The notes under the pieces were generated by a model. That model saw only the letters and a program-made list of their open reading frames with translations. It was not told where the DNA came from and ran no database searches. Below, piece by piece: positions 1 to 64,000 of a stretch of DNA of 64,000 bases; positions within the stretch are counted from its first letter, which is position 1; each line of letters opens with the position of its first letter. A program made the position numbers and the translations under genes. The stretch covers positions 419,285 to 483,284 of the forward strand of contig CAWCXU010000002.1 of the NCBI GenBank assembly GCA_963799625.1. Reading direction: 5' to 3'. Source of the stretch: an uncultured Actinomycetes bacterium. GTDB taxonomy: Bacteria; Actinomycetota; UBA4738; HRBIN12.

Positions 1-899
1 AACGATCCATTGAACACCTCGTCCTGGCCCAGCGACTGGGCGATCTCGGAAGGCGCATCGATCACGTGGGCCGGCACGGCCGCGAAGATCGCCATCACGA
101 TGGCGATGCCTGCGACCACGACGCCTGCTCTCGCGCGCCACGTTCGAACGAAGGACAGACCGAGCGCAACGGCGGCACCGCTTCCGAGGGCGAACAGGGC
201 CGTGTTCGACTTCGTGTCGACGATCGCGATCAACACGGGCACGAGCACGATGAACTTCGTGAGTCGCCGGCGCGGGACGGGCGACGCCCAGATGACGAAC
301 ACGGACAGGACGAGGTAGCTCCCGGCCATGTTCGGGTCACGGAAGGTGCCGTAGAACCGGTGGAACTGATCGACGATCTCATAGCCGAACACTCGCGGGG
401 GGTGCGCGCCGGACGATCCCGAGGCGAGGATCGCGAGCGCGCTCACGCCGAGCGCCGCGGCCGTCCAGGCGACCGCCGCCCAACGGAGCCCGCGATCGCC
501 GACGATCACGAGCGCGTTCAGCATCACGAGGAACCAGGCGAACAGATAGACGTCGGTCATCACGGCGACCAGCGCCACCGACGGGGCGATCGATTGGCCG
601 ACGGCAAGCAGCCCTCCACCGACGATCAGCAGGTTGCTCCACGCGAGAGGGATGTGGAAGGGCTGTCGCGCGCGGAGCAGACACGCCGTGCCCATCACCA
701 ACAGCAGCACGGCCGGGATGTCGGCTGGCACGCTGTTGTTCGGCCCACGTGGCACGAGGATCGGCAGGAACACCACGTTGAGCACCAGCAGCCAACGCAG
801 GATCGGCTCCATCGGACCGCTCCGGACCCGTCGGAGCTCGCGCGAGCCCTCTTCCGAGCCCTGCGGGATCCCCGCCCGATCGGCAACCGCTCGACTCAT
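1..899 (-). CDS. O-antigen ligase/Wzy-like polysaccharide polymerase family membrane protein, 3' end cut by the window edge
   Basis: Manual minus-strand translation gives a continuous multi-pass membrane protein (…LLVLNVVFLPIL…AWFLVMLNALVIVGDRGLRW…FYGTFRDPNMAGSYLVLSVFVIWASPV…IVDTKSNTALFALGSGAAVALG…) typical of the Wzy_C/O-antigen ligase family. Its ATG at 899-897 overlaps the TGA of the upstream GT (ATGA). The ORF track does not list it because it runs off the window edge. An alternative start is MEPILRW at 812. Confidence 0.6.
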   Translation of the reverse strand, partial: MSRAVADRAGIPQGSEEGSRELRRVRSGPMEPILRWLLVLNVVFLPILVPRGPNNSVPADIPAVLLLVMGTACLLRARQPFHIPLAWSNLLIVGGGLLAVGQSIAPSVALVAVMTDVYLFAWFLVMLNALVIVGDRGLRWAAVAWTAAALGVSALAILASGSSGAHPPRVFGYEIVDQFHRFYGTFRDPNMAGSYLVLSVFVIWASPVPRRRLTKFIVLVPVLIAIVDTKSNTALFALGSGAAVALGLSFVRTWRARAGVVVAGIAIVMAIFAAVPAHVIDAPSEIAQSLGQDEVFNGS

Positions 900-2065
900 G
901 CGTCCCCACGTCCCGTCGCTGCTCGCGCCAGACTTCCCGGTACATCTCGATCGACGCGTCCACCATATGCCCGGTGGAATACTCGGCCCCGACGAGATCG
1001 GCGATCGCCGTGCCGAGCGACTTCAGCTCCTGCTCGGAGCGTCAGGAGCTCGACCACCTGGTCCGCCAGGTCGTCGGGCCGGCCCCCGGCCCCGACGAGA
1101 CGCCCGGTCTCGCCGTCACGGACGACCTCCGAGACACCGCTCACGTCGGTCGAGACCACGGGGACCCCGGCCGCTCCCGCCTCGAGCACCGTCCGGGGCA
1201 GCCCCTCCCATGCGGAGGCGAGCACCAGGAGGTCCATCGCGGCGTACGCCGTCTCGATGTCGTTGCGGAATCCGACCACGTGGATCCGGGGCTCATCCTC
1301 CGTCGACGCGACCGCCTCCTCGAAGGACGGTCCGTCGCCCACCATCAGGAACGACGCTTCCGGCATCGTGCGCACCAACCGCCTTGCCACCTCGAGCACG
1401 ACCTCGGGTCGCTTCTGCGGGAAGTGTCTTCCCACCCAGCCCGCGACCGGTCCGTCGGTCGAGATGCCGAACGAACGCCGGGCTTCCTCGCGGGAGGGAA
1501 GGTTGCGGAACCGGTCGACGTCGATGCCGCTCGGGATGATCGCGATCTGCTCCGGACGCGCGAGGCGGAGCGCGACGAGCTCATCCGCGGTCGCGTGGCT
1601 CACCGCCACGATCCGGTCGCTCGCACGGGCGGCGCGTCGCTCCGCGGCGAGCAGTATCCCGCGCTCGGTGCCCGACATGTCCGGGTTCACCGGCAGGCCG
1701 TGACTCGTATGCACGATCACGGGAACCTTCGCCCGCCTGGCCGCGATCCGTCCGATCACGCCGGCCTTCGATGAATGCGTATGCACCACGTCGAACCCGC
1801 CGTCGCGGATCAGACGGCCCACTTCGCGGTAGGCGCGCGCATCGTCGGCCGGCGAGACCTGACGGACGAGATGCGGCAGGTGCACGAGCGGTACGTCGTC
1901 CGCCTCGAGCCGCTCTTGCATAGGGCCTCCGAGCTGTGAGCCCACCGTGACGTCGAAGCCACGACGACGCATCCCCCCGGCAAGTCCAACGACCGTCTCC
2001 TGGGCGCCGCCACGCTCGAGATGCGTGATCAGCAGCAGGATCTTCGGCCGTTCGGCTGTGCTCAT
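896..2065 (-). CDS. Group 1 glycosyltransferase (GT4 family)
   Basis: ORF 896..2173 with a likely true start MSTAERPKILLLITHLERGGAQE at 2065. Its ATG overlaps the stop of the upstream sulfotransferase (ATGA). The GT4 fold is supported by the C-terminal E…VPVVSTDVSGVSEVV motif region. Confidence 0.85.
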   Translation of the reverse strand: MSTAERPKILLLITHLERGGAQETVVGLAGGMRRRGFDVTVGSQLGGPMQERLEADDVPLVHLPHLVRQVSPADDARAYREVGRLIRDGGFDVVHTHSSKAGVIGRIAARRAKVPVIVHTSHGLPVNPDMSGTERGILLAAERRAARASDRIVAVSHATADELVALRLARPEQIAIIPSGIDVDRFRNLPSREEARRSFGISTDGPVAGWVGRHFPQKRPEVVLEVARRLVRTMPEASFLMVGDGPSFEEAVASTEDEPRIHVVGFRNDIETAYAAMDLLVLASAWEGLPRTVLEAGAAGVPVVSTDVSGVSEVVRDGETGRLVGAGGRPDDLADQVVELLTLRAGAEVARHGDRRSRRGRVFHRAYGGRVDRDVPGSLARAATGRGDA

Positions 2066-3016
2066 GCCGTCACCCCGTCCTGCTGCATCAGCCGGTAGTG
2101 GTATCGCAGCAAGAGAGGCCATGTGAGGGCCGTCACGAGCCGCCGGTCCCCGAGTCCGAGTTTCGTTATCCACTCGACGTCCGGACGGATGGTGAGTGGC
2201 CCCGACTCGAACCGGATCGGGTTGCCGGACACCGTGTGGCTCGAAGTGGGCGGCGACGTCTTCCCCGACACGACGTCGGCGACCGAGGCGGCCGCCTCGT
2301 CCGGCAGGAGCGCCGTGAGCATACCGACCGGATCACAGACGAGATCCTCGTACCGGATGCGATCGTACCGATCAACCTTGCGGCGGACCGCTTCCATCGC
2401 GACGTTCATCGACGACCAATCGAAGCAACTCCGCCACGGCGAGAAGAGCGACATGTCTTGCTCTTGCCAGTGGATCTCGGGGCGAGCCTTCTTCCGCTGC
2501 CACGAATATGCCACGGCGCGGCTATCCCGCACGAGGTGGATCGCGTGGACGCTGACCCTCGGCAACCGGGTGAGCAAGGCGCAATCCGTTGCGTACTTGG
2601 ACGAGTCGACGATCACCTGTCCACCCGTCACACGATCCACCGAGTGCAGGACGCGCTGCAAGGCGTCCAGGTACTCGTGCCGCTGCCTCCGCGTATCGGC
2701 CGACTCCAGGCCGACCCCCGATCTGAGCACCGGCATGGGGCGGGCCACGTCTCGCCATTGGGAGAGGTAGTGCTCCGGATCGAGCTCGTCGATCGGACCC
2801 AGAGCGCCCTTCATGACGTCTCGCCAGAAGGGGCACGAGCGGAAGGGCCTGCCGCAACCACATAGCTGGTTCCCCTGCAGCCCTCGCAACCATAGGTATC
2901 GCAACTCACCCGCAGCGAAATACCCAGGCAACGCGCCCAGCAACAATGAGAGGAGCGTGCTGCCAGTGCGGCTCGCTCCCCCGATGAAGATCGACCTTGG
3001 TGTCGGTTGGGGACAT
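2062..3016 (-). CDS. Sulfotransferase family protein with an apparent +1 frameshift at codon 3
   Basis: ORF 2062..2946 (TTG start in the track) carries the 3'-PB-like region (VIVDSSKY…HLVRDSRAVAYSW) but lacks the PAPS 5'-PSB motif. Extending the same frame upstream gives …PRSIFIGGASRTGSTLLSLLLGALPGY… (the 5'-PSB motif) with no in-frame canonical start. An ATG at 3016-3014 lies one frame off (ATGTCCCCAACC). Removing one C from the CCCC run yields MSQPTPRSIFIGGASRTGSTLL…. Confidence 0.7.
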
Positions 3017-3269
3017 AGGTGCCTATCCGTGGGTCTTGGGGAGACGATACAATCACCCTCCGGTCCTACGCTAGGGTCCGTACGCCCTACCCGGGAAGGG
3101 ATAACGAGATGGTCGAAGTCGCTCGCCCACTCAACAAGTGAGAACAGAAACTTGAAGGCCTAGTTTGGGCCTCCGAGCAGCAGTACCAGTACGAGGCTAC
3201 CCGTTGGGTGGTGCGTTCAACCGAGCCCGGATTCGTCGATCTCGTCGATAGCCTATCTCCACGATCACC

Positions 3270-4071
3270 GTGCCGGCGGGGAGCTCGGAGAAGCCGTCGA
3301 TGCTATCGGCCGACTGCGGCGCGGCGAAGAGCCTGCCCGGCCACATGAAGGTCGAGTCCAAGCTGACGCTCTACTTCGGCACAACCGCGATCTACCGAGG
3401 GTTCTCCCAGCTCGAGATGGCCGGGCGATTGATCCGATTCATGCGGAGCAACGGTTGGCGCTTCAGGAACGACTTCATCCGACTCGACGGCGGCTCCGTC
3501 GTCGTGGACGGCGGCGCGGTGCTGCTCCTGGGAGGCGGCGATCATCGTGTGGCCGCCATAGCTGCCAGGCTGGTCGCGGGCGGCGCCTCGCTGCTCGGGG
3601 ATGACATTACGGTCTGGGAGCCGGTTGACCGGCTGCTGCACCCGCTCGGGATGCCGATCGCGTTGGACGCCGATCTGGCTCACGAGGCCTTCCCTGAGAG
3701 CGTGCCACCCCCCGGCCGGCGTGTTCGAGTCAGGAACGATCGGGCCGCCGTTCCACGCATCTGGCCAGTACCTCTTCGCCCAGAGGAACTCGGAGGAGAC
3801 CAGGCGACGGGAGCCTGCGGCGATCCGGCACGTCTTCGTGGTTGACATGGTCGACGACGCTCCCACCACACTCGAGACGCTCAGTCTCTCTGAGGCGGTC
3901 TTCGCCGCATCCGCGTCCGTGCGCAACATCGAGATCTGGGGCGAGCGAGCCATGATCGCGTTCCGCGAGCTGTACCAGCACGTCCCGTTCTCGAGGCTCG
4001 TGACGAGCTCCATGGACGAGGCAGCTGACGCTGTGCGGCATTCGCTCCCGCACATGGATGGTGTCGCGTGA
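3270..4071 (+). CDS. HprK-related kinase paralog with a degenerate Walker A, carrying an apparent frameshift near 3700-3730
   Basis: Frame-0 ORF 3270..3845 reads …SVVVDGGAVLLLGGGDHRVAAIAARLVAGGASLLGDDITVWEP…PLGMPIALDAD…, an HprK C-terminal kinase-domain-like layout with a degenerate P-loop. The coherent continuation lies in frame 1 (ORF 3601..4071: …LFAQRNSEETRRREPAAIRHVFVVDMVDD…RELYQHVPFSRL…). Its TGA overlaps the GTG of the next gene (GTGA). Confidence 0.55.
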
Positions 4072-4966
4072 CGCAGATCGGGGAAGAGATCCCCTTGCAG
4101 GTTCGGGAATCGGAGAACCCGGTCGTCGACCCCTACCGCGTCATGTCGCTGCCTGCGACGCTGCGACATGGCGACAACCGGCTGCTCGAGGCTCTCAGAT
4201 GGCACCTCCGGCCGTTCGAGATCGCCCATCGCGAGCGCGAGTCGTATGAACTGGAAATCATGGAGACGAGGAAGGAGACGGCCGGACTACCCATGGCGAC
4301 TCACCTACCTCCGAGGCACGGTCCCCATGGTCTCGGGGTCCCCCTGCCGCCGTACTCGACTACGCCCTGTGGGACATCCATTCTCTCGTGTACCAGCACT
4401 GCATGGACTTCCTATTCCTGCATGCCGGCGCGGTCGCCGGCGGCGGGCGCCGAGTGATCCTGCCCGCCGCGCCGGAAACAGGGAAGTCGACGTTGGTGGC
4501 ATCGCTGCTCCGCCTAGGGTGCGAGTACCTCTCCGACGAGCTAGCGCCGATCGACCCTGTGACGGCGGGCGTCTATCCGTTTCCCAAGCACATCGCCGTC
4601 GCCAGATCCGGTTTGGAGTACATCACCGGCGGACCTCCAGAACTCCCGGACGACTACCCTCCCCTAACCGCGCAGCTCTCCAACCGATACCTCCGGCCGG
4701 GCGACCTGAAAGCCGTAGTCGCCGGCTCGGGATCGGTCGACATGATCGTGTTCCCGACGGATGATCGGGAAGGGACTCCCACACTTCAGGCCCTCTCCTC
4801 CTCGGAAACGATCGCGCGCCTCCTCGAACACACGCTCAACGCGGAGCTGTACGGGGACCGGACCTTGACGATGCTGACCAGAGCGTCCAGGGCTGCAGAG
4901 TCGTTCGAACTTACAGGAGGCTCCTCAGAGCAGCGAGCCGAACTCTTGCGCCAGGAACTCTTCTGA
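4068..4966 (+). CDS. HprK-related kinase with an intact Walker A (GKST), carrying an apparent frameshift near 4300-4340
   Basis: Frame-2 part …PPAAVLDYALWDIHSLVYQHCMDFLFLHAGAVAGGGRRVILPAAPETGKSTLVASLLRLGCEYLSDELAPIDP… has the HprK C-domain P-loop GxxGxGKST followed by G..LSDE. The N-terminal 80 aa (MTQIGEEIPLQVRESENPVVDPY…) are in frame 0 (ORF 4068..4457). The frame switch falls in a GGGG/CCCCC run. Confidence 0.65.
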
Positions 4967-4969
4967 AAC

Positions 4970-5009
4970 GCGCAAGGCCCCCCGGTTGGGAGGGCCCTGC
5001 GTAAACTAA
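4970..5009. terminator. GC-rich hairpin between convergent genes, a putative intrinsic terminator without a T-tract
   Basis: cgcaaggccc-(12-nt loop)-gggccctgcg gives a 10-bp stem with one mismatch. It lies immediately after the HprK-related gene stop and at the 3' end of the convergent minus-strand small gene. Confidence 0.4.
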
Positions 5010-5393
5010 CTTCGACTGCCTAGCAGACGAACTCGACCTGACCGTGTCCGCTCGACGTGTAGCAATCGGGGTCGCAGTAGTCGTCGGACGAGCACGGGTT
5101 GCAGTCTCCCTGGCCCACCGGACATGCCGCGTTGCAGATGTCGCTCGCATGGACCACCAAGCGCCGAGCCCGCTTGCGTACAAGCTGGCTTGCACCCGAA
5201 CGCGTTGGTGTCAGTCGGGTCTGAGTGGCAGCAGTTTCCCTGGGGCGGCGGGCCCGAAGCTCCGGTGGACGCCCTCGCGGCGCCCGCGACGACCGTCTGG
5301 ATCGCCGGAGCAGCGAAGATGACCACGCCGCCAGTAGCGGCCGCGCGCTTGATGAAGGACCGGCGGTTCACGCCTTGGCCCTCGGTGTGCTCA
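5006..5393 (-). CDS. Small Tat-signal secreted Cys-rich protein of unknown function, with an apparent frameshift near 5130
   Basis: A GTG start at 5393 is preceded by AAGGAGGGGG. The protein begins MENTEHTEGQGVNRRSFIKRAAATGGVVIFAAPAIQTVVAGAARA, where RRSFIK is a twin-arginine motif. It continues …GNCCHSDPTDTNAFGCKPACTQAGSALGGPC. The +1 frame then reads …ASDICNAACPVGQGDCNPCSSDDYCDPDCYTSSGHGQVEFVC*. Together these give 12 or more Cys in about 90 mature residues. Confidence 0.55.
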
Positions 5394-5620
5394 GTGTTCT
5401 CCACCTGAACCCCCTCCTTCTCTTGTCTGGAGCCCAGGCTAGGGACCCGGCTCGGCCGCCGAATCGCCGTGCTGACGTATCTTCCGTGACGGCCCCGGGC
5501 GGAGCGGCACTCCTCAAACCCGCTGGTCAGGGGCACCGGACGGCGCCCAACTACGACGAACAGCGTACGTCGCGCCTCGCACCCTTCCTGCGGGATGCCC
5601 GCCTGGGATACGCTCCCACG

Positions 5621-6840
5621 ATGCCCCCCAGCTTCGTGCACCGCGCCCTGATCGACGCCGCGCGTGATGAGCTGGATCCATCTCGGGTCGAGGGGGCCAC
5701 CGAGGCCGAGCGTCACGAGCTCCTCATCCGGAGCCGGGACCATGCGGTGCAGGGGCTGGTCGCCCGTTCGGTCCGCCGGGCCGGGGACCTCGAACCCTGG
5801 GCGCTCCCGTTCGTCCAGGACGCGATCGGGATCCGAGAGTCGCATGCACAGCACGTCCGGACGCTCCGGACCGCCTCGTTCGCCCTCGAACGAGCACGAG
5901 GTGCCGGGGCTCCTCATGAAGGGCGCGTCGCTGGTCGATCGCTACTACCACGACGACTCCCTCCGGGCGTACGGCGACGTCGACATGCTCGTTCCCTCCC
6001 AACGGTTCGCCGACGCGTTGTCGATCCTGGAGGAGGCCGGGTTCTCGATCCTCGACCGCAACTGGCACATGCTCCGTGCGGGATATGCGAGGCCAGCTCC
6101 ACCTGCGCTCCCCCGACGGTCACGACATGCTGGAGCTGCACTGGCATCCGATCAATCCGAGCCGGGTCCGCCACACCCTTTCGGTGACCGCGAACGACCT
6201 TTGGTCCGGCGCGTCGCGAACCCGAGTCGCGGGGCGGACGTGTGGGTGCCGCACACGTCCCGCGAGCTGGCCCACCTCTGCCTGCACGCCGCGCTGCACG
6301 GTTGTGACCGCCTGATCTGGCTGGTCGACATCCACAAGGTCATGGACTCCCCCGATCTCGACCTGGACGACCTGCAACGCACCGCACGTCACTGGGGGTT
6401 CGGCGCGGGGACCTATCTCGTGCTCGCCTTGGTCGATCGGTGGCTCGGGCTCTCGCAGCCCCTACGGGATCTCTCGCAGGCTCCACCCGGGCCGCGCCAC
6501 CCTCGCCGCGTTCCACCGGCTGGTCGACCGGTGGGACCTCGGCCGGCCCGCTCGCGACGCGCGGTTCCGGCAGCTGCTCTTCGCGACCGCGGCCGACGGC
6601 GTGGGGCGCCGCGCCAGGCTGACCTGGTCACTCGTGGTGCCGCCGGACGTCAGCGATCCGGATGCGGGCAGGGAGCCACTCGGCCCGCTGCTTTCCAGGA
6701 TGACGATCGGCGCGGCGACCAGGGTCCGGCACAAGCTCGACGAGCATGCCGAGGACGATGCGGCACCCGAATTCCTTCGGCGAGGGGACCCTGCCGTCGG
6801 ACGCGTCCGGTATCTGGCGCGCGTCGCATCCGAACGATAA
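5621..6840 (+). pseudogene. Nucleotidyltransferase family protein (PF14907-like, uncharacterised NTase), disrupted by four or more frame switches
   Basis: Family-typical segments fall in different frames. MPPSFVHRALIDAARDELDPSRVEG…LRTASFALERARGAG is in frame 2. …LLMKGASLVDRYYHDDSLRAYGDVDMLVPSQRFADALSILEEAGFSILDRNWHML is in frame 0. GQLHLRSPDGHDMLELHWHPINPSRVRHTLSVTANDLWSGASRTRVAG is in frame 1. ADVWVPHTSRELAHLCLHAALHGCDRLIWLVDIHKV…LGLSQPLRDL is in frame 0. …ATLAAFHRLVDRWDLGRPARDARFRQLLFATAADG…RVRYLARVASER* is in frame 1. The switches sit in G/C runs (for example ggtgccggggctcc and gcggggcggacg). Confidence 0.7.
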
Positions 6841-6862
6841 GGCATCAGGTCACCGTGATCTG

Positions 6863-8515
6863 CTACGGAGCCGGTGGTAGCTCCCACCGGCTCTCGGCGC
6901 GCGCCGCCTCGTCGTGGTTGTCCGTGCCGTATGGGTCGAGGTCCAGGCTCACCGGCGCCCCTGCGCGCTTCCCGCTGCCGTAGCCCTGCATCCTGCGATA
7001 TCCGGTCAGCTTCCCCAGCTTGATCCCGTTCAGGACGATGCCAACGACATGGGCGTCGTGACGCTGCAGCAGGTCGACACAGTCCTCCATCTCGTCTTCC
7101 AAGGTGACGCCTTGCCGCACGACGACGATCGCCGCGTCGGCCTCTCCGGCGAGCACGATGGCATCCGCGGTGTGGAGCAACGGCGGCGTGTCGATCACGA
7201 CGACGTCGTAGTCGGTCTCCAGGCGCGCGATCGAGCCGATGATCAGGTCCTGTCGCCATCCCGTCTCCCCGGGCATCAGAAAGATCTCGTCGAATCCCAT
7301 CGGATCCGAACGCTTCCGCATCGGCGCCGACGCCCCCCCGGGCGCGGCGGCGGCCTCGAATGTCTTGCGGCGACGGCGCGGCACCGAGTCCGCAACGTCG
7401 GCATGGAACAGGGCCGTCCGCTGCGACGAGGCGGCGTACGACGACGCCAGGTTCGCCGCGATCGTCGACTTCCCCTCCCCGGTCGACGCGCTCACGATCG
7501 CGACCGTGCGGAGGTCGCCGTGATCGCCCAACCTCGACGCTTGCATCCGCAACTCGGCACGGAGCATCGAGATGGACTCGGCTCCCCACGCGGATCGACG
7601 CTGCACGAGCAGCGGTTGGTGTCGCACCGCCCGCGCGCGACCCACCTTGGGGATCGTCGCGAGGATCGGCAGGCCGAGCTCTTCGACCTGCTGACGCCCG
7701 AGGATCTTCGGTCGCACGACACCGAGGGTGAGCGCCAAGGCGATGCCGAGCAGCAAGCCGGCCATCGGGAACAGGAGGAGTCGCAGTGTCCCCGTCGGGA
7801 TCGGTTCCGACGCCGTGCTGAACGGCTTGCTGAGCAGGAGGTAGTTCGTCTCCGCCAGACTGTTCCCGAGCACGATGCTCTCGCGGAAGGCGACGTGCTG
7901 CTGGTACAGGCTGCTGACGGCCTGGTATTCCGTGGAGGTGACCTGCGTGGATGCGTGATTCGCCTGTTCTTGATCGAGCTCGTGGGACAGTTCGTCGAGA
8001 CGAGCCTGCAAGCTGGCGATGCGCGTGTCCACGCTGGCGAGCACCTGATCGACCCGCGTCTGATCTTGCTTGCGCCGATAGTCCACGTAGTTGGAGGCAT
8101 ACGCCGCGAGCTCGTCTGAGATCGCGGGGCTGTCGCCGGTGATCGAGAGGTTGATCACGGGCGCCCCGGGCTCGCCGTCCGCGGTGAGGTTGGTGAGCAG
8201 GGAGTCGCCACCGTCGGTCATCCCCAACTGTTGGGCGGTCGAAGCAGCGACGTCGACCGATACGGCGGCCTGCACCTCCGATGCAGGTACCGTGAGCGAC
8301 GAGGATGACGACACGCCCGTCTGGTCGAACTGCAACGGGCGGATCTCGATGGGCACCGTCGCCGTGTAGGTGCGGGTCGGGGCCCCGGGCCGCGTGACGA
8401 GCGCGAGGAGGAGGCCGCAGACCGTGAGGGCGAGGATCAACCACTTCCGATCCCAGATCATCCGGATGTAGTCGCCCGCGGGCGGTGACCCCTGCTGCTT
8501 CGCGTGTGTCGGCAC
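6863..8515 (-). CDS. Polysaccharide biosynthesis tyrosine autokinase (Wzz-like chain-length domain fused to a CpsD/CapB P-loop; Wzc-like BY-kinase)
   Basis: 550-aa ORF with an N-terminal TM and a periplasmic coiled-coil. A second TM is followed by Walker A SASTGEGKST, then VVVIDTPPLL and a Tyr-containing C-terminal tail (GYRRMQGYGSG…DLDPYGTD). Confidence 0.85.
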   Translation of the reverse strand: MPTHAKQQGSPPAGDYIRMIWDRKWLILALTVCGLLLALVTRPGAPTRTYTATVPIEIRPLQFDQTGVSSSSSLTVPASEVQAAVSVDVAASTAQQLGMTDGGDSLLTNLTADGEPGAPVINLSITGDSPAISDELAAYASNYVDYRRKQDQTRVDQVLASVDTRIASLQARLDELSHELDQEQANHASTQVTSTEYQAVSSLYQQHVAFRESIVLGNSLAETNYLLLSKPFSTASEPIPTGTLRLLLFPMAGLLLGIALALTLGVVRPKILGRQQVEELGLPILATIPKVGRARAVRHQPLLVQRRSAWGAESISMLRAELRMQASRLGDHGDLRTVAIVSASTGEGKSTIAANLASSYAASSQRTALFHADVADSVPRRRRKTFEAAAAPGGASAPMRKRSDPMGFDEIFLMPGETGWRQDLIIGSIARLETDYDVVVIDTPPLLHTADAIVLAGEADAAIVVVRQGVTLEDEMEDCVDLLQRHDAHVVGIVLNGIKLGKLTGYRRMQGYGSGKRAGAPVSLDLDPYGTDNHDEAARAESRWELPPAP

Positions 8516-8516
8516 G

Positions 8517-8852
8517 TCAGCGATCCTCTTCGCTCGCGTCCTCGATCAACCCGAGCGCTTCGAACTCTCCGACGAGGCTTCCGACCTGCTCCTGGACCTG
8601 ACCACGGTCGAGCTCGTATTCGTCCGCGATGTCACTGCTGATCTGTTCCACCGACCCCTCGCCGTCGCAGAGCTGCCACACCAGGGCCGCCGACGGATTG
8701 AGGTGGTGGACGAGACTCGAGCCCCTGTTGAACAGGACGAGTCCATCCTCCATGTCGAGGTCGAGCACATCGGCGCATTTCGTCGGGATGTACCCGCCTG
8801 AGATCTCGAGGGGATCGGAAGGCGCCGGGTCGAGGGGTACCTGTTCGTTCAT
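8517..8852 (-). CDS. PqqD-family protein (RRE-type peptide-binding chaperone domain)
   Basis: 111-aa product MNEQVPLDPAPSDPLEISGGYIPTKCADVLDLDMEDGLVLFNRGSSLVHHLNPSAALVWQLCDGEGSVEQISSDIADEYELD… matches the PqqD/RRE pattern (…lvL.n..sg.i..LN.sa..vW.l.dG..sv.ei…). Its ATG at 8852 overlaps the sugar-transferase stop (8849). Its stop abuts the BY-kinase start. Confidence 0.75.
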   Translation of the reverse strand: MNEQVPLDPAPSDPLEISGGYIPTKCADVLDLDMEDGLVLFNRGSSLVHHLNPSAALVWQLCDGEGSVEQISSDIADEYELDRGQVQEQVGSLVGEFEALGLIEDASEEDR

Positions 8853-9889
8853 GACATGTGATCGATCGTGCTGGGCGCGGTCAGTACCAGCTTCGTGGTC
8901 TTGAAGAGGATCTCGATGTCGAAACGTAGCGTTCGGTGGATCAGATGGAACATGTCGTACTGATGGGTGAGGTACTTGGCCTTCACCGAGTTCCCGTAGC
9001 CGACGTTCAGCGTACCCCACCCGGTCATCCCGGGACGAACCGAGTGTCGCACGTCGTATTGGGGAACGTGTTGTTCGAGGAGCTCCACGAACGCCGGGCG
9101 CTCGGGCCTCGGCCCGATCAACGACATATCCCCCTTCAACACGTTGATGAACTGCGGGAACTCGTCGATCCGGTACTTGCGGAGCACCGCGCCGACGCGC
9201 GTCACGCGGTCGTCGTCGGCCTCGGCCCATCGAGGACCTGCACGCTCGGCATCGATCTCCATCGTGCGGAACTTCACGATCCGGAACGGTCGCTTGTCTC
9301 GTCCGATCCGCTCCTGCTTGAACAGGACCGGTCCTCGGTCGTCCAGCCAGATCGCGACAGCCACGAACGGGAGCAACACGAACAAGAGCAGGCACCCGAG
9401 GATCCCGCCGACGATGTCGATGGTCCTGGACACGATCCGACCGAAAAGACCTGCAGCCTTGGGCACCTCGGTCGCGCCCTCCAACGACGCGATGCGGTAC
9501 CGGCTCTTCGCGAGGCTGCGGACGCTCGTGATGCCGACGCCGGCATCCAGCAATCGGCGCACGACATCCACCGTAGCCGGTGTGACGGTCTCGGTGTGCA
9601 GCGTCACGACGACGGTGTCGTCATCGAGATCGAAGATCGGGAACGCGCCATCCGGTTCGACAAGCTCGACATCCGGCTGCACGCGTAGCCAGTCGGGCGC
9701 CTCGTTGCCGAGGACGATCACCTGGCCGGTTTGGATGACCCGCCTTGTCATCCGCCTCGGCTGGGACTGTTTGGGAAAGGCTTCATCGCGCTCGGTTCGA
9801 AGGACGGTCAAAGGGGTGACCTCCGATAGCTCGATGGGGTGGGATGGGCGCTCATCATAGTGCGAGTCGCCGGGTGCGAGATAGCGCAA
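8849..9889 (-). CDS. Polyprenyl glycosylphosphotransferase (bacterial sugar transferase, WbaP/WcaJ-like short form)
   Basis: A single TM (IVGGILGCLLLFVLLPFVAVAIWL) is followed by the PF02397 signature …RIVKFRTM…DEFPQFINVLKGDMSLIGPRP…. An alternative start is MTRRVIQ at 9751. Confidence 0.85.
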   Translation of the reverse strand: MRYLAPGDSHYDERPSHPIELSEVTPLTVLRTERDEAFPKQSQPRRMTRRVIQTGQVIVLGNEAPDWLRVQPDVELVEPDGAFPIFDLDDDTVVVTLHTETVTPATVDVVRRLLDAGVGITSVRSLAKSRYRIASLEGATEVPKAAGLFGRIVSRTIDIVGGILGCLLLFVLLPFVAVAIWLDDRGPVLFKQERIGRDKRPFRIVKFRTMEIDAERAGPRWAEADDDRVTRVGAVLRKYRIDEFPQFINVLKGDMSLIGPRPERPAFVELLEQHVPQYDVRHSVRPGMTGWGTLNVGYGNSVKAKYLTHQYDMFHLIHRTLRFDIEILFKTTKLVLTAPSTIDHMS

Positions 9890-9966
9890 CTTGGTCGCAG
9901 CTGGACTACGCCATCTGTACTAGAAATGGGTTCCTACCGGCATCTTGTGAACGTACTATCCACATC

Positions 9967-10647
9967 ATGGTTCGCGTAATCGTCGCCGATCCACAACCCT
10001 TCTTTCGCCAAGCATTCATGACCGCGTTGGCACACGAGACAGGGTTCGAGCCGCTGGACGATTCCGGCGACGAGATCGAGACGGCCGCAACGGCGGTGGA
10101 GGGAGCCGCGGATCTCATCCTGACCGAGATCGAACTCGCCGGCGGCTCCGGGCTGCACCTGCCGGCCCGGATCGGGGCCAGCGTCCCGGTGATCGTGGTC
10201 ACGCGCCACCATGAGGCGGAGGTGCTGATGGACGTGGCGGTCTCGGGGGCCGTGGGATGCATCAGTCATGCGGTTGGTCTCAAGCGCGTCGTCGAACTGC
10301 TGCGCGGCTTCCGGCCCGGCCGTTTCTGTGTCGATGACGAGCGCCTGCTCGAGATCCTTCGCCAGGCCGGACGCGCTCCGGTCCAGGAGAGCGACAACCT
10401 CCGGAGGCTGACCGTGCGAGAGCGTGAGGTCCTTGTCAGGCTCTCCTCGGGTGCAACCGACGACGCCATCGCGGAGTCGCTGTACATCAGCCGTCATACC
10501 GTTCGGACGCACGTCGGGAACATCCTGCGGAAGCTCGGCGTGCACTCTCGGGCTCAGGCCGCTCGCCTCGCGCTCGCAGCCGATCCGGATCGGCGGTCGC
10601 AGCCGGACGTGTTGCGGATCGATGGCCCTGGCTGGGGAAGCGATTGA
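9967..10647 (+). CDS. LuxR-family (NarL/FixJ-type) response regulator with an atypical receiver domain
   Basis: MVRVIVADPQPFF…DLILTEIELAGGSG…VIVVTRHHE… is followed by a LuxR HTH (LTVREREVLVRLSSGATDDAIAESLYISRHTVRTHVGNILRKLGV). The position aligned to the phospho-acceptor Asp appears to be Glu (LTEIEL). Confidence 0.8.
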   Translation: MVRVIVADPQPFFRQAFMTALAHETGFEPLDDSGDEIETAATAVEGAADLILTEIELAGGSGLHLPARIGASVPVIVVTRHHEAEVLMDVAVSGAVGCISHAVGLKRVVELLRGFRPGRFCVDDERLLEILRQAGRAPVQESDNLRRLTVREREVLVRLSSGATDDAIAESLYISRHTVRTHVGNILRKLGVHSRAQAARLALAADPDRRSQPDVLRIDGPGWGSD

Positions 10648-10683
10648 ACCTCGACGGGGAGAACGTCGGCGGCCGACAGGCCA

Positions 10684-11294
10684 TGATCGTGTCGGGGGAC
10701 CCGCTCTTCCGCGACGCCGCGGCCGCTCACCTCAGATCGCACGGGTGGCTCGTCCCGACGTGCGAATCCGACGGGATGCGGGCGCTCTCCCTGCTCACTC
10801 GACAACCCATCGACGCCATCCTCATCATCGGGGAGGTGGCGCGGATCGGGGGCGCCGCACTCAAAACCGAGGTTGGGCGTCGGTGGCCGGAGATCGTGGT
10901 GGTCACGCTTCCCAACGGCTACCCGTCGGGAGAGAACGACGTCGCACTCGAGGCCGACACCGACGAGGTCCTGGCCTCGTTGGGGTCGCCGACGCCGCCG
11001 GGCCCGACCCTAGACCCGAACTCGGACCCCGTCGTCTTGCGGCTCGCCTCGTTGACACCGAGGGAACGGACGATCCTGCGAGGACTCGGGAATGGCGAGA
11101 CGCCGGCCGAGATCGCCGAGGGCCTCGGCCTGAGCGGGCATACCGTCCGCTCCCACCTAGCGAACCTCCACCACAAGCTCGACGTGCATCGACGGGTCGA
11201 ACTCGTCCGGCTCGCCGCCGTTGCGGGACTCGTCAGCGAGGAGGCCGATCACGGACGATCGGGCACGGCTGCGGATGAACCTGCGGGCCGCTGA
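10684..11294 (+). CDS. Second LuxR-family response regulator with an atypical receiver domain
   Basis: MIVSGDPLFRDAAAAHL…IDAILIIGEVARIGG…VVVTLPNG… plus a LuxR HTH (LTPRERTILRGLGNGETPAEIAEGLGLSGHTVRSHLANLHHKLDV). The track ORF starts at TTG 10644, which overlaps the previous stop (TTGA). The ATG at 10684 fits a receiver N-terminus. Confidence 0.75.
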
Positions 11295-11324
11295 CCCAAC
11301 GGCTCACGCTCGACCGGGGATATC

Positions 11325-11355
11325 GAAGGGGCGGGGCCGAAGGCCCCGCCCCTTC
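11325..11355. terminator. Perfect hairpin forming a bidirectional intrinsic terminator between the convergent LuxR-family gene and groEL
   Basis: gaaggggcggggcc-gaa-ggccccgccccttc gives a 14-bp perfect GC-rich stem with a 3-nt loop in the 90-bp convergent intergenic region. Confidence 0.6.
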
Positions 11356-11384
11356 GTGGAGCGTTTCGAGGTGCCGAACGGAGG

Positions 11385-13353
<1,969 letters not shown>

Positions 13354-13406
13354 CTCCTGGGTCCCTCCTTCTGATGCGGGTCCGACTAGATGACCCGGGA
13401 CGTTGG

Positions 13407-13433
13407 TTAGCACTCCCGGGTCGTGAGTGCTAA
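13407..13433. promoter_or_regulatory. CIRCE operator (HrcA binding site) upstream of groES-groEL
   Basis: TTAGCACTC-ccgggtcgt-GAGTGCTAA is an exact match to the CIRCE consensus TTAGCACTC-N9-GAGTGCTAA. It lies about 55 nt upstream of the groES start. Confidence 0.9.
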
Positions 13434-13509
13434 CAGGATAGCCAGGAGAGTGCCAACTCGGCAAGGCGAGGTCCGTTGACCCGGCTTCCGGCCGGGCGGA
13501 GACTGCGCC

Positions 13510-13938
13510 ATGCAGCAACCGCCGCCACCTCCCCCGGCACCGGCGGCACCGCCCACGCGGCGCGGCCTCCCGAAGGGTCTCAAGCTCCTGTTCGTCCTCC
13601 TGGCCGTGTTCTTCGTGCTGACGGGGGTCATCGCGTACGCGAACCGGTGGTTCATCTCGTACGTGACCTCGACCAGCCCGCACGCGATCACCTATGAGGT
13701 CACGGGGAGCGGGACGGCGCAGGTGGCCTACGGGACGCCCGAGGGCACGACGACGGACACGGTCTCGCTCCCCTGGGAGGTGACCCTGACGGTTCCCGAC
13801 GGGTCGATGCTGTCGATCGCGGCGACCGGGACCAGCGGCGGGTTCCTCACCTGCCGGATCAAGTGGGAGGGACACACGATCGGGCTCGACACCGAGTCCG
13901 CGAACCAGCCGGCGTGTCAGAAGTCGGCGACGGCCTAG
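13510..13938 (+). CDS. MmpS-family small membrane protein (single N-terminal TM, Pro-rich N-terminus)
   Basis: [15 protein letters not shown]…[21 protein letters not shown]…[20 protein letters not shown]…[10 protein letters not shown]…[28 protein letters not shown] shows the MmpS-like layout with the two conserved Cys. Confidence 0.7.
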
Positions 13939-15104
13939 CCGGCTTTGGCCGGCGGTCCAGGCTCCGCAAGGGCCGGCAGCGGCTCCGCGCGCACCCAGGC
14001 GATCCGGTCGGGGATGCTCCCGTGGGTCGCGAACAGCAGCCGCGCGACCCGGCTCGGGTCGAGGTCGGCGAGGTTGGACACGGCGAGACGCCGCAAGAGC
14101 AACGCGAACCCCACCGGGTCCCGCGTGAGCCGGACGCCGAACAGGTCCGCGGCGCGCTCCTGGCTGCGGATGTACCCGACGACGATCGGTCGCAGGGCGA
14201 TCCCGAAGGCCCCCCACACCAGCAACAGGAGCGGCACATAGGTCGGATCAGGAGCGACGAAGGGCACCCGTGTGACGAGCCCGCCGAAGAACGCCACGGG
14301 CACCCCGTCGTATAGCAAGGCCCCGGGGAGGCGATCGACGAGCGTCACCGTCGCGACGAACACGACCGCGGCCACGGCGAGGAACACGCCGAGCCGCTTG
14401 ACCGTGTGGTGCAGCCGCATGTGCCCGAGCTCGTGGGCGACGGCGGCGTCCAGACAGATCGGACCCTCGGCCGCGAGCGTGTCGAACACGACGAGCCGCC
14501 GCGTCGGCCACACCCCGACCACGAACGCGTTCTGCCGGCGCGTGCCCTGCATGACCTTGCGGACGCGGACACCGTCGAGCTGGACGCGGGATCGGCGGAT
14601 CAGGCTCCGGAGTCGTGCGGCCGTCGGCGGATCGTCGACCTTGTGCGCGGACGCAGCGACGAGCAACGGCGCGACGAGGACGGCGACGGGGAGCCACACG
14701 AGCGTCCCGACCATCTGGCCGTACCCGAACAGCACCACGTCCCAGATCTGCTGCATCCAGGCCGGTCCCGCGAGGATCAGCAGCAACCCCCACACGAGCG
14801 ACCGCACCGGCAACTGATGCCAGCCCTGCGACAGGCCCTGCGCTCGCTCGTCGCGCGCGCCGGCGAACGCGACCGGGATCGTGAGCGCCCAGCCGATCGC
14901 GAGGCTCACGGCCGCGATGTCCCACACCGACCCGGTGCCCGAGCCCGAGGTCGACATGGATCGCGACAGACCGGACACGTACACACCCACGAACGCCGCC
15001 GCATAGAGCGCCTGGCGCCAGACGAAGCGTCGATACCGGCGACGCGCGAACGCGGCGGCCCGCGCGCGCTCGCGTTCGGTGAACTCGCCGACCGCGTCGG
15101 CCAT
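13935..15104 (-). CDS. M48-family zinc metallopeptidase (HtpX/Ste24-like) membrane protein
   Basis: [29 protein letters not shown]… has multiple TM segments. [10 protein letters not shown] provides the HExxH zinc motif, and a downstream [10 protein letters not shown] glutamate motif follows. The 881-aa track ORF 13935..16580 fuses this gene in frame to the TPR tail of the upstream decayed regulator. Confidence 0.75.
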
Positions 15105-18100
15105 CAACCGGTCGAGGCGAGCGCGTCGACCTCGGGCAGGTACAGGCGGGCGCCGCACGCCTCCAGGAGCGACCGCGCACGCTCGAGCGAGGGCGCGGGA
15201 TCCAGGCCCGCGCGCCGCTCGGCACGAGCGAGCTCGATGACGAACGCGCGCCTGCTGCACGCGGATCCCGAGTCGCTCGAGCGTGTCCGCCGCCCCTCGC
15301 AGGTCGTCGACGGCCATAGAGGCGTCCGGCTCGAGGAGGCCACGTCCGACCGAGACGACCGCGCGGATCGCGGGTGACGTCCCCCGCGCGTCAAGCCGTT
15401 CCCAGATCTCGGCCGCCTCCTCGCGCCCACCGCTCCTCGAGAGGGCGATGAACAGGTCGAGGAACAGCCATTGATCGGCGTTGACGCCGGACCCTGCGAA
15501 CGCAGGCTCTATCCCACGACGCATGTGGCGGATCGCTTCGTCCGTATCGCCGCGCGCCGAGGCGATCATCGCGTGGATCCGTTCGCCTCGTGCGACGCCT
15601 TGTGCCTCTGTTCGCTCCCGAAGGATCGCATCTGATGACGCGAGTTGCGCCTCTCCATCCTCGATCCGGCCTTGCTCGAGCACGCAGCGCGCGAGGTCTT
15701 GATGGGTGAATCCCATCAGGGGCCCGTCACCGACCTCGCTGGCGGCAGCCAACGCCTCCGCCAGCGTCTCCTCCGCCACCGAGAGCTCGCCCCGCTCGGT
15801 CCGGATCACGCCGGTGTTCTCCAGCTGCCATCCGACGAAGCCGGTGGCGCCCGCCCGTCTGGAGACCTCGAGACCCTCGGTCGCGATCTCGAGCGCGCGC
15901 GGCAAGTTGCTCGCGTCCGTGGTGAGGGTCGACGCGAAGTTCGTGTAGATCCGCAGCAGGTTCACCTGATCGTCGACCTGCTTCGCGAGGACGAATGCAT
16001 CCTCCATCATCGCCAGGCCCTCATCGGTCGCACCGATCTGGGAGAGCTGGACCGCCAGCGTGTGCGTCGCCCCCGCGAGCACCTCCGGTGCGTCGACCCG
16101 GCGTGCCATCTCGACGGCACGCCGCAGGACTTCGGTCGCGTCTTCCCCTCGTCGCCAGTGCAGCCAACCGGTGCGATGCAGGGCTTCGGCGAGTTCGGCG
16201 GACTCGCCGAGCGGCTCGAGCAACGCGAGCGCGGCGTCCGCTTCAGCCTCGGCGGCTCCCTCGTCGCCGAGCTGGAGCTCGATCAAGATCATCAGCGCGT
16301 GCGCGGCGCCTGCGCCACGATCGTCGCCGATCTCGGTCGACAAGGCGATCGCGCGTCGCCCGGCTACCGCCGCCCGCTCGTTCGGGATGGTCCCCCACCC
16401 GGCGTCGAGCACGGCTCGGGCAACCGCGGCGCGCTCTGCGGCGGTCGCGTCCGTGCGCTCGCTCAGGCGGAGCGCGTGCTCGTACCAGTACGCGCCCTCG
16501 GCGCGGAGCCACAGAGCGAGCGCGCGATCCCCGGCCGCCCGCGCCCATCGGTAGGCCTGCCGCAGGAGGCGCGGGTCCACCGCCGCGCCGAGCTCGTCGA
16601 GGTACGAGATCGCCTCGCGCAGGTGCGTGGCGAGCAGCTCCGCGATCTCGTCCGCGCGGTCGCCGGCCCGCTGCTCCGCCCACCGGGCGACCTCCTCGTG
16701 CTTCGTCGCCCGCGGTCGACTTCGGCAGCGAGTCGTAGGCGCCGTCGCGGATCAGCGCGTGGCGGAACACGAGCTCGGCCTCGCCCGAGAAGCTCGAGGG
16801 CTCGTTGCGGCAGGACGAGCTCCTTCACGCGGAGGCGGCCGAGCGCCTCGCGCACCGTCGCCGGCATCACAGCCCGTCGAGCGTCGCCACCGCGCCGGCC
16901 CAGAAGACCCGGCCGACCACGGCGGCGTCCTGCAGGAACTCCTTCTCGTCGCTCGGCAGCGCGTCGAGCCGCGCCGCGATCAGCGCCGTGGATCGAACGA
17001 GGGACCTCGACGTCGGTGACCGGCTGTGCGATCTCCCACCGCGTCGCCCTCGGCCGCGCGCAGCACCCCGTCGTCGATCAGCTTGCGGACGATCTCCTCG
17101 ACGTACAGCGGATTGCCCTCGCTGCGGTCGGCGATCACGCCGCGCGAGCTCGGCGCCGACCTCGGCCGAGAGCAGATCGCGCGAGCATCGCGGCGCTCTC
17201 GTCGGCCGACAATGGATCGAGGTAGATCGCCGCGGCGTTGCGCTTCCCGCCGCCCCAGGACGGGCGCGCGTCGAACAGCTCGGGCCGCGCGAGCGCCACG
17301 ATCATGGATCGGGCCCTGCGACCAGTCCGCGAGGTGGTCGATGAAGTCCAGCAGGCCGGCGTCGGCCCAGTGGATGTCCTCGAACAGGAGCACGAGCGGG
17401 TAGCGCGCGGCCATCCGCTCGAGGAACCGGCGCCACGCGTCGAAGAGCTCCTCCCGCGCAGAACGACCCCGCGTCGCCCGCGCCGACCAGCGCGCGCGAT
17501 CTGCGGCACCACGCTCGTCGTCGCCGAACAGCTCGACGACGGCCTTCTCGACCTTCTGTCGCCGCGACGTCGGTCGGATCGTCCTCGAGGATCTCGCACT
17601 GGGCCTTGATCGCATCGGCGAGCGCCGAGTACGCGGCGTTGGCGTAGGCGAGGCAGCGGCCGCGGCGCCAGTAGACGAACTCCGGCAGCGCCTCCACGTA
17701 GCGCCTCGAGCTCGCGCGACGAGCCGGGACTTCCCCACTCCGGCGGGGCCGATCACGGTGACGAGCGCCGGCCGGCCCTCGCCCTGGACGCGCTGGAACG
17801 TCTGCGTGAGCACGGCGAGCTCCTCGTCGCGACCGACGAGCGCCGCCTGCATCCCGAGCTGCGGGCGTTCGCCGCGCTGCTGGGCGCTGGATCGCGGAGC
17901 ACCTGCCAGGCGGGCACCGGGCTCGGCCTTGCCCTTCGAGGTCGAGCGGCCGGCAGCTCGCGGTACTCGATCACGTCCTTGGTCGCGGCGTAGACGCCGC
18001 GGGCCGACGATCGACGCGGCCGGGCTCGGCGGCGCCCTGCAGGCGTGCGGCCGACGTTCACCGCATCGCCGGTGAGCATCCGGTCGCGCGGGCCGCTCAC

Positions 18101-18558
18101 GCGTCCTGAGTCGACGAGGACCTCGCCGGACTCGACCCCGATCCGCATCTGCGAGCTGCGGCATGCCCTCGGCGGCGAACGCGTGGTTCAGCTCCGACAG
18201 CACGGCCTGCATCTCGAAGCCCGCCCGGACCGCGCGCTCCGGCATCGTCGTCGTGGGCGCGCGGGACGCCGAAGATCGGCGAGCACCGCGTCGCCCATGA
18301 ACTTCTCGAGCGAGACCCTCGTGCCGCGCGATCTCCTCGCTCAGCCGGTCGAACGCGCGGCCGACGACGCGCCTGGACGACCTCGGCGTCCTCGCGCTCG
18401 GCGAGCGACGGTGGAGCCGACGAGGTCGGCGAACAGGACGGTCGCGAACTTGCGCTCCATGCGGCCGCTGGCTCGGGCTCGACCAGCGGCTCGCCGCATC
18501 GCAGGCAGAAGCGCGCCTCGTCGGGGTTCTCCTGGCCGCAGCGCAGGCAGGTTCGCAT
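15104..18558 (-). pseudogene. Large Zn-ribbon/adenylate-guanylate cyclase/AAA ATPase/TPR signal-transduction regulator, disrupted by five or more frame switches
   Basis: The N-terminal Zn ribbon MRTCLRCGQENPDEARFCLRCG (ORF 18097..18558) and the cyclase motifs fall in three frames. …IFGVPRAHDDDA… is in one frame, …ERAVRAGFEMQAVLSELN… in a second, and …MRIGVESGEVLVDSGRVSG…TGDAVNV…KGKAEPVPAWQVL in a third. The AAA P-loop is VIGPAGVGKSRLV, and the conserved block YPLVLLFEDIHWADAGLLDFIDHLADW is in a different frame from MIVALARPELF…AAAIYLDPLSADESAAML. The TPR region and a C-terminal …LARAERRAGLDPAPSLERARSLLEACGARLYLPEVDAL* tail end at 15104. Confidence 0.7.
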
Positions 18559-18595
18559 GCGGGACAGGGTATCGGCGCGCTGCTCGGGCGCGGGC

Positions 18596-19384
18596 TCAGG
18601 CCATCTGAATCTGGAAGGACCGCTTCGCGAGGCCCAGGAAGAACCCCTCGATCTCGGTCTCCGGGGAGGCCTCCGGGTCGCTCGCGGCGCCGAGCGTCAC
18701 GAAGAGCGGCGCGAAGTGCTCGACCGTCGGGTGCGCGTAGGGCATGCCCGGCGCGCGGCGGAAGTCCATCAGCTCGTCGACCGCGCCCCGGTCGAGCGAC
18801 TCGGCGGCCCACAGGTCGAACTCGCGTGACCAGCCGGGCGGCTCGGCGTCGGGACGCCAGTCCCGCAGGAACGGCAGCCCGTGCGTCATGAACCCCGAGC
18901 CCATGATCAGCACGCCCTCGTCGCGGAGCGGCCGCAGCCGCTGCCCGATCGAGAACAGGTGCTCGGGATCGAGGTCGGGCATCGAGATCTGCAGCACCGG
19001 GATGTCGGCCTCGGGATACATCACGAGGAGCGGCACGAACGCACCGTGATCCATGCCGTAGTCGGGCGCCCAGGCCACCGGCTCGGTATCGGGCATCATC
19101 GCCTGCACCGACGCGGCGAGCGCCGGGGCGCCCGGCGACCAGTAGGTCATGTCGTAATAGCGCTGCGGGAACCCGTAGAAGTCGTAGGTCAGCGGCGTCT
19201 TCCCGTCGGTGGCACCGATCGTGAGCGGGGCCGACTCCCAGTGCGCGGAAACGACGAGGATCTGCTTCGGCTTCGGCAGGTCCTTCGCCCAGGTCTGGAG
19301 CTGGGAAACCCACAGGGCATCGTCGACCAGCGGCGGGGCTCCGTGGCCGAGGTAGACGGCCGGCATCCTGGTGGGTTCGTCCAT
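18596..19384 (-). CDS. Extradiol ring-cleavage dioxygenase, class III (LigB/4,5-DOPA-dioxygenase-like)
   Basis: MDEPTRMPAVYLGHGAPPL…ILVVSAHWES…DHGAFVPLLVMYPEADIPVLQISMP…LIMGSGFMTHG… shows the typical YgiD/LigB-family motif order. Confidence 0.75.
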   Translation of the reverse strand: MDEPTRMPAVYLGHGAPPLVDDALWVSQLQTWAKDLPKPKQILVVSAHWESAPLTIGATDGKTPLTYDFYGFPQRYYDMTYWSPGAPALAASVQAMMPDTEPVAWAPDYGMDHGAFVPLLVMYPEADIPVLQISMPDLDPEHLFSIGQRLRPLRDEGVLIMGSGFMTHGLPFLRDWRPDAEPPGWSREFDLWAAESLDRGAVDELMDFRRAPGMPYAHPTVEHFAPLFVTLGAASDPEASPETEIEGFFLGLAKRSFQIQMA

Positions 19385-19415
19385 CACGCCACCCTGAACG
19401 CGAGCGGGGCGTCCG

Positions 19416-20672
19416 TCATTCCTCCAGCTCCAGAGATTCTTCCGCCGGCACGACCGTCCCGACCGTGCCCCGCTTGATCGCGCGGGCATAGAGCAGGAGC
19501 ACCGGCAGCCGGAGCAGCCCCGACACCACGAGGGCCGCGGGGACCGACGCGTTGCCGATCACGCCGAGCGCGGGCCCCCCGGCCGCCTGGCCGATCGCGT
19601 CGGACTGCGAGCCCATCGAGTTGATCGTCGCTCGCGTCGAGGGATCGAGCCCTTGGTTCACCCACGCGTCGAAGATCGGCTCGCGGACGTTCCGGACCGC
19701 GACGACGAGCCACATCATCAGCACCGCGAGCCAGAACACACCGGCGAGGCCGAAGACCACGACGCCGCCGATCAACACGAGGTCGATCACGCGCAGGAGC
19801 CGGGCGACGTGCGCGTGTCCGTTGAGGTGCGTGCGACGCCGCACGGTCGCCAGGCCGACGATCCCGAGCACGAGCGCCACGCCGTCGATCAGCGCGTACC
19901 ACACGATCCGGTTCAGGTTCCCGATCTCCGGCAGCCCGATGTCCTTGAGGATGTGGAAGTCGGCGAGGCGGTCGAACCCCTCGGTCGAGGCGCCGTGCAG
20001 CGCCGCGGTCCCGAGGATCAGGAAGAGCACGTGATGCGCGCGCACCTGCCGTACGCCCTCCTTGAAGGTGGTCACCATGCCGGTGTGGACCCGCGCTCCC
20101 TCGGCGCGCGGCTTCGGCGTGAAGCCGTCCTCGGGCATCACGAACAGCATCGAGATCCCGAACACGACGATCGCGAGGCCACCCGCGACGATCGGCAGCC
20201 GGTAATCGATCGTCGCCAGGCCGACGCCCACCACGATCCCGGCCAACGCCGCGACGTTGGAGATCTGCGACCCGCGCAGGTAGTGCGGGCGCGCCTCCTC
20301 CTCCCCGAGCTCGTCGGTCAGCCACGCGACGTCGGCGCCGCTCTGGAACGACGCGAACACGCCCCACAGCACCTGCGAGAGCGCGGCCACCAAGAAGGAG
20401 TGCGCGATCCCGAGCAACGCGAACGCGAGACCGGAACCGACCAGGCCGATCACGACCGACAGCCGGCGGCTGACCGTATCCGCGACGACCCCGGTCGGGA
20501 CCTCGCACAACAGGTAGGTGCCCTCCAGGATCGTGCCCAGCAGCACGAGCTGGAACGGCGTGAAGCCGAGCGTGAGCACGACGAAGATCGAATAGACCGT
20601 GAAGATCATGCGGAACAGGAACCCGTCGCCCGCGCTGTAGATCGCGTAGGCGGTCGCAGCGTTCTTCCTCAT
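19416..20672 (-). CDS. MFS transporter
   Basis: 418-aa ORF with about 12 predicted TM segments and an MFS-like repeat structure. The overlapping 440-aa ORF 19384..20706 is the alternative-frame artefact. Confidence 0.85.
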   Translation of the reverse strand: MRKNAATAYAIYSAGDGFLFRMIFTVYSIFVVLTLGFTPFQLVLLGTILEGTYLLCEVPTGVVADTVSRRLSVVIGLVGSGLAFALLGIAHSFLVAALSQVLWGVFASFQSGADVAWLTDELGEEEARPHYLRGSQISNVAALAGIVVGVGLATIDYRLPIVAGGLAIVVFGISMLFVMPEDGFTPKPRAEGARVHTGMVTTFKEGVRQVRAHHVLFLILGTAALHGASTEGFDRLADFHILKDIGLPEIGNLNRIVWYALIDGVALVLGIVGLATVRRRTHLNGHAHVARLLRVIDLVLIGGVVVFGLAGVFWLAVLMMWLVVAVRNVREPIFDAWVNQGLDPSTRATINSMGSQSDAIGQAAGGPALGVIGNASVPAALVVSGLLRLPVLLLYARAIKRGTVGTVVPAEESLELEE

Positions 20673-20702
20673 GGGATGCCCCTCGGACGGACGCGCGCGT
20701 AC

Positions 20703-21476
20703 TCACGATCGGAGCGCAACGGGAGCCCCGAGCGACGGCACCACGCGTCGGCGGAACACGGGCCGGTCGGGGCCCGTGGTCGGTCGTGGTATGTCGCTAG
20801 GGCATTCGCATGTCGCGGGCATGATGCGCGCCGCGACCGGCCGGGTCAAGCGCCGAGGCTCGTGCGCGTGAACAGCCCGACGCGGTAGCCGACCTCGATC
20901 GCGGCGCCGGCGGACCCCGGCGTCGCCGAAGAAGAACCCGAGCAGCCGCCGCGCCTCGTCGAGATCGTCGAACCGGAACGCCGTCTCGATCACGCGGGTC
21001 TCGAACCCGTGCGCGGCCCACCACGCCGGATCCGCGCTGATGTCCGTCGCCGCCATCGCGGCGAACGCGTCGCCACCGAGGTTGTCGACGATCGCGAGCG
21101 GTCCGCCGGCCCGCACGACCCGGTCGAGCTCCGCGATCCCCCGCGTCGGGTCCCAGTCCCGCGAGAAGAAGTACGCCCACGTCGCGTAGGCGCCGTCGAA
21201 CGACGCATCGCGGAACGGGAGGTGCTCGGCCTCACCGCGGACCCACCGCAGCGACCGTTCGCCGATCATGCCGGCGCTCGGCTCCAGGGCGACGATCGTG
21301 CGAGCCGGACCGAGCCGCTCCGCCGTGAACCCGTCACCCGCGCCGACGTCGAGGACGCGCCCGTGCGGCAAGAGCGCGTCGAGGGCGCTCGGCACCAGGC
21401 CGTCGCGGTCCATCGCCCGGCGCTCGATCGCGAACATCGCGGGATCGTCGGCCCCGTAGAACGGGATGACGGTCAC
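20703..21476 (-). CDS. Class I SAM-dependent methyltransferase
   Basis: Motif I is VLDVGAGDGFTAERL, followed by an acidic loop and motif post I/II (…LPFRDASFDGAYATWAYFF…GGPLAIVD). The C-terminal 60-70 residues are Arg-rich low-complexity sequence, so the native 3' end is uncertain. Confidence 0.7.
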   Translation of the reverse strand: MTVIPFYGADDPAMFAIERRAMDRDGLVPSALDALLPHGRVLDVGAGDGFTAERLGPARTIVALEPSAGMIGERSLRWVRGEAEHLPFRDASFDGAYATWAYFFSRDWDPTRGIAELDRVVRAGGPLAIVDNLGGDAFAAMAATDISADPAWWAAHGFETRVIETAFRFDDLDEARRLLGFFFGDAGVRRRRDRGRLPRRAVHAHEPRRLTRPVAARIMPATCECPSDIPRPTTGPDRPVFRRRVVPSLGAPVALRS

Positions 21477-21479
21477 GGT

Positions 21480-21993
21480 TCACCAATGCTCGCGGTGCAC
21501 GACCTCGTCCGCCGGCCGACGGTCGGGATGCGTCACCGGCGTGAGCGGACGCACCGGGTACCCGAGGGACAGCAGGATCACGACCTCACGATCGTCGGGG
21601 AACCCGAGCACGGCCCGCGCATCGGCCTGCTCCCCCACCGAGGAGTGGCAGCTCCCGATCCCGAGGTCGGCGGCGACGAGCATCATGCTCATCGCCGCCT
21701 GTCCGAGGTCGAACGCGAACGTCTCGCGCGCGTCGGGGTCCTGCGATGCCGGCGACAGCAGGGCGATCGCGGCGGCCGCGCCGGCGATGTGGGCGCCCCA
21801 CTGCCACAGCGCGGCCATCCGGTCCAGCGTCGCGCGCTCGGTCACGACGACGAAGTCCCAGGGCTGCTCGTTCATCGAGGAGGGCGACCGCCGCCCCGCC
21901 TCGACGATCCGGTCGAGGTCGGCGGGCTCGATCGGACGGTCCTGGTACTCGGCGGGTGTTGCGCCGCGCCCGGACCGCGTCCCAGGTCTCCAT
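21480..21993 (-). CDS. Nitroreductase-family protein with an apparent frameshift near 21945-21952
   Basis: The C-terminal frame reads …YQDRPIEPADLDRIVEAGRRSPSSMNEQPWDFVVVTERATLDRMA…VGEQADARAVLGFPDDREVVILLSLGYP…. The N-terminus METWDAVRARRNTRR is in another frame. Confidence 0.65.
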
Positions 21994-22010
21994 GCCGCCC
22001 AGCGTAGAGC

Positions 22011-22770
22011 GTGGCGCGCGCGGCGTCGCTATCCTTGCGCCCGACCGGGGGGACCGTCATCGCCGAGGGATCGCGACCGCAGGCTGCGCCGACCGCCGAA
22101 CGCCGATGGCCGATGGCCGCCGCGGTGCTGGTCGCCGCCTTCCTGCAGCTGATCACCCCCGAGGCCGGCCGGGTCATCCCGACGGTGGGTCTTCCCTGCG
22201 ATCGAGCTCTTGCTGCTTGCGGTGGTGATGATCCGCGACCCGGGCAGGATCGATGCGCGCGGCCGAGGCTCGCGCCGAGCCACGATCGCGCTCGGTCGCC
22301 GTGATGACCGTCGCGACGGTCGGCGGCGTGATCGTGCTGATCGTCGACATCCTCGATACGAACATCCACAACGTCGACGCGAACGCCCTCCTCGGTCGCG
22401 GCGCGGCGCTGTGGGTCACGAACGTGATCGCGTTCAGCTTCTGGTTCTGGATCTTCGACCGCGGTGGGCCGGCGAGCGCGCGGCCCGGTCCGGGATCGCG
22501 CCGAGCTTCGCCTTCCCCGAGAACGCGACGCCCGAGCTCGCGCCCGACGATTGGCAGCCGCGGTATCACGACTACCTCTACCTGTCGTTCACGAACGCGA
22601 CGGCGTTCAGCCCGACGGACACGTTGCCCATCCAGGCATGGGCGAAGATGGCGATGATGGCGGAGTCGGTGCTGTCGCTCCTCACCGCGATCATGGTGAT
22701 CGCCCGCGCGATCAACATCTTGCCGAACGTCGTGCACCGACCAGTCGACGTCGTGCCGGGATCCGGATGA
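22011..22770 (+). pseudogene. DUF1345-family membrane protein, disrupted by two to three frame switches
   Basis: …ERRWPMAAAVLVAAFLQLITPEAGRVIP… (frame 0), …LLAVVMIRDPGRID… (frame 1) and …VMTVATVGGVIVLIVDILDTNIHNVDANALLGRGAALWVTNVIAFSFWFWIFDRGGPA (frame 2) are followed by …FAFPENATPELAPDDWQPRYHDYLYLSFTNATAFSPTDTLPIQAWAKMAMMAESVLSLLTAIMVIARAINIL…* (frame 1). Confidence 0.55.
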
Positions 22771-23419
22771 GCGACGACGAGGCCGCGAAAGCGAAGGATC
22801 GGCGCACCAAGATCATCGAGATCATCGAGGTCTCGGTGTTGTCGGTCGTCGCGATCGCCACCGCGTGGAGCGGCTACCAGGGCACGAAGTGGGGCGGGCC
22901 TGCAATCGATGCTCTACGCGCAAGCCTCGAGCATCCGGCTGCAGGCCGACGAGCTCGGCGACCCGCGCCGGCCAGATCCTCGTCGCCGACGCCACGATCT
23001 TCACGGCGTGGCTGCGAGGCGCACCACACCGGCCGACCGATCGCTGGAGGCCGAGCTCGAACGCCGGTTCAGCCCCGAGTACGCGAGCGCCTTCCACGAC
23101 TGGCTCGCGCACGAACCCCTTCACGCGACCCGACGCGCCCGGCCGGACCCGCGCGCGATGCCGGGGTTCACGACGCGCCGAGCTGACGCAGGCCGCGCAG
23201 ATGAACGACCAGGCGTGCGCGCTCCTCACCGAGGGCACGGATGCGCGCGATACGGCCAACGAGTACGTGCGTGCGACCGTGCTCTTCGCGTCGGTGCTGC
23301 TGCTCGTCGCGATCGCCCAGCGGTTCTCGATCCACGGCGTGCGGATCGCGGCGAACGTGCTCGCGCTCGTGCTGCTCTCCTACGCGGTGTGGTCGGTCGC
23401 GCGGCTGCCGCGGATCTAG
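22767..23419 (+). pseudogene. DUF4337-like small membrane protein, disrupted by two or more frame switches
   Basis: The N-terminus MSDDEAAKAKDRRTKIIEIIEVSVLSVVAIATAWSGYQGTKWGG has ATGA overlap with the DUF1345 stop. The C-terminus …ELTQAAQMNDQACALLTEGTDARDTANEYVRATVLFASVLLLVAIAQRFSIHGVRIAANVLALVLLSYAVWSVARLPRI* is in a different frame. Middle segments are spread over a third frame. Confidence 0.5.
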
Positions 23420-23425
23420 CCGCCT

Positions 23426-24832
23426 CAGCTGTCGAAGCCGAGGCCGACCGCGTCGAGCAGCTTCAGCCACGGCCCGCGGCGGCGCCTCGCGCCGGTCGGC
23501 GCGCGCCAGCGCGCGGCGCGTCACCCAGACCCCGGCCGAGCGGAACGGCTCCGGCGGGAACGGCACCGGCTTCTTCCGCACGAGCGAGAGCTGCGTGCGC
23601 GCCGTCTCGAGGCCGTCCACGAGGTCGAGGCACACCCGCGCGCCCCAGCGCGTCGCGCCGACCCCGAGCCCGGTGTACCCGGCGGCGTAGGCGAGCTTGC
23701 CGTCGAACTCCCGCCCGAAGAAGACGCTGAACCGGCTGCAGGTGTCGATCGCGCCCGCCCACGCGTGCGAGAACCGCAGCCCCTCGAGCTGCGGGAACGT
23801 CTCGAAGAAGTGCTGCGCCAAGATCTCGTAGGTCGCGTCCCGGCGCTCGAACCGGGGGTCGACGCCGTTGTTCCAGTGGTAGATCGCGTCGTAGCCGCCC
23901 CACAGGATCCGGTCGTCGTCGGTCAGCCGGTAGTAGTGGAACCGGTTCGCCATGTCGGCGAGCCCCTGCCGGTGCGACCAGCCGATCGAGGCCCGCTGCG
24001 CCGGCGAGAGCGGCTCGGTCATCAGCACGTGGTCGTACACGGGCAGGATGTAGTGACGGAGCTTCTTCGCGAGCGGCGGGAACGCGTTCGTCGCGAGGAT
24101 CACGCGCCGTGCGCGCACCCGGCCGAGGGGCGTCCGGACCACGAGCGCGTCACCGTCCTCCTCGATCGAGCGCACCGGGGAGTGCTCGTGGATCGCGGCG
24201 CCGAGCCCCTCGGCCGTGGCGGCCAGTCCCCAGGCGAGCCGCGCCGGGTCGACCTGCGCCGAACCCGTGCGCTTCCAGAACCCGGCGAGGTACGTCGGCG
24301 AGTCGACCTCCGCGCGCACCGCGTCGCGATCGAGGACCTCCGCGTCGTAGCCGAACGCGGTGAGGCTCGCCACGGCGTCGTCGCACCACGGGACCGCGTG
24401 CGGCGCCGTCGCGACGATCAGCGTGCCCGCCGGCTCCCACGAGCAGTCGATGCCGTGGCGCGCGATCGTGTCGCCGATCGCGTCGAGGTTCTCCCGCCCC
24501 TCCTGCTCGATCCGCTCGATCTCGTCGGGGAACCGCGCGCGGCCGTTCTCGAGCCCGTGCGTGAGCGACGCGTCGCAGAAACCGCCGTTGCGGCCGGTGG
24601 CGCCGAACGCGATCCGCTCCCCCTCGAGCACGACCACCTCGCGACCCGGGAGGTCCTCGAGGGCCTGGACCGCGGCCCACAGTCCGGTGAAGCCGCCGCC
24701 GACGATCACGAGGTCGGCGGTGCGATCGGCCTCGAGCGCCGGGCGTGCGGCCGGACGGTCGGCGCGGTCGAGCCAGAACGGCGTCCACGACGCGTCGGCG
24801 TACGCGCGGCGGTACCGGGGTTCGTTCGACAT
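23426..24832 (-). CDS. FAD-dependent oxidoreductase (DAO/glycine-oxidase-like) with an apparent C-terminal frameshift
   Basis: The dinucleotide-binding motif is LVIVGGGFTGLWAAVQAL, followed by DAO-family core segments. The track ORF 23168..24832 reads through into Arg-rich junk. An alternative frame ends …PWLKLLDAVGLGFDS* at 23426. Confidence 0.7.
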
Positions 24833-24838
24833 ACGGGC

Positions 24839-26249
24839 CTACGAGACGGCCGGCTCGCCGATCGGCTCGAACCGCTGCAACGAGTACGGCCCGATCGTCA
24901 CGCCGGTCACCCGGCCGTCGCCGTCGGCGTGGAAGTCGACGGGCTCCCCCGACTCGCGGTTGAACCAGTCGACCGTGAACCGGAGCGGATCATCGGTCGG
25001 GAGCAAGGTGAGCATCTCGTCGGGCTCCTCCGGATCGCGGAGCACCAGCGCGCCGTCGCGCCATTCCAGACGCATCAGCAACGCCTCGACCGGCTCCCCG
25101 TAGATCCCGAGCAACCGCTCGTACGCCGGCGGCATCGCGGGGGGCACCTCGAACGCCACGGCCGCGCCCCGGAGCGCCTCCAGGGCGATCGCGCCGAGAT
25201 CCATCGCGAGGGCCGACGCATCCGCGACCCCGTTCAGGAACGCGATCGCCCCGACGCGCTCCTTCGCGCGGAAGCACGCGTTCGTGATGAAACCGGGCAG
25301 GCCCCCGGAATGCTGGAGCCAGACCGTCTCGCCCTTGCGCACGGCGTACCAGCCGATCGCCCAGGCCTCCTCCCACTTGTCGCCCTCGAGGTAGCGCGGG
25401 CGCTGCATCTCGCGGAGCGTCGCGTCGGACAGCACGGTGCGATGCCCCTCGGCCGCCTTCTCCATCGGGAACTGCGCCGACAGCCACCGCCCGACGTCCT
25501 CGACGCTGGACTGCAGGCCGCCCTCGGCCTCCGGGAACTCGGTCAGCGGCCCGAACGGCACGAACGTGTCGGACAGCCACCGCGGCTTGTAGCCGACCGC
25601 CCGCCTCGCGAGGAGCTCGGGCGGCAACGGGTGGAAGCCGCTGGACGTCATGCCGAGCGGCTCGAGGATCCGTGCCCGGATCGCGTCCGGGTACGCCCGT
25701 GCGTCCAGGCGCGCGACGATCTCGCCGAGCAGCTGGAACGCGAGGTTCGAGTACTTCTGCTGCACGTTCGGCGGGATCTTCGTGGCGATCTCGGCGCCCT
25801 TCGCGAGGTTCGCCGCCGGCGACGCCTCGTAGATGTCGTGGAACCAACGCGTCCCCGGCGGATCGCCCATCAGGCCCGACTCGTGCGACAGCATCCGTCG
25901 GATCGTGACGGTCTCGATCATGCCGAACGGGCTGGTGGCGTCGCGCAGCTCCGGCAGGAAGGCCACCGCCGGGTCGTCGAGGTGGAGCTTCCCCTCGTCG
26001 CGGAGCTGCAGGATCGCGGTCGCGGTGAACGTCTTCGTGATCGAGGCGATCCGGAACAGCGTCTGCGCGTCGTGCGGCTCGGCGCGCCTCGACGTCGGCG
26101 TACCCGTAGCCCGTGGACCACACGAGCTCGTCGTCCACCACGACGCCCGCCGCCGCGCCGGGCAGGCGCTCCTTCTTCACGAACGCCGCGACGCGCTCGG
26201 TGAGCTTGCCGGCGACGTCGGTGACCGCCGCGGTGCGAGCGTCCGCCAT
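24839..26249 (-). CDS. Serine hydrolase (beta-lactamase/transpeptidase-like family) with an apparent frameshift near 25970-26070
   Basis: The N-terminal part MADARTAAVTDVAGKLTERVAAFVKKERLPGAAAGVVVDDELVWSTGYGYADVEARRAA… is in the frame of ORF 24990..26672. The remainder …ETVTIRRMLSHESGL…GWYAVRKGETVWLQHSGGLPGF… is in ORF 24839..25966. Confidence 0.7.
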
Positions 26250-27193
26250 CAGATCCCCTTCAGGTAGGCCACCGTCTCGGCCAGGCCGTCCTCGAGGTGC
26301 GTCCACGGCTTCCACGCGAGCGCCTTGGCCGCGACCGAGATGTCCAGCGCGATCCGGCGGAGCTCGCCCGGGGGCAACGCCCCGTGCGCGGGCTCCTCGC
26401 CGAACCCGGTGAGCTGCGCGAGCAGCCCGTAGAGGCCGCGCACGCTCGTCTCCAGCCCGGTGCCGATGTTCACGAGCTTGCCGGAGCCGCGATCCATCGC
26501 CTGGACGAACGCGTGCACGACGTCGTCGATGAACACGAAGTCGCGCGTCTGGTTCCCGTCCCCGTAGATCGTCGGCACCTTCCCGGCGAGCATCGACGAG
26601 GCGAAGATCGCGATCACGCCCGCCTCGCCGTACGGGTCCTGCCGCGGCCCGTAGACGTTGGCGAGCGCGCACGCGGTGAAGTCCAGCCCGCGGTAGCGCT
26701 GGTAGAAGCCGAGGTAGTCGAGCGCCGCCTTCTTCGAGATGCCGTAGGGGCTCAGCGGGAAGGAGCCCTGCGCGGAGGATTCCTTGGCGGGCAGGCGCTT
26801 CGGCTCACCGTAGATCGTGCCGCCGCTGGCGGCGTAGATCACCTTGCGAGCCTCGACCTTGATCGCGCACTCGAGCACGTTCAGCGTGCCCATCAGGTTC
26901 ACGCCCGCGTCGTGCACCGGGTCCTCGAGCGAGGGGCGCACCCCCGCCTGCGCGGCGAGGTGGTACACGATCTCGGGCCGGTGCCGCTCGAACAACGACA
27001 GCAGCCCGCCCGCGCGCACGTCCATGTTGAAGAAGGTGTAGGCCTTGCCGTAGCTGCGCGCGTCGCCGAGGTTCGCGATGCGGCCGCTGGACAGATCGTC
27101 GACCGCGATCACGCGATGGTTCTCGGCCAGGAGGCGATCGGCCAGGTTCGAGCCGATGAACCCGGCGCCCCCGGTCACCAGGATCGTGGTCAC
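26249..27193 (-). CDS. NAD-dependent epimerase/dehydratase (UDP-glucose 4-epimerase family)
   Basis: ILVTGGAGFIGSNLADRLL…YHLAAQAGV…SPYGISKKAALDYLGFYQ… places the Rossmann GxxGxxG motif with the YxxxK catalytic pair. The likely GTG start at 27193 overlaps the tsaD stop. Confidence 0.85.
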   Translation of the reverse strand: MTTILVTGGAGFIGSNLADRLLAENHRVIAVDDLSSGRIANLGDARSYGKAYTFFNMDVRAGGLLSLFERHRPEIVYHLAAQAGVRPSLEDPVHDAGVNLMGTLNVLECAIKVEARKVIYAASGGTIYGEPKRLPAKESSAQGSFPLSPYGISKKAALDYLGFYQRYRGLDFTACALANVYGPRQDPYGEAGVIAIFASSMLAGKVPTIYGDGNQTRDFVFIDDVVHAFVQAMDRGSGKLVNIGTGLETSVRGLYGLLAQLTGFGEEPAHGALPPGELRRIALDISVAAKALAWKPWTHLEDGLAETVAYLKGI

Positions 27194-28197
27194 GGCGCCA
27201 AGGGTAGGTTGGGGTCCGCCGCGATGTCCAACCCCGCGCGGTCGCCCCGTTCGAGGCGGGCGGCGCCCAGGCACGCGACCATCGCCGCGTTGTCCGTGCA
27301 CAGCGCGAGCGGCGGGACGAGCACCTCGAGACCGGCCGCCGAGCCGTCGGCGACCAGCCGCTCGCGCAGCCGGGTGTTCGCGACGACGCCCCCGCCGAGC
27401 AGCACGCGCTCGACGCCGGTGCGCCGCGCGGCCTCGAGCGTCTTGGTCACCTGCACGTCGACGATCGCCTCCTGGAAGCTCGCCGCAAGGTCGGGCACGT
27501 CGAGGTCGCGGCCCGCGGCGCGCTCCCCCTTGACGTACCGCAACACGGCCGTCTTCAACCCGCTCATCGAGAAGTCGAGGTCACCCGAATCCTCCATCGC
27601 GCGTGGGAACCGGATCGCGTTCGGGTCGCCGGTCAGCGCCGCCGCGTCGAGCGCCGGCCCGCCGGGGAACCCGAGCCCGAGCATGCGCGCGACCTTGTCG
27701 AACGCCTCCCCCGCCGCGTCGTCGAGCGTCTGGCCGAGCACCTCGTGGCGGAACAGCTCGGGCACGTGGACGAGCATCGTGTGGCCGCCGCTGACGATCA
27801 GCGCGACGTACGGCGGCTCGGGCTTCCCGTGCGCGAGGAAGTTCGCCCAGTAATGGGCCTCGAGGTGGTTGACCCCGACCAGCGGCGTGCGGGTGGCGAG
27901 GCTGATCGCCTTCGCCGCGGCCATGCCCACCAGCAGCGCGCCGACGAGCCCCGGCCCGACCGTGACCGCCACCCCGTCGAGATCGCCGTGATCCAGACCG
28001 GTCTCGTCCAGGGCCTGGGCAAGCAACGGGTTGAGCGCCTCGACGTGGGCCCGGGCGGCGACCTCGGGCACCACCCCGCCGAACCGCTCGTGCAGGTGCT
28101 CCTGGCGCGCGATCAGGTTCGTCCGCACGGTGAAGCCGTCCTCGACGATCGCCACCGCGGTCTCGTCGCAGGAGGTCTCGATCCCCAGGGTGATCAC
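27190..28197 (-). CDS. tsaD: tRNA N6-adenosine threonylcarbamoyltransferase TsaD (Kae1/Gcp)
   Basis: VITLGIETSCDETAVAIVEDG…GVNHLEAHY…IVSGGHTML…GGGVVANTRLRERL matches TsaD. The start is probably GTG at 28197, overlapping the rimI stop. Confidence 0.9.
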   Translation of the reverse strand: MITLGIETSCDETAVAIVEDGFTVRTNLIARQEHLHERFGGVVPEVAARAHVEALNPLLAQALDETGLDHGDLDGVAVTVGPGLVGALLVGMAAAKAISLATRTPLVGVNHLEAHYWANFLAHGKPEPPYVALIVSGGHTMLVHVPELFRHEVLGQTLDDAAGEAFDKVARMLGLGFPGGPALDAAALTGDPNAIRFPRAMEDSGDLDFSMSGLKTAVLRYVKGERAAGRDLDVPDLAASFQEAIVDVQVTKTLEAARRTGVERVLLGGGVVANTRLRERLVADGSAAGLEVLVPPLALCTDNAAMVACLGAARLERGDRAGLDIAADPNLPLAP

Positions 28198-28757
28198 AGG
28201 GTGCCCGCTTGGGGGCGGATCCCCTCGGGGAGCTTCTGGACGACCGCGTTCAGGCGCCGGCGGTAGGCGCGGTCGCGCACGTCGTCGGTCCACATGATCA
28301 GGGCGTCCTCGTGCAGCTCCGCGTAGTAGTTCCGCCGGATCCCGACCGGGTGGAACCCGAACCGCGCGTAGACACGTTGGGCGCGCCAGTTCGTGACCCG
28401 CACCTCGAGCGAGACCGCGGTCGCGCCGAGGTCGCGCGCGGCCACGATCTCCTCTGCCAGGAGCCGGTGGGCGATCCCGTGGCCCTGCAGCATCGGGTCG
28501 ACCGCGATGTTCGTGATGTGGGCCTCGTCGCCGTAGCAGATCAGCCCGGCGTACCCGACGACGTCCTTGTCGATCCTCGCCACGAGGTAGTTCCGGTTGT
28601 TCGGCTCCGACATCTCGGCCACGAACAGGTTGGGCGTCCAGGGCCGCGAATAGGCCTGACGCTCGATCGCCATCACGCCACGCAGGTGGCGCCGGCGCAT
28701 CTTCGTCACCTCAAGGCTCGCGGCCCCGGTCTCGGTCGTCCCACGCGATCTCAGCAT
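28194..28757 (-). CDS. rimI: Ribosomal-protein-alanine N-acetyltransferase RimI (GNAT)
   Basis: …LRGVMAIERQAYSRPWTP…GYAGLICYGDEAHITNIAVDPMLQGHGIAHRLLAEEI… is the RimI pattern. Its position between tsaB and tsaD follows the conserved actinobacterial context. The start is uncertain (28757 or an internal M near 28700). Confidence 0.8.
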   Translation of the reverse strand: MLRSRGTTETGAASLEVTKMRRRHLRGVMAIERQAYSRPWTPNLFVAEMSEPNNRNYLVARIDKDVVGYAGLICYGDEAHITNIAVDPMLQGHGIAHRLLAEEIVAARDLGATAVSLEVRVTNWRAQRVYARFGFHPVGIRRNYYAELHEDALIMWTDDVRDRAYRRRLNAVVQKLPEGIRPQAGTL

Positions 28758-29919
28758 CCGACTTCCTTAGATACATCGGCACGACATCGAACACCTGGTC
28801 GTGTTCCTCCCGCAAGAACCTCGGCACGGCCAGCTCGACCAGCGAGGCCGCGTCGGGGTGTGCGACCGCGGGCGAGGCGAACTCCACCCGGGCCCCCACG
28901 ATCCGGAGCACGTCCCGGTACAGGATGGCACCATCCCCGACGGCCAGCACCTCTCCCTCGACGGCCTGGAGGTCGGCGGCGAGCGCCTCGGGGCGCTGCA
29001 CCGCAGGCTCGCTGAGCCGCACGACGCCGCCGGGCACGGGCTTGTACAGGGCGGCGAAGACCTCCGAGCGGCGGCCGTCGATCACGGCGGCGATCGTGCG
29101 CTCGGTGTGGCGGACGGCGTAGGCGAGCGCGTCGATGCTCGGCACCGCGAGCAGGGGCGCGCCGGTCACCTGCGCGAGGGTCTTCGCGGTCTCCACACCG
29201 ACGCGCAAGCCCGTGAACAGACCGGGCCCGATCCCGACGGCGAACCCGCCGACCTGGCCGAGGTCGACGCCGGTCCAGGCGAGCAGCTGCTCGAGCGCCG
29301 GGGTCACGCTCTCCTGCCGGGCCTTGCCCGCGATCTGGATCCGCCCGAGGATCGCCGTCTCGGTGCCGACCGCGACCGAGACCTGTGGGGTCGCGGTGTC
29401 GATCCCGACGACGATCACGCCGACCACCGTCCAAGAGCGGCGGCGATCGCGTCGCCGCGCTCGGCCCAGGACGGCGCCGGTCGCCTCGACCGTGATGCGC
29501 CGGGTCTCGTCGGCGCCGGTCGGGTCGCGCCCGACGAACTCGATGCGGAGCCGGTCTTCCGCGAGCAGACCCGCGACCGGATCGCCCCACTCGACGAGCA
29601 GGACCCGTTCGCCGTCCTCGAGCTCGTCCAGCGCCAGGTCGATCACGTCCTGCTCGCGCTCGAGCCGGTACAGGTCGACGTGCGCGAGCGGCACACGGCC
29701 GGTCACGTACTCGCGCACGAGGGTGAACGTCGGCGAAGTCACGTGCTCGGTCGCGCCGAGCCCGGCGGCGACCCCCTGGACGAACGTGGTCTTGCCCGCG
29801 CCGAGCTCCCCGGTGAGGACCACGACGTCGCGCGGGCGCAGGAGGGGCCCGAGCGCGGCGCCCGCGGCGCGCGTGTCGTCGGCGGTCGGCGTCTCGAGGA
29901 CGAGCGAGGCCGTCAGAAC
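28711..29919 (-). CDS. TsaE-TsaB in-frame fusion (tRNA t6A ATPase TsaE fused to TsaB)
   Basis: The TsaE P-loop VVVLTGELGAGKTTFVQGVAAGLG…SPTFTLVREY is followed, with no intervening stop, by the TsaB N-terminus VIVVGIDTATPQVSVAVG…GIGPGLFTGLRVGVETAKTLA. The track ORF 28711..30156 probably starts at a GTG near 29919. Confidence 0.8.
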   Translation of the reverse strand, partial: VLTASLVLETPTADDTRAAGAALGPLLRPRDVVVLTGELGAGKTTFVQGVAAGLGATEHVTSPTFTLVREYVTGRVPLAHVDLYRLEREQDVIDLALDELEDGERVLLVEWGDPVAGLLAEDRLRIEFVGRDPTGADETRRITVEATGAVLGRARRRDRRRSWTVVGVIVVGIDTATPQVSVAVGTETAILGRIQIAGKARQESVTPALEQLLAWTGVDLGQVGGFAVGIGPGLFTGLRVGVETAKTLAQVTGAPLLAVPSIDALAYAVRHTERTIAAVIDGRRSEVFAALYKPVPGGVVRLSEPAVQRPEALAADLQAVEGEVLAVGDGAILYRDVLRIVGARVEFASPAVAHPDAASLVELAVPRFLREEHDQVFDVVPMYLRKSDAEIAWDDRDRGREP

Positions 29920-30596
29920 AGCTCCAGCTGGTCGTCGGGGACCACCGGCTCCGTCTCGCGCTCCAGCCCGACGAGCGACGTCACGGGCGGCGGGGGCGGT
30001 GCGGGGGGCGGGGACGAGGAGGATCCCGGCTCGGTGAGCGTGCGCTTGATCAGCGCGAAGTCCTCCTGCAGCTCGCCGAACTGCCGGCTCTTCTCGCCGC
30101 CGCCGTGCAAGATCGCAGCGGGGTGGAACGTCGGGATCACCTTGCGGCCGTGCCACGGGTAGACGGAGCCGCGCATCCGGGTGATGCCCTGCTGCGTCTG
30201 CAGCACGTACTTCGTCGCGAAGTTGCCCAGCGTGACGACCACCGCCGGCTGGATCAGCGAGATCTGCTCGACGAGCCAGGGCGTGCAGGTCTCGATCTCA
30301 TCCTCTTGGGGATCGCGGTTCCCCGGTGGGCGGCACTTCAACACGTTGGCGATGTACACCTGTTCGCGGGTCAGACCGATCTCGCCGAGCATCCGGGTGA
30401 GCAGCTGTCCCGCGGCGCCGACGAACGGCTCGCCCTGTTTGTCCTCGTGCATCCCCGGCGCCTCGCCGACGAACAGCAGGTCCGCGTGCGGATCGCCCAC
30501 GCCGAACACGACCTGGGTGCGGCCGTCCGCCAGCCGGCACTTCGTGCAGGTCGACGCCTCGAGGGCGACCTCGGCGAGGGTGCGGCTCACGACGAC
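29913..30596 (-). CDS. Uracil-DNA glycosylase, family 4
   Basis: …[50 protein letters not shown]…[12 protein letters not shown]…IPTFHPAA… matches family-4 UDG motifs (GEAPG, HPAA). The 5' extension of the track ORF overlaps alr, so the start is probably GTG near 30596. Confidence 0.8.
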
Positions 30597-33211
30597 GCTC
30601 CGGCGTACGTGCGCGGGACGCGCTCGCCGATACGCGTGACGATCTCGTAGGCGATCGTGTCCGCGCGCGCCGCGAGCTCCCATGCGTCGATCTCCCCGTC
30701 GCCCTGGCGGCCGAGGAGGACGACCTCGTCGCCGGCGGCGACCGGCAGGTCGCCGCAGTCGACGATCAGCTGGTCCATCGTGACGCTGCCGGCGACGCGG
30801 CAGCGTCGCCCGCGTATCAAGACGTCGGCGCGCGAGGAGGCGGCGCGGGGGTACCCGTCGGCGTAGCCGACGGGTACCGTGGCCACCACGGCGTCCCGGT
30901 CCAGCGCGTACCGGAGGCCATAGCTCACCCGCTCGCCTTCGGCGAGCGGGCGAGCGAACGCGACGGTGGAGCGCCAGGTGAGCGCGGGTCGCAACCCACG
31001 ATCGGCGCCCACGCCCTCGTCCGGCCCGACGCCGTAGAGCGCGATCCCCGGCCGGACCAGATCGAAATGCGACTCGGGGTGCCGCAGGAGGCCGCCGCTG
31101 TTCGCCGCGTGCCGCAGGCGAGGGACGAACCCGGCGGCCTTGGCCGCGTCGAGCGCCGCTCCGTACCGGACCAGCTGCATCGAGGTCGCCTCGCGATCGT
31201 CCTCGCTCTTGGCGAGGTGCGTCCAGATCCCCTCGATCTCGAGGCCGGCGGCGGCGACCTCACCCAGGAACGCGGGCAGGTCCTCCGGCGGCCACACCCC
31301 GACCCGGTGCATCCCGGTGTCGACCTTCACGTGCACCGCCTGCGCACCGCGCGCCGCCGCCGCGAGGCGCGCGAGCCCGTCGCGCGAGTAGGCACTCGGG
31401 GTCAGCCGGTGCGCGAGCGCGACGGCCTCCGCGCCCGGTGGGAACTCCGACAGCACGAGGATCGGCGCCTCGATCCCGGCGGTCCGGAGCTCGAGACCCT
31501 CCTCGACCAGCGCGACGCCGCACCACGTCGCGCCGCCCTCGAGCGCCGCGCCGGCGACCGCGACCGCCCCGTGGCCGTACGCGTTGGCCTTGACCACGGC
31601 CATCAGCTCGGCGTCGGCTGGCTTGAGCGCGGCCGCGTTGTGCCGGATCGCGCCGAGGTCGACCTCTACGGTCGTCGGCCGGAAGCGCGTCTCGGTCATC
31701 GGCGCGGCCCCCACGCGCGCGATCGCATCGGGCAGGAGGTCGGCGACGTCGGCGGCGACCGTGCCGTCGCCCGTGCGGTCGGCGGCGGCGAGCCCGGCGA
31801 GCCCATGGAGGTAGGCACCCGCCCAGGCGGCGGCGAACGGCTCGACGCCCCGGGCGAGCAGGCCGCCGATCGCGCCGGTCAGGACGTCGCCGGTCCCCGC
31901 GGTCGCGAGCGCGGTCGAACCCGTCGGGTTCACGCGCGCGGTCCCGCCGGGCTCGACGACGACCGTACGGGTGCCCTTCACGAGCGCGACGGCGCGCGTC
32001 TGCTCCGCGAGGCCCCGCGCGTCGGCGAGCCGATCGACGGAGGCCTCGCGCCCGAGCAGGCGGGCCAGCTCGCCCTCGTGCGGGGTCAGCACCGCCTCAA
32101 CCTTGCGATCCGCGAGCGACGTCGCGTCGGCCTCGAACGCGTTCAGCGCGTCGGCGTCGACGACGAGCGGCACGGGCGAGATCCGCACCACCTCGCGGAC
32201 GAACGACGCCGTGGCCGGGTGCCGGGTAAGGCCCGGGCCGATCGCGACGGCGTGGGCCTCGCCCGCGGCGCTCACGACCGCGTCGACGGCTTCGGGAGCG
32301 ATCGATCCGGCGTCGGTCTCGGGCAGCGGCAGGAAGACGGCCTCGGTGAGGGACGCCTGGACCACCGGCAGGATCGACGCCGGGAGCGCGACCACGACGT
32401 AGCCCGCGCCGGCGCGCATCGCGGCGCGCGCGACCAACCGCGCGGCCCCGGTCATCGCGCGCGACCCCGCGACCACGACGAGCGTCCCGCTCTTCTTCTT
32501 GTGGCCGTCGAGCGGACGCGGTGGAAGGACCGCCGCCACGTCATCGGGTTCGGTCAGCCATGCGGTGGCCGCCATCGCGTCCTGGTCGAACCCGATGTCG
32601 ACGACGCGGATCGCCCCCGCGAGCTCGGCGCCCGGCAGCAACGCGGCGCCGACCTTCGCAGCGCCGAACGTCACCGTGAGCTCGGCTCGGATCGCGGCGC
32701 CCGGGACCGCGCCCGTGGCGCCGTCGACCCCGCTGGGGATGTCGACCGCGACGATCGGGAGGCCCGAGGCGTTCAGCACGTCGATCGCGGCGGCCCACGA
32801 GGCATCGGGCGCGCCGCGGAGGCCCGTGCCGGCGATCGCGTCGACCGCGGCGTCGGCGCGCTCGAGCTGTCGCCGCATCCCCGCGGGTTCGAGCGGACGT
32901 ACGAAGACGCCGGTCTCACGCTCGAGCCGGTCGCGCATCTCACCCGCTCCCCCGGTCGCCGCGTCGGCGAACACCGCGACGCGGACGCCGGCGCGCGCGA
33001 GATGCCGCGCCGCGACGAGCCCGTCACCGCCGTTGCTCCCCTTCCCACAGGTCACCACGACGCGACGGCCGTACGCGCCGCCCATCAGGTCCAGACAGGA
33101 ACGTGCGACGGCCGCGCCGGCGCGCTCCATCAGCGCGGCCGCGGGTGTGCCCGCCGCCTGCGTCGCGGCGTCCAGGGCGCGCGCCTCCTCGGGCGTCAGC
33201 AACGGCTTCAC
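30587..33211 (-). CDS. Nnr-Alr in-frame fusion: NAD(P)H-hydrate epimerase/dehydratase (YjeF_N+YjeF_C) fused to alanine racemase
   Basis: The single 929-aa ORF contains YjeF_N (…[22 protein letters not shown]…), YjeF_C (…[16 protein letters not shown]…[11 protein letters not shown]…) and a complete PLP alanine racemase ([21 protein letters not shown]…[12 protein letters not shown]…[11 protein letters not shown]…). The start is probably [13 protein letters not shown] at 33211, overlapping acpS. Confidence 0.85.
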
Positions 33212-33585
33212 CCGTCGGTCACCGCCACGGCGAACGCGATCGCGTTCGTCTTCTCGTGGGTGACCGTGAGCAACACGCGAGACACCCCGAGCGCGTCGGC
33301 GCGTCCCTTCGCGTTGCCGGCAAGGGCGATCGACGGCGCGCCGCTCGGGTGCCGGACCACGCTGATGTCCTGCCACAGCCGCCCGCGGTAGCCGCCGAGC
33401 GCCTTGATCACCGCCTCGCGGGCCGCGAAGCGGCCCGCGAAGCTCTCGGCCGGCCTGGCCTTCGATGCGCAGTAGGCGATCTCCTCCGGGGTGAACACGC
33501 GCTCGCGCATCGTCGGATGGCGCGCGAGCGCGCGTTCCATCCGCGCGATCTCGCAGATATCGACGCCGAGGCCGACGATCTCCAC
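33208..33585 (-). CDS. acpS: Holo-[acyl-carrier-protein] synthase
   Basis: MEIVGLGVDICEIARMERAL…ERVFTPEEIAYC…AGRFAAREAVIKALG…SLTHEK-like C-terminus (LLTVTHEKTNAIAFAV). Confidence 0.9.
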   Translation of the reverse strand: MEIVGLGVDICEIARMERALARHPTMRERVFTPEEIAYCASKARPAESFAGRFAAREAVIKALGGYRGRLWQDISVVRHPSGAPSIALAGNAKGRADALGVSRVLLTVTHEKTNAIAFAVAVTDG

Positions 33586-33594
33586 GGGTGCAGG

Positions 33595-34281
33595 CTAGCC
33601 GCTGGCGTCCTCATCCGGTGGGTCAACACCACCCTCCGCATCAGGGCCCGACCCACCATCTGGCCCACCGTCGGGCCCGACCGGCAGGTCGTCGAACGGG
33701 GACGCAGTCTCGGCCGCGCCCCGGCCCGACCACCGGACGGCGGCCACGATCAGCGCCACCGCGAGCACGAGCCCCGCCACCACCGCGGGCCAGCTCATCC
33801 CCGGGATCGGCGCCGGGCCGGCGATCGGGATCGGCACCGCGCTCGGCGACGGCGACACCGGCGGGGGCGGACGCGCGTCGCCGAGTAGTGCCCGCACGTG
33901 GGGCATCGCGCCGATCAGACACGGGTCGATCGCGTAGCTTCCACCCCCGGAACGCATGAGCACCAGCGGATCGACCTCGGAGCCCACCGGGTATAGGACC
34001 GCGCACGACGAGCCGCCGCCCGAACCGAGGTCGGTATCCACGTTCACCGTCGCAGGCACACGTCCCGTATAGACGCCCTCCACCTGCACGACGCTCCGGG
34101 TGTGCGTGGGGTCCAACTCGATCTCGTTGGTCACACGACCCGCGATGATCGCGTCGGCACGCAGGACGATCTGATGCGCGTCGACCTGCCGGCACCGGCA
34201 GGCGACCGCCGGACCGGGCGCCGCCGCGAGCAGGGGGACCGCCACCGCCGCCGCGACGACCAGACGCGCCACCCGTCCCAC
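33595..34281 (-). CDS. Hypothetical secreted/membrane-anchored protein (signal peptide, Pro-rich linker, C-terminal TM)
   Basis: MGRVARLVVAAAVAVPLLAAAPGPAVA carries a signal peptide. A Cys-containing domain follows, then a PPPPVSPSPSAVPIPIAGPAPIPG linker, a TM helix (WPAVVAGLVLAVALIVAAV) and an acidic tail. I recognise no known family. Confidence 0.5.
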   Translation of the reverse strand: MGRVARLVVAAAVAVPLLAAAPGPAVACRCRQVDAHQIVLRADAIIAGRVTNEIELDPTHTRSVVQVEGVYTGRVPATVNVDTDLGSGGGSSCAVLYPVGSEVDPLVLMRSGGGSYAIDPCLIGAMPHVRALLGDARPPPPVSPSPSAVPIPIAGPAPIPGMSWPAVVAGLVLAVALIVAAVRWSGRGAAETASPFDDLPVGPDGGPDGGSGPDAEGGVDPPDEDASG

Positions 34282-34285
34282 GGGC

Positions 34286-36115
34286 TTACTCGACGGTCAC
34301 GGACTTCGCGAGGTTCCGCGGCCGGTCGACGTCACGGCCGTGCAGCACGGCGACGTGGTACGCGAGCAGCTGCAGCGGCACGGTCACCACCACGGGCGCC
34401 AGCAGCTCGGGGGTCTCGGGCACCTCGATCACGTGGTCCGCGAGCTCGGCTACCTCCGTGTCGCCGGCCGACACCACGGCGATCACGGCGGCGCCGCGCG
34501 CTTTCACCTCTTGGATGTTGGACACCATCTTCGGGTAGACGTGGCAGCGCGTCGCGATCGCCACGACCGGCACGCCTTCGTCGACGAGCGCGATCGGACC
34601 ATGCTTCAGCTCCCCGGCCGGGTACCCCGACGCGTGGATGTAGGACAGCTCCTTCAGCTTGAGCGCGCCCTCGAGCGCCGCGGGATAGCCCGTGTGCCGC
34701 CCGATGAACAGGTAGTCGCGCGCGTTGATGAACGCCTCGGCGATCGCGCGCACCTGCCCGTCGAGCGCGATCGCGGTCGCCACCTGCTCGGGCAACGCGG
34801 CCAGATCGTCGAGCACCGCGCCCACCTCCTCGGGGAACATCGCGCCCCGCACCTGCGCGAGATAGAGCGCCACCAGCTGTTGCGCGACCATCTGGGTCGC
34901 GAACGTCTTCGTCGAGGCGACCCCGATCTCGGGCCCCGCGTGCGTGTACAGGACGCCGTCGGCCTCACGCGCGAGCGAGGACGCCACCGTGTTCGTCACC
35001 GCGATCACCTGCGACCCCTGGCGGCGCGCGTGGCGCGCGGCCTCGAGGGTGTCGATCGTCTCGCCGGACTGCGACACCGCCAGGGTCAGCGTGTCGGGCC
35101 CGAGCACCGGGTCGCGGTAGCGGAACTCGCTCGCGATCTCGATCTCCACGGGCAGCCGCGTCCAGTGCTCGATCGCGTACTTCGCGACAAGCCCGGAGTG
35201 GAACGCGGTGCCGCACGCGACCACGAAGACCTTCGACAGCTCGCGGAGCACATCGTCGGGGACCCGGAGCTCGTCAAGCGCGAGCCGGCCCGCGTGCGCC
35301 CGGCCGACGAGCGTGTCGCGGATCGCGTCGGGCTGCTCGTCGATCTCCTTGCGCATGAACCAGTCGTAGCCACCCTTCTGCGCGGCCGTGACGTCCCAAT
35401 CCACCTCGATCGGCTCGACCGCGACAGGCGCGCCCTCGAGGTCGGTGATGGCACAGCCGTCAGCCCACACCGTCGCGATCTGGCCTTCACCCAACGGGAG
35501 CACCACGCGGGTACGCGCGAGCACGGCCGGGATGTCGGAGGCGAGCATCGTCTCGCCGTTGCCGAGCCCGACCACCATCGGCGAGGACACCTTCACGCCG
35601 ACCAGCTCGCCGGGATGGCCCGACGACACGACGACGAGCGAGTACGCGCCCTCGAGCGCGGCCACGACGGCGCGCACCGCCTCGGTCAGGTCGTCGGTGT
35701 CGCCGAGGGCGTCCTCGACGAGGTGCGCCACGACCTCCGTGTCGGTGTCCGAGGCGAACACGTGGCCGCCCTTCTCGAGCCCGGACCGCAGGTCGTGGTG
35801 GTTCTCGATGATCCCGTTGTGGATCACGGCGATGTCGCCGGGGCAATCGGTCTGCGGGTGCGCGTTCGCCGCCGTCGGCGCGCCGTGGGTCGCCCAGCGC
35901 GTGTGCCCGATCGCGACGCGGCCTCCGAGCGGCGGCTCGGCGTCCAGCGCGGCCTCGAGCTCGCCGAGCTTGCCCGACCGCTTGCGGACCTCGAGCTCCT
36001 CCCCGAGCACCGCGACGCCGGCCGAGTCGTAGCCGCGGTATTCGAGACGCCGCAGACCCTCCAGCACGATGGGGAGCGCCTCGTCGGGCCCTACGTAGCC
36101 GACGATGCCGCACAT
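34286..36115 (-). CDS. glmS: Glutamine--fructose-6-phosphate aminotransferase
   Basis: MCGIVGYVG… is the Ntn amidotransferase N-terminus. Two SIS domains follow, and the 609-aa length is typical of GlmS. Confidence 0.97.
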   Translation of the reverse strand: MCGIVGYVGPDEALPIVLEGLRRLEYRGYDSAGVAVLGEELEVRKRSGKLGELEAALDAEPPLGGRVAIGHTRWATHGAPTAANAHPQTDCPGDIAVIHNGIIENHHDLRSGLEKGGHVFASDTDTEVVAHLVEDALGDTDDLTEAVRAVVAALEGAYSLVVVSSGHPGELVGVKVSSPMVVGLGNGETMLASDIPAVLARTRVVLPLGEGQIATVWADGCAITDLEGAPVAVEPIEVDWDVTAAQKGGYDWFMRKEIDEQPDAIRDTLVGRAHAGRLALDELRVPDDVLRELSKVFVVACGTAFHSGLVAKYAIEHWTRLPVEIEIASEFRYRDPVLGPDTLTLAVSQSGETIDTLEAARHARRQGSQVIAVTNTVASSLAREADGVLYTHAGPEIGVASTKTFATQMVAQQLVALYLAQVRGAMFPEEVGAVLDDLAALPEQVATAIALDGQVRAIAEAFINARDYLFIGRHTGYPAALEGALKLKELSYIHASGYPAGELKHGPIALVDEGVPVVAIATRCHVYPKMVSNIQEVKARGAAVIAVVSAGDTEVAELADHVIEVPETPELLAPVVVTVPLQLLAYHVAVLHGRDVDRPRNLAKSVTVE

Positions 36116-36138
36116 GTGTGCCCGAGCGTAACAGCGCC

Positions 36139-37495
36139 TCAGGCGTGGACCCGCGAACGCGCCACCCAGTCCTGGGCGGCCATCTGCACCGGGTCCCAGG
36201 GCGAGCTCAACGGCGGTGTGTAGCTGAGGTCGAGGTCGGAGAGATCTTCGACGAGCATCCCGTGGTGGAGTGCGGCGGCGGCGATGTCGATCCGCTTGGC
36301 GATCTGCCCTCGATGGTCGCCCACCATCTGGACCCCGAGGAGCCGGCCGTCCCGCCGATCACCCGTGGTGCGGATCGTGATCCGGGTGGCGCCCGGGTAG
36401 TAGACCTTGTGGTCCCAGGTTTCCAACGAGGTCGTCGACGGCTCGAAGCCCGCCTCGCCCCCGTCGCGATCGCGCAGGCCCGTCCGCGCGACGGCCAGAT
36501 CGAACACCTTCACCACCTGGGTGCCGAGGCTCCCCTTGAACACCCGATCGCCGCCGACGGCGTTCTCACCGGCGATCCGCCCTTGCTTGTGGGCGGTCGT
36601 CCCGAGCGGCAGGTACGTCGGTCCGTCGAGGAGCGCGTGCCACGTCTCGACGCAATCACCGGCGGCGTAGACGTCGGGCGCGCTCGTCCGCATCCCCCGA
36701 TCGACGTGGATCGCGCCGCGCACCCCGAGCTCCAGGCCGGCCGCTTCGGCGAGCGCGACGTCCGGTCGCACGCTGACGACGACCAGCACGACGTCACCCG
36801 AGGCATCGTCGAACCCCGTGCCGGACACCACGAGTCGATCGTCCGACCGTTCGATCGCCTTCACCAGCGCATCGGTGTCGCACCCGGACGTCGTGCCGGG
36901 CCAGCTCCGCGCCGATGAGCTCGCCGAGCTCGACGTCCACGGTGGTCATGACCGCCGGTGCCTGCTCGAGGAGCGTCACCTCGATCCCACGGTGGGTCAA
37001 TGCGTCCGCCATCTCGAGACCGATGTAACCGCCGCCGACGATCACGGCCGACCGGGCGTCCGCCAGACGCTCTTGGAGCGCGAACGTGTCATCCATCGTG
37101 CGCAGGAGATGGACACCGTCCTGGCGGATCCCCTCGATCGGCGGCTCGATCGGCACCGCGCCCGTCCCGATCACCAGGCGGTCGTACGGGACGCGCTCCT
37201 CGGCGCCCCCCGGGCCCCGCAGCAGCACCGTCCGGGCCTCGACGTCGACCTCCAACGCCCGCGTGTCGAGCCGAAGCTGGAGACCGGTCGCCTCGATCTC
37301 CTCCCGCGTCCGGTGCGCGAGTTGGTGCCAGTCGGGGGTCTCGCCGCTCACGTAGAACGGGATGCCACAGATGCTGAAGTTCGGATAGGCGTCGGCGACG
37401 ACCATCGTCACGTCGACGGAGGGATCGAGCTCGCGCGCTCGCAGCGATGCGCTGATCCCCGCGTCGCTCCCACCGATCACGAGCAGATGTGGCAT
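36139..37495 (-). CDS. FAD-dependent pyridine nucleotide-disulfide oxidoreductase with an apparent frameshift near 36800-36860
   Basis: The N-terminus MPHLLVIGGSDAGISASLRARELDP…VIVGGGYIGLEMADAL… is in ORF 36794..37540. The C-terminal half …AAGDCVETWHALLDGPTYLPLGTTAHKQGRIAGENA… with its dimerisation domain is in ORF 36139..36864, in a different frame. Confidence 0.65.
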
Positions 37496-37500
37496 CGCTG

Positions 37501-38246
37501 AGGCCTCCGCTGCGGTCACGACCGCGCGGCGCGGCCGCATCGGCGTGCGGGACCACGACCTCGTCGGCGACCCCGGCCATGTCCGGGAACAGGATCTTGA
37601 TCGCCCCGAACGCGATGACGGCCCCGACCACCTGGAACGCGATGAACCCCGGCACCGACGACGGCGCGATGCCGGCGAACGTGTTCGAGAACATCCGGGC
37701 GAACGTCACGGCGGGGTTCGCGAAGCTCGTCGACGACGTGAAGAAGTACGCCGCGGCGATGTAGCCGCCGACGGCGAACGGCACGAGCAGCGTCCGCCGC
37801 GAGCGCACCATGCCGAACACGACGAGCACGAGCCCGAAGGTCGCCACCACCTCGCCGAGCCACAGACCGTTGCCGCTCCGCACCTGGGTCGAGAGCTCAA
37901 CGGCGCGCAGGCCGAACATCAGGTTGGCGACGACCGCCCCGACGATGCCCCCCGTGATCTGCGCGACGACGTACACGAGCGCGTCGCCCGAACCGATCCC
38001 GCCGAAGACGAGATCGAGTCCGGTGATGACCGGGTTGAGGTGGGCGCCCGACACGGAGCCGAGCGCGAGGATGATCGCGACCAGCGCGGCGCCGGTGACC
38101 ACGGCGTTCTCGAAGAGCTCCAGGCCGACGTCGCCCGGACTGAGCTTCGCGGCCGCGATCCCCGAGCCGATCACCGCCATCACGAGGAACGCCGTTCCGA
38201 TGAACTCCGCCAAGGCGCGCCGGCCGATCGAAGGGGTCATCGTCAC
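37501..38246 (-). CDS. MIP-family channel (aquaglyceroporin, placed next to arsenic-resistance genes); native 3' end unclear
   Basis: …[10 protein letters not shown]… and …[10 protein letters not shown]… are the two NPA boxes across six TM segments. The 385-aa ORF 37089..38246 has no in-frame stop after TM6 and runs as Arg-rich junk over the downstream gene. A lost stop or a 3' frameshift is the likely cause. Confidence 0.75.
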
Positions 38247-38259
38247 TGCCTCGCACTGA

Positions 38260-39083
38260 TCAGCAGCAGGACCCTTGGATCAGCGGGAGATCCCGGTGCT
38301 GCGGCCCCGGTCCGCCGTCGGGCTCGATGCGCTTGGTCGCCTGGATGATCGCCGAGTGGATCCCCTCGATCGGTTCGTCGGTCGAGGTGATGCGAACGGC
38401 TTCGAACCCGGCGGCTCGCAATCCTGCCTCGAACTCGCCGAACGACAGGGCGCCGGCGATGCATCCGACGAACGTCCCTCGCTCGGCGCGCTCCTCGGGC
38501 GTGAGCGCGTCGTCCGCGACCACGTCGCTGATCCCGATCCGGCCCCCGGGCTCGCAGGACCCGGTGCATCTCGGCGAAGACGTTCGGCTTATCGGTCGAC
38601 AGGTTGACGACGCAGTTGGAGATGATCACGTCGATCGTGTTCGCCGGCAGCGGGACGTCCTCGATGTAGCCCTTCAGGAACTCGACGTTGGTCGCGCCCG
38701 CCTCGTCCCGGTTGCGGATCGCGAGCGCGAGCATCTCCTCGGTCATGTCGAGCCCGTACACCTTGCCGGTGGGACCGACGCGTTTCGCCGACAGCAGGAC
38801 GTCGATCCCGCCGCCCGAGCCGAGGTCGAGCACCGTCTCGCCCGGGTGAAGGTCGGCGACCGCGGTCGGGTTGCCGCAGCCGAGGCTCGCGAGCACGGCG
38901 CTCTCCGGCAACGCCCTCGCCCTCGAGCGCCTCGTACAGCTCCGGCCCGAACGCGTGGCCCTCCTCGGCGCACGTCGCGCCGGGGTGGCAGCAATCGCAC
39001 GCGACCCCCGAGCCGGTCAGCACGGCGGTCGCGGCCTCGCCGTAGCGGCTGCGGACCTCTTCGCGGAGCTCGGTGTCGGTCAT
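38260..39083 (-). pseudogene. arsM: Arsenite S-adenosylmethionine methyltransferase ArsM, disrupted by two frame switches
   Basis: The N-terminus MTDTELREEVRSRYGEAA…CDCC… is in ORF 38589..39083. The MTase core [57 protein letters not shown]…[14 protein letters not shown]…[10 protein letters not shown] is in ORF 38243..38911. The C-terminus …[32 protein letters not shown]… is in ORF 38260..38523. Confidence 0.7.
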
Positions 39084-39490
39084 CTCACGCCTCCTTGGTG
39101 GTCGAACACGTCGCGGAGACCCGCGAGCCCCGTCCGGTTGAGCGAGTAGTACGCCCAGGTGCCGCGCTGCTCCCGCTCGAGGAGCCCGACGTCGAGCAGC
39201 TTCTTCAGGTGGAAGCTGACGGTGCCCTGCGACAGGCCGAGGTGCGGCATGAAGTCGCAGACGCAGACCGGCTCGCCCGCGTTGGCGAGCAGGTTCACGA
39301 TCCGCAAGCGGTGGGGATCCGCGAGCGCCTTGAAGACCGCGGCGAGCGTGTCGGCCTGCTCGCGCGAGATGCCGGGCGCAGCCACGGGGCGGCAGCAGTC
39401 GACCGGCGCCAGCTGGAAGTTCCTTGCATCGAACGCGCTGTCACGGACCCTCCATCGACGAACGTCGATGAAGGACACTAGGCATCGCAT
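39080..39490 (-). CDS. arsR: ArsR/SmtB-family metalloregulator
   Basis: …AVFKALADPHRLRIVNLLANAGEPVCVCDFMPHLGLSQGTVSFHLKKLLDVGLL… has a winged HTH with a CVCD metal-site motif. It overlaps the arsM start. Confidence 0.8.
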   Translation of the reverse strand: MRCLVSFIDVRRWRVRDSAFDARNFQLAPVDCCRPVAAPGISREQADTLAAVFKALADPHRLRIVNLLANAGEPVCVCDFMPHLGLSQGTVSFHLKKLLDVGLLEREQRGTWAYYSLNRTGLAGLRDVFDHQGGVR

Positions 39491-39603
39491 CGAGACATGT
39501 CAATGCTCTGGATCGACGCGCGGCTGCACCTGAGCGGCGCGCTTCAAGGTCGGCTCCGGGGACCCGAGGATTACTCGGGGGACGACGACCCACGGGAGCC
39601 ACG

Positions 39604-40386
39604 ATGGCAACGACAGAGCAAGGCCGCGCGCCGGACACGGCGACGGATGCACGGGCCAAATACCGGGTCCTGGTCGAGCACCTGCCCGCGATCGTCTACA
39701 CCTGCGAGATCGGCACCGAGGGGAACTGGCTCGACGTCAGCCCCAAGATGGAAGAGATCTTGGGCTGGACGCCCGACGAGTGGATGGCGCACGAGGGTCC
39801 GTGGAAGGCGTCGGTCCACCCCGACGACCTCGACCGCGCGACCGAGGAGACGCTCGCCGCGGCCGGCGACGGCACCGAGGACCGGCTCGTCACGATCGAG
39901 TACCGGATGTTCACGAAGGACGGCCGGCTCGTGTGGATCCGCGACGAGTCGACCGTCGTCCACGACGAGGACGGCACGCCCCTGTGCCTGCAGGGCGTGC
40001 TCTACGACATCAGCGAGAGCAAGCGCGCCGTCGAGGAGCGCGACTTCCAGGCGCGGCTGCTGGAGAGCATCAGCGACGCGGTGATCGCCTACGACACGGA
40101 CCTGACGGTCACGGCGTGGAACCGGGCGGCCGAGGTGCTCTACGGGATGACCGCCGACGACGTGCTCGGCCGTCCGCTCCCAGAAGCGATCAGGCGCGAC
40201 GAGGCCGACGTCGTGCCGGTCTGGGATCCGTTCGTCGATGCGATGCGCGGCTGGCGCGGCCGGTCGGAACATCGCGACGCCGATGGATACGAGGTCTCGA
40301 TCGAAACGAAGTGCATGCCCCTGGTCGACGCCGACGGCAACGACCGCGGCTGGGTGATGGTCGACCGCGAGGTCGCGGACGGCTAG
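39604..40386 (+). CDS. Tandem PAS-domain protein (sensor domains only, no output domain)
   Basis: Two PAS-like units are present: …YRVLVEHLPAIVYTCEIGTEGNWLDVSPKMEEILGWTPDEWM…YRMFTKDGRLVWIRDESTVVHDEDGTP… and …ARLLESISDAVIAYDTDLTVTAWNRAAEVLYGMTADDVLGRPL…. Confidence 0.8.
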   Translation: MATTEQGRAPDTATDARAKYRVLVEHLPAIVYTCEIGTEGNWLDVSPKMEEILGWTPDEWMAHEGPWKASVHPDDLDRATEETLAAAGDGTEDRLVTIEYRMFTKDGRLVWIRDESTVVHDEDGTPLCLQGVLYDISESKRAVEERDFQARLLESISDAVIAYDTDLTVTAWNRAAEVLYGMTADDVLGRPLPEAIRRDEADVVPVWDPFVDAMRGWRGRSEHRDADGYEVSIETKCMPLVDADGNDRGWVMVDREVADG

Positions 40387-41705
40387 GCCGCGGCGACCAC
40401 GTCCGCGATCGCGCGGGCGTGCCGGTCGGCCTCCTCCCTCGTCTCGGCCTCGACCATGACGCGCACGAGGGGCTCGGTGCCGCTCGGCCGCAGGAGCACA
40501 CGACCGGTGTCGCCGAGCGCACGCTCCGCCTCGCGGACCGCCGCCGTGACCGCCGCCGAGGACGAGACGGACTCACGGTCCTCGCTCCGCACGTTGACGA
40601 GCACCTGGGGGTAGCGCCGCATCGAGGCGGCGAGCTCGCCGACCCCGACGCCACGCGCGGCCGCGAGCGACAGGAACCGCACCGCGGTGAGGAGGCCGTC
40701 ACCGGTCGTCGCGTAGCGCCGGAAGATCACGTGCCCGCTCTGCTCCCCGCCGAGCGCGAACCCGCCGCGCTCCATCGCCTCCAAGACGTACCGGTCGCCG
40801 ACCTTCGTGCGCAGCAACGTGATGCCGTGGTCCTGCATCGCCCGCTCGAGCCCGACGTTCGACATGACGGTGGCGACGACCGTGTCGCCGGTGAGCTCGC
40901 CGGCCTCGTGCATCCCGATGGCACACGCCGCGAGCACCTGGTCCCCGTCGATCACCGCGCCGTCCGACGATGCGAACAGCGCGCGATCGGCGTCGCCATC
41001 GTGCGAGACACCGGCGTCGGCGCCCAGCCGCACCACGGCCTCGGCCACGAACTCCGGATGCAGTGCCCCACAACCATCATTGATGTTCAGGCCGTCGGGC
41101 TCGGCGTTGAGCGCGGTGACCTCCGCACCGAGCCGGGCAAGCAGTGCGGGCGCCGCGATCGACGCGGACCCGTTCGCGCAATCGACGACGACGCGCATCC
41201 CGTCGAGCGGGGCGAGCGCTGCTCCCGCGAGATGCGCGAGATAGCGGTCCCGCGCGCCTTCGACGGTCCGCACCTCGCCGGGCACGACGGCGTCGACCGC
41301 CGGCGCATCGAGCGCCGCCTCGATCTCGTCCTCGATCGGATCGGGCAGCTTCATCCCGTCGCGCGAGAAGAACTTGATCCCGTTGTCCTCGGGCGGGTTG
41401 TGCGAGGCGCTGATCACGACGCCGGCCGATGCGCCGAGGTCCACCGTCGTGAAGGCGATCGCCGGCGTGGGCTCGACACCCATGAGCAACACATCGCCGC
41501 CCGCCGAGCGGATGCCGTCGGTGAGCGCTCGTTCGAGCCAGACGCCCGAGGCCCGCGGGTCGCGACCGACCACCACGACGGCCCGGCCCGCGCCGTGGCG
41601 TCCGAGCACGGTGACCGCCGCCCGCCCGAGACCCGTCGCGAGCTCGGCGGTGAGCTCCGTGCCCGCGACCCCGCGGACGCCATCGGTCCCGAACAGCCGC
41701 GCCAT
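40383..41705 (-). CDS. glmM: Phosphoglucosamine mutase
   Basis: MARLFGTDGVRGVAG… is followed by the active-site sequence SASHNPPEDNGIKF. The 440-aa ORF is intact. Confidence 0.95.
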   Translation of the reverse strand: MARLFGTDGVRGVAGTELTAELATGLGRAAVTVLGRHGAGRAVVVVGRDPRASGVWLERALTDGIRSAGGDVLLMGVEPTPAIAFTTVDLGASAGVVISASHNPPEDNGIKFFSRDGMKLPDPIEDEIEAALDAPAVDAVVPGEVRTVEGARDRYLAHLAGAALAPLDGMRVVVDCANGSASIAAPALLARLGAEVTALNAEPDGLNINDGCGALHPEFVAEAVVRLGADAGVSHDGDADRALFASSDGAVIDGDQVLAACAIGMHEAGELTGDTVVATVMSNVGLERAMQDHGITLLRTKVGDRYVLEAMERGGFALGGEQSGHVIFRRYATTGDGLLTAVRFLSLAAARGVGVGELAASMRRYPQVLVNVRSEDRESVSSSAAVTAAVREAERALGDTGRVLLRPSGTEPLVRVMVEAETREEADRHARAIADVVAAA

Positions 41706-41714
41706 CGCTACACG

Positions 41715-42137
41715 CTACCGGAGTGGCTGTCGGAGCTCCTCCGCGAGCGAGCCCACGAGACGGTCGATCTCGTCGCGTATCGCGCGCACCTCGTCGAGCG
41801 AGCGCCCGGCGGGGTCGGGAAGCTCCCAGTCGAGGTACCGCCGCCCCGGGAACACGGGGCAGGCATCGCCGCATCCCATCGTCACGACGACGTCGGCGAC
41901 CTGCACGTCATCGACGGTCAACAGCCGAGGCACGACCCCCTCGAGGTCGATCCCGAGCTCGCCCATCGCCGCGACGACGTTCGCGTGCACCTCATCGGCC
42001 GGCGTGCTGCCGGCAGACCGGACGTCGATCCCGGGGGCCCGGCGCTCGAGCAGCGCTGCCGCCATCTGGGAGCGCCCGGCGTTGTGCACGCACACGAACA
42101 GGACGACGGGTCGACTACTGTCCGCCGCAGCGGTCAC
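41715..42137 (-). CDS. arsC: Arsenate reductase, LMW-PTP family ArsC
   Basis: VLFVCVHNAGRSQMAAALL… is the CX5R P-loop of the low-molecular-weight phosphatase-type ArsC. A C-terminal Cys pair (MGCGDACP) follows. Confidence 0.85.
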   Translation of the reverse strand: MTAAADSSRPVVLFVCVHNAGRSQMAAALLERRAPGIDVRSAGSTPADEVHANVVAAMGELGIDLEGVVPRLLTVDDVQVADVVVTMGCGDACPVFPGRRYLDWELPDPAGRSLDEVRAIRDEIDRLVGSLAEELRQPLR

Positions 42138-42223
42138 GGCTCGTGACCCGACCGCCGGACCCGGCAGCGCGAGTCTCCCTCCCGGCTATACACGTAAGGC
42201 CGAGTTTACCGACTCGCTCGAGC

Positions 42224-43183
42224 TCAGCGTTCCGGGAGCGCCTCGACGGGCAGCCGTTCGCGGAAGCTCGCGACCGTGCGGGCGATGCCCTCGACGATCG
42301 GCACCGCCGGCTCGTAGCCGATGGTTGCCCGAACGAAGGACAGGTCGGCAAGGCTCTCCCGAACGTCGCCGTCACGAACGGGCGCGGAGACGATGCGCGG
42401 CTCGACGCCGCACGAGCGCGCGATCATCGAATGGAGCTCGCCGATCGCGGTCGGCGCCCCTCCCCCGATGTTGAAGGCCGACCCGATGGCGCGCTCCGGC
42501 AACCGCGCAGCCAGGAGGTTCGCCTCGACGACATCGTCGATGTACACGAAGTCGCGCGACTGGAGACCGTCGCCGTAGATCACCGCGGGCTCGCGCATGA
42601 GGCAGGCCACGATGAACCGCGGGATCACCGCCGCGTACTCGCTGGCCGGGTCCTGGCCCGGACCGTAGACGTTGAAGTAGCGCAGCCAGGCCGTCACGAG
42701 CCCGTGGGAACGGGCGAACGCGACGCCGATCGTCTCGCCGGCCAGCTTCGACGCCGCGTAGGGCGACATCGGGGCGCACAGCGCGGTCTCGGCGATCGGG
42801 AACGTCTGCTGATCGCCGTAGACGGCCGAGGAGGACGCCGCCACCACGACGGCCCCGAGGTCGAGCGCCGCAAGGAGCACGTTGATCGTGCCGCGCACGT
42901 TCACGTCGAGCGTCTGCCCGGGCTCGAGCATCGATCGTGGGACCGAGAGCTTCGCAGCCTGGTGATACACGACCCGACAGCCCCGAGCGGCCGATCGGAG
43001 AGCGTCGGAGTCCGTCACGTCGCCCAGCTCGAGCCGCACCTCAGGAGTGTCTTCGAGGTTCGACAGGGAGCCGCTCGAGAGGTCGTCGAATCCGACGACG
43101 TCGAACCCGTCGGCGACCAATCGATGACAGAGGTGCGAGCCGATGAACCCGGCGGCACCGGTGACCAGGACACGTTCCCTCAT
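42224..43183 (-). CDS. NAD-dependent epimerase/dehydratase (sugar-nucleotide epimerase)
   Basis: The start MRERVLVTGAAGFIGSHLCHRLV… is at 43183. YHQAAKLSV…SPYAASKLAGE places the Rossmann GxxGxxG with the YxxxK pair. Confidence 0.85.
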   Translation of the reverse strand: MRERVLVTGAAGFIGSHLCHRLVADGFDVVGFDDLSSGSLSNLEDTPEVRLELGDVTDSDALRSAARGCRVVYHQAAKLSVPRSMLEPGQTLDVNVRGTINVLLAALDLGAVVVAASSSAVYGDQQTFPIAETALCAPMSPYAASKLAGETIGVAFARSHGLVTAWLRYFNVYGPGQDPASEYAAVIPRFIVACLMREPAVIYGDGLQSRDFVYIDDVVEANLLAARLPERAIGSAFNIGGGAPTAIGELHSMIARSCGVEPRIVSAPVRDGDVRESLADLSFVRATIGYEPAVPIVEGIARTVASFRERLPVEALPER

Positions 43184-43337
43184 CCGCCCTAGGCGCTCTC
43201 CCAGGTGTCGCCTCAGATGATATGCCCGGCACGGTAGGGGCACCCGGTGACGCGGGGTCGACCGCAGCGAGAACGTTGGGTGGCGTCGGGATCGTGGGTC
43301 ACGACGGAGCGCTTCCCTGATGTGGCAACATCTCGGC

Positions 43338-43583
43338 ATGAGCGACGAACTCGTCCAGATCTGGTCCACCGGCGACGCGACGATCGCCGAGCTCACCCGG
43401 GCACGTCTCGAGGGCGAAGGCATCGACGTGCTCGTCAAGAGCAGCATGGGCGGCTCGAGCGCCTACCCGGTCGGACCCAGCTACCTCTTCGTGAAGGCCG
43501 ACCAGGAACAGGAAGCACGCGCGATCCTCGCGGCGATCGAGGCGGGCGAGTTCGCCCTGGATGAGGACGAAGACGTCAGTTAG
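43338..43583 (+). CDS. DUF2007-like small protein (putative signal-transducing protein fold)
   Basis: [72 protein letters not shown]… follows the DUF2007 pattern. Confidence 0.6.
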
Positions 43584-43975
43584 CGCTTGGAGTACTGCGG
43601 CGCCTTGCGGGCCTTCTTCAGACCGTACTTGCGGCGTTCCTTCTCGCGGGCGTCGCGCCTGAGGTACCCCTCGGCCTTGAGCTGCGTGCGGAGCTCGGGG
43701 TCGAGCTCCACCAGCGCCCGCGCGATGCCGAGGCGCACGGCCCCGGCCTGGCCGGCGATCCCGCCGCCACGGATCGTCGCGATGACGTCGTAGTCCCGCT
43801 CGCGATCGATGGCCGTGAGCGGCCCGCGGGCCACCATCCGGTGCACGCGCGTGGGGAAGTAGTCGTCGATCGGGCGGCCGTTGACCGTGAACCCGCCGTC
43901 GCCGGGTACGAGCCGGATACGCGCGACCGCGCCCTTGCGGCGACCCGTCGTCAGCTTCGGTGCGGCTACGACCAC
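43580..43975 (-). CDS. rpsI: 30S ribosomal protein S9
   Basis: …[19 protein letters not shown]…[19 protein letters not shown]…YSKR ends at the characteristic C-terminus. Confidence 0.95.
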
Positions 43976-43978
43976 GTC

Positions 43979-44665
43979 CTACTCCTCCGTCTCGGTCTTC
44001 TTCTTCGCCGCCGGCTTCGCCTTCGTGGCGCTCTTGGCCTTCGGCTTGGCGGCGGTCGTCTTCTTGGCGGCGCTCTTAGCCTTGGGCTTGGCCGCGGGCG
44101 TCTTCGGCTTCGCGGTGCTCGCCTTGGGCTTGGCCGCCGAGGCCTCGGGCTTCGGTGCCGCGCTCTTCGCCTTCGGCTTCGCGGCCGGTGCAGACGGCTC
44201 GGGCCTGGCCGGCAAACCGTTCCACGCGGGACGCTCGCCGAGCGCCAGCGCCACCGGCGCCTGGGCGGCGTGCGGATGCTCAGGGCCGGGCACCACGTGG
44301 AGCTTCTTGAGCATCTGGCGGCCGATGGTGTTCTTCGGCAGCATGCCGCGGACGGCCTTCTCGACGGCGGCCACGGGTCGCTTGGCCATCAGGTCCTTGT
44401 ACTTGACGGCGGTGATCCCGCCCGGATAGCCGGAGTGGCGGTACGCGTACTTGTCCTCGCCCTTGTTGCCGGTGAGCTCGATCTTGTCCGCGTTGACGAC
44501 GACCACGTGGTCGCCGGTGTCCATGTGCGGCGCGTACATCGGCTTGTGCTTGCCCCGCAGGATCGTCGCGACCTCGGAGGCGAGCCTGCCCAGCACGACG
44601 CCGCTGGCGTCCACGACGTACCAGCGGCGCTCGATGTGCTCAGGCTTGGGCGAATAGGTCTTCAT
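43979..44665 (-). CDS. rplM: 50S ribosomal protein L13 with an approximately 90-aa Lys/Ala/Pro-rich C-terminal extension
   Basis: The L13 core is [42 protein letters not shown]…[17 protein letters not shown]. It is followed by …[62 protein letters not shown]…, a histone-H1-like AKP repeat tail. Confidence 0.9.
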
Positions 44666-44732
44666 AACGTGCAGATGTCGGCCCGCACAGGGCCGACCGG
44701 TCACCAAGGTTACCTGGGCCGCCGCGAGGCCG

Positions 44733-44996
44733 TCAAAGCAGGATGAAGCTCGCGCAGATCACCGCGGTCGACACCAAAGCCCCCAACGCCGCAACGTTTC
44801 TCATCGACTCCGTCCCGTCGCGCTGCGCGACCGAACCTCCCGACAGCACGAACCCACAGATCCCGACGGCGAGGCCGACCGGTGCGCTCAGGAACACCAG
44901 CCCGACACCGAGCAGCGCCGCCACCAACCCGAGGAGCGACAGAGCCCCTGTGACCGACCTCAGCATGGCCGCTACCTCCTCATACAGGCGTCCCAC
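44733..44996 (-). CDS. Small hypothetical membrane protein (two to three TM segments) downstream of the ArsR/SmtB-like regulator
   Basis: [54 protein letters not shown]…[18 protein letters not shown] is an intact 87-aa ORF in apparent operon position 37 nt after the regulator. Confidence 0.45.
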
Positions 44997-45033
44997 CCAT
45001 AGAGACGCGTGGGACGGCCGAGAGGTGTCGCGG

Positions 45034-45435
45034 TTATCGAGTGCGGCGGCGGCCGAGGCGGAGCACGTCGGACAGCCGGCGTCGCGCCTCGTTGTTGAGC
45101 GAGTAGTAGACCCAGACCCCCCGCTTCTCGCGATCCAGGACGCCCGCCTCGTGCAGCTTCTTCAGGTGGAAGCTGACCGTGGGCTGCGATAGGCCCAACG
45201 GCTGCTCCAGGTCACAGCCACAGACCGTGTCGGCCTGGGTGGCCAGGATGTGCAGGATCCGGACGCGGGCGGGATCCCCGAGGGCGCGGAAGAGCTCCGC
45301 CGTCGCCAGCGCCTCCTCCTCGTTCAGCCCGGGATCGGCGATCGGCGCGCAGCACGCGACCGCGGAGGTGGGCTCGAGAACGGCGACCGGCTGACGCATC
45401 GGCATATATTGACAGACGTCGATATCTCGTGGCAA
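45034..45435 (-). CDS. ArsR/SmtB-family metal-sensing transcriptional regulator
   Basis: …AELFRALGDPARVRILHILATQADTVCGCDLEQPLGLSQPTVSFHLKKLHEAGVL… has a CGCD metal-site motif. There is also an N-terminal Cys pair (AVACCAPI). Confidence 0.8.
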   Translation of the reverse strand: MPRDIDVCQYMPMRQPVAVLEPTSAVACCAPIADPGLNEEEALATAELFRALGDPARVRILHILATQADTVCGCDLEQPLGLSQPTVSFHLKKLHEAGVLDREKRGVWVYYSLNNEARRRLSDVLRLGRRRTR

Positions 45436-45509
45436 CCTCGCCCGAGGCAGGTATCGATGAGCGTCGATGTCTGCTGATCACCCGCTGGAACACGGGAAAG
45501 GAGGCGCGC

Positions 45510-45554
45510 ATGCGGTACGGCGACGAGCCCTGCTGCCCGATCGGCTGCTGCTGA
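45510..45554 (+). CDS. Candidate 14-aa Cys-rich micro-ORF (MRYGDEPCCPIGCC) with a consensus Shine-Dalgarno sequence
   Basis: AAAGGAGG at 45497-45504, a 5-nt spacer, then ATG CGG TAC GGC GAC GAG CCC TGC TGC CCG ATC GGC TGC TGC TGA. It is divergent from the ArsR/SmtB-like gene and followed by a hairpin. Confidence 0.35.
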   Translation: MRYGDEPCCPIGCC

Positions 45555-45568
45555 TCGGGTCGCGCCGT

Positions 45569-45593
45569 CCGGAGGGACCGGCCACCCCTCCGG
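45569..45593. terminator. Hairpin downstream of both the micro-ORF and convergent truA
   Basis: ccggaggg-accggccac-ccctccgg is an 8-bp perfect stem with a 9-nt loop. It lies 6 nt before the truA stop (minus strand) and 15 nt after the micro-ORF stop. Confidence 0.5.
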
Positions 45594-45599
45594 GCCGCG

Positions 45600-46361
45600 C
45601 TAACCCCGGCGGCCGTACACCACGCGCTCGAGCGTGAGCCCGCGCGCCGGGGCCGCCTTGGGCGCCCTCGACCGATCGCGCGCGGCGAGGATCCGGCGAA
45701 CGTCGCTCGCCGTCAGCCGCCCTTGCCCCACGTCGACGAGCGTGCCGACGAGGATCCGCACCATCTGGTGCAGGAACGCGTTCGCCCGCAGGCCCACCGT
45801 GACAAGATCCCCATCGCGCCGGATCGTGAGCCGTTGCAGATCGCGCCGGGTCGATCGTCCCGCAACCGGACGCAGGCAGAAGCTCGTGAAGTCGTGCGTT
45901 CCGAGCAGCACCGCCGACGCCCGCCGCATCGCCGTGAGGTCGAGCTCCCTCGGCTGATGCCACATGAACCGACCCGTGAACGGATCGGGCACCAGGGACG
46001 TGTCGATCCTGTAGCGATACTCGCGGGCGCTGGCGGAGAAGCGAGCGTCGAAGCCATTCGCCGCCGCACGCACGTGCTGGATCGAAACCTCCGGCGCGAG
46101 CCGTCCGTTCAGGAACTCGCGGATCTGGGCGGGTGTTCGCGTCGAGCCCGTTCGGAAGGACGCGACCTGCCCGCGCGCGTGCACGCCGGCGTCGGTCCGA
46201 CCGGCGACCGACAGCGACACGGGCTCGCGCAACAGCTCCTCGAGCGCGTCGCCGAGCACGCCCTCGACCGTCCTGATCTCCGGATCACGCTGCGTGGCCC
46301 ACCCGCGGAAGGCCGTGCCGTCGTAGGCGAGATCCAGCCGGATCGTTCGAGGAACGTTCAC
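45600..46361 (-). CDS. truA: tRNA pseudouridine(38-40) synthase
   Basis: …IRLDLAYDGTAFRGWATQ…SVAGRTDAGVHARGQVASF… contains the catalytic Asp motif GRTDAGVHA. Confidence 0.9.
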   Translation of the reverse strand: MNVPRTIRLDLAYDGTAFRGWATQRDPEIRTVEGVLGDALEELLREPVSLSVAGRTDAGVHARGQVASFRTGSTRTPAQIREFLNGRLAPEVSIQHVRAAANGFDARFSASAREYRYRIDTSLVPDPFTGRFMWHQPRELDLTAMRRASAVLLGTHDFTSFCLRPVAGRSTRRDLQRLTIRRDGDLVTVGLRANAFLHQMVRILVGTLVDVGQGRLTASDVRRILAARDRSRAPKAAPARGLTLERVVYGRRG

Positions 46362-46399
46362 GCGACGGAGTATGTCGCGTCGGTCCCCCTCGGTACGGT

Positions 46400-46870
46400 G
46401 TGGGCATGGCGATCGACGTTCGACCCGCGACCACCGGCGACCTCGCCGGGGTCCGCCGGCTGCTCGGCCACCTGCACGAGCAGCCCGGCGACGTGGCCTG
46501 GTCGTCGGCGACCTGGGGCCGCATGCTCGGCGACCCGAACCGCACGCTCCTCGTGGCCGAGGACCGCGGCGAGTTCGCGGTCGGCACCGCCGACGTCCTG
46601 GTCGTGCCGAACCTGACGCATGACGGCGCGCCCTGGGCGCTCGTCGAGAACGTCGTGGTCGACCCGCAGTGGCGCCGGCGCGGCGTCGGCCGCGCGCTCC
46701 TTCGCCACGCCGTCCGCGTGGCCGACGACGCCGGCTGCTACAAGCTGCAGCTGACGTCGTCGAACCAGCGCGACGGCGCGCATCGGTTCTACGAGCGGCT
46801 CGGGTTCACCGCGGCCTCCACCGGGTTCCGGTGGTCGTTCCGGCAGCGCGAACGCGCCGGCGCGGCCTGA
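46400..46870 (+). CDS. GNAT-family N-acetyltransferase
   Basis: …VENVVVDPQWRRRGVGRALLRHAVRVADDAGCYKLQLTSS…RFYERLGF is the acetyl-CoA-binding motif A (Q/RxxGxG/A). Confidence 0.8.
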   Translation: MGMAIDVRPATTGDLAGVRRLLGHLHEQPGDVAWSSATWGRMLGDPNRTLLVAEDRGEFAVGTADVLVVPNLTHDGAPWALVENVVVDPQWRRRGVGRALLRHAVRVADDAGCYKLQLTSSNQRDGAHRFYERLGFTAASTGFRWSFRQRERAGAA

Positions 46871-46871
46871 A

Positions 46872-47231
46872 TCAGCTCTTCTCGACCAGCTCGATCCGCG
46901 CCATCTGGGCGCCGTCGCCCTTGCGCGGGCCGAGCTTCAGGATCCGCGTGTAGCCACCGGGACGCTCCTCGAACCGCGGCGCGATGTCGTGGAACAGCAG
47001 CGCCACCACGTCGCGGTCGGGGATGTCCTTCAGCACCTCACGGCGCGCGGCCAGGTCACCCTTCTTGGCCTTCGTGATCAGCTTCTCCGCGTAGGGGCGA
47101 AGGAGCTTCGCCTTGGCCTCGGTGGTGTTGATCCCCTGATGGATGAAGAGCTGGCTGGCGAGCGTCGACAGCATCAACCGCTGGTGGTCGGGGCCGGAGC
47201 CCAGGCGGGGTCCCTTCTTGGGGGTCGGCAC
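46872..47231 (-). CDS. rplQ: 50S ribosomal protein L17
   Basis: [64 protein letters not shown]… matches L17. Confidence 0.95.
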
Positions 47232-47238
47232 CGCGCCC

Positions 47239-48168
47239 TCACTCCTCCCGCAGGCCCAGGCCGAGCTCCTCGAGCTTGAGCTTGACCTCGTCGATCGACT
47301 TCTGGCCGAAGTTGCGGATGTCCATCAGCTCGGACTCCGACTTCTGCACCACGTCGCCGACCGTGTTGATGCCCTCGCGCTTCAGGCAGTTGTAGGAGCG
47401 CACCGACAGGTTCAGCTCCTCGATCGTGATCTGGTAGTCGCTCGGGAGCTCGTCGGCCTCGGCCGGACCGACCGACACGCTCGCCGCCTCGGCCAGGTCG
47501 CTGAACAGCTGCACCAGCTCCAGGAGCGTCCCGCCCGCCGACGCGAGCGCCTCGCGCGGCGTCTGCGAGCCGTCGGTCTCGACGTCCAGGATCAGCTTGT
47601 CGCGGTCGGTCATCTGCTCGACGCGGGTGTTCTCGACCGTGTAGCTGACCTTGCGGACCGGCGAGAAGATCGAGTCGACGGGGATCACGCCGATCGGGTC
47701 GCGCGGCTTCTTGTTCTTGTCGGCCATCCGGTAGCCGACCCCGCGCTCGACCGTCATCTCCATCTCGAGCGACCCGCCCTTGCCGATCGTGGCCAGGTGC
47801 AGGTCGGGGTTCAAGATCTCGACGCCGGCGGGCGGCGCGACGTCACCGGCGGTGACCTCGGCCGGACCCTTGGCCTTCAGGTACATCGTGGTCGGCTCCT
47901 CCAGATCGGAGCGCACCACGAGCTCCTTCAGGTTCAAGATCACGTCGGTCACGTCCTCGGTGACCTTGGGCACCGTGGAGAACTCGTGCAGGACCCCGTC
48001 GATCCGGATCGACGAGACCGCCGCTCCGGGGATCGAGGACAGCAACGTGCGCCGGAGCGAGTTCCCGACCGTGTAGCCGAACCCCGGCTCGAGCGGCTCG
48101 ATCGTGAACCGGGAGCGGGTGGGTGAAACGACTTCTTCCGCGATCTGCGGTCGTGCGACGATGAACAA
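47239..48168 (-). CDS. rpoA: DNA-directed RNA polymerase subunit alpha
   Basis: …[32 protein letters not shown]… is the N-terminal domain, and an alpha-CTD follows (…[23 protein letters not shown]…). Confidence 0.95.
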
Positions 48169-48257
48169 CGTGCATCCCTCCTCGACGGGGGATCATCCAA
48201 AGCTCCCCGCCTCTTGGGTGTCCCGGGCCGCGGGTGTGCGGCCGGGGTCCGCGCGCG

Positions 48258-48650
48258 TCAGACGCGGCGGCGCTTCCGTGGCCGGCAGCCGTTGTGCGGC
48301 ACCGGCGTCACGTCTTGGATCCCGGCGACCTCGAGCCCGGCCGCGGCCAGGGAGCGGATCGCCGTCTCGCGGCCCGAACCCGGGCCCTTCACGAACACAT
48401 CGACCTTCTGCAGGCCGTGCTCCTGCGCGGCGCGCGCGGCCTTCTCGGCGGCGAGCTGCGCGGCGAACGGCGTCGACTTGCGCGAGCCCTTGAAGCCGAC
48501 GTTGCCGGCGCTCGCCCAGGACAGCGTGTTGCCCTGCAGGTCGGTGATCGTGACGATCGTGTTGTTGAACGTCGACTTGATGTGGGCCTGTCCGTGCAGG
48601 ACGTGCTTCTTCTCGCGACGCTTCGTCTTCTTGGCTTTGGGCTTCGCCAT
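48258..48650 (-). CDS. rpsK: 30S ribosomal protein S11
   Basis: [65 protein letters not shown]… The start is internal to the longer track ORF 48258..48839. Confidence 0.93.
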
Positions 48651-48657
48651 CGGTCTC

Positions 48658-49041
48658 CTACTTCTTCGCCTTGACCTTCTTCTTGCCGGCGATCGTCTTC
48701 TTCGGGCCCTTGCGGGTGCGCGCGTTCGTGTGCGTGCGCTGGCCGTGGACCGGGAGCGACCGGCGGTGGCGGATGCCCTGGTAGCACCCGATCTCGATCT
48801 TTCGCTTGATGTCCTGGGCGACCTCGCGCCGCAGGTCACCTTCGACCTTGAAGTTCGTGTCGATGTAGGCGCGGATCTTCACGACCTCTTCTTCGGAGAG
48901 GTCACGCACCTTCGTGCCGCCGTCGATGGCCGTGCCGCCGACGATCTGGAACGCCCGCGTGGGGCCGATGCCGAAGATGTAGCGCAGGGCGATGTCGAGC
49001 CGCTTGTCGCGGGGGAGGTCGACGCCGGCGATACGAGCCAT
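48658..49041 (-). CDS. rpsM: 30S ribosomal protein S13
   Basis: [33 protein letters not shown]…[23 protein letters not shown] matches S13. Confidence 0.95.
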
Positions 49042-49051
49042 CTCGTTCCTT

Positions 49052-49165
49052 TCAGCCTTGCCGCTGCTTGTGGCGCGGGTTCGAGCAGATCACCATGATG
49101 CGACCGCGACGCCTGATCACACGGCATCGGTCGCAGATCCTCTTCACGCTCGGGCGGACTTTCAT
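49052..49165 (-). CDS. rpmJ: 50S ribosomal protein L36 (zinc-ribbon C+ form)
   Basis: [37 protein letters not shown] forms the C-terminal 37 aa of track ORF 49052..49366. The start coordinate is inferred from the track frame. Confidence 0.9.
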
Positions 49166-49187
49166 CTTCGTTCCTCGATCTCTCTGC

Positions 49188-49406
49188 TCACTTGAAGCGG
49201 TACACCACGCGGCCTCGGGTGAGGTCGTAGGGCGACAGCTCCAGCTTGACGCGGTCCCCCGGCAAGATCCTGATGTAGTGCATCCGCATCTTGCCGGAGA
49301 TATGGGCGAGCACCGTGTGCCCGTTCTCGAGTTCCACCCGGAACATGGCGTTGGGGAGGGGTTCAACGACCGTCCCCTCGACTTCGATCACGTCGTCCTT
49401 GGCCAC
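49188..49406 (-). CDS. infA: Translation initiation factor IF-1
   Basis: (V)[71 protein letters not shown]. The GTG start at 49406 has GGGAGA upstream. Confidence 0.9.
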
Positions 49407-49601
49407 TCCCAGGTTTCTCCCGTCGACTTTCCCGGTCCGGACGCGCGCGACAACCCGCCTCCGATCCGGGGAGCCGACAGTATAGGAGCAGGTCAGCGCG
49501 TATGTCACGGAACCGTTCCGTCCGAGCGGTTCGCGGCCGTTCGTCGGCCGTTCATCGGGGGTTCACGACACTGATCGAGCCCACCTGGGAGACTGTGCCA
49601 G

Positions 49602-50733
49602 ATGCGGCTTGGGAGAGGGTTCGCGGTCATCGTGCTTGCCGTGCTTGCACTCTCGATGACCCCGGTGGTGGCGAGCGCCCAGACCACCCCGGATCCGACC
49701 CCCACGACCGACCCGAGCGCGACCCCGACGCCCACGCCGGACCCCACGACCACCCCGTCGCCCACCGACGACCCCACGCCGAGCGACTCCCCCACCTCGG
49801 ACCCCTCCCCGACGGGCGACCCGAGCCCCTCCTCCGATCCGGGCCAGCGCCAGCATCCCGGCGGGCTCCTGTCTGTGGCAGCCCCCGGCCTGGGCGGACG
49901 GATCGGGGCCGACGCGCGCAAGGGGCCGCGCAGCCGTGGCGGCCGTGACGGCGCCTGGGCGCCGAACCCCAAGTGGGGCGCCTACTCCACGCAGCGCCTG
50001 GTCGTCGCGGAGCGCAGGCTGGAGCGCCACGGCATGCCGGAGCGCAAGGCGCTGGACGCGGCGTTCGCGCCGTTCCCGGTCGGCGGCTTGGCCGTCTGGA
50101 GCGACACCTGGGGCGCGCCCCGCTACGCCGGCGGCTACCACCCGCACCACGGACAGGACCTGTTGTGCGCCGAGGGGACGCCGCTGCTCGCGGTCCAGCC
50201 CGGGGTCGTCGAGTTCGGCAGCGACCCGCTCGGGGGCACGACGATCGAGCTGACCCTCCGCGACGGGTCGTTCTGGTACTACGCGCACCTCGACCATTAC
50301 GCGAAGGGCCTCACCGACGGCGAGCACGTCTCGACCGGTCAGGTGATCGGGGCGTGCGGCCAGAGCGGCGACGCGACCGTGCCGCACCTGCACTTCTCGT
50401 ACTTCACCGCGAGCGGCGACGCGCGGAACCCGATGCACGCGCTGCTCGGCTGGCTCCACCGGCGCCGAGCATCGCGCCGGGGTGCGGCCGTCGAACGGTC
50501 ACGGCGTGCCGACGCCGCCGATGGCCGAGCTCGCGACGCCGTCGGTGATGCATCCGCGGCCCGAGACCACCACCACCGGCGTCGTGTGGGCGCCGGCGAC
50601 CTACGTCGTGGCGCCGGGCGGCGGGTTCGACGCGACGGCGTACGCGGCGGCCGCGCTGTTGCTCGCGCCCATCGCGCTGCTCGCGGCGAGCAGGCGGGCG
50701 CGGTCCTGGGTGATCGCCCGGGTCGCCGCCTGA
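49602..50733 (+). CDS. Secreted M23-family metallopeptidase with a Pro/Thr/Asp-rich linker; a C-terminal frameshift is possible near 50470
   Basis: Signal peptide MRLGRGFAVIVLAVLALSMTPVVASA, then a PT-rich low-complexity linker. The M23 core is …YHPHHGQDLLCAEGTPLLAV…GACGQSGDATVPHLHFSYF…. A coherent hydrophobic C-terminal tail (…GGGFDATAYAAAALLLAPIALLAASRRARS…) lies in ORF 50482..50733, in another frame. Confidence 0.75.
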
Positions 50734-50746
50734 GACCGCTCGGGGC

Positions 50747-53700
50747 TCAGCTTCGCTTGACGACGCCCTTGACGGCGTCGACCTTCGACGAGTCGTGGCC
50801 CGACGTGACCTTCACGAGCGAAGACCACGAGGCAGTGCCGGTGGACTTCACGGCAACCTTCATCGTGATCGACTTGTACTGACCGGGACTGAGCGTGAAC
50901 GAGTAGTTCCCGGCGATGACCTTCGTCGTGTAGTTCGCCGCACCCACCATGTACGAAACGGTGTAGCCCTTCGCCGAGCCGCCACCGTTGACGGTGTAGG
51001 TGTCGGCGTCGGTACCGTCGTTCTCGATCTTCAGGGCGAACGAGACGGTCGAGCCGGCCTTGGTCTTGACGGTCTTCGTCTGGTTCTGGCCGGTCGAGTT
51101 GTAGATCCCGTTGCCGACGTACTTCCCGCCGTAGCCGATCCAAGCGTCGGGCTTGTGGTCGGCGAGGTCGATCGACCAGACCCGCGTCGTGTCCGCGCTG
51201 ATGTTGCCGAGCGCATCGATCCCTCGCACGTAGAAGGTGTGCTGTCCGGCCAAGAGCCCCGAGTAGTTCACGGGCGACGTGCACGGGGCGTAGGCGGTGC
51301 CATCGAGGTGGCACTGGAACGTAGCGCCGCTGTCCGGCGAGTCGAACGAGAACGATGCGTTGGTCACGTGGACGAACCCGCTCGGTCCCGAGTTGATGTG
51401 GACCACGGGAGGCGTCGTGTCGACGGTCCACGAGAAGGTCGCCGGGGCGGTGCTCTGGTTCCCTGCGGGGTCGGTCGCCCACACGGAGAAGGTGTGGTCG
51501 CCGTTCGTCACCGTCTGCGAGTAGCTCGACCCGCACGCGCTCGCGACGGCGGCGTCGATCTGGCAGACGAACGTCGAGCCTTGCTCGGACGAGTGGTACG
51601 TGAACTGTGCGTTCGTGTTGGCGGTCGGCGAGTTGGGTGTGTTGTCGATCCCGACCGTGGGCGGCGTCACGTCGACGGTCCAGTCGTACGTGGCCGGGTT
51701 CCCAACGTTGCTCAAGGAGTCGGAGGCTCGGACGGTGAACGTGTGGGCCCCTTCTGCCAATGAGTTGACGGCGCACCCCGGACGAACACGCCGCGATAGG
51801 GGTTGGAGTCAAGCTTGCACTCGAAGGTCGATCCCGGCTCGTTCGCGTGGAAGTTGAAGGTCGCGCTCGTGCTCGACGAGATGGACCCCGGTCCCCCGGC
51901 GTCGAACAGCGTGTCCGGTCCGTTCGCGTCGAGGAACACCTGGACCCGGTTGTTCAAGGTATCGGCGACCAGGATGCGGCCGTTCGGGGAGACCGCGATG
52001 CCCTGCGGTGACTCGAACTCGTTGACGGCGAGTCCGGCGACGCCGAGCTTCGACAGGTAGGTGCCCCCGCTCGTCAGCCGCTGGATCCGGTCGTTCGTGT
52101 ACTCGACCACCCACATCGTTCCCTCAGCGTCGAAGTCGAGGTCGCGCGGCGAGGCGAACTTGCCGTCGAGGCTGCTCGAGCCGGTCCCGGCGATCTTGCT
52201 CAGCCACGTCCCGTTCGGGTCGAACTCCTGGATCCGGTTGTTGCCGGTATCCGCGACCCAGACGTTCCCGGATCCGATCGATCGCGATCCCCCGGGGCAG
52301 CTTGAACTCACCGTTGCCGCTCGTCGGCCCGGAGCCCCACGCCGTGATGAACGCGCCACCGGATCCGAACTTCTGGATCCGGTTGTTGTTCGTGTCCGCG
52401 ACGAAGACGTTGCCCGAGGCGTCGACGGCGATCCCCGCGGGGCTGTCGAACATCGCGACCGAGGTGCCGAAGCTCCCCCATTGCGTGACGAAGCTCCCTG
52501 TGGGCGTGAACTCCTGGATGCGCTGGTTCCCCGTGTCGGCGACGTAGATGTTGCCGTTCGTGGGCGACACGGCGATCGCGGCCGGGTTCTGCAACTGACC
52601 CGCCGTGCTGCCCGTTCCGCCCCATTGCTGGAGGAACGTGCCGTCGGCCGCGAACTTCTGGATCACGTCGTCGGACTTGTTCGTCACGTACACGTTGTTG
52701 GACGCGTCGACCGCGACCCCGATCGGCGAGTCCTCGACACCCGGAGACGGGTATTCCCCCCACGCGGCATCCAGTGTCACCGCGGTCGAGTACCGCACGA
52801 TCCGGTCGTTCCCGGTGTCGGCCACGAAGAGCTTGTTGTTCGCGAAGGTGACCCCGACCGGCGCGGACAGCTGCCCCGAGCCGAGCGTCATCAGGAGCGT
52901 GCCGCCGATCGTGTACTCGCGCACCACGCCCGAGGATGAGGACACCCACACGTTCCCCGGATCCGTCGATCGCGATCCCGGTCGCCCCCGCCGATGCCCA
53001 CGAGGGGCCGGCGACGCCGTCGGTGGTGTAGGTCTTCACGTTGCTCCCATCCGTGGCCCAGACGGTGCCGCTGTTCACGAGCACGTCGCGAACGCCGGTC
53101 GCGGGCCAGGACAGGTCGAGCGTGCCGTCGGTCAGGTAGCGCACGATCCGGTCGTTGCCGGTGTCGGCGACGAAGAGCTTGCCTCCTCCGAACGACACGC
53201 CGCGCGGCGAGGAGAGCTGTGTCGCCCCGACCGTCGTGAGGAGGTTGTTGGACCCGTCGTACTCACGCACCACACCGTCGGCCATCGACGAGACCCAGAG
53301 GTTCCCGGATCCGTCGGGCGTCACCCCGCGCGCGCCGTTCGACGCCCACGAGGTGCCGGCCGCGCCGCCGGTGCTGTAGGTGGCCACCGTCGAGGCGCCG
53401 CGAGCGGCGACGATCGATCCGCCGCTGGTCGTCAGTCCCGTGACGCCGGTCGCCGCCCACGACGTCTCCTTCGAGGGTGTTCCGTACCGCACGACCCGGC
53501 CATCGCCCGTGTCGGCCACGTACAGCGTGCCGTCGCTCTGCATCGCCAGCCCCTGCGGCGAGGTGAGCTGGCCCGATCCGAGCGTCTCGAGAAGGGTGCC
53601 GGTTGTGTCGTACCGGCGCACGAGGCCCGAAGAAGCGGAGACCCAGAGGTCGCCTGTGGGTCCGGCCGCGAGGCTGTACGCGTTGGTAGGACCCGAACGA

Positions 53701-54389
53701 GCCGAGCAGCCCCCCCGAGGTGTTGTACGACTTGACCGTGTTCGCCGTCGACCCCGACCCACGACCGTGTCCGACCCGTCCACGGCGACACCCGTCGGGT
53801 TGTTCACCGCCCAGGAGTTCAGCCAGACACCGTTGGACGCGAACTTCTGGATCCGGTCGTTCACGTTGTCGGCGACGTACACGTTGCCGACCGAGTCGAT
53901 CGCGATGTCCAGCGGGTTCTTGAACTGCCCGTTCCCGATCCCGTACGCGCCCCAGCTGCCGAGGAAGGCGCCGCCGCTGTCGTAGTAGGAGATCTCGTTC
54001 GCCAGTGACGACGCGGCCCCGTTCTCCACGACGTAGATGTTGCCGTTGGGTGCGATCGTGATCGAGGTCGGGTTGACGATGTCGCCGGGGTTGCTCCCGT
54101 ACCCCGCGAGGACGTCGAGGAAGATCCCGTTCGGGTCGTATTTCACGATCCGGTCGTTCGATGACGTGCCTCCGAGGTCGGTGACGTAGACGTCGCCGGC
54201 GCCGTCGACCGCGACGTCCACGGGCGCGTCGTGCCGTGGCAGCCCGACCATGTGCGAGAAGGTCAAAGGCAGGCTCGCGTGCGCGGGCAGCGCGCCGAAG
54301 CCCGTCACGACGGTCGCGCCCACCACGACCAGCGCGAGCGCAGCTCGACGAGCGTGCCGGAACAGGCCGAGGGGGGTTGCTCGAGTCAC
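50747..54389 (-). pseudogene. Giant secreted NHL-repeat/bacterial-Ig-like domain protein (about 1200 aa), disrupted by four or more frame switches
   Basis: Signal peptide MTRATPLGLFRHARRAALALVVVGATVVTGFGALPAHA (ORF 52308..54389). Many NHL repeats follow (YVADNVNDRIQKF, YVADTGDGRVVRY, FVADTGNDRIVRY, YVADTGNQRIQEF, FVADTNNNRIQKF, WVADTGNNRIQEF, ILVADTLNNRVQVF). They are spread over ORFs 52308.., 52124.., 51712.. in different frames. C-terminal Ig-like repeats (…FTYHSSEQGSTFVCQIDAA… / …FSFDSPDSGATFQCHLDG…) are in ORF 50747..51760. Confidence 0.7.
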
Positions 54390-54473
54390 CGTTGGGTTGT
54401 CGGCCGTTTCGGGGATGCCCTTAACCCCGCCCGGGAGAGGGCCGGGCGCCTGCCGACCCGGGTGGGAGGGCCC

Positions 54474-55280
54474 TTACGCCGTGATGTCGCGCCGCCGGAG
54501 CCGCCACACCGCCAGCGTGAGGAAGACGGCGGTGTAGGCCGTGCTCACGATCAGCCCTCCCCGCATGGCGGCCAGGTCGACCGGGAAGCGGAACAGGCCC
54601 GTGTACCCGAGCCAGCCGTGGGTCGGGAGGAACGGTTGGATCGCGTGGAGGCTCGGGATCTGATCGGCGATCTGGCTCGCGATCGCGACGATCACGGTCG
54701 CGACGATCGCACCCGGACCCGAGTCGGTGAGCGTCGAGATCCACATGCCGACGGCGACGATGCCCGACGCCGCGAGCAGGATGAACGCGCCCGACGCGAA
54801 GATCCGCACGAGGCCGTCGGCGACCGACAGGGATGTGCCCGAGAGCGTCGGCATCGGATGGATCCCGAACACGACGCCTCCCGCGAGCAGGCCCGAGCAG
54901 ATCACGATCACCAGCAACGCCCCGGTGAACGTCATCGCCGCCCCGTACTTCGACATGATCAGCCGCGGCCGTCGCACCGGGCGAACCAACAGGTAGCGGA
55001 GCGTCCCGGTCTGCGCCTCGCCCGCGATCGCATCGCCGGCGAACAGCCCGATCGCGACCGACATGAAGAACGGCTGGACCAGCGCGAGGCCGGTGAGCGG
55101 CGCGAACAGCCCGTTCCTGACGATCTGCAACAGGAACGGCGGTGCGTCCTGCGAGTTCTCGGGCGGCGGCGGCGAGAGGCGGACCGCGACGACGACGAGG
55201 ACCGGGATGCCGGCGAGCGCGGCCGCGAGCAGCCAGGTACGCCACCGCCGCACCTGCTTCGAGAGCTCAACGCGGTACAT
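54474..55280 (-). CDS. ABC-2 type transporter permease
   Basis: 268-aa, 6-TM ABC-2 permease pattern. It overlaps the upstream ATPase gene by 14 nt. Confidence 0.85.
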   Translation of the reverse strand: MYRVELSKQVRRWRTWLLAAALAGIPVLVVVAVRLSPPPPENSQDAPPFLLQIVRNGLFAPLTGLALVQPFFMSVAIGLFAGDAIAGEAQTGTLRYLLVRPVRRPRLIMSKYGAAMTFTGALLVIVICSGLLAGGVVFGIHPMPTLSGTSLSVADGLVRIFASGAFILLAASGIVAVGMWISTLTDSGPGAIVATVIVAIASQIADQIPSLHAIQPFLPTHGWLGYTGLFRFPVDLAAMRGGLIVSTAYTAVFLTLAVWRLRRRDITA

Positions 55281-56202
55281 CGATGCCCTCGACGAGATGG
55301 AGGAAGACGTCTTCGAGCGTGTCCCGCTGCGGTTCGAGCGCGTGCACGCGGATCCCGCCGCGCACCAAGGCGGCGTTCACGTCGGCCGCCCCCGACCCGT
55401 CGGAGAGCGTGACGTCGATGACCCCCGGTCCCGGGCTCGTCGGCGCCACCGAGACGTCCGGCCACCGGGCGAGCACGGCGCGGGCGGCGTCCGCGTCGTC
55501 CACCGTGATCCGGATCCGATCGGTCGTGCCGCGGAGGGTCCCCGGCGGCCCCTCGGCGACCAGGCGCCCCCGCGCCATCACGCCGACCCGGTCGCACATC
55601 GCCTCCACCTCCGCCAGGAGGTGGCTGGAGATGAAGATCGTCGTCCCGCCGTCCGCGAGCCGGCGCAGGAGCTCTCGGATCTCGCGCATCCCCGACGGAT
55701 CGAGCCCGTTCGTCGGCTCGTCGAGCGTCAGCAGCTCGGGGTCGCCGACCAGGGCGAGCGCGATCCCGAGTCGCTGGCGCATCCCCTGGCTGTACTGCTT
55801 CACGCGCTTGCCGGCCGCGTCGGTCAACCCGACCGTGTGCAACACGTCATCGATCCGTCCGAGCCGCGCGCGGACGTCCGTCCGGTCGCTCCCGGCGCGG
55901 GCGAACGCCTCCAGGTTGCGCCGGCCCGAGAGGTAGGGCCAGAACGCCGGCTCCTCGACGAGCGCGCCGACCCGCTCGAGCGGGCCGTGCCCGGTCGTCA
56001 CGCTCGAGCCGAGCACCTCGATCGCGCCACCGGTCGGGTGGATCAGCCCGAGGGCCATCCGGATCGTCGTCGTCTTGCCCGCGCCGTTCGGACCGAGGAA
56101 GCCGTAGAGCTCCCCGCGCTCGACGGTGAGATCGAGGCCGTCCACGGCGGCCAGGTCGCCGTACCTCTTGCTCAGACCGACCGCTCGGATCGCTGCCGTC
56201 AC
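55267..56202 (-). CDS. ABC transporter ATP-binding protein
   Basis: Walker A GPNGAGKTTT, ABC signature YSQGMRQRLGIA and Walker B LLTLDEP. The probable GTG start at 56202 overlaps the upstream gene stop. Confidence 0.88.
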   Translation of the reverse strand: MTAAIRAVGLSKRYGDLAAVDGLDLTVERGELYGFLGPNGAGKTTTIRMALGLIHPTGGAIEVLGSSVTTGHGPLERVGALVEEPAFWPYLSGRRNLEAFARAGSDRTDVRARLGRIDDVLHTVGLTDAAGKRVKQYSQGMRQRLGIALALVGDPELLTLDEPTNGLDPSGMREIRELLRRLADGGTTIFISSHLLAEVEAMCDRVGVMARGRLVAEGPPGTLRGTTDRIRITVDDADAARAVLARWPDVSVAPTSPGPGVIDVTLSDGSGAADVNAALVRGGIRVHALEPQRDTLEDVFLHLVEGIDVPR

Positions 56203-57326
56203 GGCAGCGCGGCGGCGCGGTCCTGCAACGTCGCGACGTCCACGGGCCCGACGAGGAGCCAGCTCGTGCCCCCGTGCTCGGCCTCGACCGCGGAGAAGAG
56301 CGGGCCGCTGTACGGGAGCAGGGCGGTGACCTCCGGTGGGAGGGGCTGGCCGAGCGGCACCGCAACCGACGTATCCAGGCACGATCCCTCGGTGACCGCT
56401 CCCCCGTCGCCCGGTGCAACGTCCTTGCGATGGGCGGCTTTGGTGACGGCCGAGGCGACCTGGTCCGTGACGTCGCGCACCGTCGCGTCGGTCGGTGGCA
56501 CGAACACGAACATCGACGGGTCGATCGGTCCGAAGGAGACCGACGTGAAGCCGGCCTCGAGGGCAGGCGCGGATGCGCCTCGCGCGGTGACCGAGACGTC
56601 GAGCGGCAGGCGTGTCTGGGCATCGATCGCGATCGCCACGTCGCCAACCAGCGTCTGGGACGATGCGGGCGTGAGATGGACGACGTAGGCGTCACGCCCG
56701 GCGAACACGGCGGGATCGCCCACGCTGACGCTGCCGCAGGTCGACGCCAGCGCGAGCAGATGCTTCGCGAGCACCATCGGGTCGGCGTTCGCGATCTGCG
56801 CCGGATCGTTCGTCGTCGGAGCCGGCAGGACCGGGGTAACCCCGGCTGCGCGCAGCTTCGTCGCCGTCGCGGTCGCCGAGTCCCAGAACCACGCCTGCGA
56901 CGGGTTCGCGACCAGGTCCTGTTCCTGGAGGTCGGTGATGTGCTGGACCCGGATGCCGTCGGGAGAGCTCCACACGCGGAAGCGCTGGTTCCCGACCAGC
57001 GAGCCGAGCACGCTCGTGACCCCGAGCTGGCCCGCCGGGCCGCTCAGCGACGCCGGGATCTCGGGGAGCCCCAGGTCGAGCCGCGTGCGGACGTCGCCGG
57101 AGACGGCGTGCGGGACCCGGAGCGCGGCGATGCTCGATGCGACGAGTTGCTGGGCCGTGATGCTCGGGAGGTTCGGCGCCGGGTCGGCGCGAACCTTGGT
57201 GATCCCGATCGCCACGCTCGCGACCACCACGAGGACGACGATCGCGGCGACGAGCGATCCTGGGAGGCGGCGGAGGCGGGTCACAGCTCCCTTCGTATCA
57301 CCGCGGCCCGCGAGCGCCCATCGCAC
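56199..57326 (-). CDS. Hypothetical membrane-anchored protein (LolA-like/DUF4367-type fold suspected) in an operon with the ABC-2 exporter
   Basis: N-terminal TM (LVAAIVVLVVVASVAIG) followed by a soluble domain of about 330 aa with no catalytic motifs. Family assignment is tentative. The start is uncertain. Confidence 0.5.
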   Translation of the reverse strand: MRWALAGRGDTKGAVTRLRRLPGSLVAAIVVLVVVASVAIGITKVRADPAPNLPSITAQQLVASSIAALRVPHAVSGDVRTRLDLGLPEIPASLSGPAGQLGVTSVLGSLVGNQRFRVWSSPDGIRVQHITDLQEQDLVANPSQAWFWDSATATATKLRAAGVTPVLPAPTTNDPAQIANADPMVLAKHLLALASTCGSVSVGDPAVFAGRDAYVVHLTPASSQTLVGDVAIAIDAQTRLPLDVSVTARGASAPALEAGFTSVSFGPIDPSMFVFVPPTDATVRDVTDQVASAVTKAAHRKDVAPGDGGAVTEGSCLDTSVAVPLGQPLPPEVTALLPYSGPLFSAVEAEHGGTSWLLVGPVDVATLQDRAAALP

Positions 57327-57366
57327 GGGCAGGAATCGCGCAGGTTCAGCACAGCGTCCGCCGGCC

Positions 57367-58137
57367 TCAGCGGGCGGTCAGCACCTCGACGCCGGTCTCG
57401 GTCACGGCCACGGTGTGCTCGAAGTGCGCTGCGAGGGAACCGTCGGCGGTGTCGACCGTCCACCCGTCGGGCTGCACCCGGGTCGCATCGCCGCCGAGGG
57501 TGAGCATCGGCTCGATCGCGATCACCAGCCCGGGCTTCAGCTCGGGGCCGCGGCCGGCGGGGCCCCAGTTCTGGATGAAGGGGTCCTCATGCATCGCCCG
57601 GCCGATCCCGTGGCCGCCGTACTCGCGCACGATCCCCAACCCGTGCGCGATCGCGGCCTGCTCGATCGCGTGGCCGATGTCGGACAGCCGGCCACCGGGG
57701 CGCACGACCGCGATCGCCGCGTCGAGCGCGGCCTCGGTCGCCTCGGACAGGCGCTTCGCGTCGTCGCCGGGCGGCGCGCCCGCGAACACGGTGACGGCGG
57801 AGTCGGAGTGGAACCCCTCCCAGATCGCGCCGAAGTCCAGTGACACGAGGTCGCCGTCGCGGAGCACACGGTCGGCCGACGGGATGCCGTGGACGATCTC
57901 GTCGTTGATCGAGGCGCAGATCGTCGCGGGGAACGGGATGCGGCCGCCGCCGCCGCCGTACCCGAGGAACGACGGCTCGGCGCCGGCGTCGGCGATCACC
58001 CGCGCCGCGATCCGATCGAGCTCGAGCGTCGTGACACCGGGCGCCACCGCCTCGACCACGCGCGTGATCGTCTCGGCGACCACGGCGCCGGCCCGGCGCA
58101 TCAGCTCGAGCTCGCTCGCGGACTTCCGGATGATCAT
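57367..58137 (-). CDS. map: Type I methionine aminopeptidase
   Basis: …MRRAGAVVAETI… has the metal ligands in the order …DLVSLDFGAIWEGFHSD…HGIGRAMHEDP…IEPMLTLG… The likely start is MIIRKSASE at 58137. Confidence 0.93.
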   Translation of the reverse strand: MIIRKSASELELMRRAGAVVAETITRVVEAVAPGVTTLELDRIAARVIADAGAEPSFLGYGGGGGRIPFPATICASINDEIVHGIPSADRVLRDGDLVSLDFGAIWEGFHSDSAVTVFAGAPPGDDAKRLSEATEAALDAAIAVVRPGGRLSDIGHAIEQAAIAHGLGIVREYGGHGIGRAMHEDPFIQNWGPAGRGPELKPGLVIAIEPMLTLGGDATRVQPDGWTVDTADGSLAAHFEHTVAVTETGVEVLTAR

Positions 58138-58147
58138 CGCGTGCACC

Positions 58148-58798
58148 TCACAGCAGGTCCCGGAGCGCCTCGAACATCCGCTCGCTCACGTCGGTGAGCG
58201 GCGCGGTGGCGTCGACCGCCCGCAAGAGCTCGCGCTCGGCGTAGAACGCCTCGAGCGGCTGGGTCTGGTCCCGGTAGATCGCGAGCCGTCGCTTCACGGT
58301 CAGGGTGTCCTCGTCGTCGCGCTTCTCCAGCGGCGTGCCGTCGACGTCGCACAGGCGGTCGGTGGCCGGCGGGCGGAACTCCTGATGATAGGTGCGCTTG
58401 CAGGCCGGGCACGTGAACCGCCCGGTGATCCGCCGGATCGCGATGTCGTCGGTGATCAGGAACTGCACGACCGCATCGAGCGGGGTGCCCGACGTCTGCA
58501 GCACCTCCTCGAGCACGCGCGCCTGCGGCACGGTCCGCGGGAACCCGTCGAGGATGAACCCCTTGGTCGCGTCCGGCTCACGCAGCCGCTCGTCGACCAT
58601 CTGGACCACCACGCCGTCGGGCACATACTCGCCGCGGTCCATGAACGTGCGCGCCCGGATCCCGAGCGGCGTGCCCTCCTGGACGGCCTCGCGGAGCGTG
58701 TCGCCCGTCGAGATCTGCGGGATCCCGAGGTGCTCGGACAGGACGCGCGCCTGCGTGCCCTTCCCTGCGCCCGGCAATCCCAAGAAGACGAACCGCAT
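58148..58798 (-). CDS. adk: Adenylate kinase (long form with a Cys4 LID)
   Basis: MRFVFLGLPGAGKGTQA…CPACKRTYH… shows the P-loop and a zinc-LID-type motif. Confidence 0.95.
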   Translation of the reverse strand: MRFVFLGLPGAGKGTQARVLSEHLGIPQISTGDTLREAVQEGTPLGIRARTFMDRGEYVPDGVVVQMVDERLREPDATKGFILDGFPRTVPQARVLEEVLQTSGTPLDAVVQFLITDDIAIRRITGRFTCPACKRTYHQEFRPPATDRLCDVDGTPLEKRDDEDTLTVKRRLAIYRDQTQPLEAFYAERELLRAVDATAPLTDVSERMFEALRDLL

Positions 58799-58817
58799 CG
58801 GGTGCGCCCCTTGCCCG

Positions 58818-60095
58818 CTAGCTGAGGAAGCCCTCGTAGTGGCGCATCATCAGCTGCGACTCGATCTGCTTCATCGTCTCGAGCGCGACCCCGACGGCGA
58901 TCAGGATCGACGTGCCGCCGAACGGGAACTGATCGATGTGCCAGTACGCGAGCACGATCGTCGGGATCAACGCGATCGCGGCCAGGAACAGCGACCCGGG
59001 CAGCGTGATCCGCACCAAGATCGCGTTCAGGTAGTCGGCGGTCGGCGGTCCCGGACGGATCCCCGGCACGAACCCGCCGTTCTTGCGCAGGTTGTCGGCC
59101 GTGCGGACCGGGTCGAACTGGATCGCCGTGTAGAAGTACGCGAAGAACACGATCAGACCGGCGAGCAGGGCCATGTACACCCAGTTCGCCGTGTTCGAGA
59201 TGTAGCGGTTCACGAAGTCCTGGAACCACTGCGCGTGGATCACGCTGGCCAGCAGCACCGGGAAGTACAGGATCGAGTTCGCGAAGATGATCGGGATCAC
59301 GCCGGCCTGGTTGACCTTGAGGGGCAGGTAGGTCGAGCCGCCCATCGTCTGCTTGCGCCCGACGACCCGCTTCGCGTACTGGATCGGGATCCGTCGCTGG
59401 CCCTGGTCCATGTAGACCACGGCGACGATGATCGCGATGCCGATCATCAGCACCACCACGAACTTGCCGGGGCCGCCGCTTCGCAGGATCGCGCTGCCCT
59501 CGAACGGCAGCCGGCTGATCACCGCGGTGAAGATCAGGATCGACATACCGTTGCCGACGCCGCGCTGGGTGATCAGCTCGCCGAGCCACATGATCAGCGC
59601 CGTGCCGGCGGTCATCGTGAGGACGATCAGCAGGACGTTCGTCGGCTTGAACGAGCCGGGCACCGTGAACAGGTCGGGGATCTGCTGGCTCGCGCCGTTG
59701 TGGAACAGGAACACGAGCCCGGCCGACTGCAGGAACGCCAGCGCGACCGTGACGTAGCGGGTGGTCTGGTTGATCTTCTTCGTCCCCGCCTCGCCCTGGT
59801 CCTGCCACTGGGCGAGCTTGGGGATCACCACGGTCATCAGCTGGATGATGATCGAGCTGGTGATGTAGGGCATGATCCCGAGCGAGAACACCGAGAAGTG
59901 GCCGATGCCGCCCCCCGAGAACAGCGACAACAGGTCGAGGAACCCGCCGTGCGCCTGGTTCTCCAGGACGCTCGTGTCGACGACCGGCACCGGGACGTGG
60001 TTCCCCAACCGGAAGAGCACGATGATGAATAGCGTGAAGAGGATCTTGTTTCGAAGATCCGGCACCCGGAACGAGTTGAGGAACGCCTTCAGCAC
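58818..60095 (-). CDS. secY: Preprotein translocase subunit SecY
   Basis: MLKAFLNSFRVPDLRNKILFTLFIIVLFRLGNHVPVP… is a 425-aa, 10-TM SecY. Confidence 0.95.
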   Translation of the reverse strand: MLKAFLNSFRVPDLRNKILFTLFIIVLFRLGNHVPVPVVDTSVLENQAHGGFLDLLSLFSGGGIGHFSVFSLGIMPYITSSIIIQLMTVVIPKLAQWQDQGEAGTKKINQTTRYVTVALAFLQSAGLVFLFHNGASQQIPDLFTVPGSFKPTNVLLIVLTMTAGTALIMWLGELITQRGVGNGMSILIFTAVISRLPFEGSAILRSGGPGKFVVVLMIGIAIIVAVVYMDQGQRRIPIQYAKRVVGRKQTMGGSTYLPLKVNQAGVIPIIFANSILYFPVLLASVIHAQWFQDFVNRYISNTANWVYMALLAGLIVFFAYFYTAIQFDPVRTADNLRKNGGFVPGIRPGPPTADYLNAILVRITLPGSLFLAAIALIPTIVLAYWHIDQFPFGGTSILIAVGVALETMKQIESQLMMRHYEGFLS

Positions 60096-60150
60096 GCCCG
60101 GCTAGCCTACCCTTCCTTTGGCCTTCCTTGCCCTTAGCTCGGCCTGCGGC

Positions 60151-60585
60151 TCAGCGCAGGGTCTCCGTGGTGCCCCCGGCGGCCTCGATCTTGGCCTTGG
60201 CGGTCGCGGAGAACGCGTGCGCCTTCACGGTGAGCGCCTTGTCGATATCGCCGCGCCCCAGCACCTTGACCTTCGCGCCCTTGTGGGCCAGGCCATGTGC
60301 GTAGAGCTCCGCGGGCGAGACCTCGCCGTCGAAGTACTGGGCCAGCACCTCGACGTTCACCGGGGCGTACTCGACCCGGTTCGGGTTGGAGAACCCCTTC
60401 AGCTTGGGGACCCGCCGCTGGTAGGGCATCTGGCCGCCCTCGAAGTAGGCGGGCACGTTCTTGCGCGCGCCGGTGCCCTTCGTGCCGCGGCCCGCGGTCT
60501 TGCCGCGCGCGCCGGCGCGCCCGCGCCCGACGCGCGTGCGCTCCTTCTTGGATCCTTCGGCAGGGTGCAGATGGTGGAGCTTCAT
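60151..60585 (-). CDS. rplO: 50S ribosomal protein L15
   Basis: [54 protein letters not shown]… matches L15. Confidence 0.95.
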
Positions 60586-60764
60586 CGCATCTCCTCGACG
60601 GTCACGAGGTGGCGGACCTTGGCGATCATCCCGCGGATGTCGGGGCGGTCGTCCTTCACCACGGTGTCGTGCATCCGGTGCAGGCCGAGCCGGCGGATCG
60701 TCGACTTCTGGTCCTTCGGACGGCCGATCGCGCTGCGGACCTGCGTCACCTTGAGCTGCGCCAT
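60582..60764 (-). CDS. rpmD: 50S ribosomal protein L30
   Basis: [60 protein letters not shown]. The start lies inside the long artefactual ORF 60582..61520. Confidence 0.92.
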
Positions 60765-61375
60765 CAGGACCCGCCGCCTTCGACGCCGTACTGCTCGCTC
60801 AGCGCCTCGGCGCGCGCCGCGTTCATGCGGTCCTGCGCCGCGGCGACCGCCTCGAGCATCGGCTTGGGCGCGACCTGGTGCAGGTCGCGGCCGCGCACGG
60901 TCGCGACCATCTGCGGGGTGCGCAGCGACTTCAGGCCCGACACGGCGGCCTTCAGGATGTTGATCTGGTTCGAGGAGCCCATCGACTTGGACAAGATGTC
61001 CTTGATGCCGGCGCACTCGACCAGCGCCCGCACCGGGCCGCCGGCGATCACGCCGGTCCCCGGCGCCGCCGGCTTCAACAGCACCCGGCCCGCGCCGGCC
61101 TCGCCCATCACCTCGTGCGGGATCGTGCTGCCCATCATCGGGACCTCGAACATCGCGCGGCGCGCGGCCTCGACGCCCTTCGCGATCGCGGAGGGCACCT
61201 CCTTGGCCTTGCCGTAGCCGACGCCCACGCGGCCCGCGCCGTCGCCGACGACGACGAGCGCGGCGAAGGAGAACCGGCGTCCGCCCTTGACCACCTTGGC
61301 GACGCGGTTGATCGAGATGACCCGCTCTTCGAACGGGCTCTTCTCGTCGTTCTTGGAATCGTAGCGTCGCACCAT
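60764..61375 (-). CDS. rpsE: 30S ribosomal protein S5
   Basis: …[50 protein letters not shown]… matches S5. Confidence 0.95.
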
Positions 61376-61722
61376 CAGATCTCGAGACCTCCCTCACGGG
61401 CGCCGGCCGCCAGGGCCGCCACCCGTCCGTGGAACTGGAATCCGCCGCGGTCGAACACGGCGGTATCGATCCCGGCGTCCTTCGCGCGCGTCGCGAGCAA
61501 CGCGCCGACCGCCTTCGCACGCTCGGTCGGGTTCGCGGCCTGCACCTCCGCGTCGGAGGCGGCCGCCAGGGTGCGCTCGGCGCGATCGTCGATCAGCTGG
61601 GCGTAGATGTGCCGGTTCGACCGGTAGACCGCCAGGCGCGGCCGGGCGGCCTCGCCTTGCACCTTCTTGCGCACGCGGGCGTGCCGCCGGATGCGCGCGT
61701 CGCTCTTGGCTTTCGCTTCCAT
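61375..61722 (-). CDS. rplR: 50S ribosomal protein L18
   Basis: …[34 protein letters not shown]… matches L18. Confidence 0.95.
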
Positions 61723-62270
61723 CAGGCAGCACCCTTCGCGGCTTTGCCGGCCTTCTTGCGCACGTACTCGTTCTCGTAGCGGATGCCCTTGCCCTTGTAC
61801 GGCTCGGGCTTGCGGATCTTGCGGATGTTCGCGGCCACCTCGCCGACGAGCTGCTTGTCGCTGCCGCGCACGACGATCGACGTCGGCGCCGGCACCTCGA
61901 ACTCGATCCCGTCGGGTTGGGGCACGAGCACCGGGTGCGAATAGCCCACCTGCACCTCGAGGTCCTTGCCCTTCAGGGCGGCGCGGTAGCCGACCCCGAT
62001 GATCGTCAGCCGCTTCTCGTAGCCGTTCGTGACGCCCTCGACCATGTTCGCGATCAGGGAACGGGACAGGCCGTGCAGCCCGCGGTTGAAGCCTTCGTCG
62101 TCGGGGCGCTCCACCACGATGCGGCCGTCGACGACAGAGACCCGCATGTTCGTGTGGATCGGCTGCGTGAGTTCCCCGCGCGGCCCCTTCACCGTGACGA
62201 CGTTGCTGTCGCTCACGGCGACCTCGACCCCACTCGGGATCTCGACGGGCTTCTTCCCGATCCGGCTCAT
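61722..62270 (-). CDS. rplF: 50S ribosomal protein L6
   Basis: [36 protein letters not shown]… matches L6. Confidence 0.95.
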
Positions 62271-62312
62271 ATCTCTTCCCTACCCACCCTCGCTGCGCTC
62301 ATCCCGGCTCGA

Positions 62313-62738
62313 TCACCACACGTAGGCGAGGATCTCCCCGCCGATCCCTTGCTTGGACGCCGACCGGTCGGTCATCACACCGCGCGACGTCGAGACCAGC
62401 GCGACCCCGAGCCCGCCCATCACGCGCGGCAGCTCGCCACGGCCCCGGTAGATCCGGCGCCCGGGCTTGGACACCCGGCGGATGCCCGTGATCGTGCGCT
62501 GCTTGCGCGGGCCGTACTTCAACCGGACGCGGAACGCCTGGTGCACGCCCTCGCCTTCCTGGTCGAACCCGTGGATGTAGCCCTCTTCCTGCAGGATCGC
62601 GAGGATCGAGCGCGCTTGCTTCGACACCGGCGCGAGCGTCTCGTCCTTGTACGCGATGTTGGCGTTGCGGATCCGCGTGAGGAGGTCGGCGACCGGGTCG
62701 GTCACGTTCGACGACACCTTCTTGACCGTGGCTACCAT
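62313..62738 (-). CDS. rpsH: 30S ribosomal protein S8
   Basis: …[42 protein letters not shown]… matches S8. Confidence 0.95.
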
Positions 62739-62917
62739 GAGGCCTTCGTCACCCCCGGCAGCTCTCCCAGATGCGCCAGCTCACGGAAGCACATGCGGCA
62801 CAGCAGGAATCGCTTGTACACGGCGCGCGAGCGCCCGCAGCGCTGGCACCGCGTGTAGGCGCGCACGCGGTACTTCTGCTGCTTGCGCTGCTTATTGACC
62901 AATGCCTTCTTCGCCAT
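62732..62917 (-). CDS. rpsZ: 30S ribosomal protein S14 type Z (zinc-binding)
   Basis: [61 protein letters not shown] is 61 aa with CxxC…CxxC. Confidence 0.93.
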
Positions 62918-62943
62918 GTCCTATCCCTTGGTCTATCCGGCGC

Positions 62944-63516
62944 TCAGCTCGCCGCGGCCTCGCCCCGCACGAGCGGGAACCCGAGGGCCAGCAGCAGCGC
63001 GCGGCCGTCGTCGTCGGTGCGGGCGGTCGTCACGATCGTGATGTCCATCCCACGCACCTTCAGCACCTTGTCGTAGTCGATCTCCGGGAAGATCAGTTGC
63101 TCGGTCAGCCCGAACGTGTAGTTGCCGCGCCCGTCGAACGAGCGCGGGTCCAGCCCGCGGAAGTCACGGATCCGGGGGATCGCGATCGAGACGAGCCGGT
63201 CGAAGAACTCCCACATCCGGTCGCCCCGCAGCGTGACCTTGACCCCGATCGCGTTGCCCTCGCGGAGCTTGAACCCCGCGATCGACTTGCGCGCCTTCGT
63301 GATCACGGGCTTCTGGCCGGTGATGGTCGTGAGGTCCTCCACCGCCGCATCCAGCATACGGCCGTCCTTGAGGGCGTCACCGACCCCCATGTTGACGACG
63401 ATCTTGTCCAGGCGCGGCACCTGCATCACGTTGGTCAGGCCGAGCTGGTCGCGCAGGGCCGGCACGAGCTCCTCGCGGTACCGGGTCTTCATCCGGGGCA
63501 CGTAGGTGTCAGCCAC
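62944..63516 (-). CDS. rplE: 50S ribosomal protein L5
   Basis: …[38 protein letters not shown]… matches L5. Confidence 0.95.
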
Positions 63517-63853
63517 CCGTCAGCACCGCCTCGCACTTGCGGCAGATCCGCACCTTGCCGTCCTCGGTCGTCTGGTGGCCCACCCGCGTGAGCTGGTGGC
63601 AGTTCGGGCACACGAGCTGCACGTTCGAGATGTTCACGAACGTCTCGATGTCGATGATCCCGCCCTGGTTCAGCTGCTGGCCGGTGCGCGTGCGCTTGGC
63701 GCCCGTGCGGGTGTGGCGCTTGGCCATGCCCACGCCGTCGACCATCACGCGTCCCTCCTCGGGGAGCACGCGGAGCACGCGGCCCTCCTTGCCCCGATCC
63801 TTGCCCGAGATCACCCGGACCAGGTCGTCACGTTTGATGTCCACGGTCGGCAT
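63509..63853 (-). CDS. rplX: 50S ribosomal protein L24 with a C-terminal Cys4 (CxxC…CxxC) segment
   Basis: The KOW region is …[32 protein letters not shown]… The C-terminus reads …[30 protein letters not shown]. Confidence 0.93.
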
Positions 63854-64000
63854 CTACAACACCTCCGGGGCGAGCGAGATGATCTTCATGAAGCGCTTCT
63901 CGCGCAGCTCGCGCGCGACCGGCCCGAAGATGCGGGTGCCGCGCGGGTTCTTCGCATCGGTCGTGAGGATCACCACGGCGTTGTCGTCGAACCGGATGTA
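63854..64000 (-). CDS. rplN: 50S ribosomal protein L14, 5' end outside the window
   Basis: Manual translation gives …[25 protein letters not shown] with a stop at 63854-63856, 2 nt beyond the rplX start. Confidence 0.85.

What the first reader, a model, noticed from the sequence alone, without database searches (positions are those of the whole stretch)
1..64000. Frame disruptions are numerous but confined to accessory genes, suggesting real gene decay rather than random sequencing error
On my reading at least 25 frame switches occur, shown by conserved motifs of one protein family distributed over two to four frames in the ORF track. The affected genes are the sulfotransferase start, both HprK-related genes, the Cys-rich gene, the NTase (4+), the cyclase/AAA/TPR regulator (5+), nitroreductase, DUF1345, DUF4337, the DAO oxidoreductase, the serine hydrolase, arsM (2), the pyridine-disulfide oxidoreductase, the M23 peptidase and the NHL giant (4+). 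The same window holds about 30 kb of intact core and long genes with no such break (groEL, glmS, glmM, secY, nnr-alr, tsaD, rpoA, all ribosomal proteins, the BY-kinase, the GT and the MFS transporter). The switches I located at nucleotide level fall in G/C homopolymer runs. A uniform error process would not spare about 30 kb of essential genes. Two explanations remain: genuine pseudogenisation of accessory functions, as in a niche-restricted or host-associated lineage, or strongly context-biased assembly error.
Basis: partly seen in the sequence, partly recalled or inferred. Interest (0 to 1): 0.65.

Follow-up and report, generated by a model that had tools for sequence, protein, structure and literature searches.

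The report
False pseudogenes from long-read assembly errors
The many broken reading frames in this soil actinobacterial contig are real in the sequence, but they are consensus errors of a strain-mixed long-read metagenome assembly, not decaying genes, so the finding is an artefact.

Summary
They are heavily concentrated in accessory genes.

They are not gene decay:
- Sister assemblies of the same population (98-99.4% identical, ENA ERZ25039xxx) carry intact copies where the window is broken. Examples are the 1189-aa NHL protein and the 465-aa NTase.
- Those sisters carry their own private breaks elsewhere, including 140 frameshifts in housekeeping genes such as groEL, tsaD, alr, nnr, glmS, rplF and adk.
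- In the worst gene, the cyclase/AAA/TPR regulator, the window has 31 private insertions, 0 deletions and 41 private substitutions. Genuine divergence at the same locus gives 6 indels per 571 substitutions.
- After frame correction that gene has no stop codon and is 94% identical to an intact 1140-aa orthologue. Its private substitutions are mostly synonymous.

Only 2 of 54 window-specific sites lie in homopolymer runs. Many insertions are instead "allele merges": a site polymorphic between strains (G or C) is written as both bases (GC). This explains the insertion bias, the bias towards variable accessory DNA, and recurrence across assemblies.

Core genes are not fully spared. The "nnr-alr" fusion is itself such a merge, at position 31699.

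The parts
15107..18600 (-). Zn-ribbon / class-3 cyclase / AAA_16 / TPR regulator (about 1140 aa). It carries 31 window-private insertions, 30 of them between 16713 and 18613.
   Evidence: Frameshift-aware alignment to the intact orthologue P0001 gave 31 frameshifts, 0 stops and 94.4% aa identity. The three-way alignment with 561 and L028 polarises all 31 as window insertions.
13935..15110 (-). M48 peptidase, in the same strain-variable island (14015-18608) as the regulator. It is fused to the regulator's reading frame in the window ORF 13935-16580.
   Evidence: Pfam Peptidase_M48. An intact 391-aa copy lies next to the intact regulator in L028. The island is absent from sisters 464, 555 and 568b.
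50750..54389 (-). NHL-repeat giant protein. It has 7 extra-nucleotide sites at 51773, 51795, 52277, 52957, 53688, 53751-54 and 53762.
   Evidence: The intact 1189-aa copy in 568a and the 1129-aa copy in 561 are 99.7% identical after frame correction.
5541..6860 (+). NTP_transf_5 nucleotidyltransferase. Window-private indels lie at 5541, 5889, 6076, 6233 and 6477.
   Evidence: Sisters 464 and 561 agree against the window at all five sites. An intact 465-aa ORF is present in 464. The Pfam domain is spread over 5 frames.
22006..23416 (+). DUF1345 protein and an adjacent 214-aa membrane protein, with about 10 frame breaks. Several are doublets of two alleles (22293, 23015, 23107, 23125), and four are shared with assembly 568b.
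   Evidence: Intact 217-aa and 214-aa ORFs are present in 464.
20703..22005 (-). Methyltransf_11 (extra base at 20909, shared with 555) and nitroreductase (extra base at 21950).
23420..26320 (-). DAO oxidoreductase (extra base at about 23482, which scrambles the C-terminus) and serine hydrolase/beta-lactamase (extra G at 26076, shared with 464).
   Evidence: 468-470-aa DAO ORFs are present in 561 and 464.
36140..39508 (-). Strain-variable ars island (ArsR, ArsM, MIP channel, Pyr_redox_2 oxidoreductase) with about 6-8 window frame breaks. The same island is worse in 561 (25 private indels) and 569 (35).
   Evidence: The island is absent from 556, 567 and 568c.
2062..5000 (.). Sulfotransferase start (extra base at about 2991) and two unknown EPS-cluster genes (about 3806 and 4702), compared with the single sister 561.
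   Evidence: Polarity is not resolved because only one sister covers this stretch.
31690..31705 (-). nnr|alr junction. The window reads GCC-G-A-TGACC where the sisters read either GCC-GTGACC or GCC-ATGACC. The extra base fuses two housekeeping genes into the 929-aa ORF.
29465..29480 (-). tsaE|tsaB junction. An extra C fuses the two genes. It is present in the window, 555, 556, 561 and 568c, and absent in 464, 567, 569 and 574b.
49602..50882 (+). M23 peptidase. The catalytic domain is intact. The C-terminal tail differs between assemblies at 50461 and 50742.

Best explanation
The frame disruptions are consensus errors in a long-read metagenome assembly of a mixed population of closely related strains of a soil Actinomycetota species. 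They are not mutations in a living genome.

The best-supported error mode is an 'allele merge'. Where co-occurring strains differ by a single base (for example G versus C), the consensus writes both bases (GC). This produces a 1-bp insertion and a frameshift.

Such sites exist only where strains differ. They pile up in strain-variable accessory genes and islands and are nearly absent from conserved housekeeping genes. This mimics selective decay of accessory functions. Residual low-coverage long-read errors probably add to the count in strain-specific islands.

Shown: the breaks are assembly-specific, have a non-biological spectrum, and often sit at known polymorphic sites. Inferred: the sequencing and assembly platform (probably Nanopore with metaFlye and Medaka) and the read-level cause.
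For: (1) Thirteen sister contigs from ENA assemblies ERZ25039464 to ERZ25039578 are 95-99.4% identical to the window. Where three or more sequences allow polarisation, the window has 21 private indels and the sisters 250. The rate is 0.26-7.3 per kb, insertions outnumber deletions about 3:1, and nearly all are 1 bp.

(2) Intact copies exist where the window is broken:
- NHL, 1189 aa, 99.7% identical
- NTase, 465 aa
- DUF1345, 217 aa
- the 214-aa membrane protein
- DAO, 468-470 aa
- the regulator, 1140 aa, with its M48 neighbour, in the same synteny in GCA_047520405.1

(3) The three-way alignment over 13050-20030 gives:
- window: 31 insertions, 0 deletions, 41 substitutions
- 561: 5 indels, 38 substitutions
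- the truly diverged L028: 6 indels, 571 substitutions

(4) The corrected regulator has 0 stops in 1139 codons. Its 94.4% identity to the intact orthologue matches that of sister 561 (95.0%), which has only 6 frameshifts. Of the window-private substitutions, 25 of 39 are at codon position 3, and 24 are synonymous against 15 non-synonymous.

(5) Using window proteins as guides, housekeeping genes in the sisters carry 140 frameshifts. 43 of 162 gene-by-assembly comparisons are broken, including groEL, tsaD (7 of 8 sisters), alr, nnr, glmS, rplF, rplR, adk and map.

(6) Allele-merge signature:
- In 24 of 185 polarisable insertions, both single-base deletions of the doublet are seen as alleles in other assemblies.
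- The shift control gave 35 observed against 4-7 expected.
- Further cases lie at 31699 and 22293.
- 17 of 28 regulator insertions decompose into the reference allele plus a synonymous alternative, against 29 +/- 9% for random insertions, P = 0.0005.

(7) Affected segments are strain-variable. The islands 14015-18608 and 36140-39508 and the NHL gene are present in some sisters and absent in others.

(8) The closest GTDB genomes are Microflora Danica long-read MAGs. That project used Nanopore-only metaFlye assembly with one Medaka round (PMC12313526). Flye collapses strains about 98.7% identical into one consensus (PMC8302730).
Against: - No reads were available, so miscalling is inferred from cross-assembly comparison, not seen directly.
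- The window's own contig is not in the indexed collections, so its platform and assembler are not documented.
- Attributing the sister ERZ assemblies to the Microflora Danica long-read project rests on Flye-style contig names, megabase contigs and related MAGs. No accession look-up confirmed it.
- The allele-merge signature is directly visible in only about 13% of polarisable insertions.
- Within polarisable bins, window-private indel density correlates only weakly with sister-sister polymorphism (rho = 0.19, not significant). The NHL gene has few SNPs among the sisters.
- Some breaks are shared by independent assemblies (26076 with 464, 20909 with 555, four sites with 568b, 29474 in 5 of 9) and could be real alleles.
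Confidence: 0.9

Rival explanations
1. Genuine pseudogenisation. The window's strain has really lost its accessory functions through accumulated frameshifts, as in a niche-restricted or host-associated lineage.
For: The breaks are concentrated in non-essential genes, while about 30 kb of housekeeping genes read through. Several breaks are shared with another assembly.
Against: - The regulator has 31 insertions and no deletions. The window's indel:substitution ratio is 0.76, against 0.01 for real divergence at the same locus.
- No in-frame stops occur in any corrected gene.
- Private substitutions are mostly synonymous.
- Intact copies at 99.7% identity exist in sisters.
- Sisters show the same lesions in essential genes.
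- Every assembly breaks the ars island and the regulator at different sites.
- Established knowledge: bacterial mutational spectra are deletion-biased. Here the bias is strongly towards insertions.
Confidence: 0.03
2. Ordinary low-coverage long-read noise. The errors are random residual indels wherever local depth is low (strain-specific islands carried by a minority of cells), with no special role for polymorphic sites.
For: - The densest clusters lie in islands absent from several sisters.
- Sisters with high overall error (555, 569, 574b) are broken everywhere, including in core genes.
- 86 of 158 sister insertions and 21 of 27 window insertions show no second allele among the sampled assemblies.
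Against: - The inserted base matches a neighbouring SNP allele 5-9 times more often than in shifted controls.
- The synonymous-decomposition test is significant, P = 0.0005.
- Identical insertions recur in independent assemblies, for example four sites shared by the window and 568b, and the +C in tsaD shared by 464, 555 and 556. Random noise would not do this.
- The first 2.7 kb of the regulator island is almost clean in the window, although it belongs to the same island.
Confidence: 0.25
3. A minority of the breaks are real segregating alleles in the population. Examples are the tsaE-tsaB fusion (extra C at 29474), the beta-lactamase frameshift at 26076 and the M23 tail variants.
For: - The 29474 state splits 5:4 among nine assemblies.
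- 26076 is shared by the window and 464.
- The 50461 state is shared by the window, 561 and 568a.
- The junction fusions leave both domains in frame and would be tolerated.
Against: - Recurrence is also expected from allele merging or other systematic error.
- Three assemblies share a +C that breaks essential tsaD. This shows that sharing between assemblies does not make a break real.
- At 50461 the three 'other' assemblies each lack a different base.
- Related species have separate tsaE and tsaB genes.
Confidence: 0.2

Closest known systems
Frameshift artefacts ('false pseudogenes') in long-read, especially Nanopore-only, assemblies and MAGs
   Same: The lesions are single-base indels that split ORFs. 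They are specific to one assembly and absent from independent assemblies of the same organism. They are removed by frame-aware correction, and the underlying coding sequence is intact. The literature describes this as the main quality problem of such assemblies (PMC9262707; the proovframe preprint).
   Different: The classic description is of deletions and insertions in homopolymers. Here only about 4% of the sites are in runs of 4 or more bases, and insertions dominate about 3:1. A sizeable share sit at sites polymorphic between strains, which gives an accessory-gene bias that looks biological.
Collapsed-strain consensus in metaFlye-type assemblies, and haplotype-mixing errors of polishers at heterozygous sites
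   Same: Closely related strains are collapsed into one contig (PMC8302730). Consensus calling at sites where reads disagree yields a sequence that no strain has. The doublets seen here, with both alleles written side by side, are of this kind.
   Different: I did not find the specific SNP-to-doublet insertion described in the papers I read. Its generality and the responsible software step are not established here.
Reductive genome decay with pseudogene accumulation (for example Mycobacterium leprae, recent host-restricted symbionts)
   Same: Many disrupted accessory genes lie next to intact housekeeping genes.
   Different: Real decay shows a deletion bias, nonsense mutations, relaxed dN/dS, and lesions that reproduce across independent sequencing. 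All four were tested here and not met.

Membership tests
Genuine bacterial pseudogenes / reductive decay | The inactivating lesions are reproducible in independent sequence of the same lineage. | tested here: not met
   Window-private at 21 polarised sites plus 31 in the regulator. Sisters at 99-99.7% identity carry the unbroken state.
Genuine bacterial pseudogenes / reductive decay | Relaxed selection: in-frame stops and non-synonymous changes accumulate together with the frameshifts. | tested here: not met
   0 stops in all corrected genes. Window-private substitutions in the regulator are 64% at codon position 3, with 24 synonymous against 15 non-synonymous.
Genuine bacterial pseudogenes / reductive decay | An indel spectrum and indel:substitution ratio typical of bacterial evolution (few indels per substitution, deletion bias). 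| tested here: not met
   The window has 31 insertions, 0 deletions and 41 substitutions. The diverged orthologous contig L028 has 6 indels per 571 substitutions.
Genuine bacterial pseudogenes / reductive decay | Confined to dispensable genes. | tested here: inconclusive
   This is largely true in the window. However, the nnr|alr and tsaE|tsaB junctions carry extra bases, and the sisters are broken in essential genes.
Long-read assembly consensus artefacts | Breaks differ between independent assemblies of the same population. | tested here: met
   There are 250 sister-private and 21 window-private indels. The regulator has 31 (window) against 6 (561) frameshifts at different sites. The ars island has 8, 25 and 35 private indels in three assemblies.
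Long-read assembly consensus artefacts | Essential genes are also hit. | tested here: met
   140 frameshifts in 43 of 162 housekeeping gene-by-assembly comparisons, including groEL, tsaD, alr, glmS, rplF and adk.
Long-read assembly consensus artefacts | Classic Nanopore signature: errors in homopolymer runs. | tested here: not met
   2 of 54 window-specific sites lie in runs of 4 or more, against a 4.9% background. 24% of 219 insertions extend a run.
Long-read assembly consensus artefacts | Raw reads do not support the consensus base. | not testable with these tools
   No read data. The only read-derived proxies are short Logan contigs, which cover clean regions only: 0 gaps over 19.3-20.8 kb and 32.1-34.7 kb.
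Strain-mixture 'allele merge' insertions | The inserted base plus its neighbour equals the two alleles of a SNP present in the population. | tested here: met
   24 of 185 events directly, plus 31699 and 22293. The shift control gave 35 against 4-7. The synonymous-decomposition test gave 61% against 29%, P = 0.0005.
Phase variation / programmed frameshifting | Slippage-prone repeat or homopolymer tract at the shift site, one site per gene. | tested here: not met
   The sites are not in runs. There are up to 31 sites per gene.

The most novel reading that the evidence does not exclude
Two readings are not excluded.

(a) A few of the breaks shared between independent assemblies are real segregating alleles of this soil population. 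These are the tsaE-tsaB fusion at 29474, the beta-lactamase frameshift at 26076 and the M23 tail variants.

(b) The SNP-to-doublet 'allele merge' is a general, under-recognised error mode of strain-collapsed long-read consensus. If so, it systematically manufactures false pseudogenes in accessory genes of Nanopore-only MAGs now entering public genome databases.
Probability: 0.3. Interest if true: 0.3.

Novelty: not a real feature. Interest (0 to 1): 0.08.

Why it matters
Biologically there is nothing new here. The organism is not losing its accessory genes, and no inference about host restriction or niche should be drawn.

The practical value is a warning. In strain-mixed long-read metagenome assemblies, consensus errors can concentrate in variable, accessory DNA and spare conserved core genes. 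That is exactly the pattern one would otherwise read as selective gene decay. Pseudogene fractions, gene fusions (the 'nnr-alr' ORF here) and pangenome presence/absence calls from such MAGs need read-level or cross-assembly checks.

Tried and rejected
- Exact-protein look-ups for the window's GlmS and S9 found nothing. A genome-contig scan with the MFS protein gave a best hit of 87%. The window's own contig is therefore not in the indexed collections, and its assembly method is undocumented.
- I tried to tie the ERZ/ERR accessions to the Microflora Danica long-read paper through its supplements. None are held.
- The PAS protein look-up returned only a contig I already had.
- The homopolymer explanation was tested and rejected.
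- Using 561's 526-aa 'ArsR-ArsM' ORF as a guide was misleading, because 561 is itself riddled with insertions there. It was replaced by a three-way alignment with 569.
- The divergent 575 NHL allele (65% identity) was too distant to test allele merging in that gene.
- The correlation of window-private indels with sister-sister SNP density was weak, so I do not claim that SNP density among the sampled sisters predicts the window's errors.
- Plain tblastn could not resolve the regulator because its frameshifts are too dense. I wrote a frameshift-aware dynamic-programming aligner instead.
- Pfam gave no support for the names 'HprK-related' or 'DUF4337'.

Full report
**What the window is**

The window is 64 kb of about 70% G+C DNA with no tRNA genes. 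It holds:
- an exopolysaccharide-type cluster
- groES/groEL
- a variable accessory stretch
- tsaEBD/rimI, alr, nnr, acpS, glmS and glmM
- the S10/spc/alpha ribosomal region with secY, adk and map

The closest species-level genomes are uncultured Actinomycetota MAGs, several of them Microflora Danica (MFD) long-read MAGs. The best MFS-protein identity is 87%.

**The observation**

A codon-usage frame HMM trained on the window's own long ORFs splits many same-strand stretches into short segments in alternating frames. There are 18 segments in 13.9-18.6 kb and 9 in 22.0-23.4 kb. Translating each segment in its own frame and joining the pieces gives stop-free proteins. These match full-length Pfam domains across the joins: NTP_transf_5 3-249/249, AAA_16, Pyr_redox_2 2-291/291, HTH_5 with methyltransferase (ArsR/ArsM), MIP, DUF1345 and nitroreductase.

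I then aligned intact guide proteins to the window DNA with a frameshift-aware aligner. The counts were:

| Gene | Frameshifts |
|---|---|
| cyclase/AAA/TPR regulator | 31 |
| NHL giant | 7 |
| 214-aa membrane protein | 7 |
| NTase | 5-6 |
| DUF1345 | 3 |
| sulfotransferase, two unknown EPS genes, Methyltransf_11, nitroreductase, DAO, beta-lactamase | 1 each |

The ars island adds roughly 6-8. None of TsaD, RimI, TsaB, UDG, Alr, Nnr, AcpS, GlmS or the ABC transporter genes has an internal frameshift.

**Sister assemblies**

The window's SecY, GroEL, GlmM, MFS and a 228-aa protein occur with identical sequence on contigs of a series of ENA metagenome assemblies (ERZ25039464, and 555 to 578) and on short Logan contigs. 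One 309-kb contig, labelled '561', is collinear with the whole window. These contigs are 95-99.4% identical to the window.

Their gene calls already show breaks in different genes from the window's. L4, L6, S19-L22, L29-S17 and adk are split or fused in one assembly or another. Meanwhile the NHL protein (1189 aa) and the M23 peptidase (385 aa) are whole in some of them.

**Polarised indels**

Wherever at least two sisters cover a site, I classified each indel:
- 250 are private to one sister
- 21 are cleanly private to the window
- 44 are shared or polymorphic

Every assembly has the same spectrum. Almost all indels are 1 bp, insertions outnumber deletions about 3:1, and the private indel:SNP ratio is 0.1-0.4. 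The window's rate (0.42 per kb) is typical of the better assemblies.

In the ribosomal region (54.5-64 kb, six sisters) the window is in the majority state at every coding site, while each sister has its own singletons. In the NHL gene the window alone has the extra bases.

**The decisive locus**

A database search with the corrected regulator found P0001, an intact 1140-aa orthologue. It is encoded on an NCBI metagenome contig (GCA_047520405.1) in the same synteny: MFS, LigB, regulator, M48 peptidase (391 aa, intact), membrane protein, GroES.

Against P0001:
- The window has 31 frameshifts (30 extra nucleotides, 1 missing), no stop, and 94.4% identity after correction.
- Sister 561 has 6 frameshifts at other positions and 95.0% identity.

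A three-way nucleotide alignment over 7 kb gives:

| Sequence | Insertions | Deletions | Private substitutions |
|---|---|---|---|
| window | 31 | 0 | 41 |
| 561 | 3 | 2 | 38 |
| L028 (truly diverged) | 2 | 4 | 571 |

Real evolution at this locus thus yields about 1 indel per 100 substitutions. The window's private changes are about 70-fold richer in indels, and all of them are insertions.

The window's private substitutions are real-looking strain differences. 25 of 39 are at codon position 3, with 24 synonymous against 15 non-synonymous. This means the gene was under purifying selection in the window's lineage, which is incompatible with a gene carrying 31 frameshifts.

**Essential genes in the sisters**

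Using the window's own intact housekeeping proteins as guides, the sisters carry 140 frameshifts. 43 of 162 gene-by-assembly comparisons are broken. Examples:
- groEL, 6 in 555
- tsaD, broken in 7 of 8 sisters
- rimI, tsaB, alr, nnr, glmS
- rplF, rplR, adk, map, infA

Three assemblies even share the same extra C in tsaD.

The hot segments differ by assembly. 555 has 82 private indels in 24-30 kb and 556 has 37 in 28-34 kb, and both are clean elsewhere. The error process is therefore strongly non-uniform, and a clean 30 kb is no argument for decay.

**Not homopolymers**

Only 2 of 54 window-specific sites touch a run of 4 or more bases, against a background of 4.9% of positions. Only 24% of 219 polarised insertions extend any run. 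C[G]C and G[C]G contexts are about 2.3-fold enriched.

**Mechanism**

Inspecting the DUF1345/214-aa region showed that the window's extra bases sit where sisters differ by a SNP, and that the window carries both alleles side by side. For example, the window reads CTC-GC-GCA where 464 has CTC-C-GCA and 561 has CTC-G-GCA.

Systematic tests:
- In 24 of 185 polarisable insertions, both one-base deletions of the doublet are observed as alleles in other assemblies.
- The inserted base is present as a neighbouring substitution allele in 35 events, against 4-7 in shifted controls.
- In the regulator, 17 of 28 insertions decompose into the reference allele plus a synonymous alternative, against 29 +/- 9% for random insertions, P = 0.0005.

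The same signature explains the 'nnr-alr' gene. Sisters read GCC-GTGACC or GCC-ATGACC (a GTG/ATG start-codon SNP of alr), and the window reads GCC-GATGACC. This removes the nnr stop and fuses the ORFs.

This mechanism accounts for:
- the insertion bias
- the non-homopolymer context
- the recurrence of identical errors in independent assemblies (four sites shared by the window and 568b)
- the concentration in DNA that varies between strains

The affected segments are indeed variable. The island 14015-18608 is missing from 464, 555 and 568b. The ars island 36140-39508 is missing from 556, 567 and 568c. The NHL gene is missing, truncated or highly divergent in 578, 556 and 575. In the ars island the three assemblies that have it are all broken at different places, with 8 (window), 25 (561) and 35 (569) private indels.

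**Limits**

- No reads were available.
- The window's own assembly is not documented.
- The Nanopore/metaFlye/Medaka attribution is an inference. It rests on Flye-style contig names, a 2.47-Mb contig, MFD relatives and the published pipeline. No accession match was found.
- The allele-merge signature is directly visible in only a minority of events.
- The window's indel density is only weakly related to polymorphism among the sampled sisters.
- Plain low-depth noise in strain-specific islands probably contributes.
- A few shared states (29474, 26076, 50461, 20909) could be real alleles.

**Verdict**

The sequence-level observation is largely right and stronger than stated. Its homopolymer detail and the 'no break in core genes' claim are wrong. 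The favoured interpretation, real decay of accessory genes, is refuted. The feature is an assembly artefact of a known general kind, with a specific and somewhat unusual error mode. It has little biological interest but is a useful caution.

Noticed in passing
window 31690-31705: The 929-aa 'nnr-alr' ORF is not a natural fusion. The sisters have overlapping separate genes (504 + 370 aa) with a GTG/ATG start-codon SNP, and the window carries both bases (G and A) in tandem. Sister 464 was also called as an 874-aa fusion, but its junction sequence was not fetched.
   Followed up: yes
window 29465-29480: An extra C fuses tsaE and tsaB into one 370-aa ORF in 5 of 9 assemblies, including the window. 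The other four assemblies and related species keep two genes. It could be a real fusion allele or a recurrent error.
   Followed up: partly
window 27920-27935: Sisters 464, 555 and 556 share the same extra C in tsaD (CTGGT[C]GGGC), which breaks an essential gene. The window, 561 and a short-read relative (L018) are intact. This is evidence for site-specific systematic error.
   Followed up: partly
window 14015-18608 and 36140-39508: There are two strain-variable islands. The first holds the regulator and an M48 peptidase, and is absent from 464, 555 and 568b. The second is an arsenic-type island (ArsR, ArsM, MIP channel, pyridine-nucleotide disulfide oxidoreductase), absent from 556, 567 and 568c. 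Sister 561 has an additional DUF1003 gene at the ars island border.
   Followed up: partly
window 42730-42740: At one spot in the epimerase gene, three assemblies have three different lengths (window GGC-GAG, 556 GC--GAG, 561 GGCAGAG). Only the window gives a full-length Epimerase domain (1-240/240).
   Followed up: partly
window 4279-5630: This 1.35-kb stretch inside the EPS cluster has lower G+C (about 0.65), no coding signal in the frame HMM and no Pfam hit for its ORFs. It differs from sister 561 at 16 indel sites of both signs. Sister 464 is only about 82% identical across 1.4-5 kb. Its content is unresolved.
   Followed up: no
window 50455-50470 and 50740-50745: The M23 peptidase C-terminal tail differs between assemblies. 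The window, 561 and 568a share one state. 556, 574 and 578 each lack a different single base at the same spot, giving 385-aa versus 376-aa products. The true sequence is undetermined.
   Followed up: partly
L029 5890-9996 (sister 567): A 1368-aa ORF fuses glmM, the antisense of the PAS gene, and glmS. This is another artefactual 'fusion protein' from frame errors in a high-GC genome where off-frame ORFs stay open.
   Followed up: no
L015 and L034-L037 (Logan contigs of runs ERR11630395, ERR11596060, ERR11630397, ERR11594407): Short contigs assembled directly from public runs match the window at 99.5-99.8% with zero gaps over 19.3-20.8 kb and 32.1-34.7 kb. They cover only clean regions. Similar contigs over the broken genes would be a quick read-level check.
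   Followed up: partly

Follow-up and report, generated by a model that had tools for sequence, protein, structure and literature searches.

The stretch of DNA analysed here, 64,000 nucleotides from an uncultured Actinomycetes bacterium and called the window below, opens in a polysaccharide operon on the minus strand. A gene for a Wzy_C-family membrane protein of the polymerase or ligase type (1–899), cut by the start of the window, takes its name from the PF04932 annotation of the syntenic gene in two related loci, L001 and L002. Beside it are a gene for a GT4 glycosyltransferase (896–2065), likewise named from the Pfam annotation of syntenic genes, and one for a PAPS-type sulfotransferase of 317 aa (2062–3016). 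Two kinase-like genes, kinB (3109–4071) and kinA (4068–4966, 298 aa), lie on the plus strand. A small minus-strand gene (5020–5404, 127 aa) comes next, then a plus-strand gene for a PF14907 nucleotidyltransferase (5621–6840, 405 aa). The minus strand then encodes a Wzc-like protein of 550 aa, a polysaccharide co-polymerase with a BY-kinase domain whose gene is intact (6863–8515), a PqqD-family (RRE-type) peptide-binding protein of 111 aa (8517–8852), and the priming enzyme, a Bac_transf polyprenyl-phosphate sugar-phosphate transferase (8849–9811). Two genes for GerE/LuxR-type regulators follow on the plus strand (9967–10647 and 10644–11294). The open reading frames are where a sequence-only reading of the window had placed them. 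It had described four genes side by side, the two kinases, the nucleotidyltransferase and PqqD; PqqD is instead 1.7 kb off on the opposite strand, and the small gene between kinA and the nucleotidyltransferase had been overlooked, as had an in-frame TGA in kinB.

Most of these genes travel together. Kept across loci are kinB-kinA, PqqD, the small protein, the two GerE-type regulators and the Wzc-like gene, and often the nucleotidyltransferase. They are found in intact syntenic loci, in which kinA is 59–62% identical, and in others at about 42%, and the cassette recurs in about 20 further Actinomycetota MAG loci. A search seeded with the small protein led to the kinase pair, the two regulators and polysaccharide genes in all three contexts obtained, and to PqqD and a Wzc-like gene in two, the third locus being cut off on that side. 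In most cases the cassette is housed in a polysaccharide locus; among 85 other neighbouring proteins, Polysacc_synt_2 occurred 10 times, GT1/GT4 7 times and UDP-glucose dehydrogenase 4 times, and a Wzc-like gene is near the cassette in 15 loci. The polysaccharide genes differ between loci, and the core of kinases, PqqD and small protein is constant. Several loci have no nucleotidyltransferase within 10 kb, and L019, a complete-chromosome locus, has neither Wzc nor nucleotidyltransferase within that distance. All of the relatives are uncultured MAGs. The cassette is a conserved, unstudied gene set of uncultured soil Actinomycetota, and the association proposed earlier, of an HprK-related kinase pair with PqqD and PF14907 as an uncharacterised module in a polysaccharide locus, has been seen in about 25 independent loci.

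The kinase genes are translationally coupled, with kinB ending at 4071 and the GTG start of kinA at 4068, an overlap of four nucleotides (GTGA). Their profiles align over 286 columns (hhalign probability 100%, E 5e-40), and they are full-length paralogs, kinB without the Walker A motif and the His. kinA carries PETGKST, its GKST encoded at 4478–4489, and keeps HAG and YLSDE; at the position equivalent to PETGKST, kinB has GGGDHRVAA. The earlier description of two coupled paralogs, one with an intact and one with a degenerate P-loop, is borne out. An intact kinA ortholog, P0001, is 99% identical. The AF2 model of kinA (pLDDT 89.9) was closest in Foldseek to PEPCK (E 7e-6, TMq ~0.5) and also matched the HprK/P C-domain 1kkl_B (E 3e-4, TMt 0.57), so that kinA is predicted to have a PEPCK/HprK P-loop kinase fold. 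The likeness to HprK/P and ATP-dependent PEP carboxykinase is one of fold: sequence identity is 9–17%, the N-terminal domain differs, neither kinA nor kinB matched PF07475 in Pfam at E≤0.01, and kinA matched no chain in a PDB sequence search.

Placement of the pair in the TIGRFAM families for HprK-related kinases A and B, and in PF07475, had also been suggested, and here the profiles disagree. Against TIGR04352 kinA scored 81.7 bits (window fragment), 84 (P0001) and 96.6 (L002 ortholog), and kinB only 22.6–26.2; kinB gave no match to TIGR04355. The cut-off of both profiles is 200 bits. Since the kinases fall below it, they mark a divergent relative of the HPr-rel-A system and not a member of it. 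That uncharacterised system (TIGR04352 kinase A, TIGR04355 kinase B and the TIGR04353 PqqD family peptide chaperone) resembles the cassette in its P-loop kinase, kinase-like paralog, PqqD protein passing TIGR04353 and frequent PF14907 neighbours, and strong TIGR04352 matches (best E 1.4e-68) stand beside PqqD in distant loci, L048–L085, mostly of Proteobacteria and Acidobacteriota. It differs in that kinB is a kinA-like pseudokinase, and in that the actinobacterial cassette also has a Cys-rich protein with a Tat leader, a pair of atypical GerE regulators, linkage to Wzc and an in-frame UGA in kinB. SynChlorMet ScmC/ScmD (TIGR04249/TIGR04248; PF27840 'ScmC') likewise pairs an HprK-like with a PqqD-like protein for the modification of a peptide. 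PF27840 is present in distant kinA homologs, and there are weak ScmC/ScmD matches, far below the cut-offs; the cassette described here has no radical SAM/SPASM maturases.

The start codon of kinB, an ATG at 3109 preceded by the Shine-Dalgarno sequence GGGAAGGGA (3093–3101), is 10 codons 5' of an in-frame TGA (3139–3141). This TGA, at codon 11, is conserved in 53 of 53 sequences, that is, in 33 of 33 kinB loci and in 20 of 20 metagenome sequences found as matches to a TGH pattern. Variation in the codons 3' of it is of the coding type, and in most loci the next ~22 codons include no canonical start; on this evidence the site must be recoded or read through. In every assembly kinB was truncated by gene callers. 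RNAfold predicts a hairpin just 3' of the TGA (3151–3177), with an inner stem (3156–3162/3166–3172) closed by a GUU loop and an outer stem (3151–3154/3174–3177). Its position is constant in most of 22 loci, with compensatory changes, and in 18 of the 22 it ranks among the most stable quarter of 27-nt windows; the mean z relative to shuffles of synonymous codons is only −0.76. Bacterial selenoprotein genes have a UGA with a SECIS hairpin immediately downstream, and the arrangement in kinB may fit this description (PMC1088965): the UGA is absolutely conserved, the predicted hairpin comes 14–17 nt later and its small apical loop contains G. Unlike those genes, kinB has no Cys-codon homologs, with neither TGC nor TGT at the UGA position among the 53 sequences and TCC (Ser) in the distant Dehalococcoidia homolog L036; it has no CxxU or UxxC motif, and the hairpin region gave no Rfam match and no RNAalifold consensus structure. 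The 64-kb window holds no tRNA genes. If the model proposed below holds, the UGA and its hairpin would mark a selenoprotein family that is new and has no Cys homologs, or else one of the rare bacterial examples of programmed read-through of a stop codon.

The small protein belongs to a family of at least 236 clusters, none with a functional name, whose members are about 125 aa long and join a near-invariant Tat-type leader to a variable core. In the window the leader reads NRRSFIKRAA...AxA, followed by a C-C-H-S motif and a 12-Cys core. Within the family RRxF(L/I)(R/K) and AxA are invariant or nearly so, and the leader scored 19.2 bits with the TIGR01409 Tat-signal profile (cut-off 16.7). It has the elements of a putative twin-arginine signal: S/T-R-R-x-F-L-K, a hydrophobic stretch and AxA. 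Pairwise identity averages 0.70 in the leader vs 0.35 in the core. The core, of about 80 residues with 10–16 Cys, has a conserved Cys scaffold and an AF2-confident fold, and the C-terminus is variable. C58 and S61 do not vary among 94 sequences; of 121 sequences, all contain C-x-x-S and 118 have an even number of Cys. In most loci the gene is co-oriented and directly 3' of PqqD, and the PqqD-small gene pair beside the kinases is the commonest arrangement. A short product, a conserved leader, a variable core and an adjoining PqqD/RRE gene in most loci are features of a candidate RiPP-type precursor. The small protein is the likely substrate because its gene is directly downstream of PqqD in most loci; the module, described earlier as having an undescribed substrate, thus carries a conserved candidate for one.

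PqqD shares 4 nt with the end of the gene upstream, and its own end is 1 nt before the start of Wzc. Both in the window and in L092 it lies between the priming transferase and Wzc in translational coupling. It scored 57.8 bits against PF05402 and 41.4 against TIGR04353 (47.8 in L002; cut-off 35). The nucleotidyltransferase scored 86.1 bits (largest window fragment), 134.9 (reconstruction) and 119.8 (L002) against PF14907 NTP_transf_5, whose gathering threshold is 31.2 bits. Read by eye, it keeps the G-S...D-x-D motif, and it is intact in L087, L088 and L090. With its N-terminus restored, the sulfotransferase scored 40.9 bits against PF13469 (cut-off 27). These three identities, named beforehand, stand. 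The inclusion of the sulfotransferase as a component of the system does not; it is absent from L003–L028, that is, from all more distant loci, and is a lineage-specific accessory and not part of the conserved core.

In L002 the Wzc-like ortholog matched TIGR01007 (eps_fam) and Wzc models below their cut-offs, and the priming-transferase ortholog, for which gene calls are 300–320 aa, matched PF02397 at 201.8 bits. The first GerE regulator matches PF00072 (36.2 bits) and PF00196 (64 bits). Its receiver domain is atypical, the acceptor Asp being replaced (LILTEIEL in the consensus of 19 orthologs). The second matches PF00196 (59.8 bits) and has a degenerate receiver-like N-terminus. The two are paired in nearly all loci, divergent to kinB-kinA, and histidine kinases (HATPase_c) are nearby in five.

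A characterised precedent is the tailoring of lasso peptides. Clusters of Firmicutes encode an HPr-kinase homolog, a nucleotidyltransferase, a putative sulfotransferase and a PqqD-like B1 protein; with experimental support, the kinase homolog phosphorylates a Ser of the precursor and the nucleotidyltransferase adds a hexose to that phosphate (PMC8498205). The paeninodin-type HPr-kinase homologs, and PsmK and PsmN of pseudomycoidin, thus share with the cassette an HprK-like kinase, a nucleotidyltransferase and a PqqD-like leader binder, and in some cases a sulfotransferase. The candidate substrate here is different, a Tat-signal protein of ~125 aa with 10–16 Cys as against a ~20-aa core with a C-terminal Ser, and the kinase is an active/pseudokinase pair.

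We propose, with a probability of about 0.45, that the genes here form a RiPP-like maturation cassette acting on a small disulfide-rich protein exported through Tat, and that the cassette is bound physically, and probably also in function, to a polysaccharide locus dependent on Wzc. The analysis establishes the gene content and its conservation, the paralogy, the fold, the division of the small protein into leader and core, and the conserved UGA followed by a hairpin; all chemical steps, the RRE-leader contact, the target residue and the polysaccharide link are inferred. A precursor of ~125 aa would be made with its near-invariant twin-arginine leader. In the cytoplasm the PqqD/RRE protein would bind this leader and offer the unfolded core to a complex of kinA, the active P-loop kinase, with kinB, a pseudokinase scaffold. 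The complex would phosphorylate a hydroxyl side chain, most likely that of the invariant Ser in C-x-(H)-S after the leader, and the nucleotidyltransferase might then add a glycosyl or nucleotidyl group to the phosphate, as in PsmK/PsmN tailoring. The modified protein would leave through Tat, the leader would be cut at AxA, and the even number of Cys would pair as disulfides. Expression would be gated by obligatory recoding or read-through of the UGA, kinB being first in the coupled kinB-kinA unit. Two specific elements, a Tat signal peptide that doubles as the RiPP leader read by PqqD/RRE, and production of kinB only through a recoded codon-11 UGA (selenocysteine on a flexible N-terminal arm, or hairpin-assisted read-through), are offered tentatively and judged somewhat unlikely; if true, they would add a recoding site new to bacteria and a secreted, post-translationally modified mini-protein of a new class, coupled to the export of polysaccharide.

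Several observations count against maturation of this kind. Lasso kinases act on a C-terminal Ser, but the C-terminus of the small protein is variable. The Cys scaffold and confidently modelled core resemble a small secreted protein more than a classical RiPP core, and the strong conservation of the leader could reflect Tat or REMP-type constraints and not RRE binding. The kinase scores below the TIGRFAM cut-offs weigh on the same side, as do the loci with no nucleotidyltransferase within 10 kb, among them L019 with no Wzc nearby.

The surroundings of the cassette, together with the coupling of PqqD between priming transferase and Wzc and the closeness of the kinA fold to PEPCK, a small-molecule kinase, would suit another role. 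The kinase pair and nucleotidyltransferase might tailor the polysaccharide or its precursors, whether lipid-linked or nucleotide sugars, for instance through phosphorylation of a sugar followed by its nucleotidylation, with the small protein and PqqD as accessories such as a periplasmic or extracellular Wzc partner. To our knowledge, PqqD-family proteins are peptide binders in all characterised cases. This, the prevalence of the PqqD-small gene pair by the kinases, the L019 core and the constancy of that core among changing polysaccharide genes make such tailoring unlikely.

HprK/P is a regulatory protein-Ser kinase, and nearly all loci have, divergent to kinB-kinA, two regulators whose receiver domains are without the acceptor Asp and so would need another input. 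The kinases could thus phosphorylate these regulators, or Wzc, and so switch polysaccharide production, the small Cys-rich protein serving as an extracellular signal or sensor ligand. Such a device leaves no role for PqqD or the nucleotidyltransferase, the histidine kinases found nearby in five loci also speak against it, and the leader/core architecture and adjacency to PqqD favour the small protein as substrate; we consider it quite unlikely.

The maturation cassette proposed here might also be decaying in this strain, as the sequence-only reading allowed. Frame disruptions, which it had noted in several members, are present in kinB, kinA and the nucleotidyltransferase: ten or more 1-nt indels interrupt these three genes and the small gene, and indels and SNPs are concentrated at 2–6.5 kb. 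Insertions private to the window are found in kinB (~3259, 3288 and 3806), in kinA (4280 and 4334), in the small gene (1 nt, ~5144–5146) and at 2992, where one nucleotide removes the start of the sulfotransferase; the nucleotidyltransferase is disrupted at 5887, 6076, 6233 and 6477, and the GT4 gene has a compensated pair of 1-nt indels relative to L001 (~936 and 1043). However, six assemblies of the same species, the window and five sisters, each have their own private indels and almost none in common, and a majority consensus of them gives back every ORF but that of the small gene, for which two assemblies tie. In L087 groEL is split and the nucleotidyltransferase, small gene, kinA and sulfotransferase are intact; in L001 kinA and the small gene are intact, with groEL and the sulfotransferase split. 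With private indels and an intact consensus, inactivity of the module is not demonstrated, and a pseudogene cluster is very improbable. In practice, long-read metagenome assemblies make the locus look misleadingly pseudogenised.

A remnant or variant lasso-peptide cluster with tailoring enzymes, which the shared Firmicutes genes might suggest, is scarcely credible given the ~80-residue, 10–16-Cys core and the lack of an Asn-synthetase homolog, since, in agreement with the earlier statement that there is no lasso cyclase, tblastn of an AsnB-type protein against the whole 64-kb window found only the GlmS GATase domain, the conserved neighbours include no Asn-synthetase apart from one AsnB-type gene beside uronic-acid genes in L003. 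The top neighbour Pfam families list no B2 leader peptidase (transglutaminase-like).

If maturation of the small protein proceeds as proposed, orphan sets of HprK-related kinase, PqqD and PF14907 genes would gain a concrete substrate, and the range of RRE-guided peptide tailoring would grow beyond short antibiotic-like peptides to include disulfide-rich mini-proteins exported through Tat. Such a product would also be connected with the Wzc-dependent assembly of polysaccharide in soil Actinomycetota that are abundant but uncultured.

The genes listed in the sequence-only reading are all present in the window, in which ORF lists were read together with GC3 frame plots because of the G+C content of 63–74% (measured over the first 20 kb). 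Their proposed grouping as a quartet of two kinases, a nucleotidyltransferase and PqqD holds in part. On the forward strand, a kinB-like ORF ending at 4071 shares a GTGA overlap with kinA (GTG start at 4068, end at 4966), and the PF14907 nucleotidyltransferase gene follows at 5621–6840. The PqqD gene (8517–8852) is on the opposite strand with a Bac_transf priming transferase (8849–9811) and a Wzc-like gene (6863–8515). At its start it shares 4 nt with the stop of the transferase gene, and it ends 1 nt ahead of the Wzc start; thus it is embedded in a priming/export operon and is not beside the kinases.

The expected family assignments were borne out for PqqD (PF05402, 57.8 bits; TIGR04353, 41.4 bits against a cut-off of 35) and for the nucleotidyltransferase (PF14907, 86 bits for the largest fragment and 134.9 bits when reconstructed). 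The sulfotransferase scored 40.9 bits with PF13469 once its N-terminus was restored. The kinases did not fall in the families suggested for them: kinA reached just 82–97 bits with TIGR04352, for which the cut-off is 200, kinB had no match to TIGR04355 and 22–26 bits with TIGR04352, and neither matched PF07475. Among named entities the uncharacterised ‘HPr-rel-A system’ comes nearest; the cassette passes only its PqqD threshold. The PF14907 gene, which passes its own Pfam threshold, belongs to a family that is a frequent neighbour, not a defined member, of that system. For the rest of the window the NCBIfam summary covers the best 25 families; further relevant genes may be present.

The alignment of kinA retains H-A-G, G-K-S-T and Y-L-S-D-E. 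Its AF2 model (pLDDT 89.9) matched the folds of ATP-dependent PEPCK (E 7e-6) and the HprK/P C-domain (1kkl_B, E 3e-4, TMt 0.57); in sequence searches against the PDB, neither kinA nor the nucleotidyltransferase had a significant match. When compared by hhalign, kinB aligned with kinA at E 5e-40 over 286 columns. Both the P-loop and the His are lost in kinB, which is on these residues a predicted pseudokinase partner of kinA.

A fifth gene of the module, overlooked in the sequence-only reading, lies between kinA and the nucleotidyltransferase on the reverse strand (5020–5404), where it is broken by one insertion private to the window. The encoded protein of 127 aa reads MENTEHTEGQGVNRRSFIKRAAATGGVVIFAAPAIQTVVAGAARA followed by STGAS...CCHS..., and has 12 Cys within ~80 residues. 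The gene is kept in another assembly of the same species (L001), in the homologous locus L002, in the JGI contig, in L003 and L004, where kinA is just 42% identical, and in ~20 further Actinomycetota MAG loci. At least 236 clusters (90% identity) were recovered by a profile search, with no functional name among them beyond ‘twin-arginine translocation signal domain-containing protein’. HMMER, run exhaustively over 1.84 billion representatives, produced 872 matches at E ≤ 1e-3, 64 of them at E ≤ 1e-10. In 94 sequences, R14, R15, F17, A21, A22, P33, C58, S61 and the AxA site do not vary. Compared pairwise, the leaders have a mean identity of 0.70, the cores one of 0.35. C-x-x-S is present in 121 of 121 small proteins, in the form C-x-[H/W]-S in 115.

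The mature part has an even number of cysteines (10, 12, 14 or 16) in 118 of these 121 proteins; of the remaining three, two show clear signs of truncation or a frameshift. The even count favors disulfides over a copper-storage (Csp) or metallothionein-like role, which was also set aside for want of any Pfam or NCBIfam match. AF2 predicts the C-terminal ~58 residues (about 70–127) with pLDDT 83–95, and a comparison of this fold with the PDB returned no neighbour. Several database proteins, including P0228, P0233 and P0237, resemble the profile only in its leader (~3–50) and continue into longer, unrelated C-terminal parts, so other cargo may carry this leader too. One locus, L028, has two tandem small precursor genes (5981–6343 and 6514–7026), one apparently frameshifted.

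When 85 loci were surveyed with phmmer, a core arrangement emerged in uncultured Actinomycetota: a pair of GerE regulators is divergent from kinB and kinA, and PqqD and then the small gene are convergent to these. A Wzc-like gene is near the core in 15 surveyed loci and the PF14907 gene in several. When three new small-protein matches were taken as starting points, all three contexts contained a pair of 252–280 aa proteins with no Pfam assignment, the two GerE regulators and polysaccharide genes. PqqD and Wzc were present in two of the three, L093 ending at a contig end on that side, and in L092 the gene order of the block is the same as in the window. A second, short PqqD gene lies immediately 5′ of, and overlaps, the PF14907 gene in several related loci, among them L003 (9460–10840) and L016 (18039–19440), so that in such loci the small precursor and the nucleotidyltransferase would each be accompanied by an RRE-type protein of its own.

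The other neighbours are mostly polysaccharide enzymes, with Polysacc_synt_2 found 10 times, GT1/GT4 seven times and UDP-glucose dehydrogenase four times among 85 proteins. To judge from this neighbourhood, the link with Wzc and polysaccharide genes may represent physical attachment, regulation or co-secretion. That the cassette tailors the polysaccharide itself is possible, though we consider it rather unlikely. The sulfotransferase, which had been counted as part of the system, is limited to the window’s lineage, L002 (as a split gene) and the JGI contig; its absence from all loci past these closest lineages excludes it as a core member. An AMP-binding enzyme and an acyl-CoA dehydrogenase recur by some cassettes or in related strains (L091, 1–2800; L094, 13239–15650), accompanied in L091 by an acyl-carrier protein, which hints at an acyl modification pathway near some cassettes.

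Both GerE-type regulators (9967–10647 and 10644–11294) have receiver-like domains without the phospho-acceptor Asp. The RR1 regulator reads ...DLILTEIEL..., and its K is replaced by H. The Asp-less state is kept in 19 orthologs of the first regulator and 17 of the second, and both are probably atypical, phosphorylation-independent regulators. The missing acceptor is in keeping with a regulatory role in which the kinase pair acts on these proteins, a reading to which we give somewhat less credence than to polysaccharide tailoring.

Since several genes in the window are disrupted, the module had been thought possibly inactive. L001, which is 98.4% identical to window positions 1–14962, encodes an intact protein of 298 aa that matches the kinA fragment at 99% identity. 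L001 and the window differ by 40 gap columns, all except one being single-nucleotide indels, in both directions. An exact look-up of the window’s Wzc protein led to four more assemblies of the species (L087–L090; L086 is the L001 contig again), and in the alignment of all six nearly every indel is unique to a single assembly. Those private to the window are at 2992, 3259, 3288, 3806, 4280, 4334, 5144, 5887, 6076, 6233 and 6477. The nucleotidyltransferase (405 aa), small gene (127 aa), kinA (298 aa), sulfotransferase (317 aa) and GT4 (389 aa) are intact in L087, where groEL is split; kinA and the small gene are intact in L001, where groEL and the sulfotransferase are split; and the nucleotidyltransferase is intact in L088 and L090. 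Taken by majority, the consensus has intact sulfotransferase, kinB, kinA and nucleotidyltransferase genes; for the small gene, intact in L001 and L087, it is tied. More distant lineages are also syntenic and intact (L002, kinA 62% identical; JGI contig, 59%). Private indels, an intact consensus and intact distant loci leave inactivity without support. The window’s frameshifts thus appear to be assembly errors, and the six-assembly alignment makes it very improbable that the module consists of pseudogenes.

Indels and SNPs crowd the region of 2–6.5 kb, from sulfotransferase to nucleotidyltransferase, in all six assemblies, and none has an indel at 6.5–9.87 kb (Wzc-PqqD-Bac_transf). The contig names suggest long-read metagenome assemblies. 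We infer that strain heterogeneity in a hypervariable segment (2000–6500), not uniform error, degrades the long-read consensus. In the window’s GT4 gene a deletion and an insertion relative to L001 at ~936 and 1043, 107 nt apart with a change of GC3 phase between them, amount to a compensated frameshift, probably another assembly artefact. The groEL gene (11385–13001), which directly adjoins the cassette and is intact in the window (829 bits), is also beside it in L001, L002, L087 and L088; syntenic loci have an adjacent Cpn10/groES gene. Being split in sister assemblies, groEL is usable as an internal control for such errors.

The kinB frame is open and conserved at the amino acid level for ~22 codons ahead of the first canonical start 3′ of a stop. 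This stretch (E-E-x-L-E-R-L-x-W-V-A-x-D-x-Y...) shows wobble-type variation, aligns with the structured N-terminal strands of kinA and is bounded on its 5′ side by TGA. Ten codons 5′ of the TGA most loci have an ATG, GTG or TTG after a strong GGAGG-type Shine-Dalgarno sequence; the window has its Shine-Dalgarno sequence at 3093–3101, its ATG at 3109 and the TGA at 3139–3141 on the forward strand. The codon is TGA in 33 of 33 kinB loci compared, and likewise in each of 20 additional metagenome contigs retrieved by a search pattern admitting TGA, TGC or TGT. A distant kinB-like gene in a Dehalococcoidia MAG (L036, ~9710) keeps the N-terminal motif KKKLDAQAWVSSDSY...VRSTS with a Ser codon (TCC) in place of TGA. 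Starts after the TGA were considered and rejected: most loci lack a canonical start for ~22 codons, the fourth codon (CTC, CTG, ATC, ATG, CTA or CTT) shows conservative Leu/Ile/Met changes instead of a near-cognate start, and the possible Shine-Dalgarno GAGGAG is absent in the window and L002.

A hairpin begins 14–17 nt 3′ of the UGA in most of 22 distinct sequences folded. Its stems are compensatory (window, AGGCCUA-GUU-UGGGCCU; L003, GCGACUC/GGGUCGC; L009, GCAGCUC/GGGCUGC; L017, GGCCCA/UGGGUC), and in 18 of the 22 loci it is in the most stable quarter of 27-nt windows of kinB and kinA. Against synonymous-codon shuffles it is only mildly more stable (mean z −0.76), and for this region RNAalifold gave no consensus structure and Rfam no family match. 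Bacterial selenoproteins are recognized by a UGA, a downstream small-loop hairpin and Cys homologs (PMC1088965). The UGA and a candidate hairpin of this kind are present in kinB but Cys homologs are absent, and the UGA may therefore be read either as selenocysteine or by programmed read-through.

Literature searches on HprK-related kinase, on PqqD with HPr kinase and exopolysaccharide, and on twin-arginine with RiPP and RRE returned no relevant paper, nor did any turn up that deals with this cassette, with PqqD acting on Tat-leader substrates or with the UGA of kinB; the sole PF14907 paper deals with phosphonate clusters. Nearest in its proposed working is the tailoring trio of lasso peptides, in which a Ser of the precursor is phosphorylated by an HPr-kinase homolog, after which a nucleotidyltransferase attaches hexose to that phosphate (PMC8498205). 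The cassette appears to lack the lasso core enzymes; as the sequence-only reading had observed, there is no Asn-synthetase homolog in the 64-kb window, which makes a lasso cluster, or a remnant of one, most improbable.

By analogy with lasso tailoring, the conserved Tat-type leader would be bound by PqqD, the invariant Ser of C-x-H-S would be phosphorylated by kinA/kinB, and the phosphate would be extended by the PF14907 enzyme. The product would then be exported through Tat, and its cysteines would pair as disulfides. On this analogy we place the cassette with RRE-guided tailoring by a kinase and a nucleotidyltransferase. Two features would make it unusual there: a Tat signal as putative leader, and a universally conserved, apparently recoded UGA, such that under either reading kinB, the first gene of the coupled pair, would not be made without recoding.

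Follow-up and report, generated by a model that had tools for sequence, protein, structure and literature searches.

A conserved gene for a small Cys-rich protein with a twin-arginine export signal lies on the minus strand of the stretch of DNA that was analysed (the window, 64,000 nucleotides in length), and the features around it are listed in Table 1. The earlier note had placed this gene, on the opposite strand, between the genes for HprK-like proteins (3273-4966) and the NTP_transf_5 gene, and this placement was correct. The strong ribosome binding site and GTG start described there were also found; the AGGAGG core is separated from the GTG codon by a spacer of 8 nt, and the translation opens (V/M)ENTEHTEGQGVNRRSFIKRAAATGG. 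When read without correction, the frame from this GTG ends at a stop codon at 5008-5006, and its last ~40 codons are not Cys-rich. Since the Cys-rich half at the C-terminus (DICNAACPVGQGDCNPCSSDDYCDPDCYTSSGHGQVEFVC) is read in the +1 frame, which ends with the TAG codon at 5022-5020, the true gene runs from 5404 to 5020 and not to 5006. The span of 5006-5393 proposed earlier thus needed revision at both ends, its upper end falling 11 nt short of the start codon. The single frame switch supposed to join the two Cys-rich halves was traced to one extra base at 5146. The corrected protein consists of 127 aa and contains 12 Cys, in line with the previous count of at least 12; its predicted mature part is 82 aa (residues 46-127).

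Directly 3' of the TAG codon, a hairpin was found by folding (-35.2 kcal/mol, z = -4.9), which is probably a bidirectional terminator. A simple promoter and terminator scan of positions 4900-5750 made no call, and it missed this hairpin because the hairpin has no T-run. Rfam and tRNA scans of the window gave no match.

Table 1. Positions of the gene, its parts and the neighbouring genes in the window.
Feature	Position	Strand	Remarks
Tat-leader Cys-rich putative precursor gene	5020..5404	minus	127 codons; GTG 5404-5402, TAG 5022-5020; extra base 5146 removed
Shine-Dalgarno sequence AAGGAGGGGG	5410..5419	minus	read directly from the sequence
Leader, residues 14-45, RRSFIKRAAATGGVVIFAAPAIQTVVAGAARA	5270..5365	minus	twin-arginine motif, h-region, A-R-A cleavage motif
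F30-A-A-P33-A-I35, RRE-type motif [W/F/Y]xxPx[I/V]	5300-5317	minus	-16 to -11 from the predicted AxA site
Core, residues 46-127	5023..5269	minus	S/T/P linker STGASGPPP, then Cys domain
Single extra base (C, GTCGCT[C]GCA)	5146..5146	+ (letter)	cause of the apparent frameshift
Hairpin, 13 bp, GC-rich	4971..5001		between the convergent precursor and HprK_A genes
HprK-like kinase A (HprK_A)	4068..4966	+	TIGR04352, 81.7 bits (cut-off 200); tblastn pieces
Second HprK-like protein B (HprK_B)	3273..4071	+	tblastn; two frames in the window
PF14907 NTP_transf_5 nucleotidyltransferase	5621..6983	+	86 bits; divergent from the precursor gene
PqqD-family peptide chaperone (RRE), intact	8517..8852	minus	PF05402, 57.8 bits; between Bac_transf and Wzc-like genes
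Wzc-like chain-length determinant/tyrosine autokinase	6863..8515	minus	domain scan and homologue alignment
Polyprenyl glycosylphosphotransferase (Bac_transf)	8849..9889	minus	orthologue scan
Two LuxR/GerE-type regulators	9973..11282	+	response regulator 9973-10638; GerE protein 10683-11282
Wzy_C polymerase/ligase	3-803	minus	
GT4 glycosyltransferase	896-2173	minus	
Sulfotransferase-like gene	2062-3015	minus	

The base at 5146 was missing from the L001 and L002 loci in a three-way alignment with the window and also from L003; all three are metagenome assemblies near-identical to the window. Removal of this base gave a protein 98% identical to the database protein P0001, which reads PCSDICNA across the break site. 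The frame was continuous across this site in every relative, and the break was a 1-nt insertion specific to the window. Over the 13 kb of the three-way alignment, the window, L001 and L002 each contained 15-21 private 1-nt indels. Because each assembly had its own scattered indels of this kind, the frameshift was attributed to assembly noise, and the break at 5146 was judged from the aligned sequences to be a sequencing or assembly error rather than biology. The opposite reading, in which the break is real and reflects a decaying pseudogene or programmed +1 frameshifting in the window organism, could draw on the fact that 12 of the 17 window-specific indels lie between 2992 and 6477, where they affect four adjacent cassette genes. 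However, the private indel clusters of L001 and L002 are equally dense in other genes (in L001, even GroEL is broken), the ratio of indels to substitutions (~1:6 at ~98% identity) greatly exceeds what natural divergence would give, and a frameshift of the window is also found in the unrelated Pyr_redox_2 gene. Programmed frameshifting is further disfavoured because no relative shares the shift at 5146. Both forms of this reading were rejected on the indel ratio, the private indels and the Pyr_redox_2 frameshift, and a real break is considered very improbable.

Several neighbouring genes are interrupted in the window as well. HprK_A is split over frames by window-specific indels (one at 4334), HprK_B is split by indels at 3489 and 3806, and NTP_transf_5 is spread over three frames by indels at 5883, 6076, 6233 and 6477; the last gene is intact in L001, L004 and L040, where it encodes 404-411 aa. 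The orthologues of HprK_A keep the P-loop GKS[ST]. Those of HprK_B have no GKS P-loop, and for this reason, HprK_B may be a pseudokinase. The PqqD protein of the window scored 41.4 bits with TIGR04353 ("HPr-rel-A system PqqD family peptide chaperone", cut-off 35), and its next-best model was lasso_PqqD_Strm. In the window's own lineage, the PqqD gene does not adjoin the precursor gene; since it is found ~3 kb away inside the Bac_transf-Wzc operon, a role of PqqD in polysaccharide assembly could be indicated. No other small conserved ORF that might be a client of the PqqD chaperone was found in the cassette at the L001, L002, L004 and L010 loci.

A database search with the corrected protein yielded 12 homologues of the precursor with E values of about 1e-23 to 2e-78. 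Eleven of them aligned over at least 91% of the query, and the remaining one, P0012, is a 104-aa fragment; conservation of the joined ORF in relatives, on which the earlier proposal depended, was thus borne out at full length. The full-length homologues have 121-136 aa and 56-98% identity, and the same cassette was present throughout. A profile search extended the family to 131 cluster representatives at E<=1e-3 (clusters at 50% identity). Pfam and NCBIfam scans assigned no family to the core, even at E<=10 for Fer4/HiPIP or others, and the NCBIfam library contained no model for the precursor, so the family, which the earlier note did not recognise, still lacks a model covering its core in either collection. 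A scan of GTDB species representatives with the family alignment gave L006 as the sole match. This protein, from Verrucomicrobiota, is a Gfo/Idh/MocA oxidoreductase that is not a family member and has the Tat signal as its only common feature. Because the sole match was unrelated, the precursor family appears to be absent from, or missed in, the GTDB representative genomes.

The N-terminal part of the protein was found to be a twin-arginine signal. The motif NRRSFIK, pointed out in the earlier note, fits Z-R-R-x-Phi-Phi-K, and the NCBIfam model TIGR01409 (TAT_signal_seq, cut-off 16.7) gave 19.2 bits for the corrected window protein and 20.5 bits for P0001 and matched 27 of 39 family members. 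With the Pfam model TAT_signal, the precursor remained below the cut-off (13 bits vs 22.7). By inspection, a weakly hydrophobic h-region is followed by an AxA site, AAATGGVVIFAAPAIQTVVAGAA-R-A before ST, where cleavage after A-R-A is predicted between residues 45 and 46; relatives read TPAFA before Q. The leader is better conserved than the core. Mean pairwise identity was 88% for leader residues 14-45 vs 55% for the core, and the codon changes were 16-17 synonymous vs 4-6 non-synonymous in the leader and 11-15 silent vs 26-28 replacement in the core.

Within the h-region, the motif [W/F/Y]xxPx[LIVFAM] was found in 141 of 151 relatives bearing the RR (W in 119, F in 14 and Y in 8). Its offset from the RR was +15/+16 in nearly all of them and +12 in Y-type leaders, and the aromatic residue and Pro were at -16 and -13 relative to the predicted AxA cleavage site. 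In the window lineage, the aromatic residue is F, not Y or W. Unrelated cores follow this same leader, namely those of the CxHS and CCEC types, a non-Cys type (L033), and P/T-rich and poly-Lys types. The L033 precursor with the non-Cys core still adjoins HprK, PqqD, NT5 and Wzc genes, and two precursor genes stand in tandem at L039. The leader class extends over at least 131 clusters (50% identity) with several unrelated core types in Actinomycetota, and look-alikes occur in proteobacterial HPr-rel-A cassettes. The motif is missing where the Cys domain follows generic Tat signals (P0033, P0035, P0051, P0052 and P0105). In the Tat signal of the L006 oxidoreductase, F-A-S-P-S-I stands equally far from the RR, and therefore, a three-residue motif in an Ala/Pro-rich h-region can arise without an RRE.

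The core follows the pattern CxHS...GC-x3-C...C-x3-C-x3-CP...C...YCDPxCY...F[IV]C. Ten Cys are conserved, and the window lineage has two more; in the family alignment, Cys counts are always even, and the extra Cys of P0001 and P0009 are paired in the same two loops. Of 117 relatives, 88 have an [S/T]P among the first 12 residues of the predicted core, usually at positions +2 to +5. This conserved site near the core start corresponds to S50 in the window protein, and the serine of the invariant CxHS corresponds to S61. AF2 modelling with a 10-sequence alignment was unusable (pLDDT 42), and a 39-sequence alignment was needed to obtain a core model with a pLDDT of 85-95 for residues 70-127. A structure search of this predicted model against the PDB gave no match, and the core is modelled as a disulfide-rich fold with no PDB counterpart, possibly a new one. 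Larger secreted proteins that have ordinary Tat signals also carry this Cys domain, at their C-terminus; therefore, it can function without the precursor leader.

The co-localisation with PF14907, HprK-related and PqqD genes that the earlier note raised turned out to be conserved in other genomes, distant lineages included. The common cassette comprises Bac_transf, PqqD, a Wzc-like kinase, NTP_transf_5, the precursor, two HprK-like kinases, a sulfotransferase, GT4 and Wzy, and it recurs in L001, L002, L004, the P0011 contig and L040. LuxR/GerE-type regulators flank it in all lineages. In distant members (~35-45% identity, L007-L011), PqqD is followed by the precursor gene, toward which HprK_A and, behind it, HprK_B are convergently transcribed; these loci also carry NTP_transf_5, a Wzc-like gene and LuxR regulators. 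At L010, the nucleotidyltransferase is fused to a GT1 domain, and a putative 60-aa ORF between PqqD and the precursor gene at L007 was set aside as apparent intergenic sequence. Among 23 soil-metagenome loci, HprK_A is immediately downstream and convergent in 14, and the gene immediately upstream is PqqD in 9 and NTP_transf_5 in 1; the remaining few contigs have little flank or other core types. PqqD proteins of relatives scored 45.0 (L004), 47.8 (L040) and 36.5 bits (L007) with TIGR04353, and that of L010 scored 32.0, just below the cut-off of 35. A compact cassette at P0250, outside any polysaccharide locus, encodes a 182-aa unknown protein, a 98-aa product, HprK_A and the nucleotidyltransferase. 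Proteins with the leader and a CCEC-type core adjoin sugar-modifying genes, with no clear PqqD within the short flanks.

The locus was compared with known systems. Clusters for LPPs (linear polyphosphorylated peptides, RiPPs) are described as confined to Bacillota (Popov et al., Nat Commun 2026, PMC13381572). LPP precursors contain YxxP with Y at -16, which is bound by a discrete RRE (PMC13381572), and lasso leaders contain YxxPxL at -17 to -12, also bound by a discrete RRE (PMC10368454). In the lasso and LPP systems, HprK homologues phosphorylate a Ser of the RRE-bound precursor, an NTase adds hexose to the Ser phosphate, and these phosphorylation clusters also lie in capsule loci (PMC8498205, PMC13381572).

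All loci related to the window share with LPP clusters the trio of a discrete PqqD-type RRE, an HprK-like kinase and an uncharacterised NTP transferase, and both systems are embedded in polysaccharide loci. In both, precursors may be long (35-200 aa for LPPs), the N-terminus is conserved while the C-terminus varies strongly, and a cluster may contain one, two or three precursor genes. The leader [Y/W]xxPx[L/V/I/F/A] with the aromatic residue at -16 is likewise common to them, as are leader removal by a signal-peptidase-type enzyme, predicted for the window precursor, and a Ser close to the core start (LppA, Ser3; window family, [S/T]P at +2 to +5). In contrast to LPPs, the leader of the window family is itself a full twin-arginine signal peptide, its aromatic residue is W or F and not Y, two HprK paralogues are present, one of them without a P-loop, and the core is a folded domain with 10-12 Cys; moreover, the window family, known from sequence alone, has Actinomycetota hosts, whereas LPPs are described as restricted to Bacillota. 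Among the genes called within +/-10 kb at L001, L002, L004, L007, L010 and L040, no peptidase domain was found, and none encoded LppS (a SipW-like, archaeal-type signal peptidase I); the conserved cassette at these loci contained no ABC transporter and hence no MsbA-like exporter. Export would be left to the general Tat system and cleavage to signal peptidase I.

Phosphorylated and phospho-glycosylated lasso peptides (paeninodin, pseudomycoidin and Bsf; PMC8498205, PMC10368454) resemble the window system in the HPr-kinase homologue, which in the lasso case acts on a Ser of the RRE-bound precursor, in the PF14907-type nucleotidyltransferase, which there transfers hexose onto the phosphate, in the sulfotransferase gene that often stands alongside, and in the YxxPxL-type leader motif; the second-best match of the window PqqD was a lasso RRE model. 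Unlike these peptides, the window precursor is about three times longer and has no Thr(-2)/Gly1 lasso junction, and the Asn-synthetase-like macrolactam synthetase (C) and the transglutaminase-like B2 cysteine protease were absent from the cassette at all loci. The Asn_synthase at the edge of L007 and L037 is a 650-aa amidotransferase of the polysaccharide-locus type.

The HPr-rel-A system is defined in NCBIfam by kinase A (TIGR04352), PqqD (TIGR04353) and kinase B (TIGR04355). The window cassette resembles it in that the PqqD passes TIGR04353 and two HprK-related genes accompany PF14907. A canonical Burkholderiales cassette of this system, L037, starts with a gene for a 162-aa Tat-signal protein with 8 Cys, directly upstream of PqqD and HprK_A, and at L038, a 114-aa Tat-leader protein with 12 Cys is encoded beside NT5, HprK_A and PqqD; the leaders of these two proteins lack the aromatic residue or the Pro. 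The kinases of the window family differ from those of the system in scoring well below the equivalog cut-offs of 200 (82-97 bits for HprK_A; at most 19 bits for HprK_B, which otherwise matches only the A model, at 26-59 bits). They are thus homologous to HPr-rel-A kinases but not equivalogs, and because of these scores, the cassette was assigned to a divergent actinobacterial branch. In the literature, no published substrate was found for the TIGRFAM-defined HPr-rel-A system; nothing was found joining twin-arginine with PqqD or on the HprK-related kinase, TIGR04352 or SynChlorMet, and for PF14907, only an unrelated phosphonate paper was found.

Binding of twin-arginine signal peptides in the cytoplasm is known from REMPs (TorD, DmsD and NapD), which hold the substrate until its maturation is complete. 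Their fold is unrelated to that of PqqD-type RREs, and they serve cofactor insertion, not phosphorylation or glycosylation; hence, the likeness to the proposed role of PqqD would be a functional analogy only.

Because the Tat signal looks like a docking leader of the neighbouring enzymes, the protein is probably their substrate. On sequence comparison and analogy, we favour as the probable explanation that it is a client of the RRE-kinase-nucleotidyltransferase module, an actinobacterial Tat-exported analogue of LPP and phosphorylated-lasso tailoring that would be modified before export. The earlier proposal of a candidate substrate gained comparative support from the conserved linkage, the conserved leader with a variable core and the RRE-type motif, while RRE binding, the modification itself (phosphorylation or glycosylation) and its site, export through Tat, cleavage of the signal, disulfide formation and the protein's role in biology are what we infer. 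In the cytoplasm, the PqqD-type RRE would bind the leader via F/W-x-x-P-x-I/V in the h-region and thereby mask the signal peptide. Phosphorylation of a Ser or Thr, most likely S50 of the conserved [S/T]-P or, alternatively, S61 of CxHS, would be carried out by HprK-like kinase A, possibly in partnership with paralogue B, which has no P-loop. The PF14907 transferase would then elaborate the phosphate, probably together with the adjacent glycosyl- and sulfotransferases. The modified protein would be exported by the Tat system and cut after A-R-A by the housekeeping signal peptidase I. Outside the cell, its 10-12 Cys could form 5-6 disulfides of a compact mini-protein, which may associate with the exopolysaccharide or matrix that this locus produces. 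We know of no precedent for Tat export of a phospho-glycosylated protein.

Several observations stand against the precursor reading. The core is confidently predicted to be an 82-aa folded domain and not a short peptide, and it also occurs behind ordinary Tat signals in larger proteins. The scores of the HprK-like proteins with TIGR04352 are low, and a dedicated leader peptidase or exporter is missing, unlike in LPP clusters. The motif-like sequence in the Tat signal of L006 and the leaders of L037 and L038 are further observations of this kind.

The most serious alternative is that the protein is an ordinary accessory protein of the exopolysaccharide locus, rich in disulfides and secreted via Tat (for instance a mini-protein of the matrix or one with an adhesive, signalling or antimicrobial role), which is co-inherited and co-regulated with the cassette and not modified by it; PqqD, HprK and the NTase would then have some other target, for example the Wzc-like kinase, a lipid-linked glycan or a peptide that is not annotated. 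The autonomy of the Cys domain, which occurs in multi-domain secreted proteins with generic Tat signals, is consistent with such a protein, and the even Cys counts and paired gains fit an extracellular disulfide fold; the position of PqqD within the Bac_transf-Wzc operon in the window lineage and the CCEC-type leader proteins beside sugar-modifying genes, with no clear PqqD in their short flanks, point in the same direction. However, it leaves unexplained the much stronger protein-level conservation of the signal peptide compared with the mature part, the occurrence of one leader on unrelated cores, the position of the peptide-binding PqqD directly upstream in most distant lineages and the match of the leader motif and its spacing with known RRE ligands (PMC13381572); moreover, the cassette offers no other small conserved ORF as the chaperone client. 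We regard this alternative as rather unlikely.

It is considerably less probable that the N-terminus is an uncleaved membrane anchor that touches the Wzc/Wzy machinery, its conservation reflecting helix-helix packing, with the extracytoplasmic Cys head regulating or scaffolding the polysaccharide export complex. The strong conservation of the h-region and the constant co-occurrence with Wzc-like, Wzy_C and Bac_transf genes agree with an anchor, but a conserved AxA or PAFA-Q signal-peptidase site follows the hydrophobic stretch, which is short, contains much Ala, Gly and Thr and has a Pro at its centre; such features typify a cleaved Tat signal, and the score with TIGR01409 exceeds the cut-off. 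The P0250 cassette outside a polysaccharide locus also argues against an anchor if its 182-aa gene is a precursor. A small metal or iron-sulfur redox protein (ferredoxin- or HiPIP-like), with the cofactor inserted in the cytoplasm, would suit the Tat system, the usual route for cofactor-bearing proteins, and C-x3-C-x3-C-P-V-G is loosely like the ferredoxin CxxCxxCxxxCP, but this spacing is unlike any Fe-S motif and the cassette has no redox partner genes, and the idea was rejected as hardly credible on the absent family matches (Fer4, HiPIP and others), the Cys gained in pairs and the model without a structural neighbour in the PDB.

More generally than for the single protein, and somewhat more tentatively, it is nearly as likely as not that Tat signal peptides double as RiPP-type leaders: a widespread, so far undescribed class of small proteins would be docked by a PqqD-type RRE via WxxP in the h-region and would be phosphorylated and glycosylated in the cytoplasm by HprK-like kinases and PF14907 transferases; only afterwards would Tat export them and the general signal peptidase trim them. 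To our knowledge, no earlier case of RRE-guided modification of a Tat substrate has been described, and, if true, this would be the first.

The trio of RRE, HprK kinase and PF14907 was linked to a linear precursor only in 2026, for LPPs, a family described as restricted to Bacillota. The family found here provides a concrete candidate substrate for the orphan HPr-rel-A cassette in its actinobacterial branch and apparently in the proteobacterial one too. An economical variant is suggested, in which no dedicated peptidase or pump would be needed because the leader itself is the export signal. The leader profile RRxF[LI][KR][KR]..G...W..P.[IV]Q[TS] can be used directly as a query in genome mining. 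If Tat signal peptides do double as leaders, the orphan HPr-rel-A system would gain its missing substrate, RiPP-style maturation would be tied to exopolysaccharide and biofilm loci beyond Bacillota, and there would be a handle on the role of modified proteins in polysaccharide and biofilm loci.

The small gene for a Tat-signal Cys-rich secreted protein that the earlier note had placed at 5006-5393 was confirmed by the signals and the translation read in the sequence, with its coordinates adjusted (see the table). Translation from the GTG begins VENTEHTEGQGVNRRSFIKRAAATGGVVIFAAPAIQTVVAGAARA-STGASGPPPQGNCCHSDPTDTNAFGCKPACTQAGSALGGPC..., after which this frame becomes Arg/Leu-rich and stops at 5008-5006; the Cys-rich sequence is carried on in the +1 frame as ...DICNAACPVGQGDCNPCSSDDYCDPDCYTSSGHGQVEFVC. 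A hairpin lies between the gene and the convergent HprK-like gene.

Coordinates of the features discussed (related contigs carry L numbers)
Feature	Contig	Position	Strand	Remark
HprK_B	window	3273-4071	+	
HprK_A	window	4068-4966	+	
GC hairpin	window	4971-5001		13 bp, 3' of precursor TAG; -35.2 kcal/mol, z = -4.9
Precursor	window	5020-5404	-	
Precursor stop codon	window	5022-5020	-	TAG
Precursor start codon	window	5404-5402	-	GTG
Shine-Dalgarno	window	5419-5410	-	AAGGAGGGGG, upstream of GTG
NTP_transf_5 (PF14907)	window	5621-6983	+	
PqqD-type RRE	window	8517-8852	-	intact
GroES and GroEL	window	11385-13353	-	
938-aa ORF	window	13935-16751	-	Peptidase_M48 at residues 714-921
Split Pyr_redox_2 gene	window	36794-37705 and 36139-36945		dihydrolipoamide-dehydrogenase-like
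Private indels	window	935, 1042, 2992, 3251, 3489, 3806, 4334, 4980, 5146, 5423, 5542, 5883, 6076, 6233, 6477, 9895, 9900		single base
HprK_B	L004	10754-11575		
HprK_B	L007	11307-12179		
HprK_B	L010	11327-12193		
NTP_transf_5-Glycos_transf_1 fusion	L010	7569-9782		737 aa; Actinomycetota MAG GCA_035550975.1
Precursor, poly-basic tail	L026	484-747		
Precursor, non-Cys core	L033	635-1174		
Tandem CCEC/CCHC-type precursors	L039	587-925 and 962-1306		
Tat-signal protein, 8 Cys	L037	9096-9584		162 aa; Burkholderiales MAG GCA_020848075.1

The single frame switch that had been proposed to join the two Cys-rich halves was borne out as one extra base at 5146 (GTCGCT[C]GCA). Without this base, the precursor has 127 aa, reads PCSDICNA across the junction and has two residues unlike the database protein P0001; the frame across the site is unbroken in relatives, P0001 included. 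Over its first 14 kb, the window is approximately 98% identical to the ENA metagenome contigs L001 and L002, and the short-read contig L003 shows 95% identity over the precursor gene region. Alignment of the window with the metagenome contigs required 41-45 gap openings per 13-14 kb, and the three-way alignment revealed 17, 21 and 15 private single-base indels in the window, L001 and L002, respectively; those of L001 shatter its GroEL gene. Twelve of the 17 in the window, which fall within 13 kb, are bunched in 2992-6477. NTP_transf_5 and both HprK-like genes were seen in two or three frames because of window-specific indels. The Pyr_redox_2 gene, which is unrelated to the cassette, is also broken, near 36.8-36.9 kb. 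Programmed frameshifting at 5146 was not supported since none of the relatives was shifted at this site. On this comparison of sequences, the frame switch is an artefact of a noisy, indel-prone assembly, and frameshift or pseudogene calls anywhere in the window are to be distrusted.

Conservation of the joined ORF was evident from its 12 homologues (E from 2e-78 to 8e-23), 11 of which have 121-136 aa and cover 91-100% of the query; the other, P0012, is a 104-aa fragment, and P0002 contains mid-sequence frame errors of its own. The family shares an invariant Tat signal, R14 R15 S F I. R A A A T G G... F A A P.. Q T V, and a conserved short S/T/P linker, and the corrected window precursor scored above the curated cut-off of TIGR01409 (TAT_signal_seq). 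The core contains ten invariant Cys, arranged as C-x-H-S ... G-C-x3-C-T ... C-x3-C-x3-C-P and then C-x-S-x2-Y-C-x-P-x-C-Y ... V-x-F-[IV]-C at the C-terminus; in the family scans, it was covered by no Pfam or NCBIfam model. The number of Cys is always even (10 or 12), and the 12-Cys lineages (P0001 with the window, and P0009) both acquired their extra Cys in the same two loops, one Cys per loop. These paired gains point to an extra disulfide and to an oxidised extracellular fold.

With an HMM, 131 relatives were recovered from 1.84 billion cluster representatives (E<=1e-3). Ordinary Tat signals also precede the Cys domain in some proteins, which is a caveat to reading the precursor as a substrate. 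P0035, P0037, P0042, P0051, P0052, P0053, P0056 and P0059 are larger secreted proteins in which the CxHS domain makes up a C-terminal module, alongside generic Tat signals and other Cys-rich repeats or TTTTTKAP linkers.

The Tat signal of the precursor appears, from these analyses, to behave like a RiPP leader. Mean pairwise identity is 88% in leader residues 14-45, 55% in the core and 37-38% in the n-region and linker. When the window was compared with L004 or L020, 16-17 codon changes in the leader were silent and 4-5 were replacements, against 11-14 silent and 28 replacement changes in the core; judged by these codons, selection on the leader acts at the protein level. A shared leader pattern, RRxF[LI][KR][KR].A..G....W[AT][AV]P[VAI][VI]Q[TS], stands in front of C-terminal parts that are unrelated to one another, namely CxHS, CCEC/CCHC and non-Cys beta-rich cores, P/T-rich tails and poly-Lys/poly-Arg tails. 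The motif [W/F/Y]xxPx[LIVFAM] was present in 141 of 151 RR-bearing relatives (W 119, F 14, Y 8), at +15/+16 from RR in nearly all and at +12 in Y-type leaders, which corresponds to position -16 for the aromatic residue and -13 for the Pro, counted from the predicted AxA cleavage site. The motif was absent from relatives whose resemblance is confined to the Cys domain and whose Tat signals are generic (P0033, P0035, P0051, P0052 and P0105). As a caveat, F-A-S-P-S-I occurs at the same spacing in one unrelated Tat signal, in L006. In 88 of 117 relatives, the predicted core has a conserved [S/T]P between positions +2 and +5.

Several variant loci were also observed. In L033, a WAAPVVQT leader is followed by the non-Cys beta-rich core GISWVAVVLQCDGLHYRMKWDVE..., and the gene adjoins HprK-like, PqqD, NTP_transf_5 and Wzc-like genes; cores of this type were also found in clusters P0110, P0111, P0118, P0123 and P0127. 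CCEC-type precursors with the shared leader, in tandem with a second one in L039, lie directly 3' of a DegT aminotransferase gene in L039, L034 and L036 (an epimerase gene lies farther 5' in L036), and the gene 3' of them weakly resembles the N-terminus of HprK-like proteins. In P0064, P0071 and L026, the whole "core" is a short poly-Lys/poly-Arg tail (e.g., ...AYAHDMGSPKAKKKKKKQPKAPGS), and the L026 gene adjoins an RmlD-like gene.

The order of genes does not vary among the window, L001, L002, L004, L040 (a 1-Mb contig) and the contig that carries P0011: two LuxR-type regulators; Bac_transf -> PqqD -> Wzc-like; <- NTP_transf_5; precursor ->; <- HprK_A <- HprK_B; sulfotransferase-like -> GT4 -> Wzy_C. 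The GroES and GroEL genes adjoin the cassette, and this synteny is conserved across the window, L001, L002, L004 and L040. Beyond them, the 938-aa ORF matches Peptidase_M48 solely at its C-terminus, and its large N-terminal part had no Pfam match at E<=1e-5. HprK_B has lost the GKS[ST] P-loop that is retained in HprK_A (e.g., LPGAPDSRLQAL in HprK_B versus LPAAPEAGKSTL in HprK_A) and probably works as a pseudokinase or scaffold partner. At the P0015 locus, the order is PqqD -> precursor -> <- HprK_A <- HprK_B; NTP_transf_5, another PqqD, a Wzc-like protein and sugar-nucleotide enzymes are encoded close by. The P0014 locus, from an Actinomycetota MAG, repeats the arrangement of the window, and its NTP_transf_5 is fused to Glycos_transf_1, which is consistent with a sugar-adding role of the PF14907 enzyme. 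Among 23 soil-metagenome loci, HprK_A was directly downstream of and convergent to the precursor in 14, a PqqD gene of the same orientation directly preceded the precursor in 9, and NTP_transf_5 was upstream in 1; the few other contigs have little flanking sequence or different core types. In the lineage of the window, PqqD lies inside the Bac_transf-Wzc operon, away from the precursor, which is a further caveat to the substrate reading.

In lasso systems, HPr-kinase homologues phosphorylate a Ser of the precursor, a PF14907-type nucleotidyltransferase adds a hexose to the phosphate, and a sulfotransferase gene is often alongside (PMC8498205); the lasso leader motif YxxPxL occupies positions -17 to -12 (PMC10368454). 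Linear polyphosphorylated peptides (LPPs) were described in Bacillota by Popov et al. 2026, from clusters within capsule loci; their precursors (35-200 aa) have a conserved N-terminus, a variable C-terminus and an RRE-bound [Y/W]xxP leader motif with Y at -16, Ser3 of the core is polyphosphorylated, and a signal-peptidase homologue removes the leader (PMC13381572). With LPPs, the present system has in common the enzyme trio of RRE, HprK-like kinase and NTP transferase, the type of locus, the way the precursor is built, and the motif at a matching position. In contrast to LPPs, its leader is a complete Tat signal, its cassette encodes no dedicated peptidase or exporter, its core is a predicted Cys-rich folded domain, and its hosts, by source names, are Actinomycetota. 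The window PqqD scored above TIGR04353 ("HPr-rel-A system PqqD family peptide chaperone"), with the lasso RRE as the second-best model, whereas the kinases scored far below their cut-offs; these scores mark the cassette as a diverged branch within the NCBIfam "HPr-rel-A system".

The earlier suggestion that the protein is a candidate substrate was supported by the comparative evidence, which makes it reasonably probable that the precursor is a substrate of the neighbouring module. In the proposed mechanism, the PqqD-type RRE would bind the h-region of the Tat signal at its WxxP-type motif, recruiting the kinase and masking the signal. HprK_A would phosphorylate a Ser or Thr near the core start, and the modification would be extended by the PF14907 transferase together with the glycosyl- and sulfotransferases encoded nearby. 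The product would then be exported by Tat and cut after A-R-A by signal peptidase I, with the disulfides forming extracellularly.

Tat-signal Cys proteins were also found in other cassettes. In L037, a canonical HPr-rel-A cassette opens with the gene for the Tat-signal protein (-> PqqD -> HprK_A ... NTP_transf_5), and another actinobacterial cassette, L038, encodes a 114-aa Tat-leader protein with 12 Cys; as a caveat, these leaders lack the aromatic residue or the Pro of the motif. The L037 locus also contains Bac_transf, sensor kinase, sigma-54 regulator and TPR genes and resembles PEP-CTERM/exosortase polysaccharide loci. The P0250 contig carries a compact four-gene cassette (a 182-aa unknown, a 98-aa protein, HprK_A and the NTase) outside any polysaccharide locus. 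A literature search found no paper describing a Tat-signal client of HPr-rel-A cassettes. Set against the known systems, the cassette would be a variant of the LPP/HPr-rel-A type whose leader is a Tat signal, and because the L037 and L038 cassettes have Tat-signal Cys proteins, such a client may be a general feature of HPr-rel-A cassettes.
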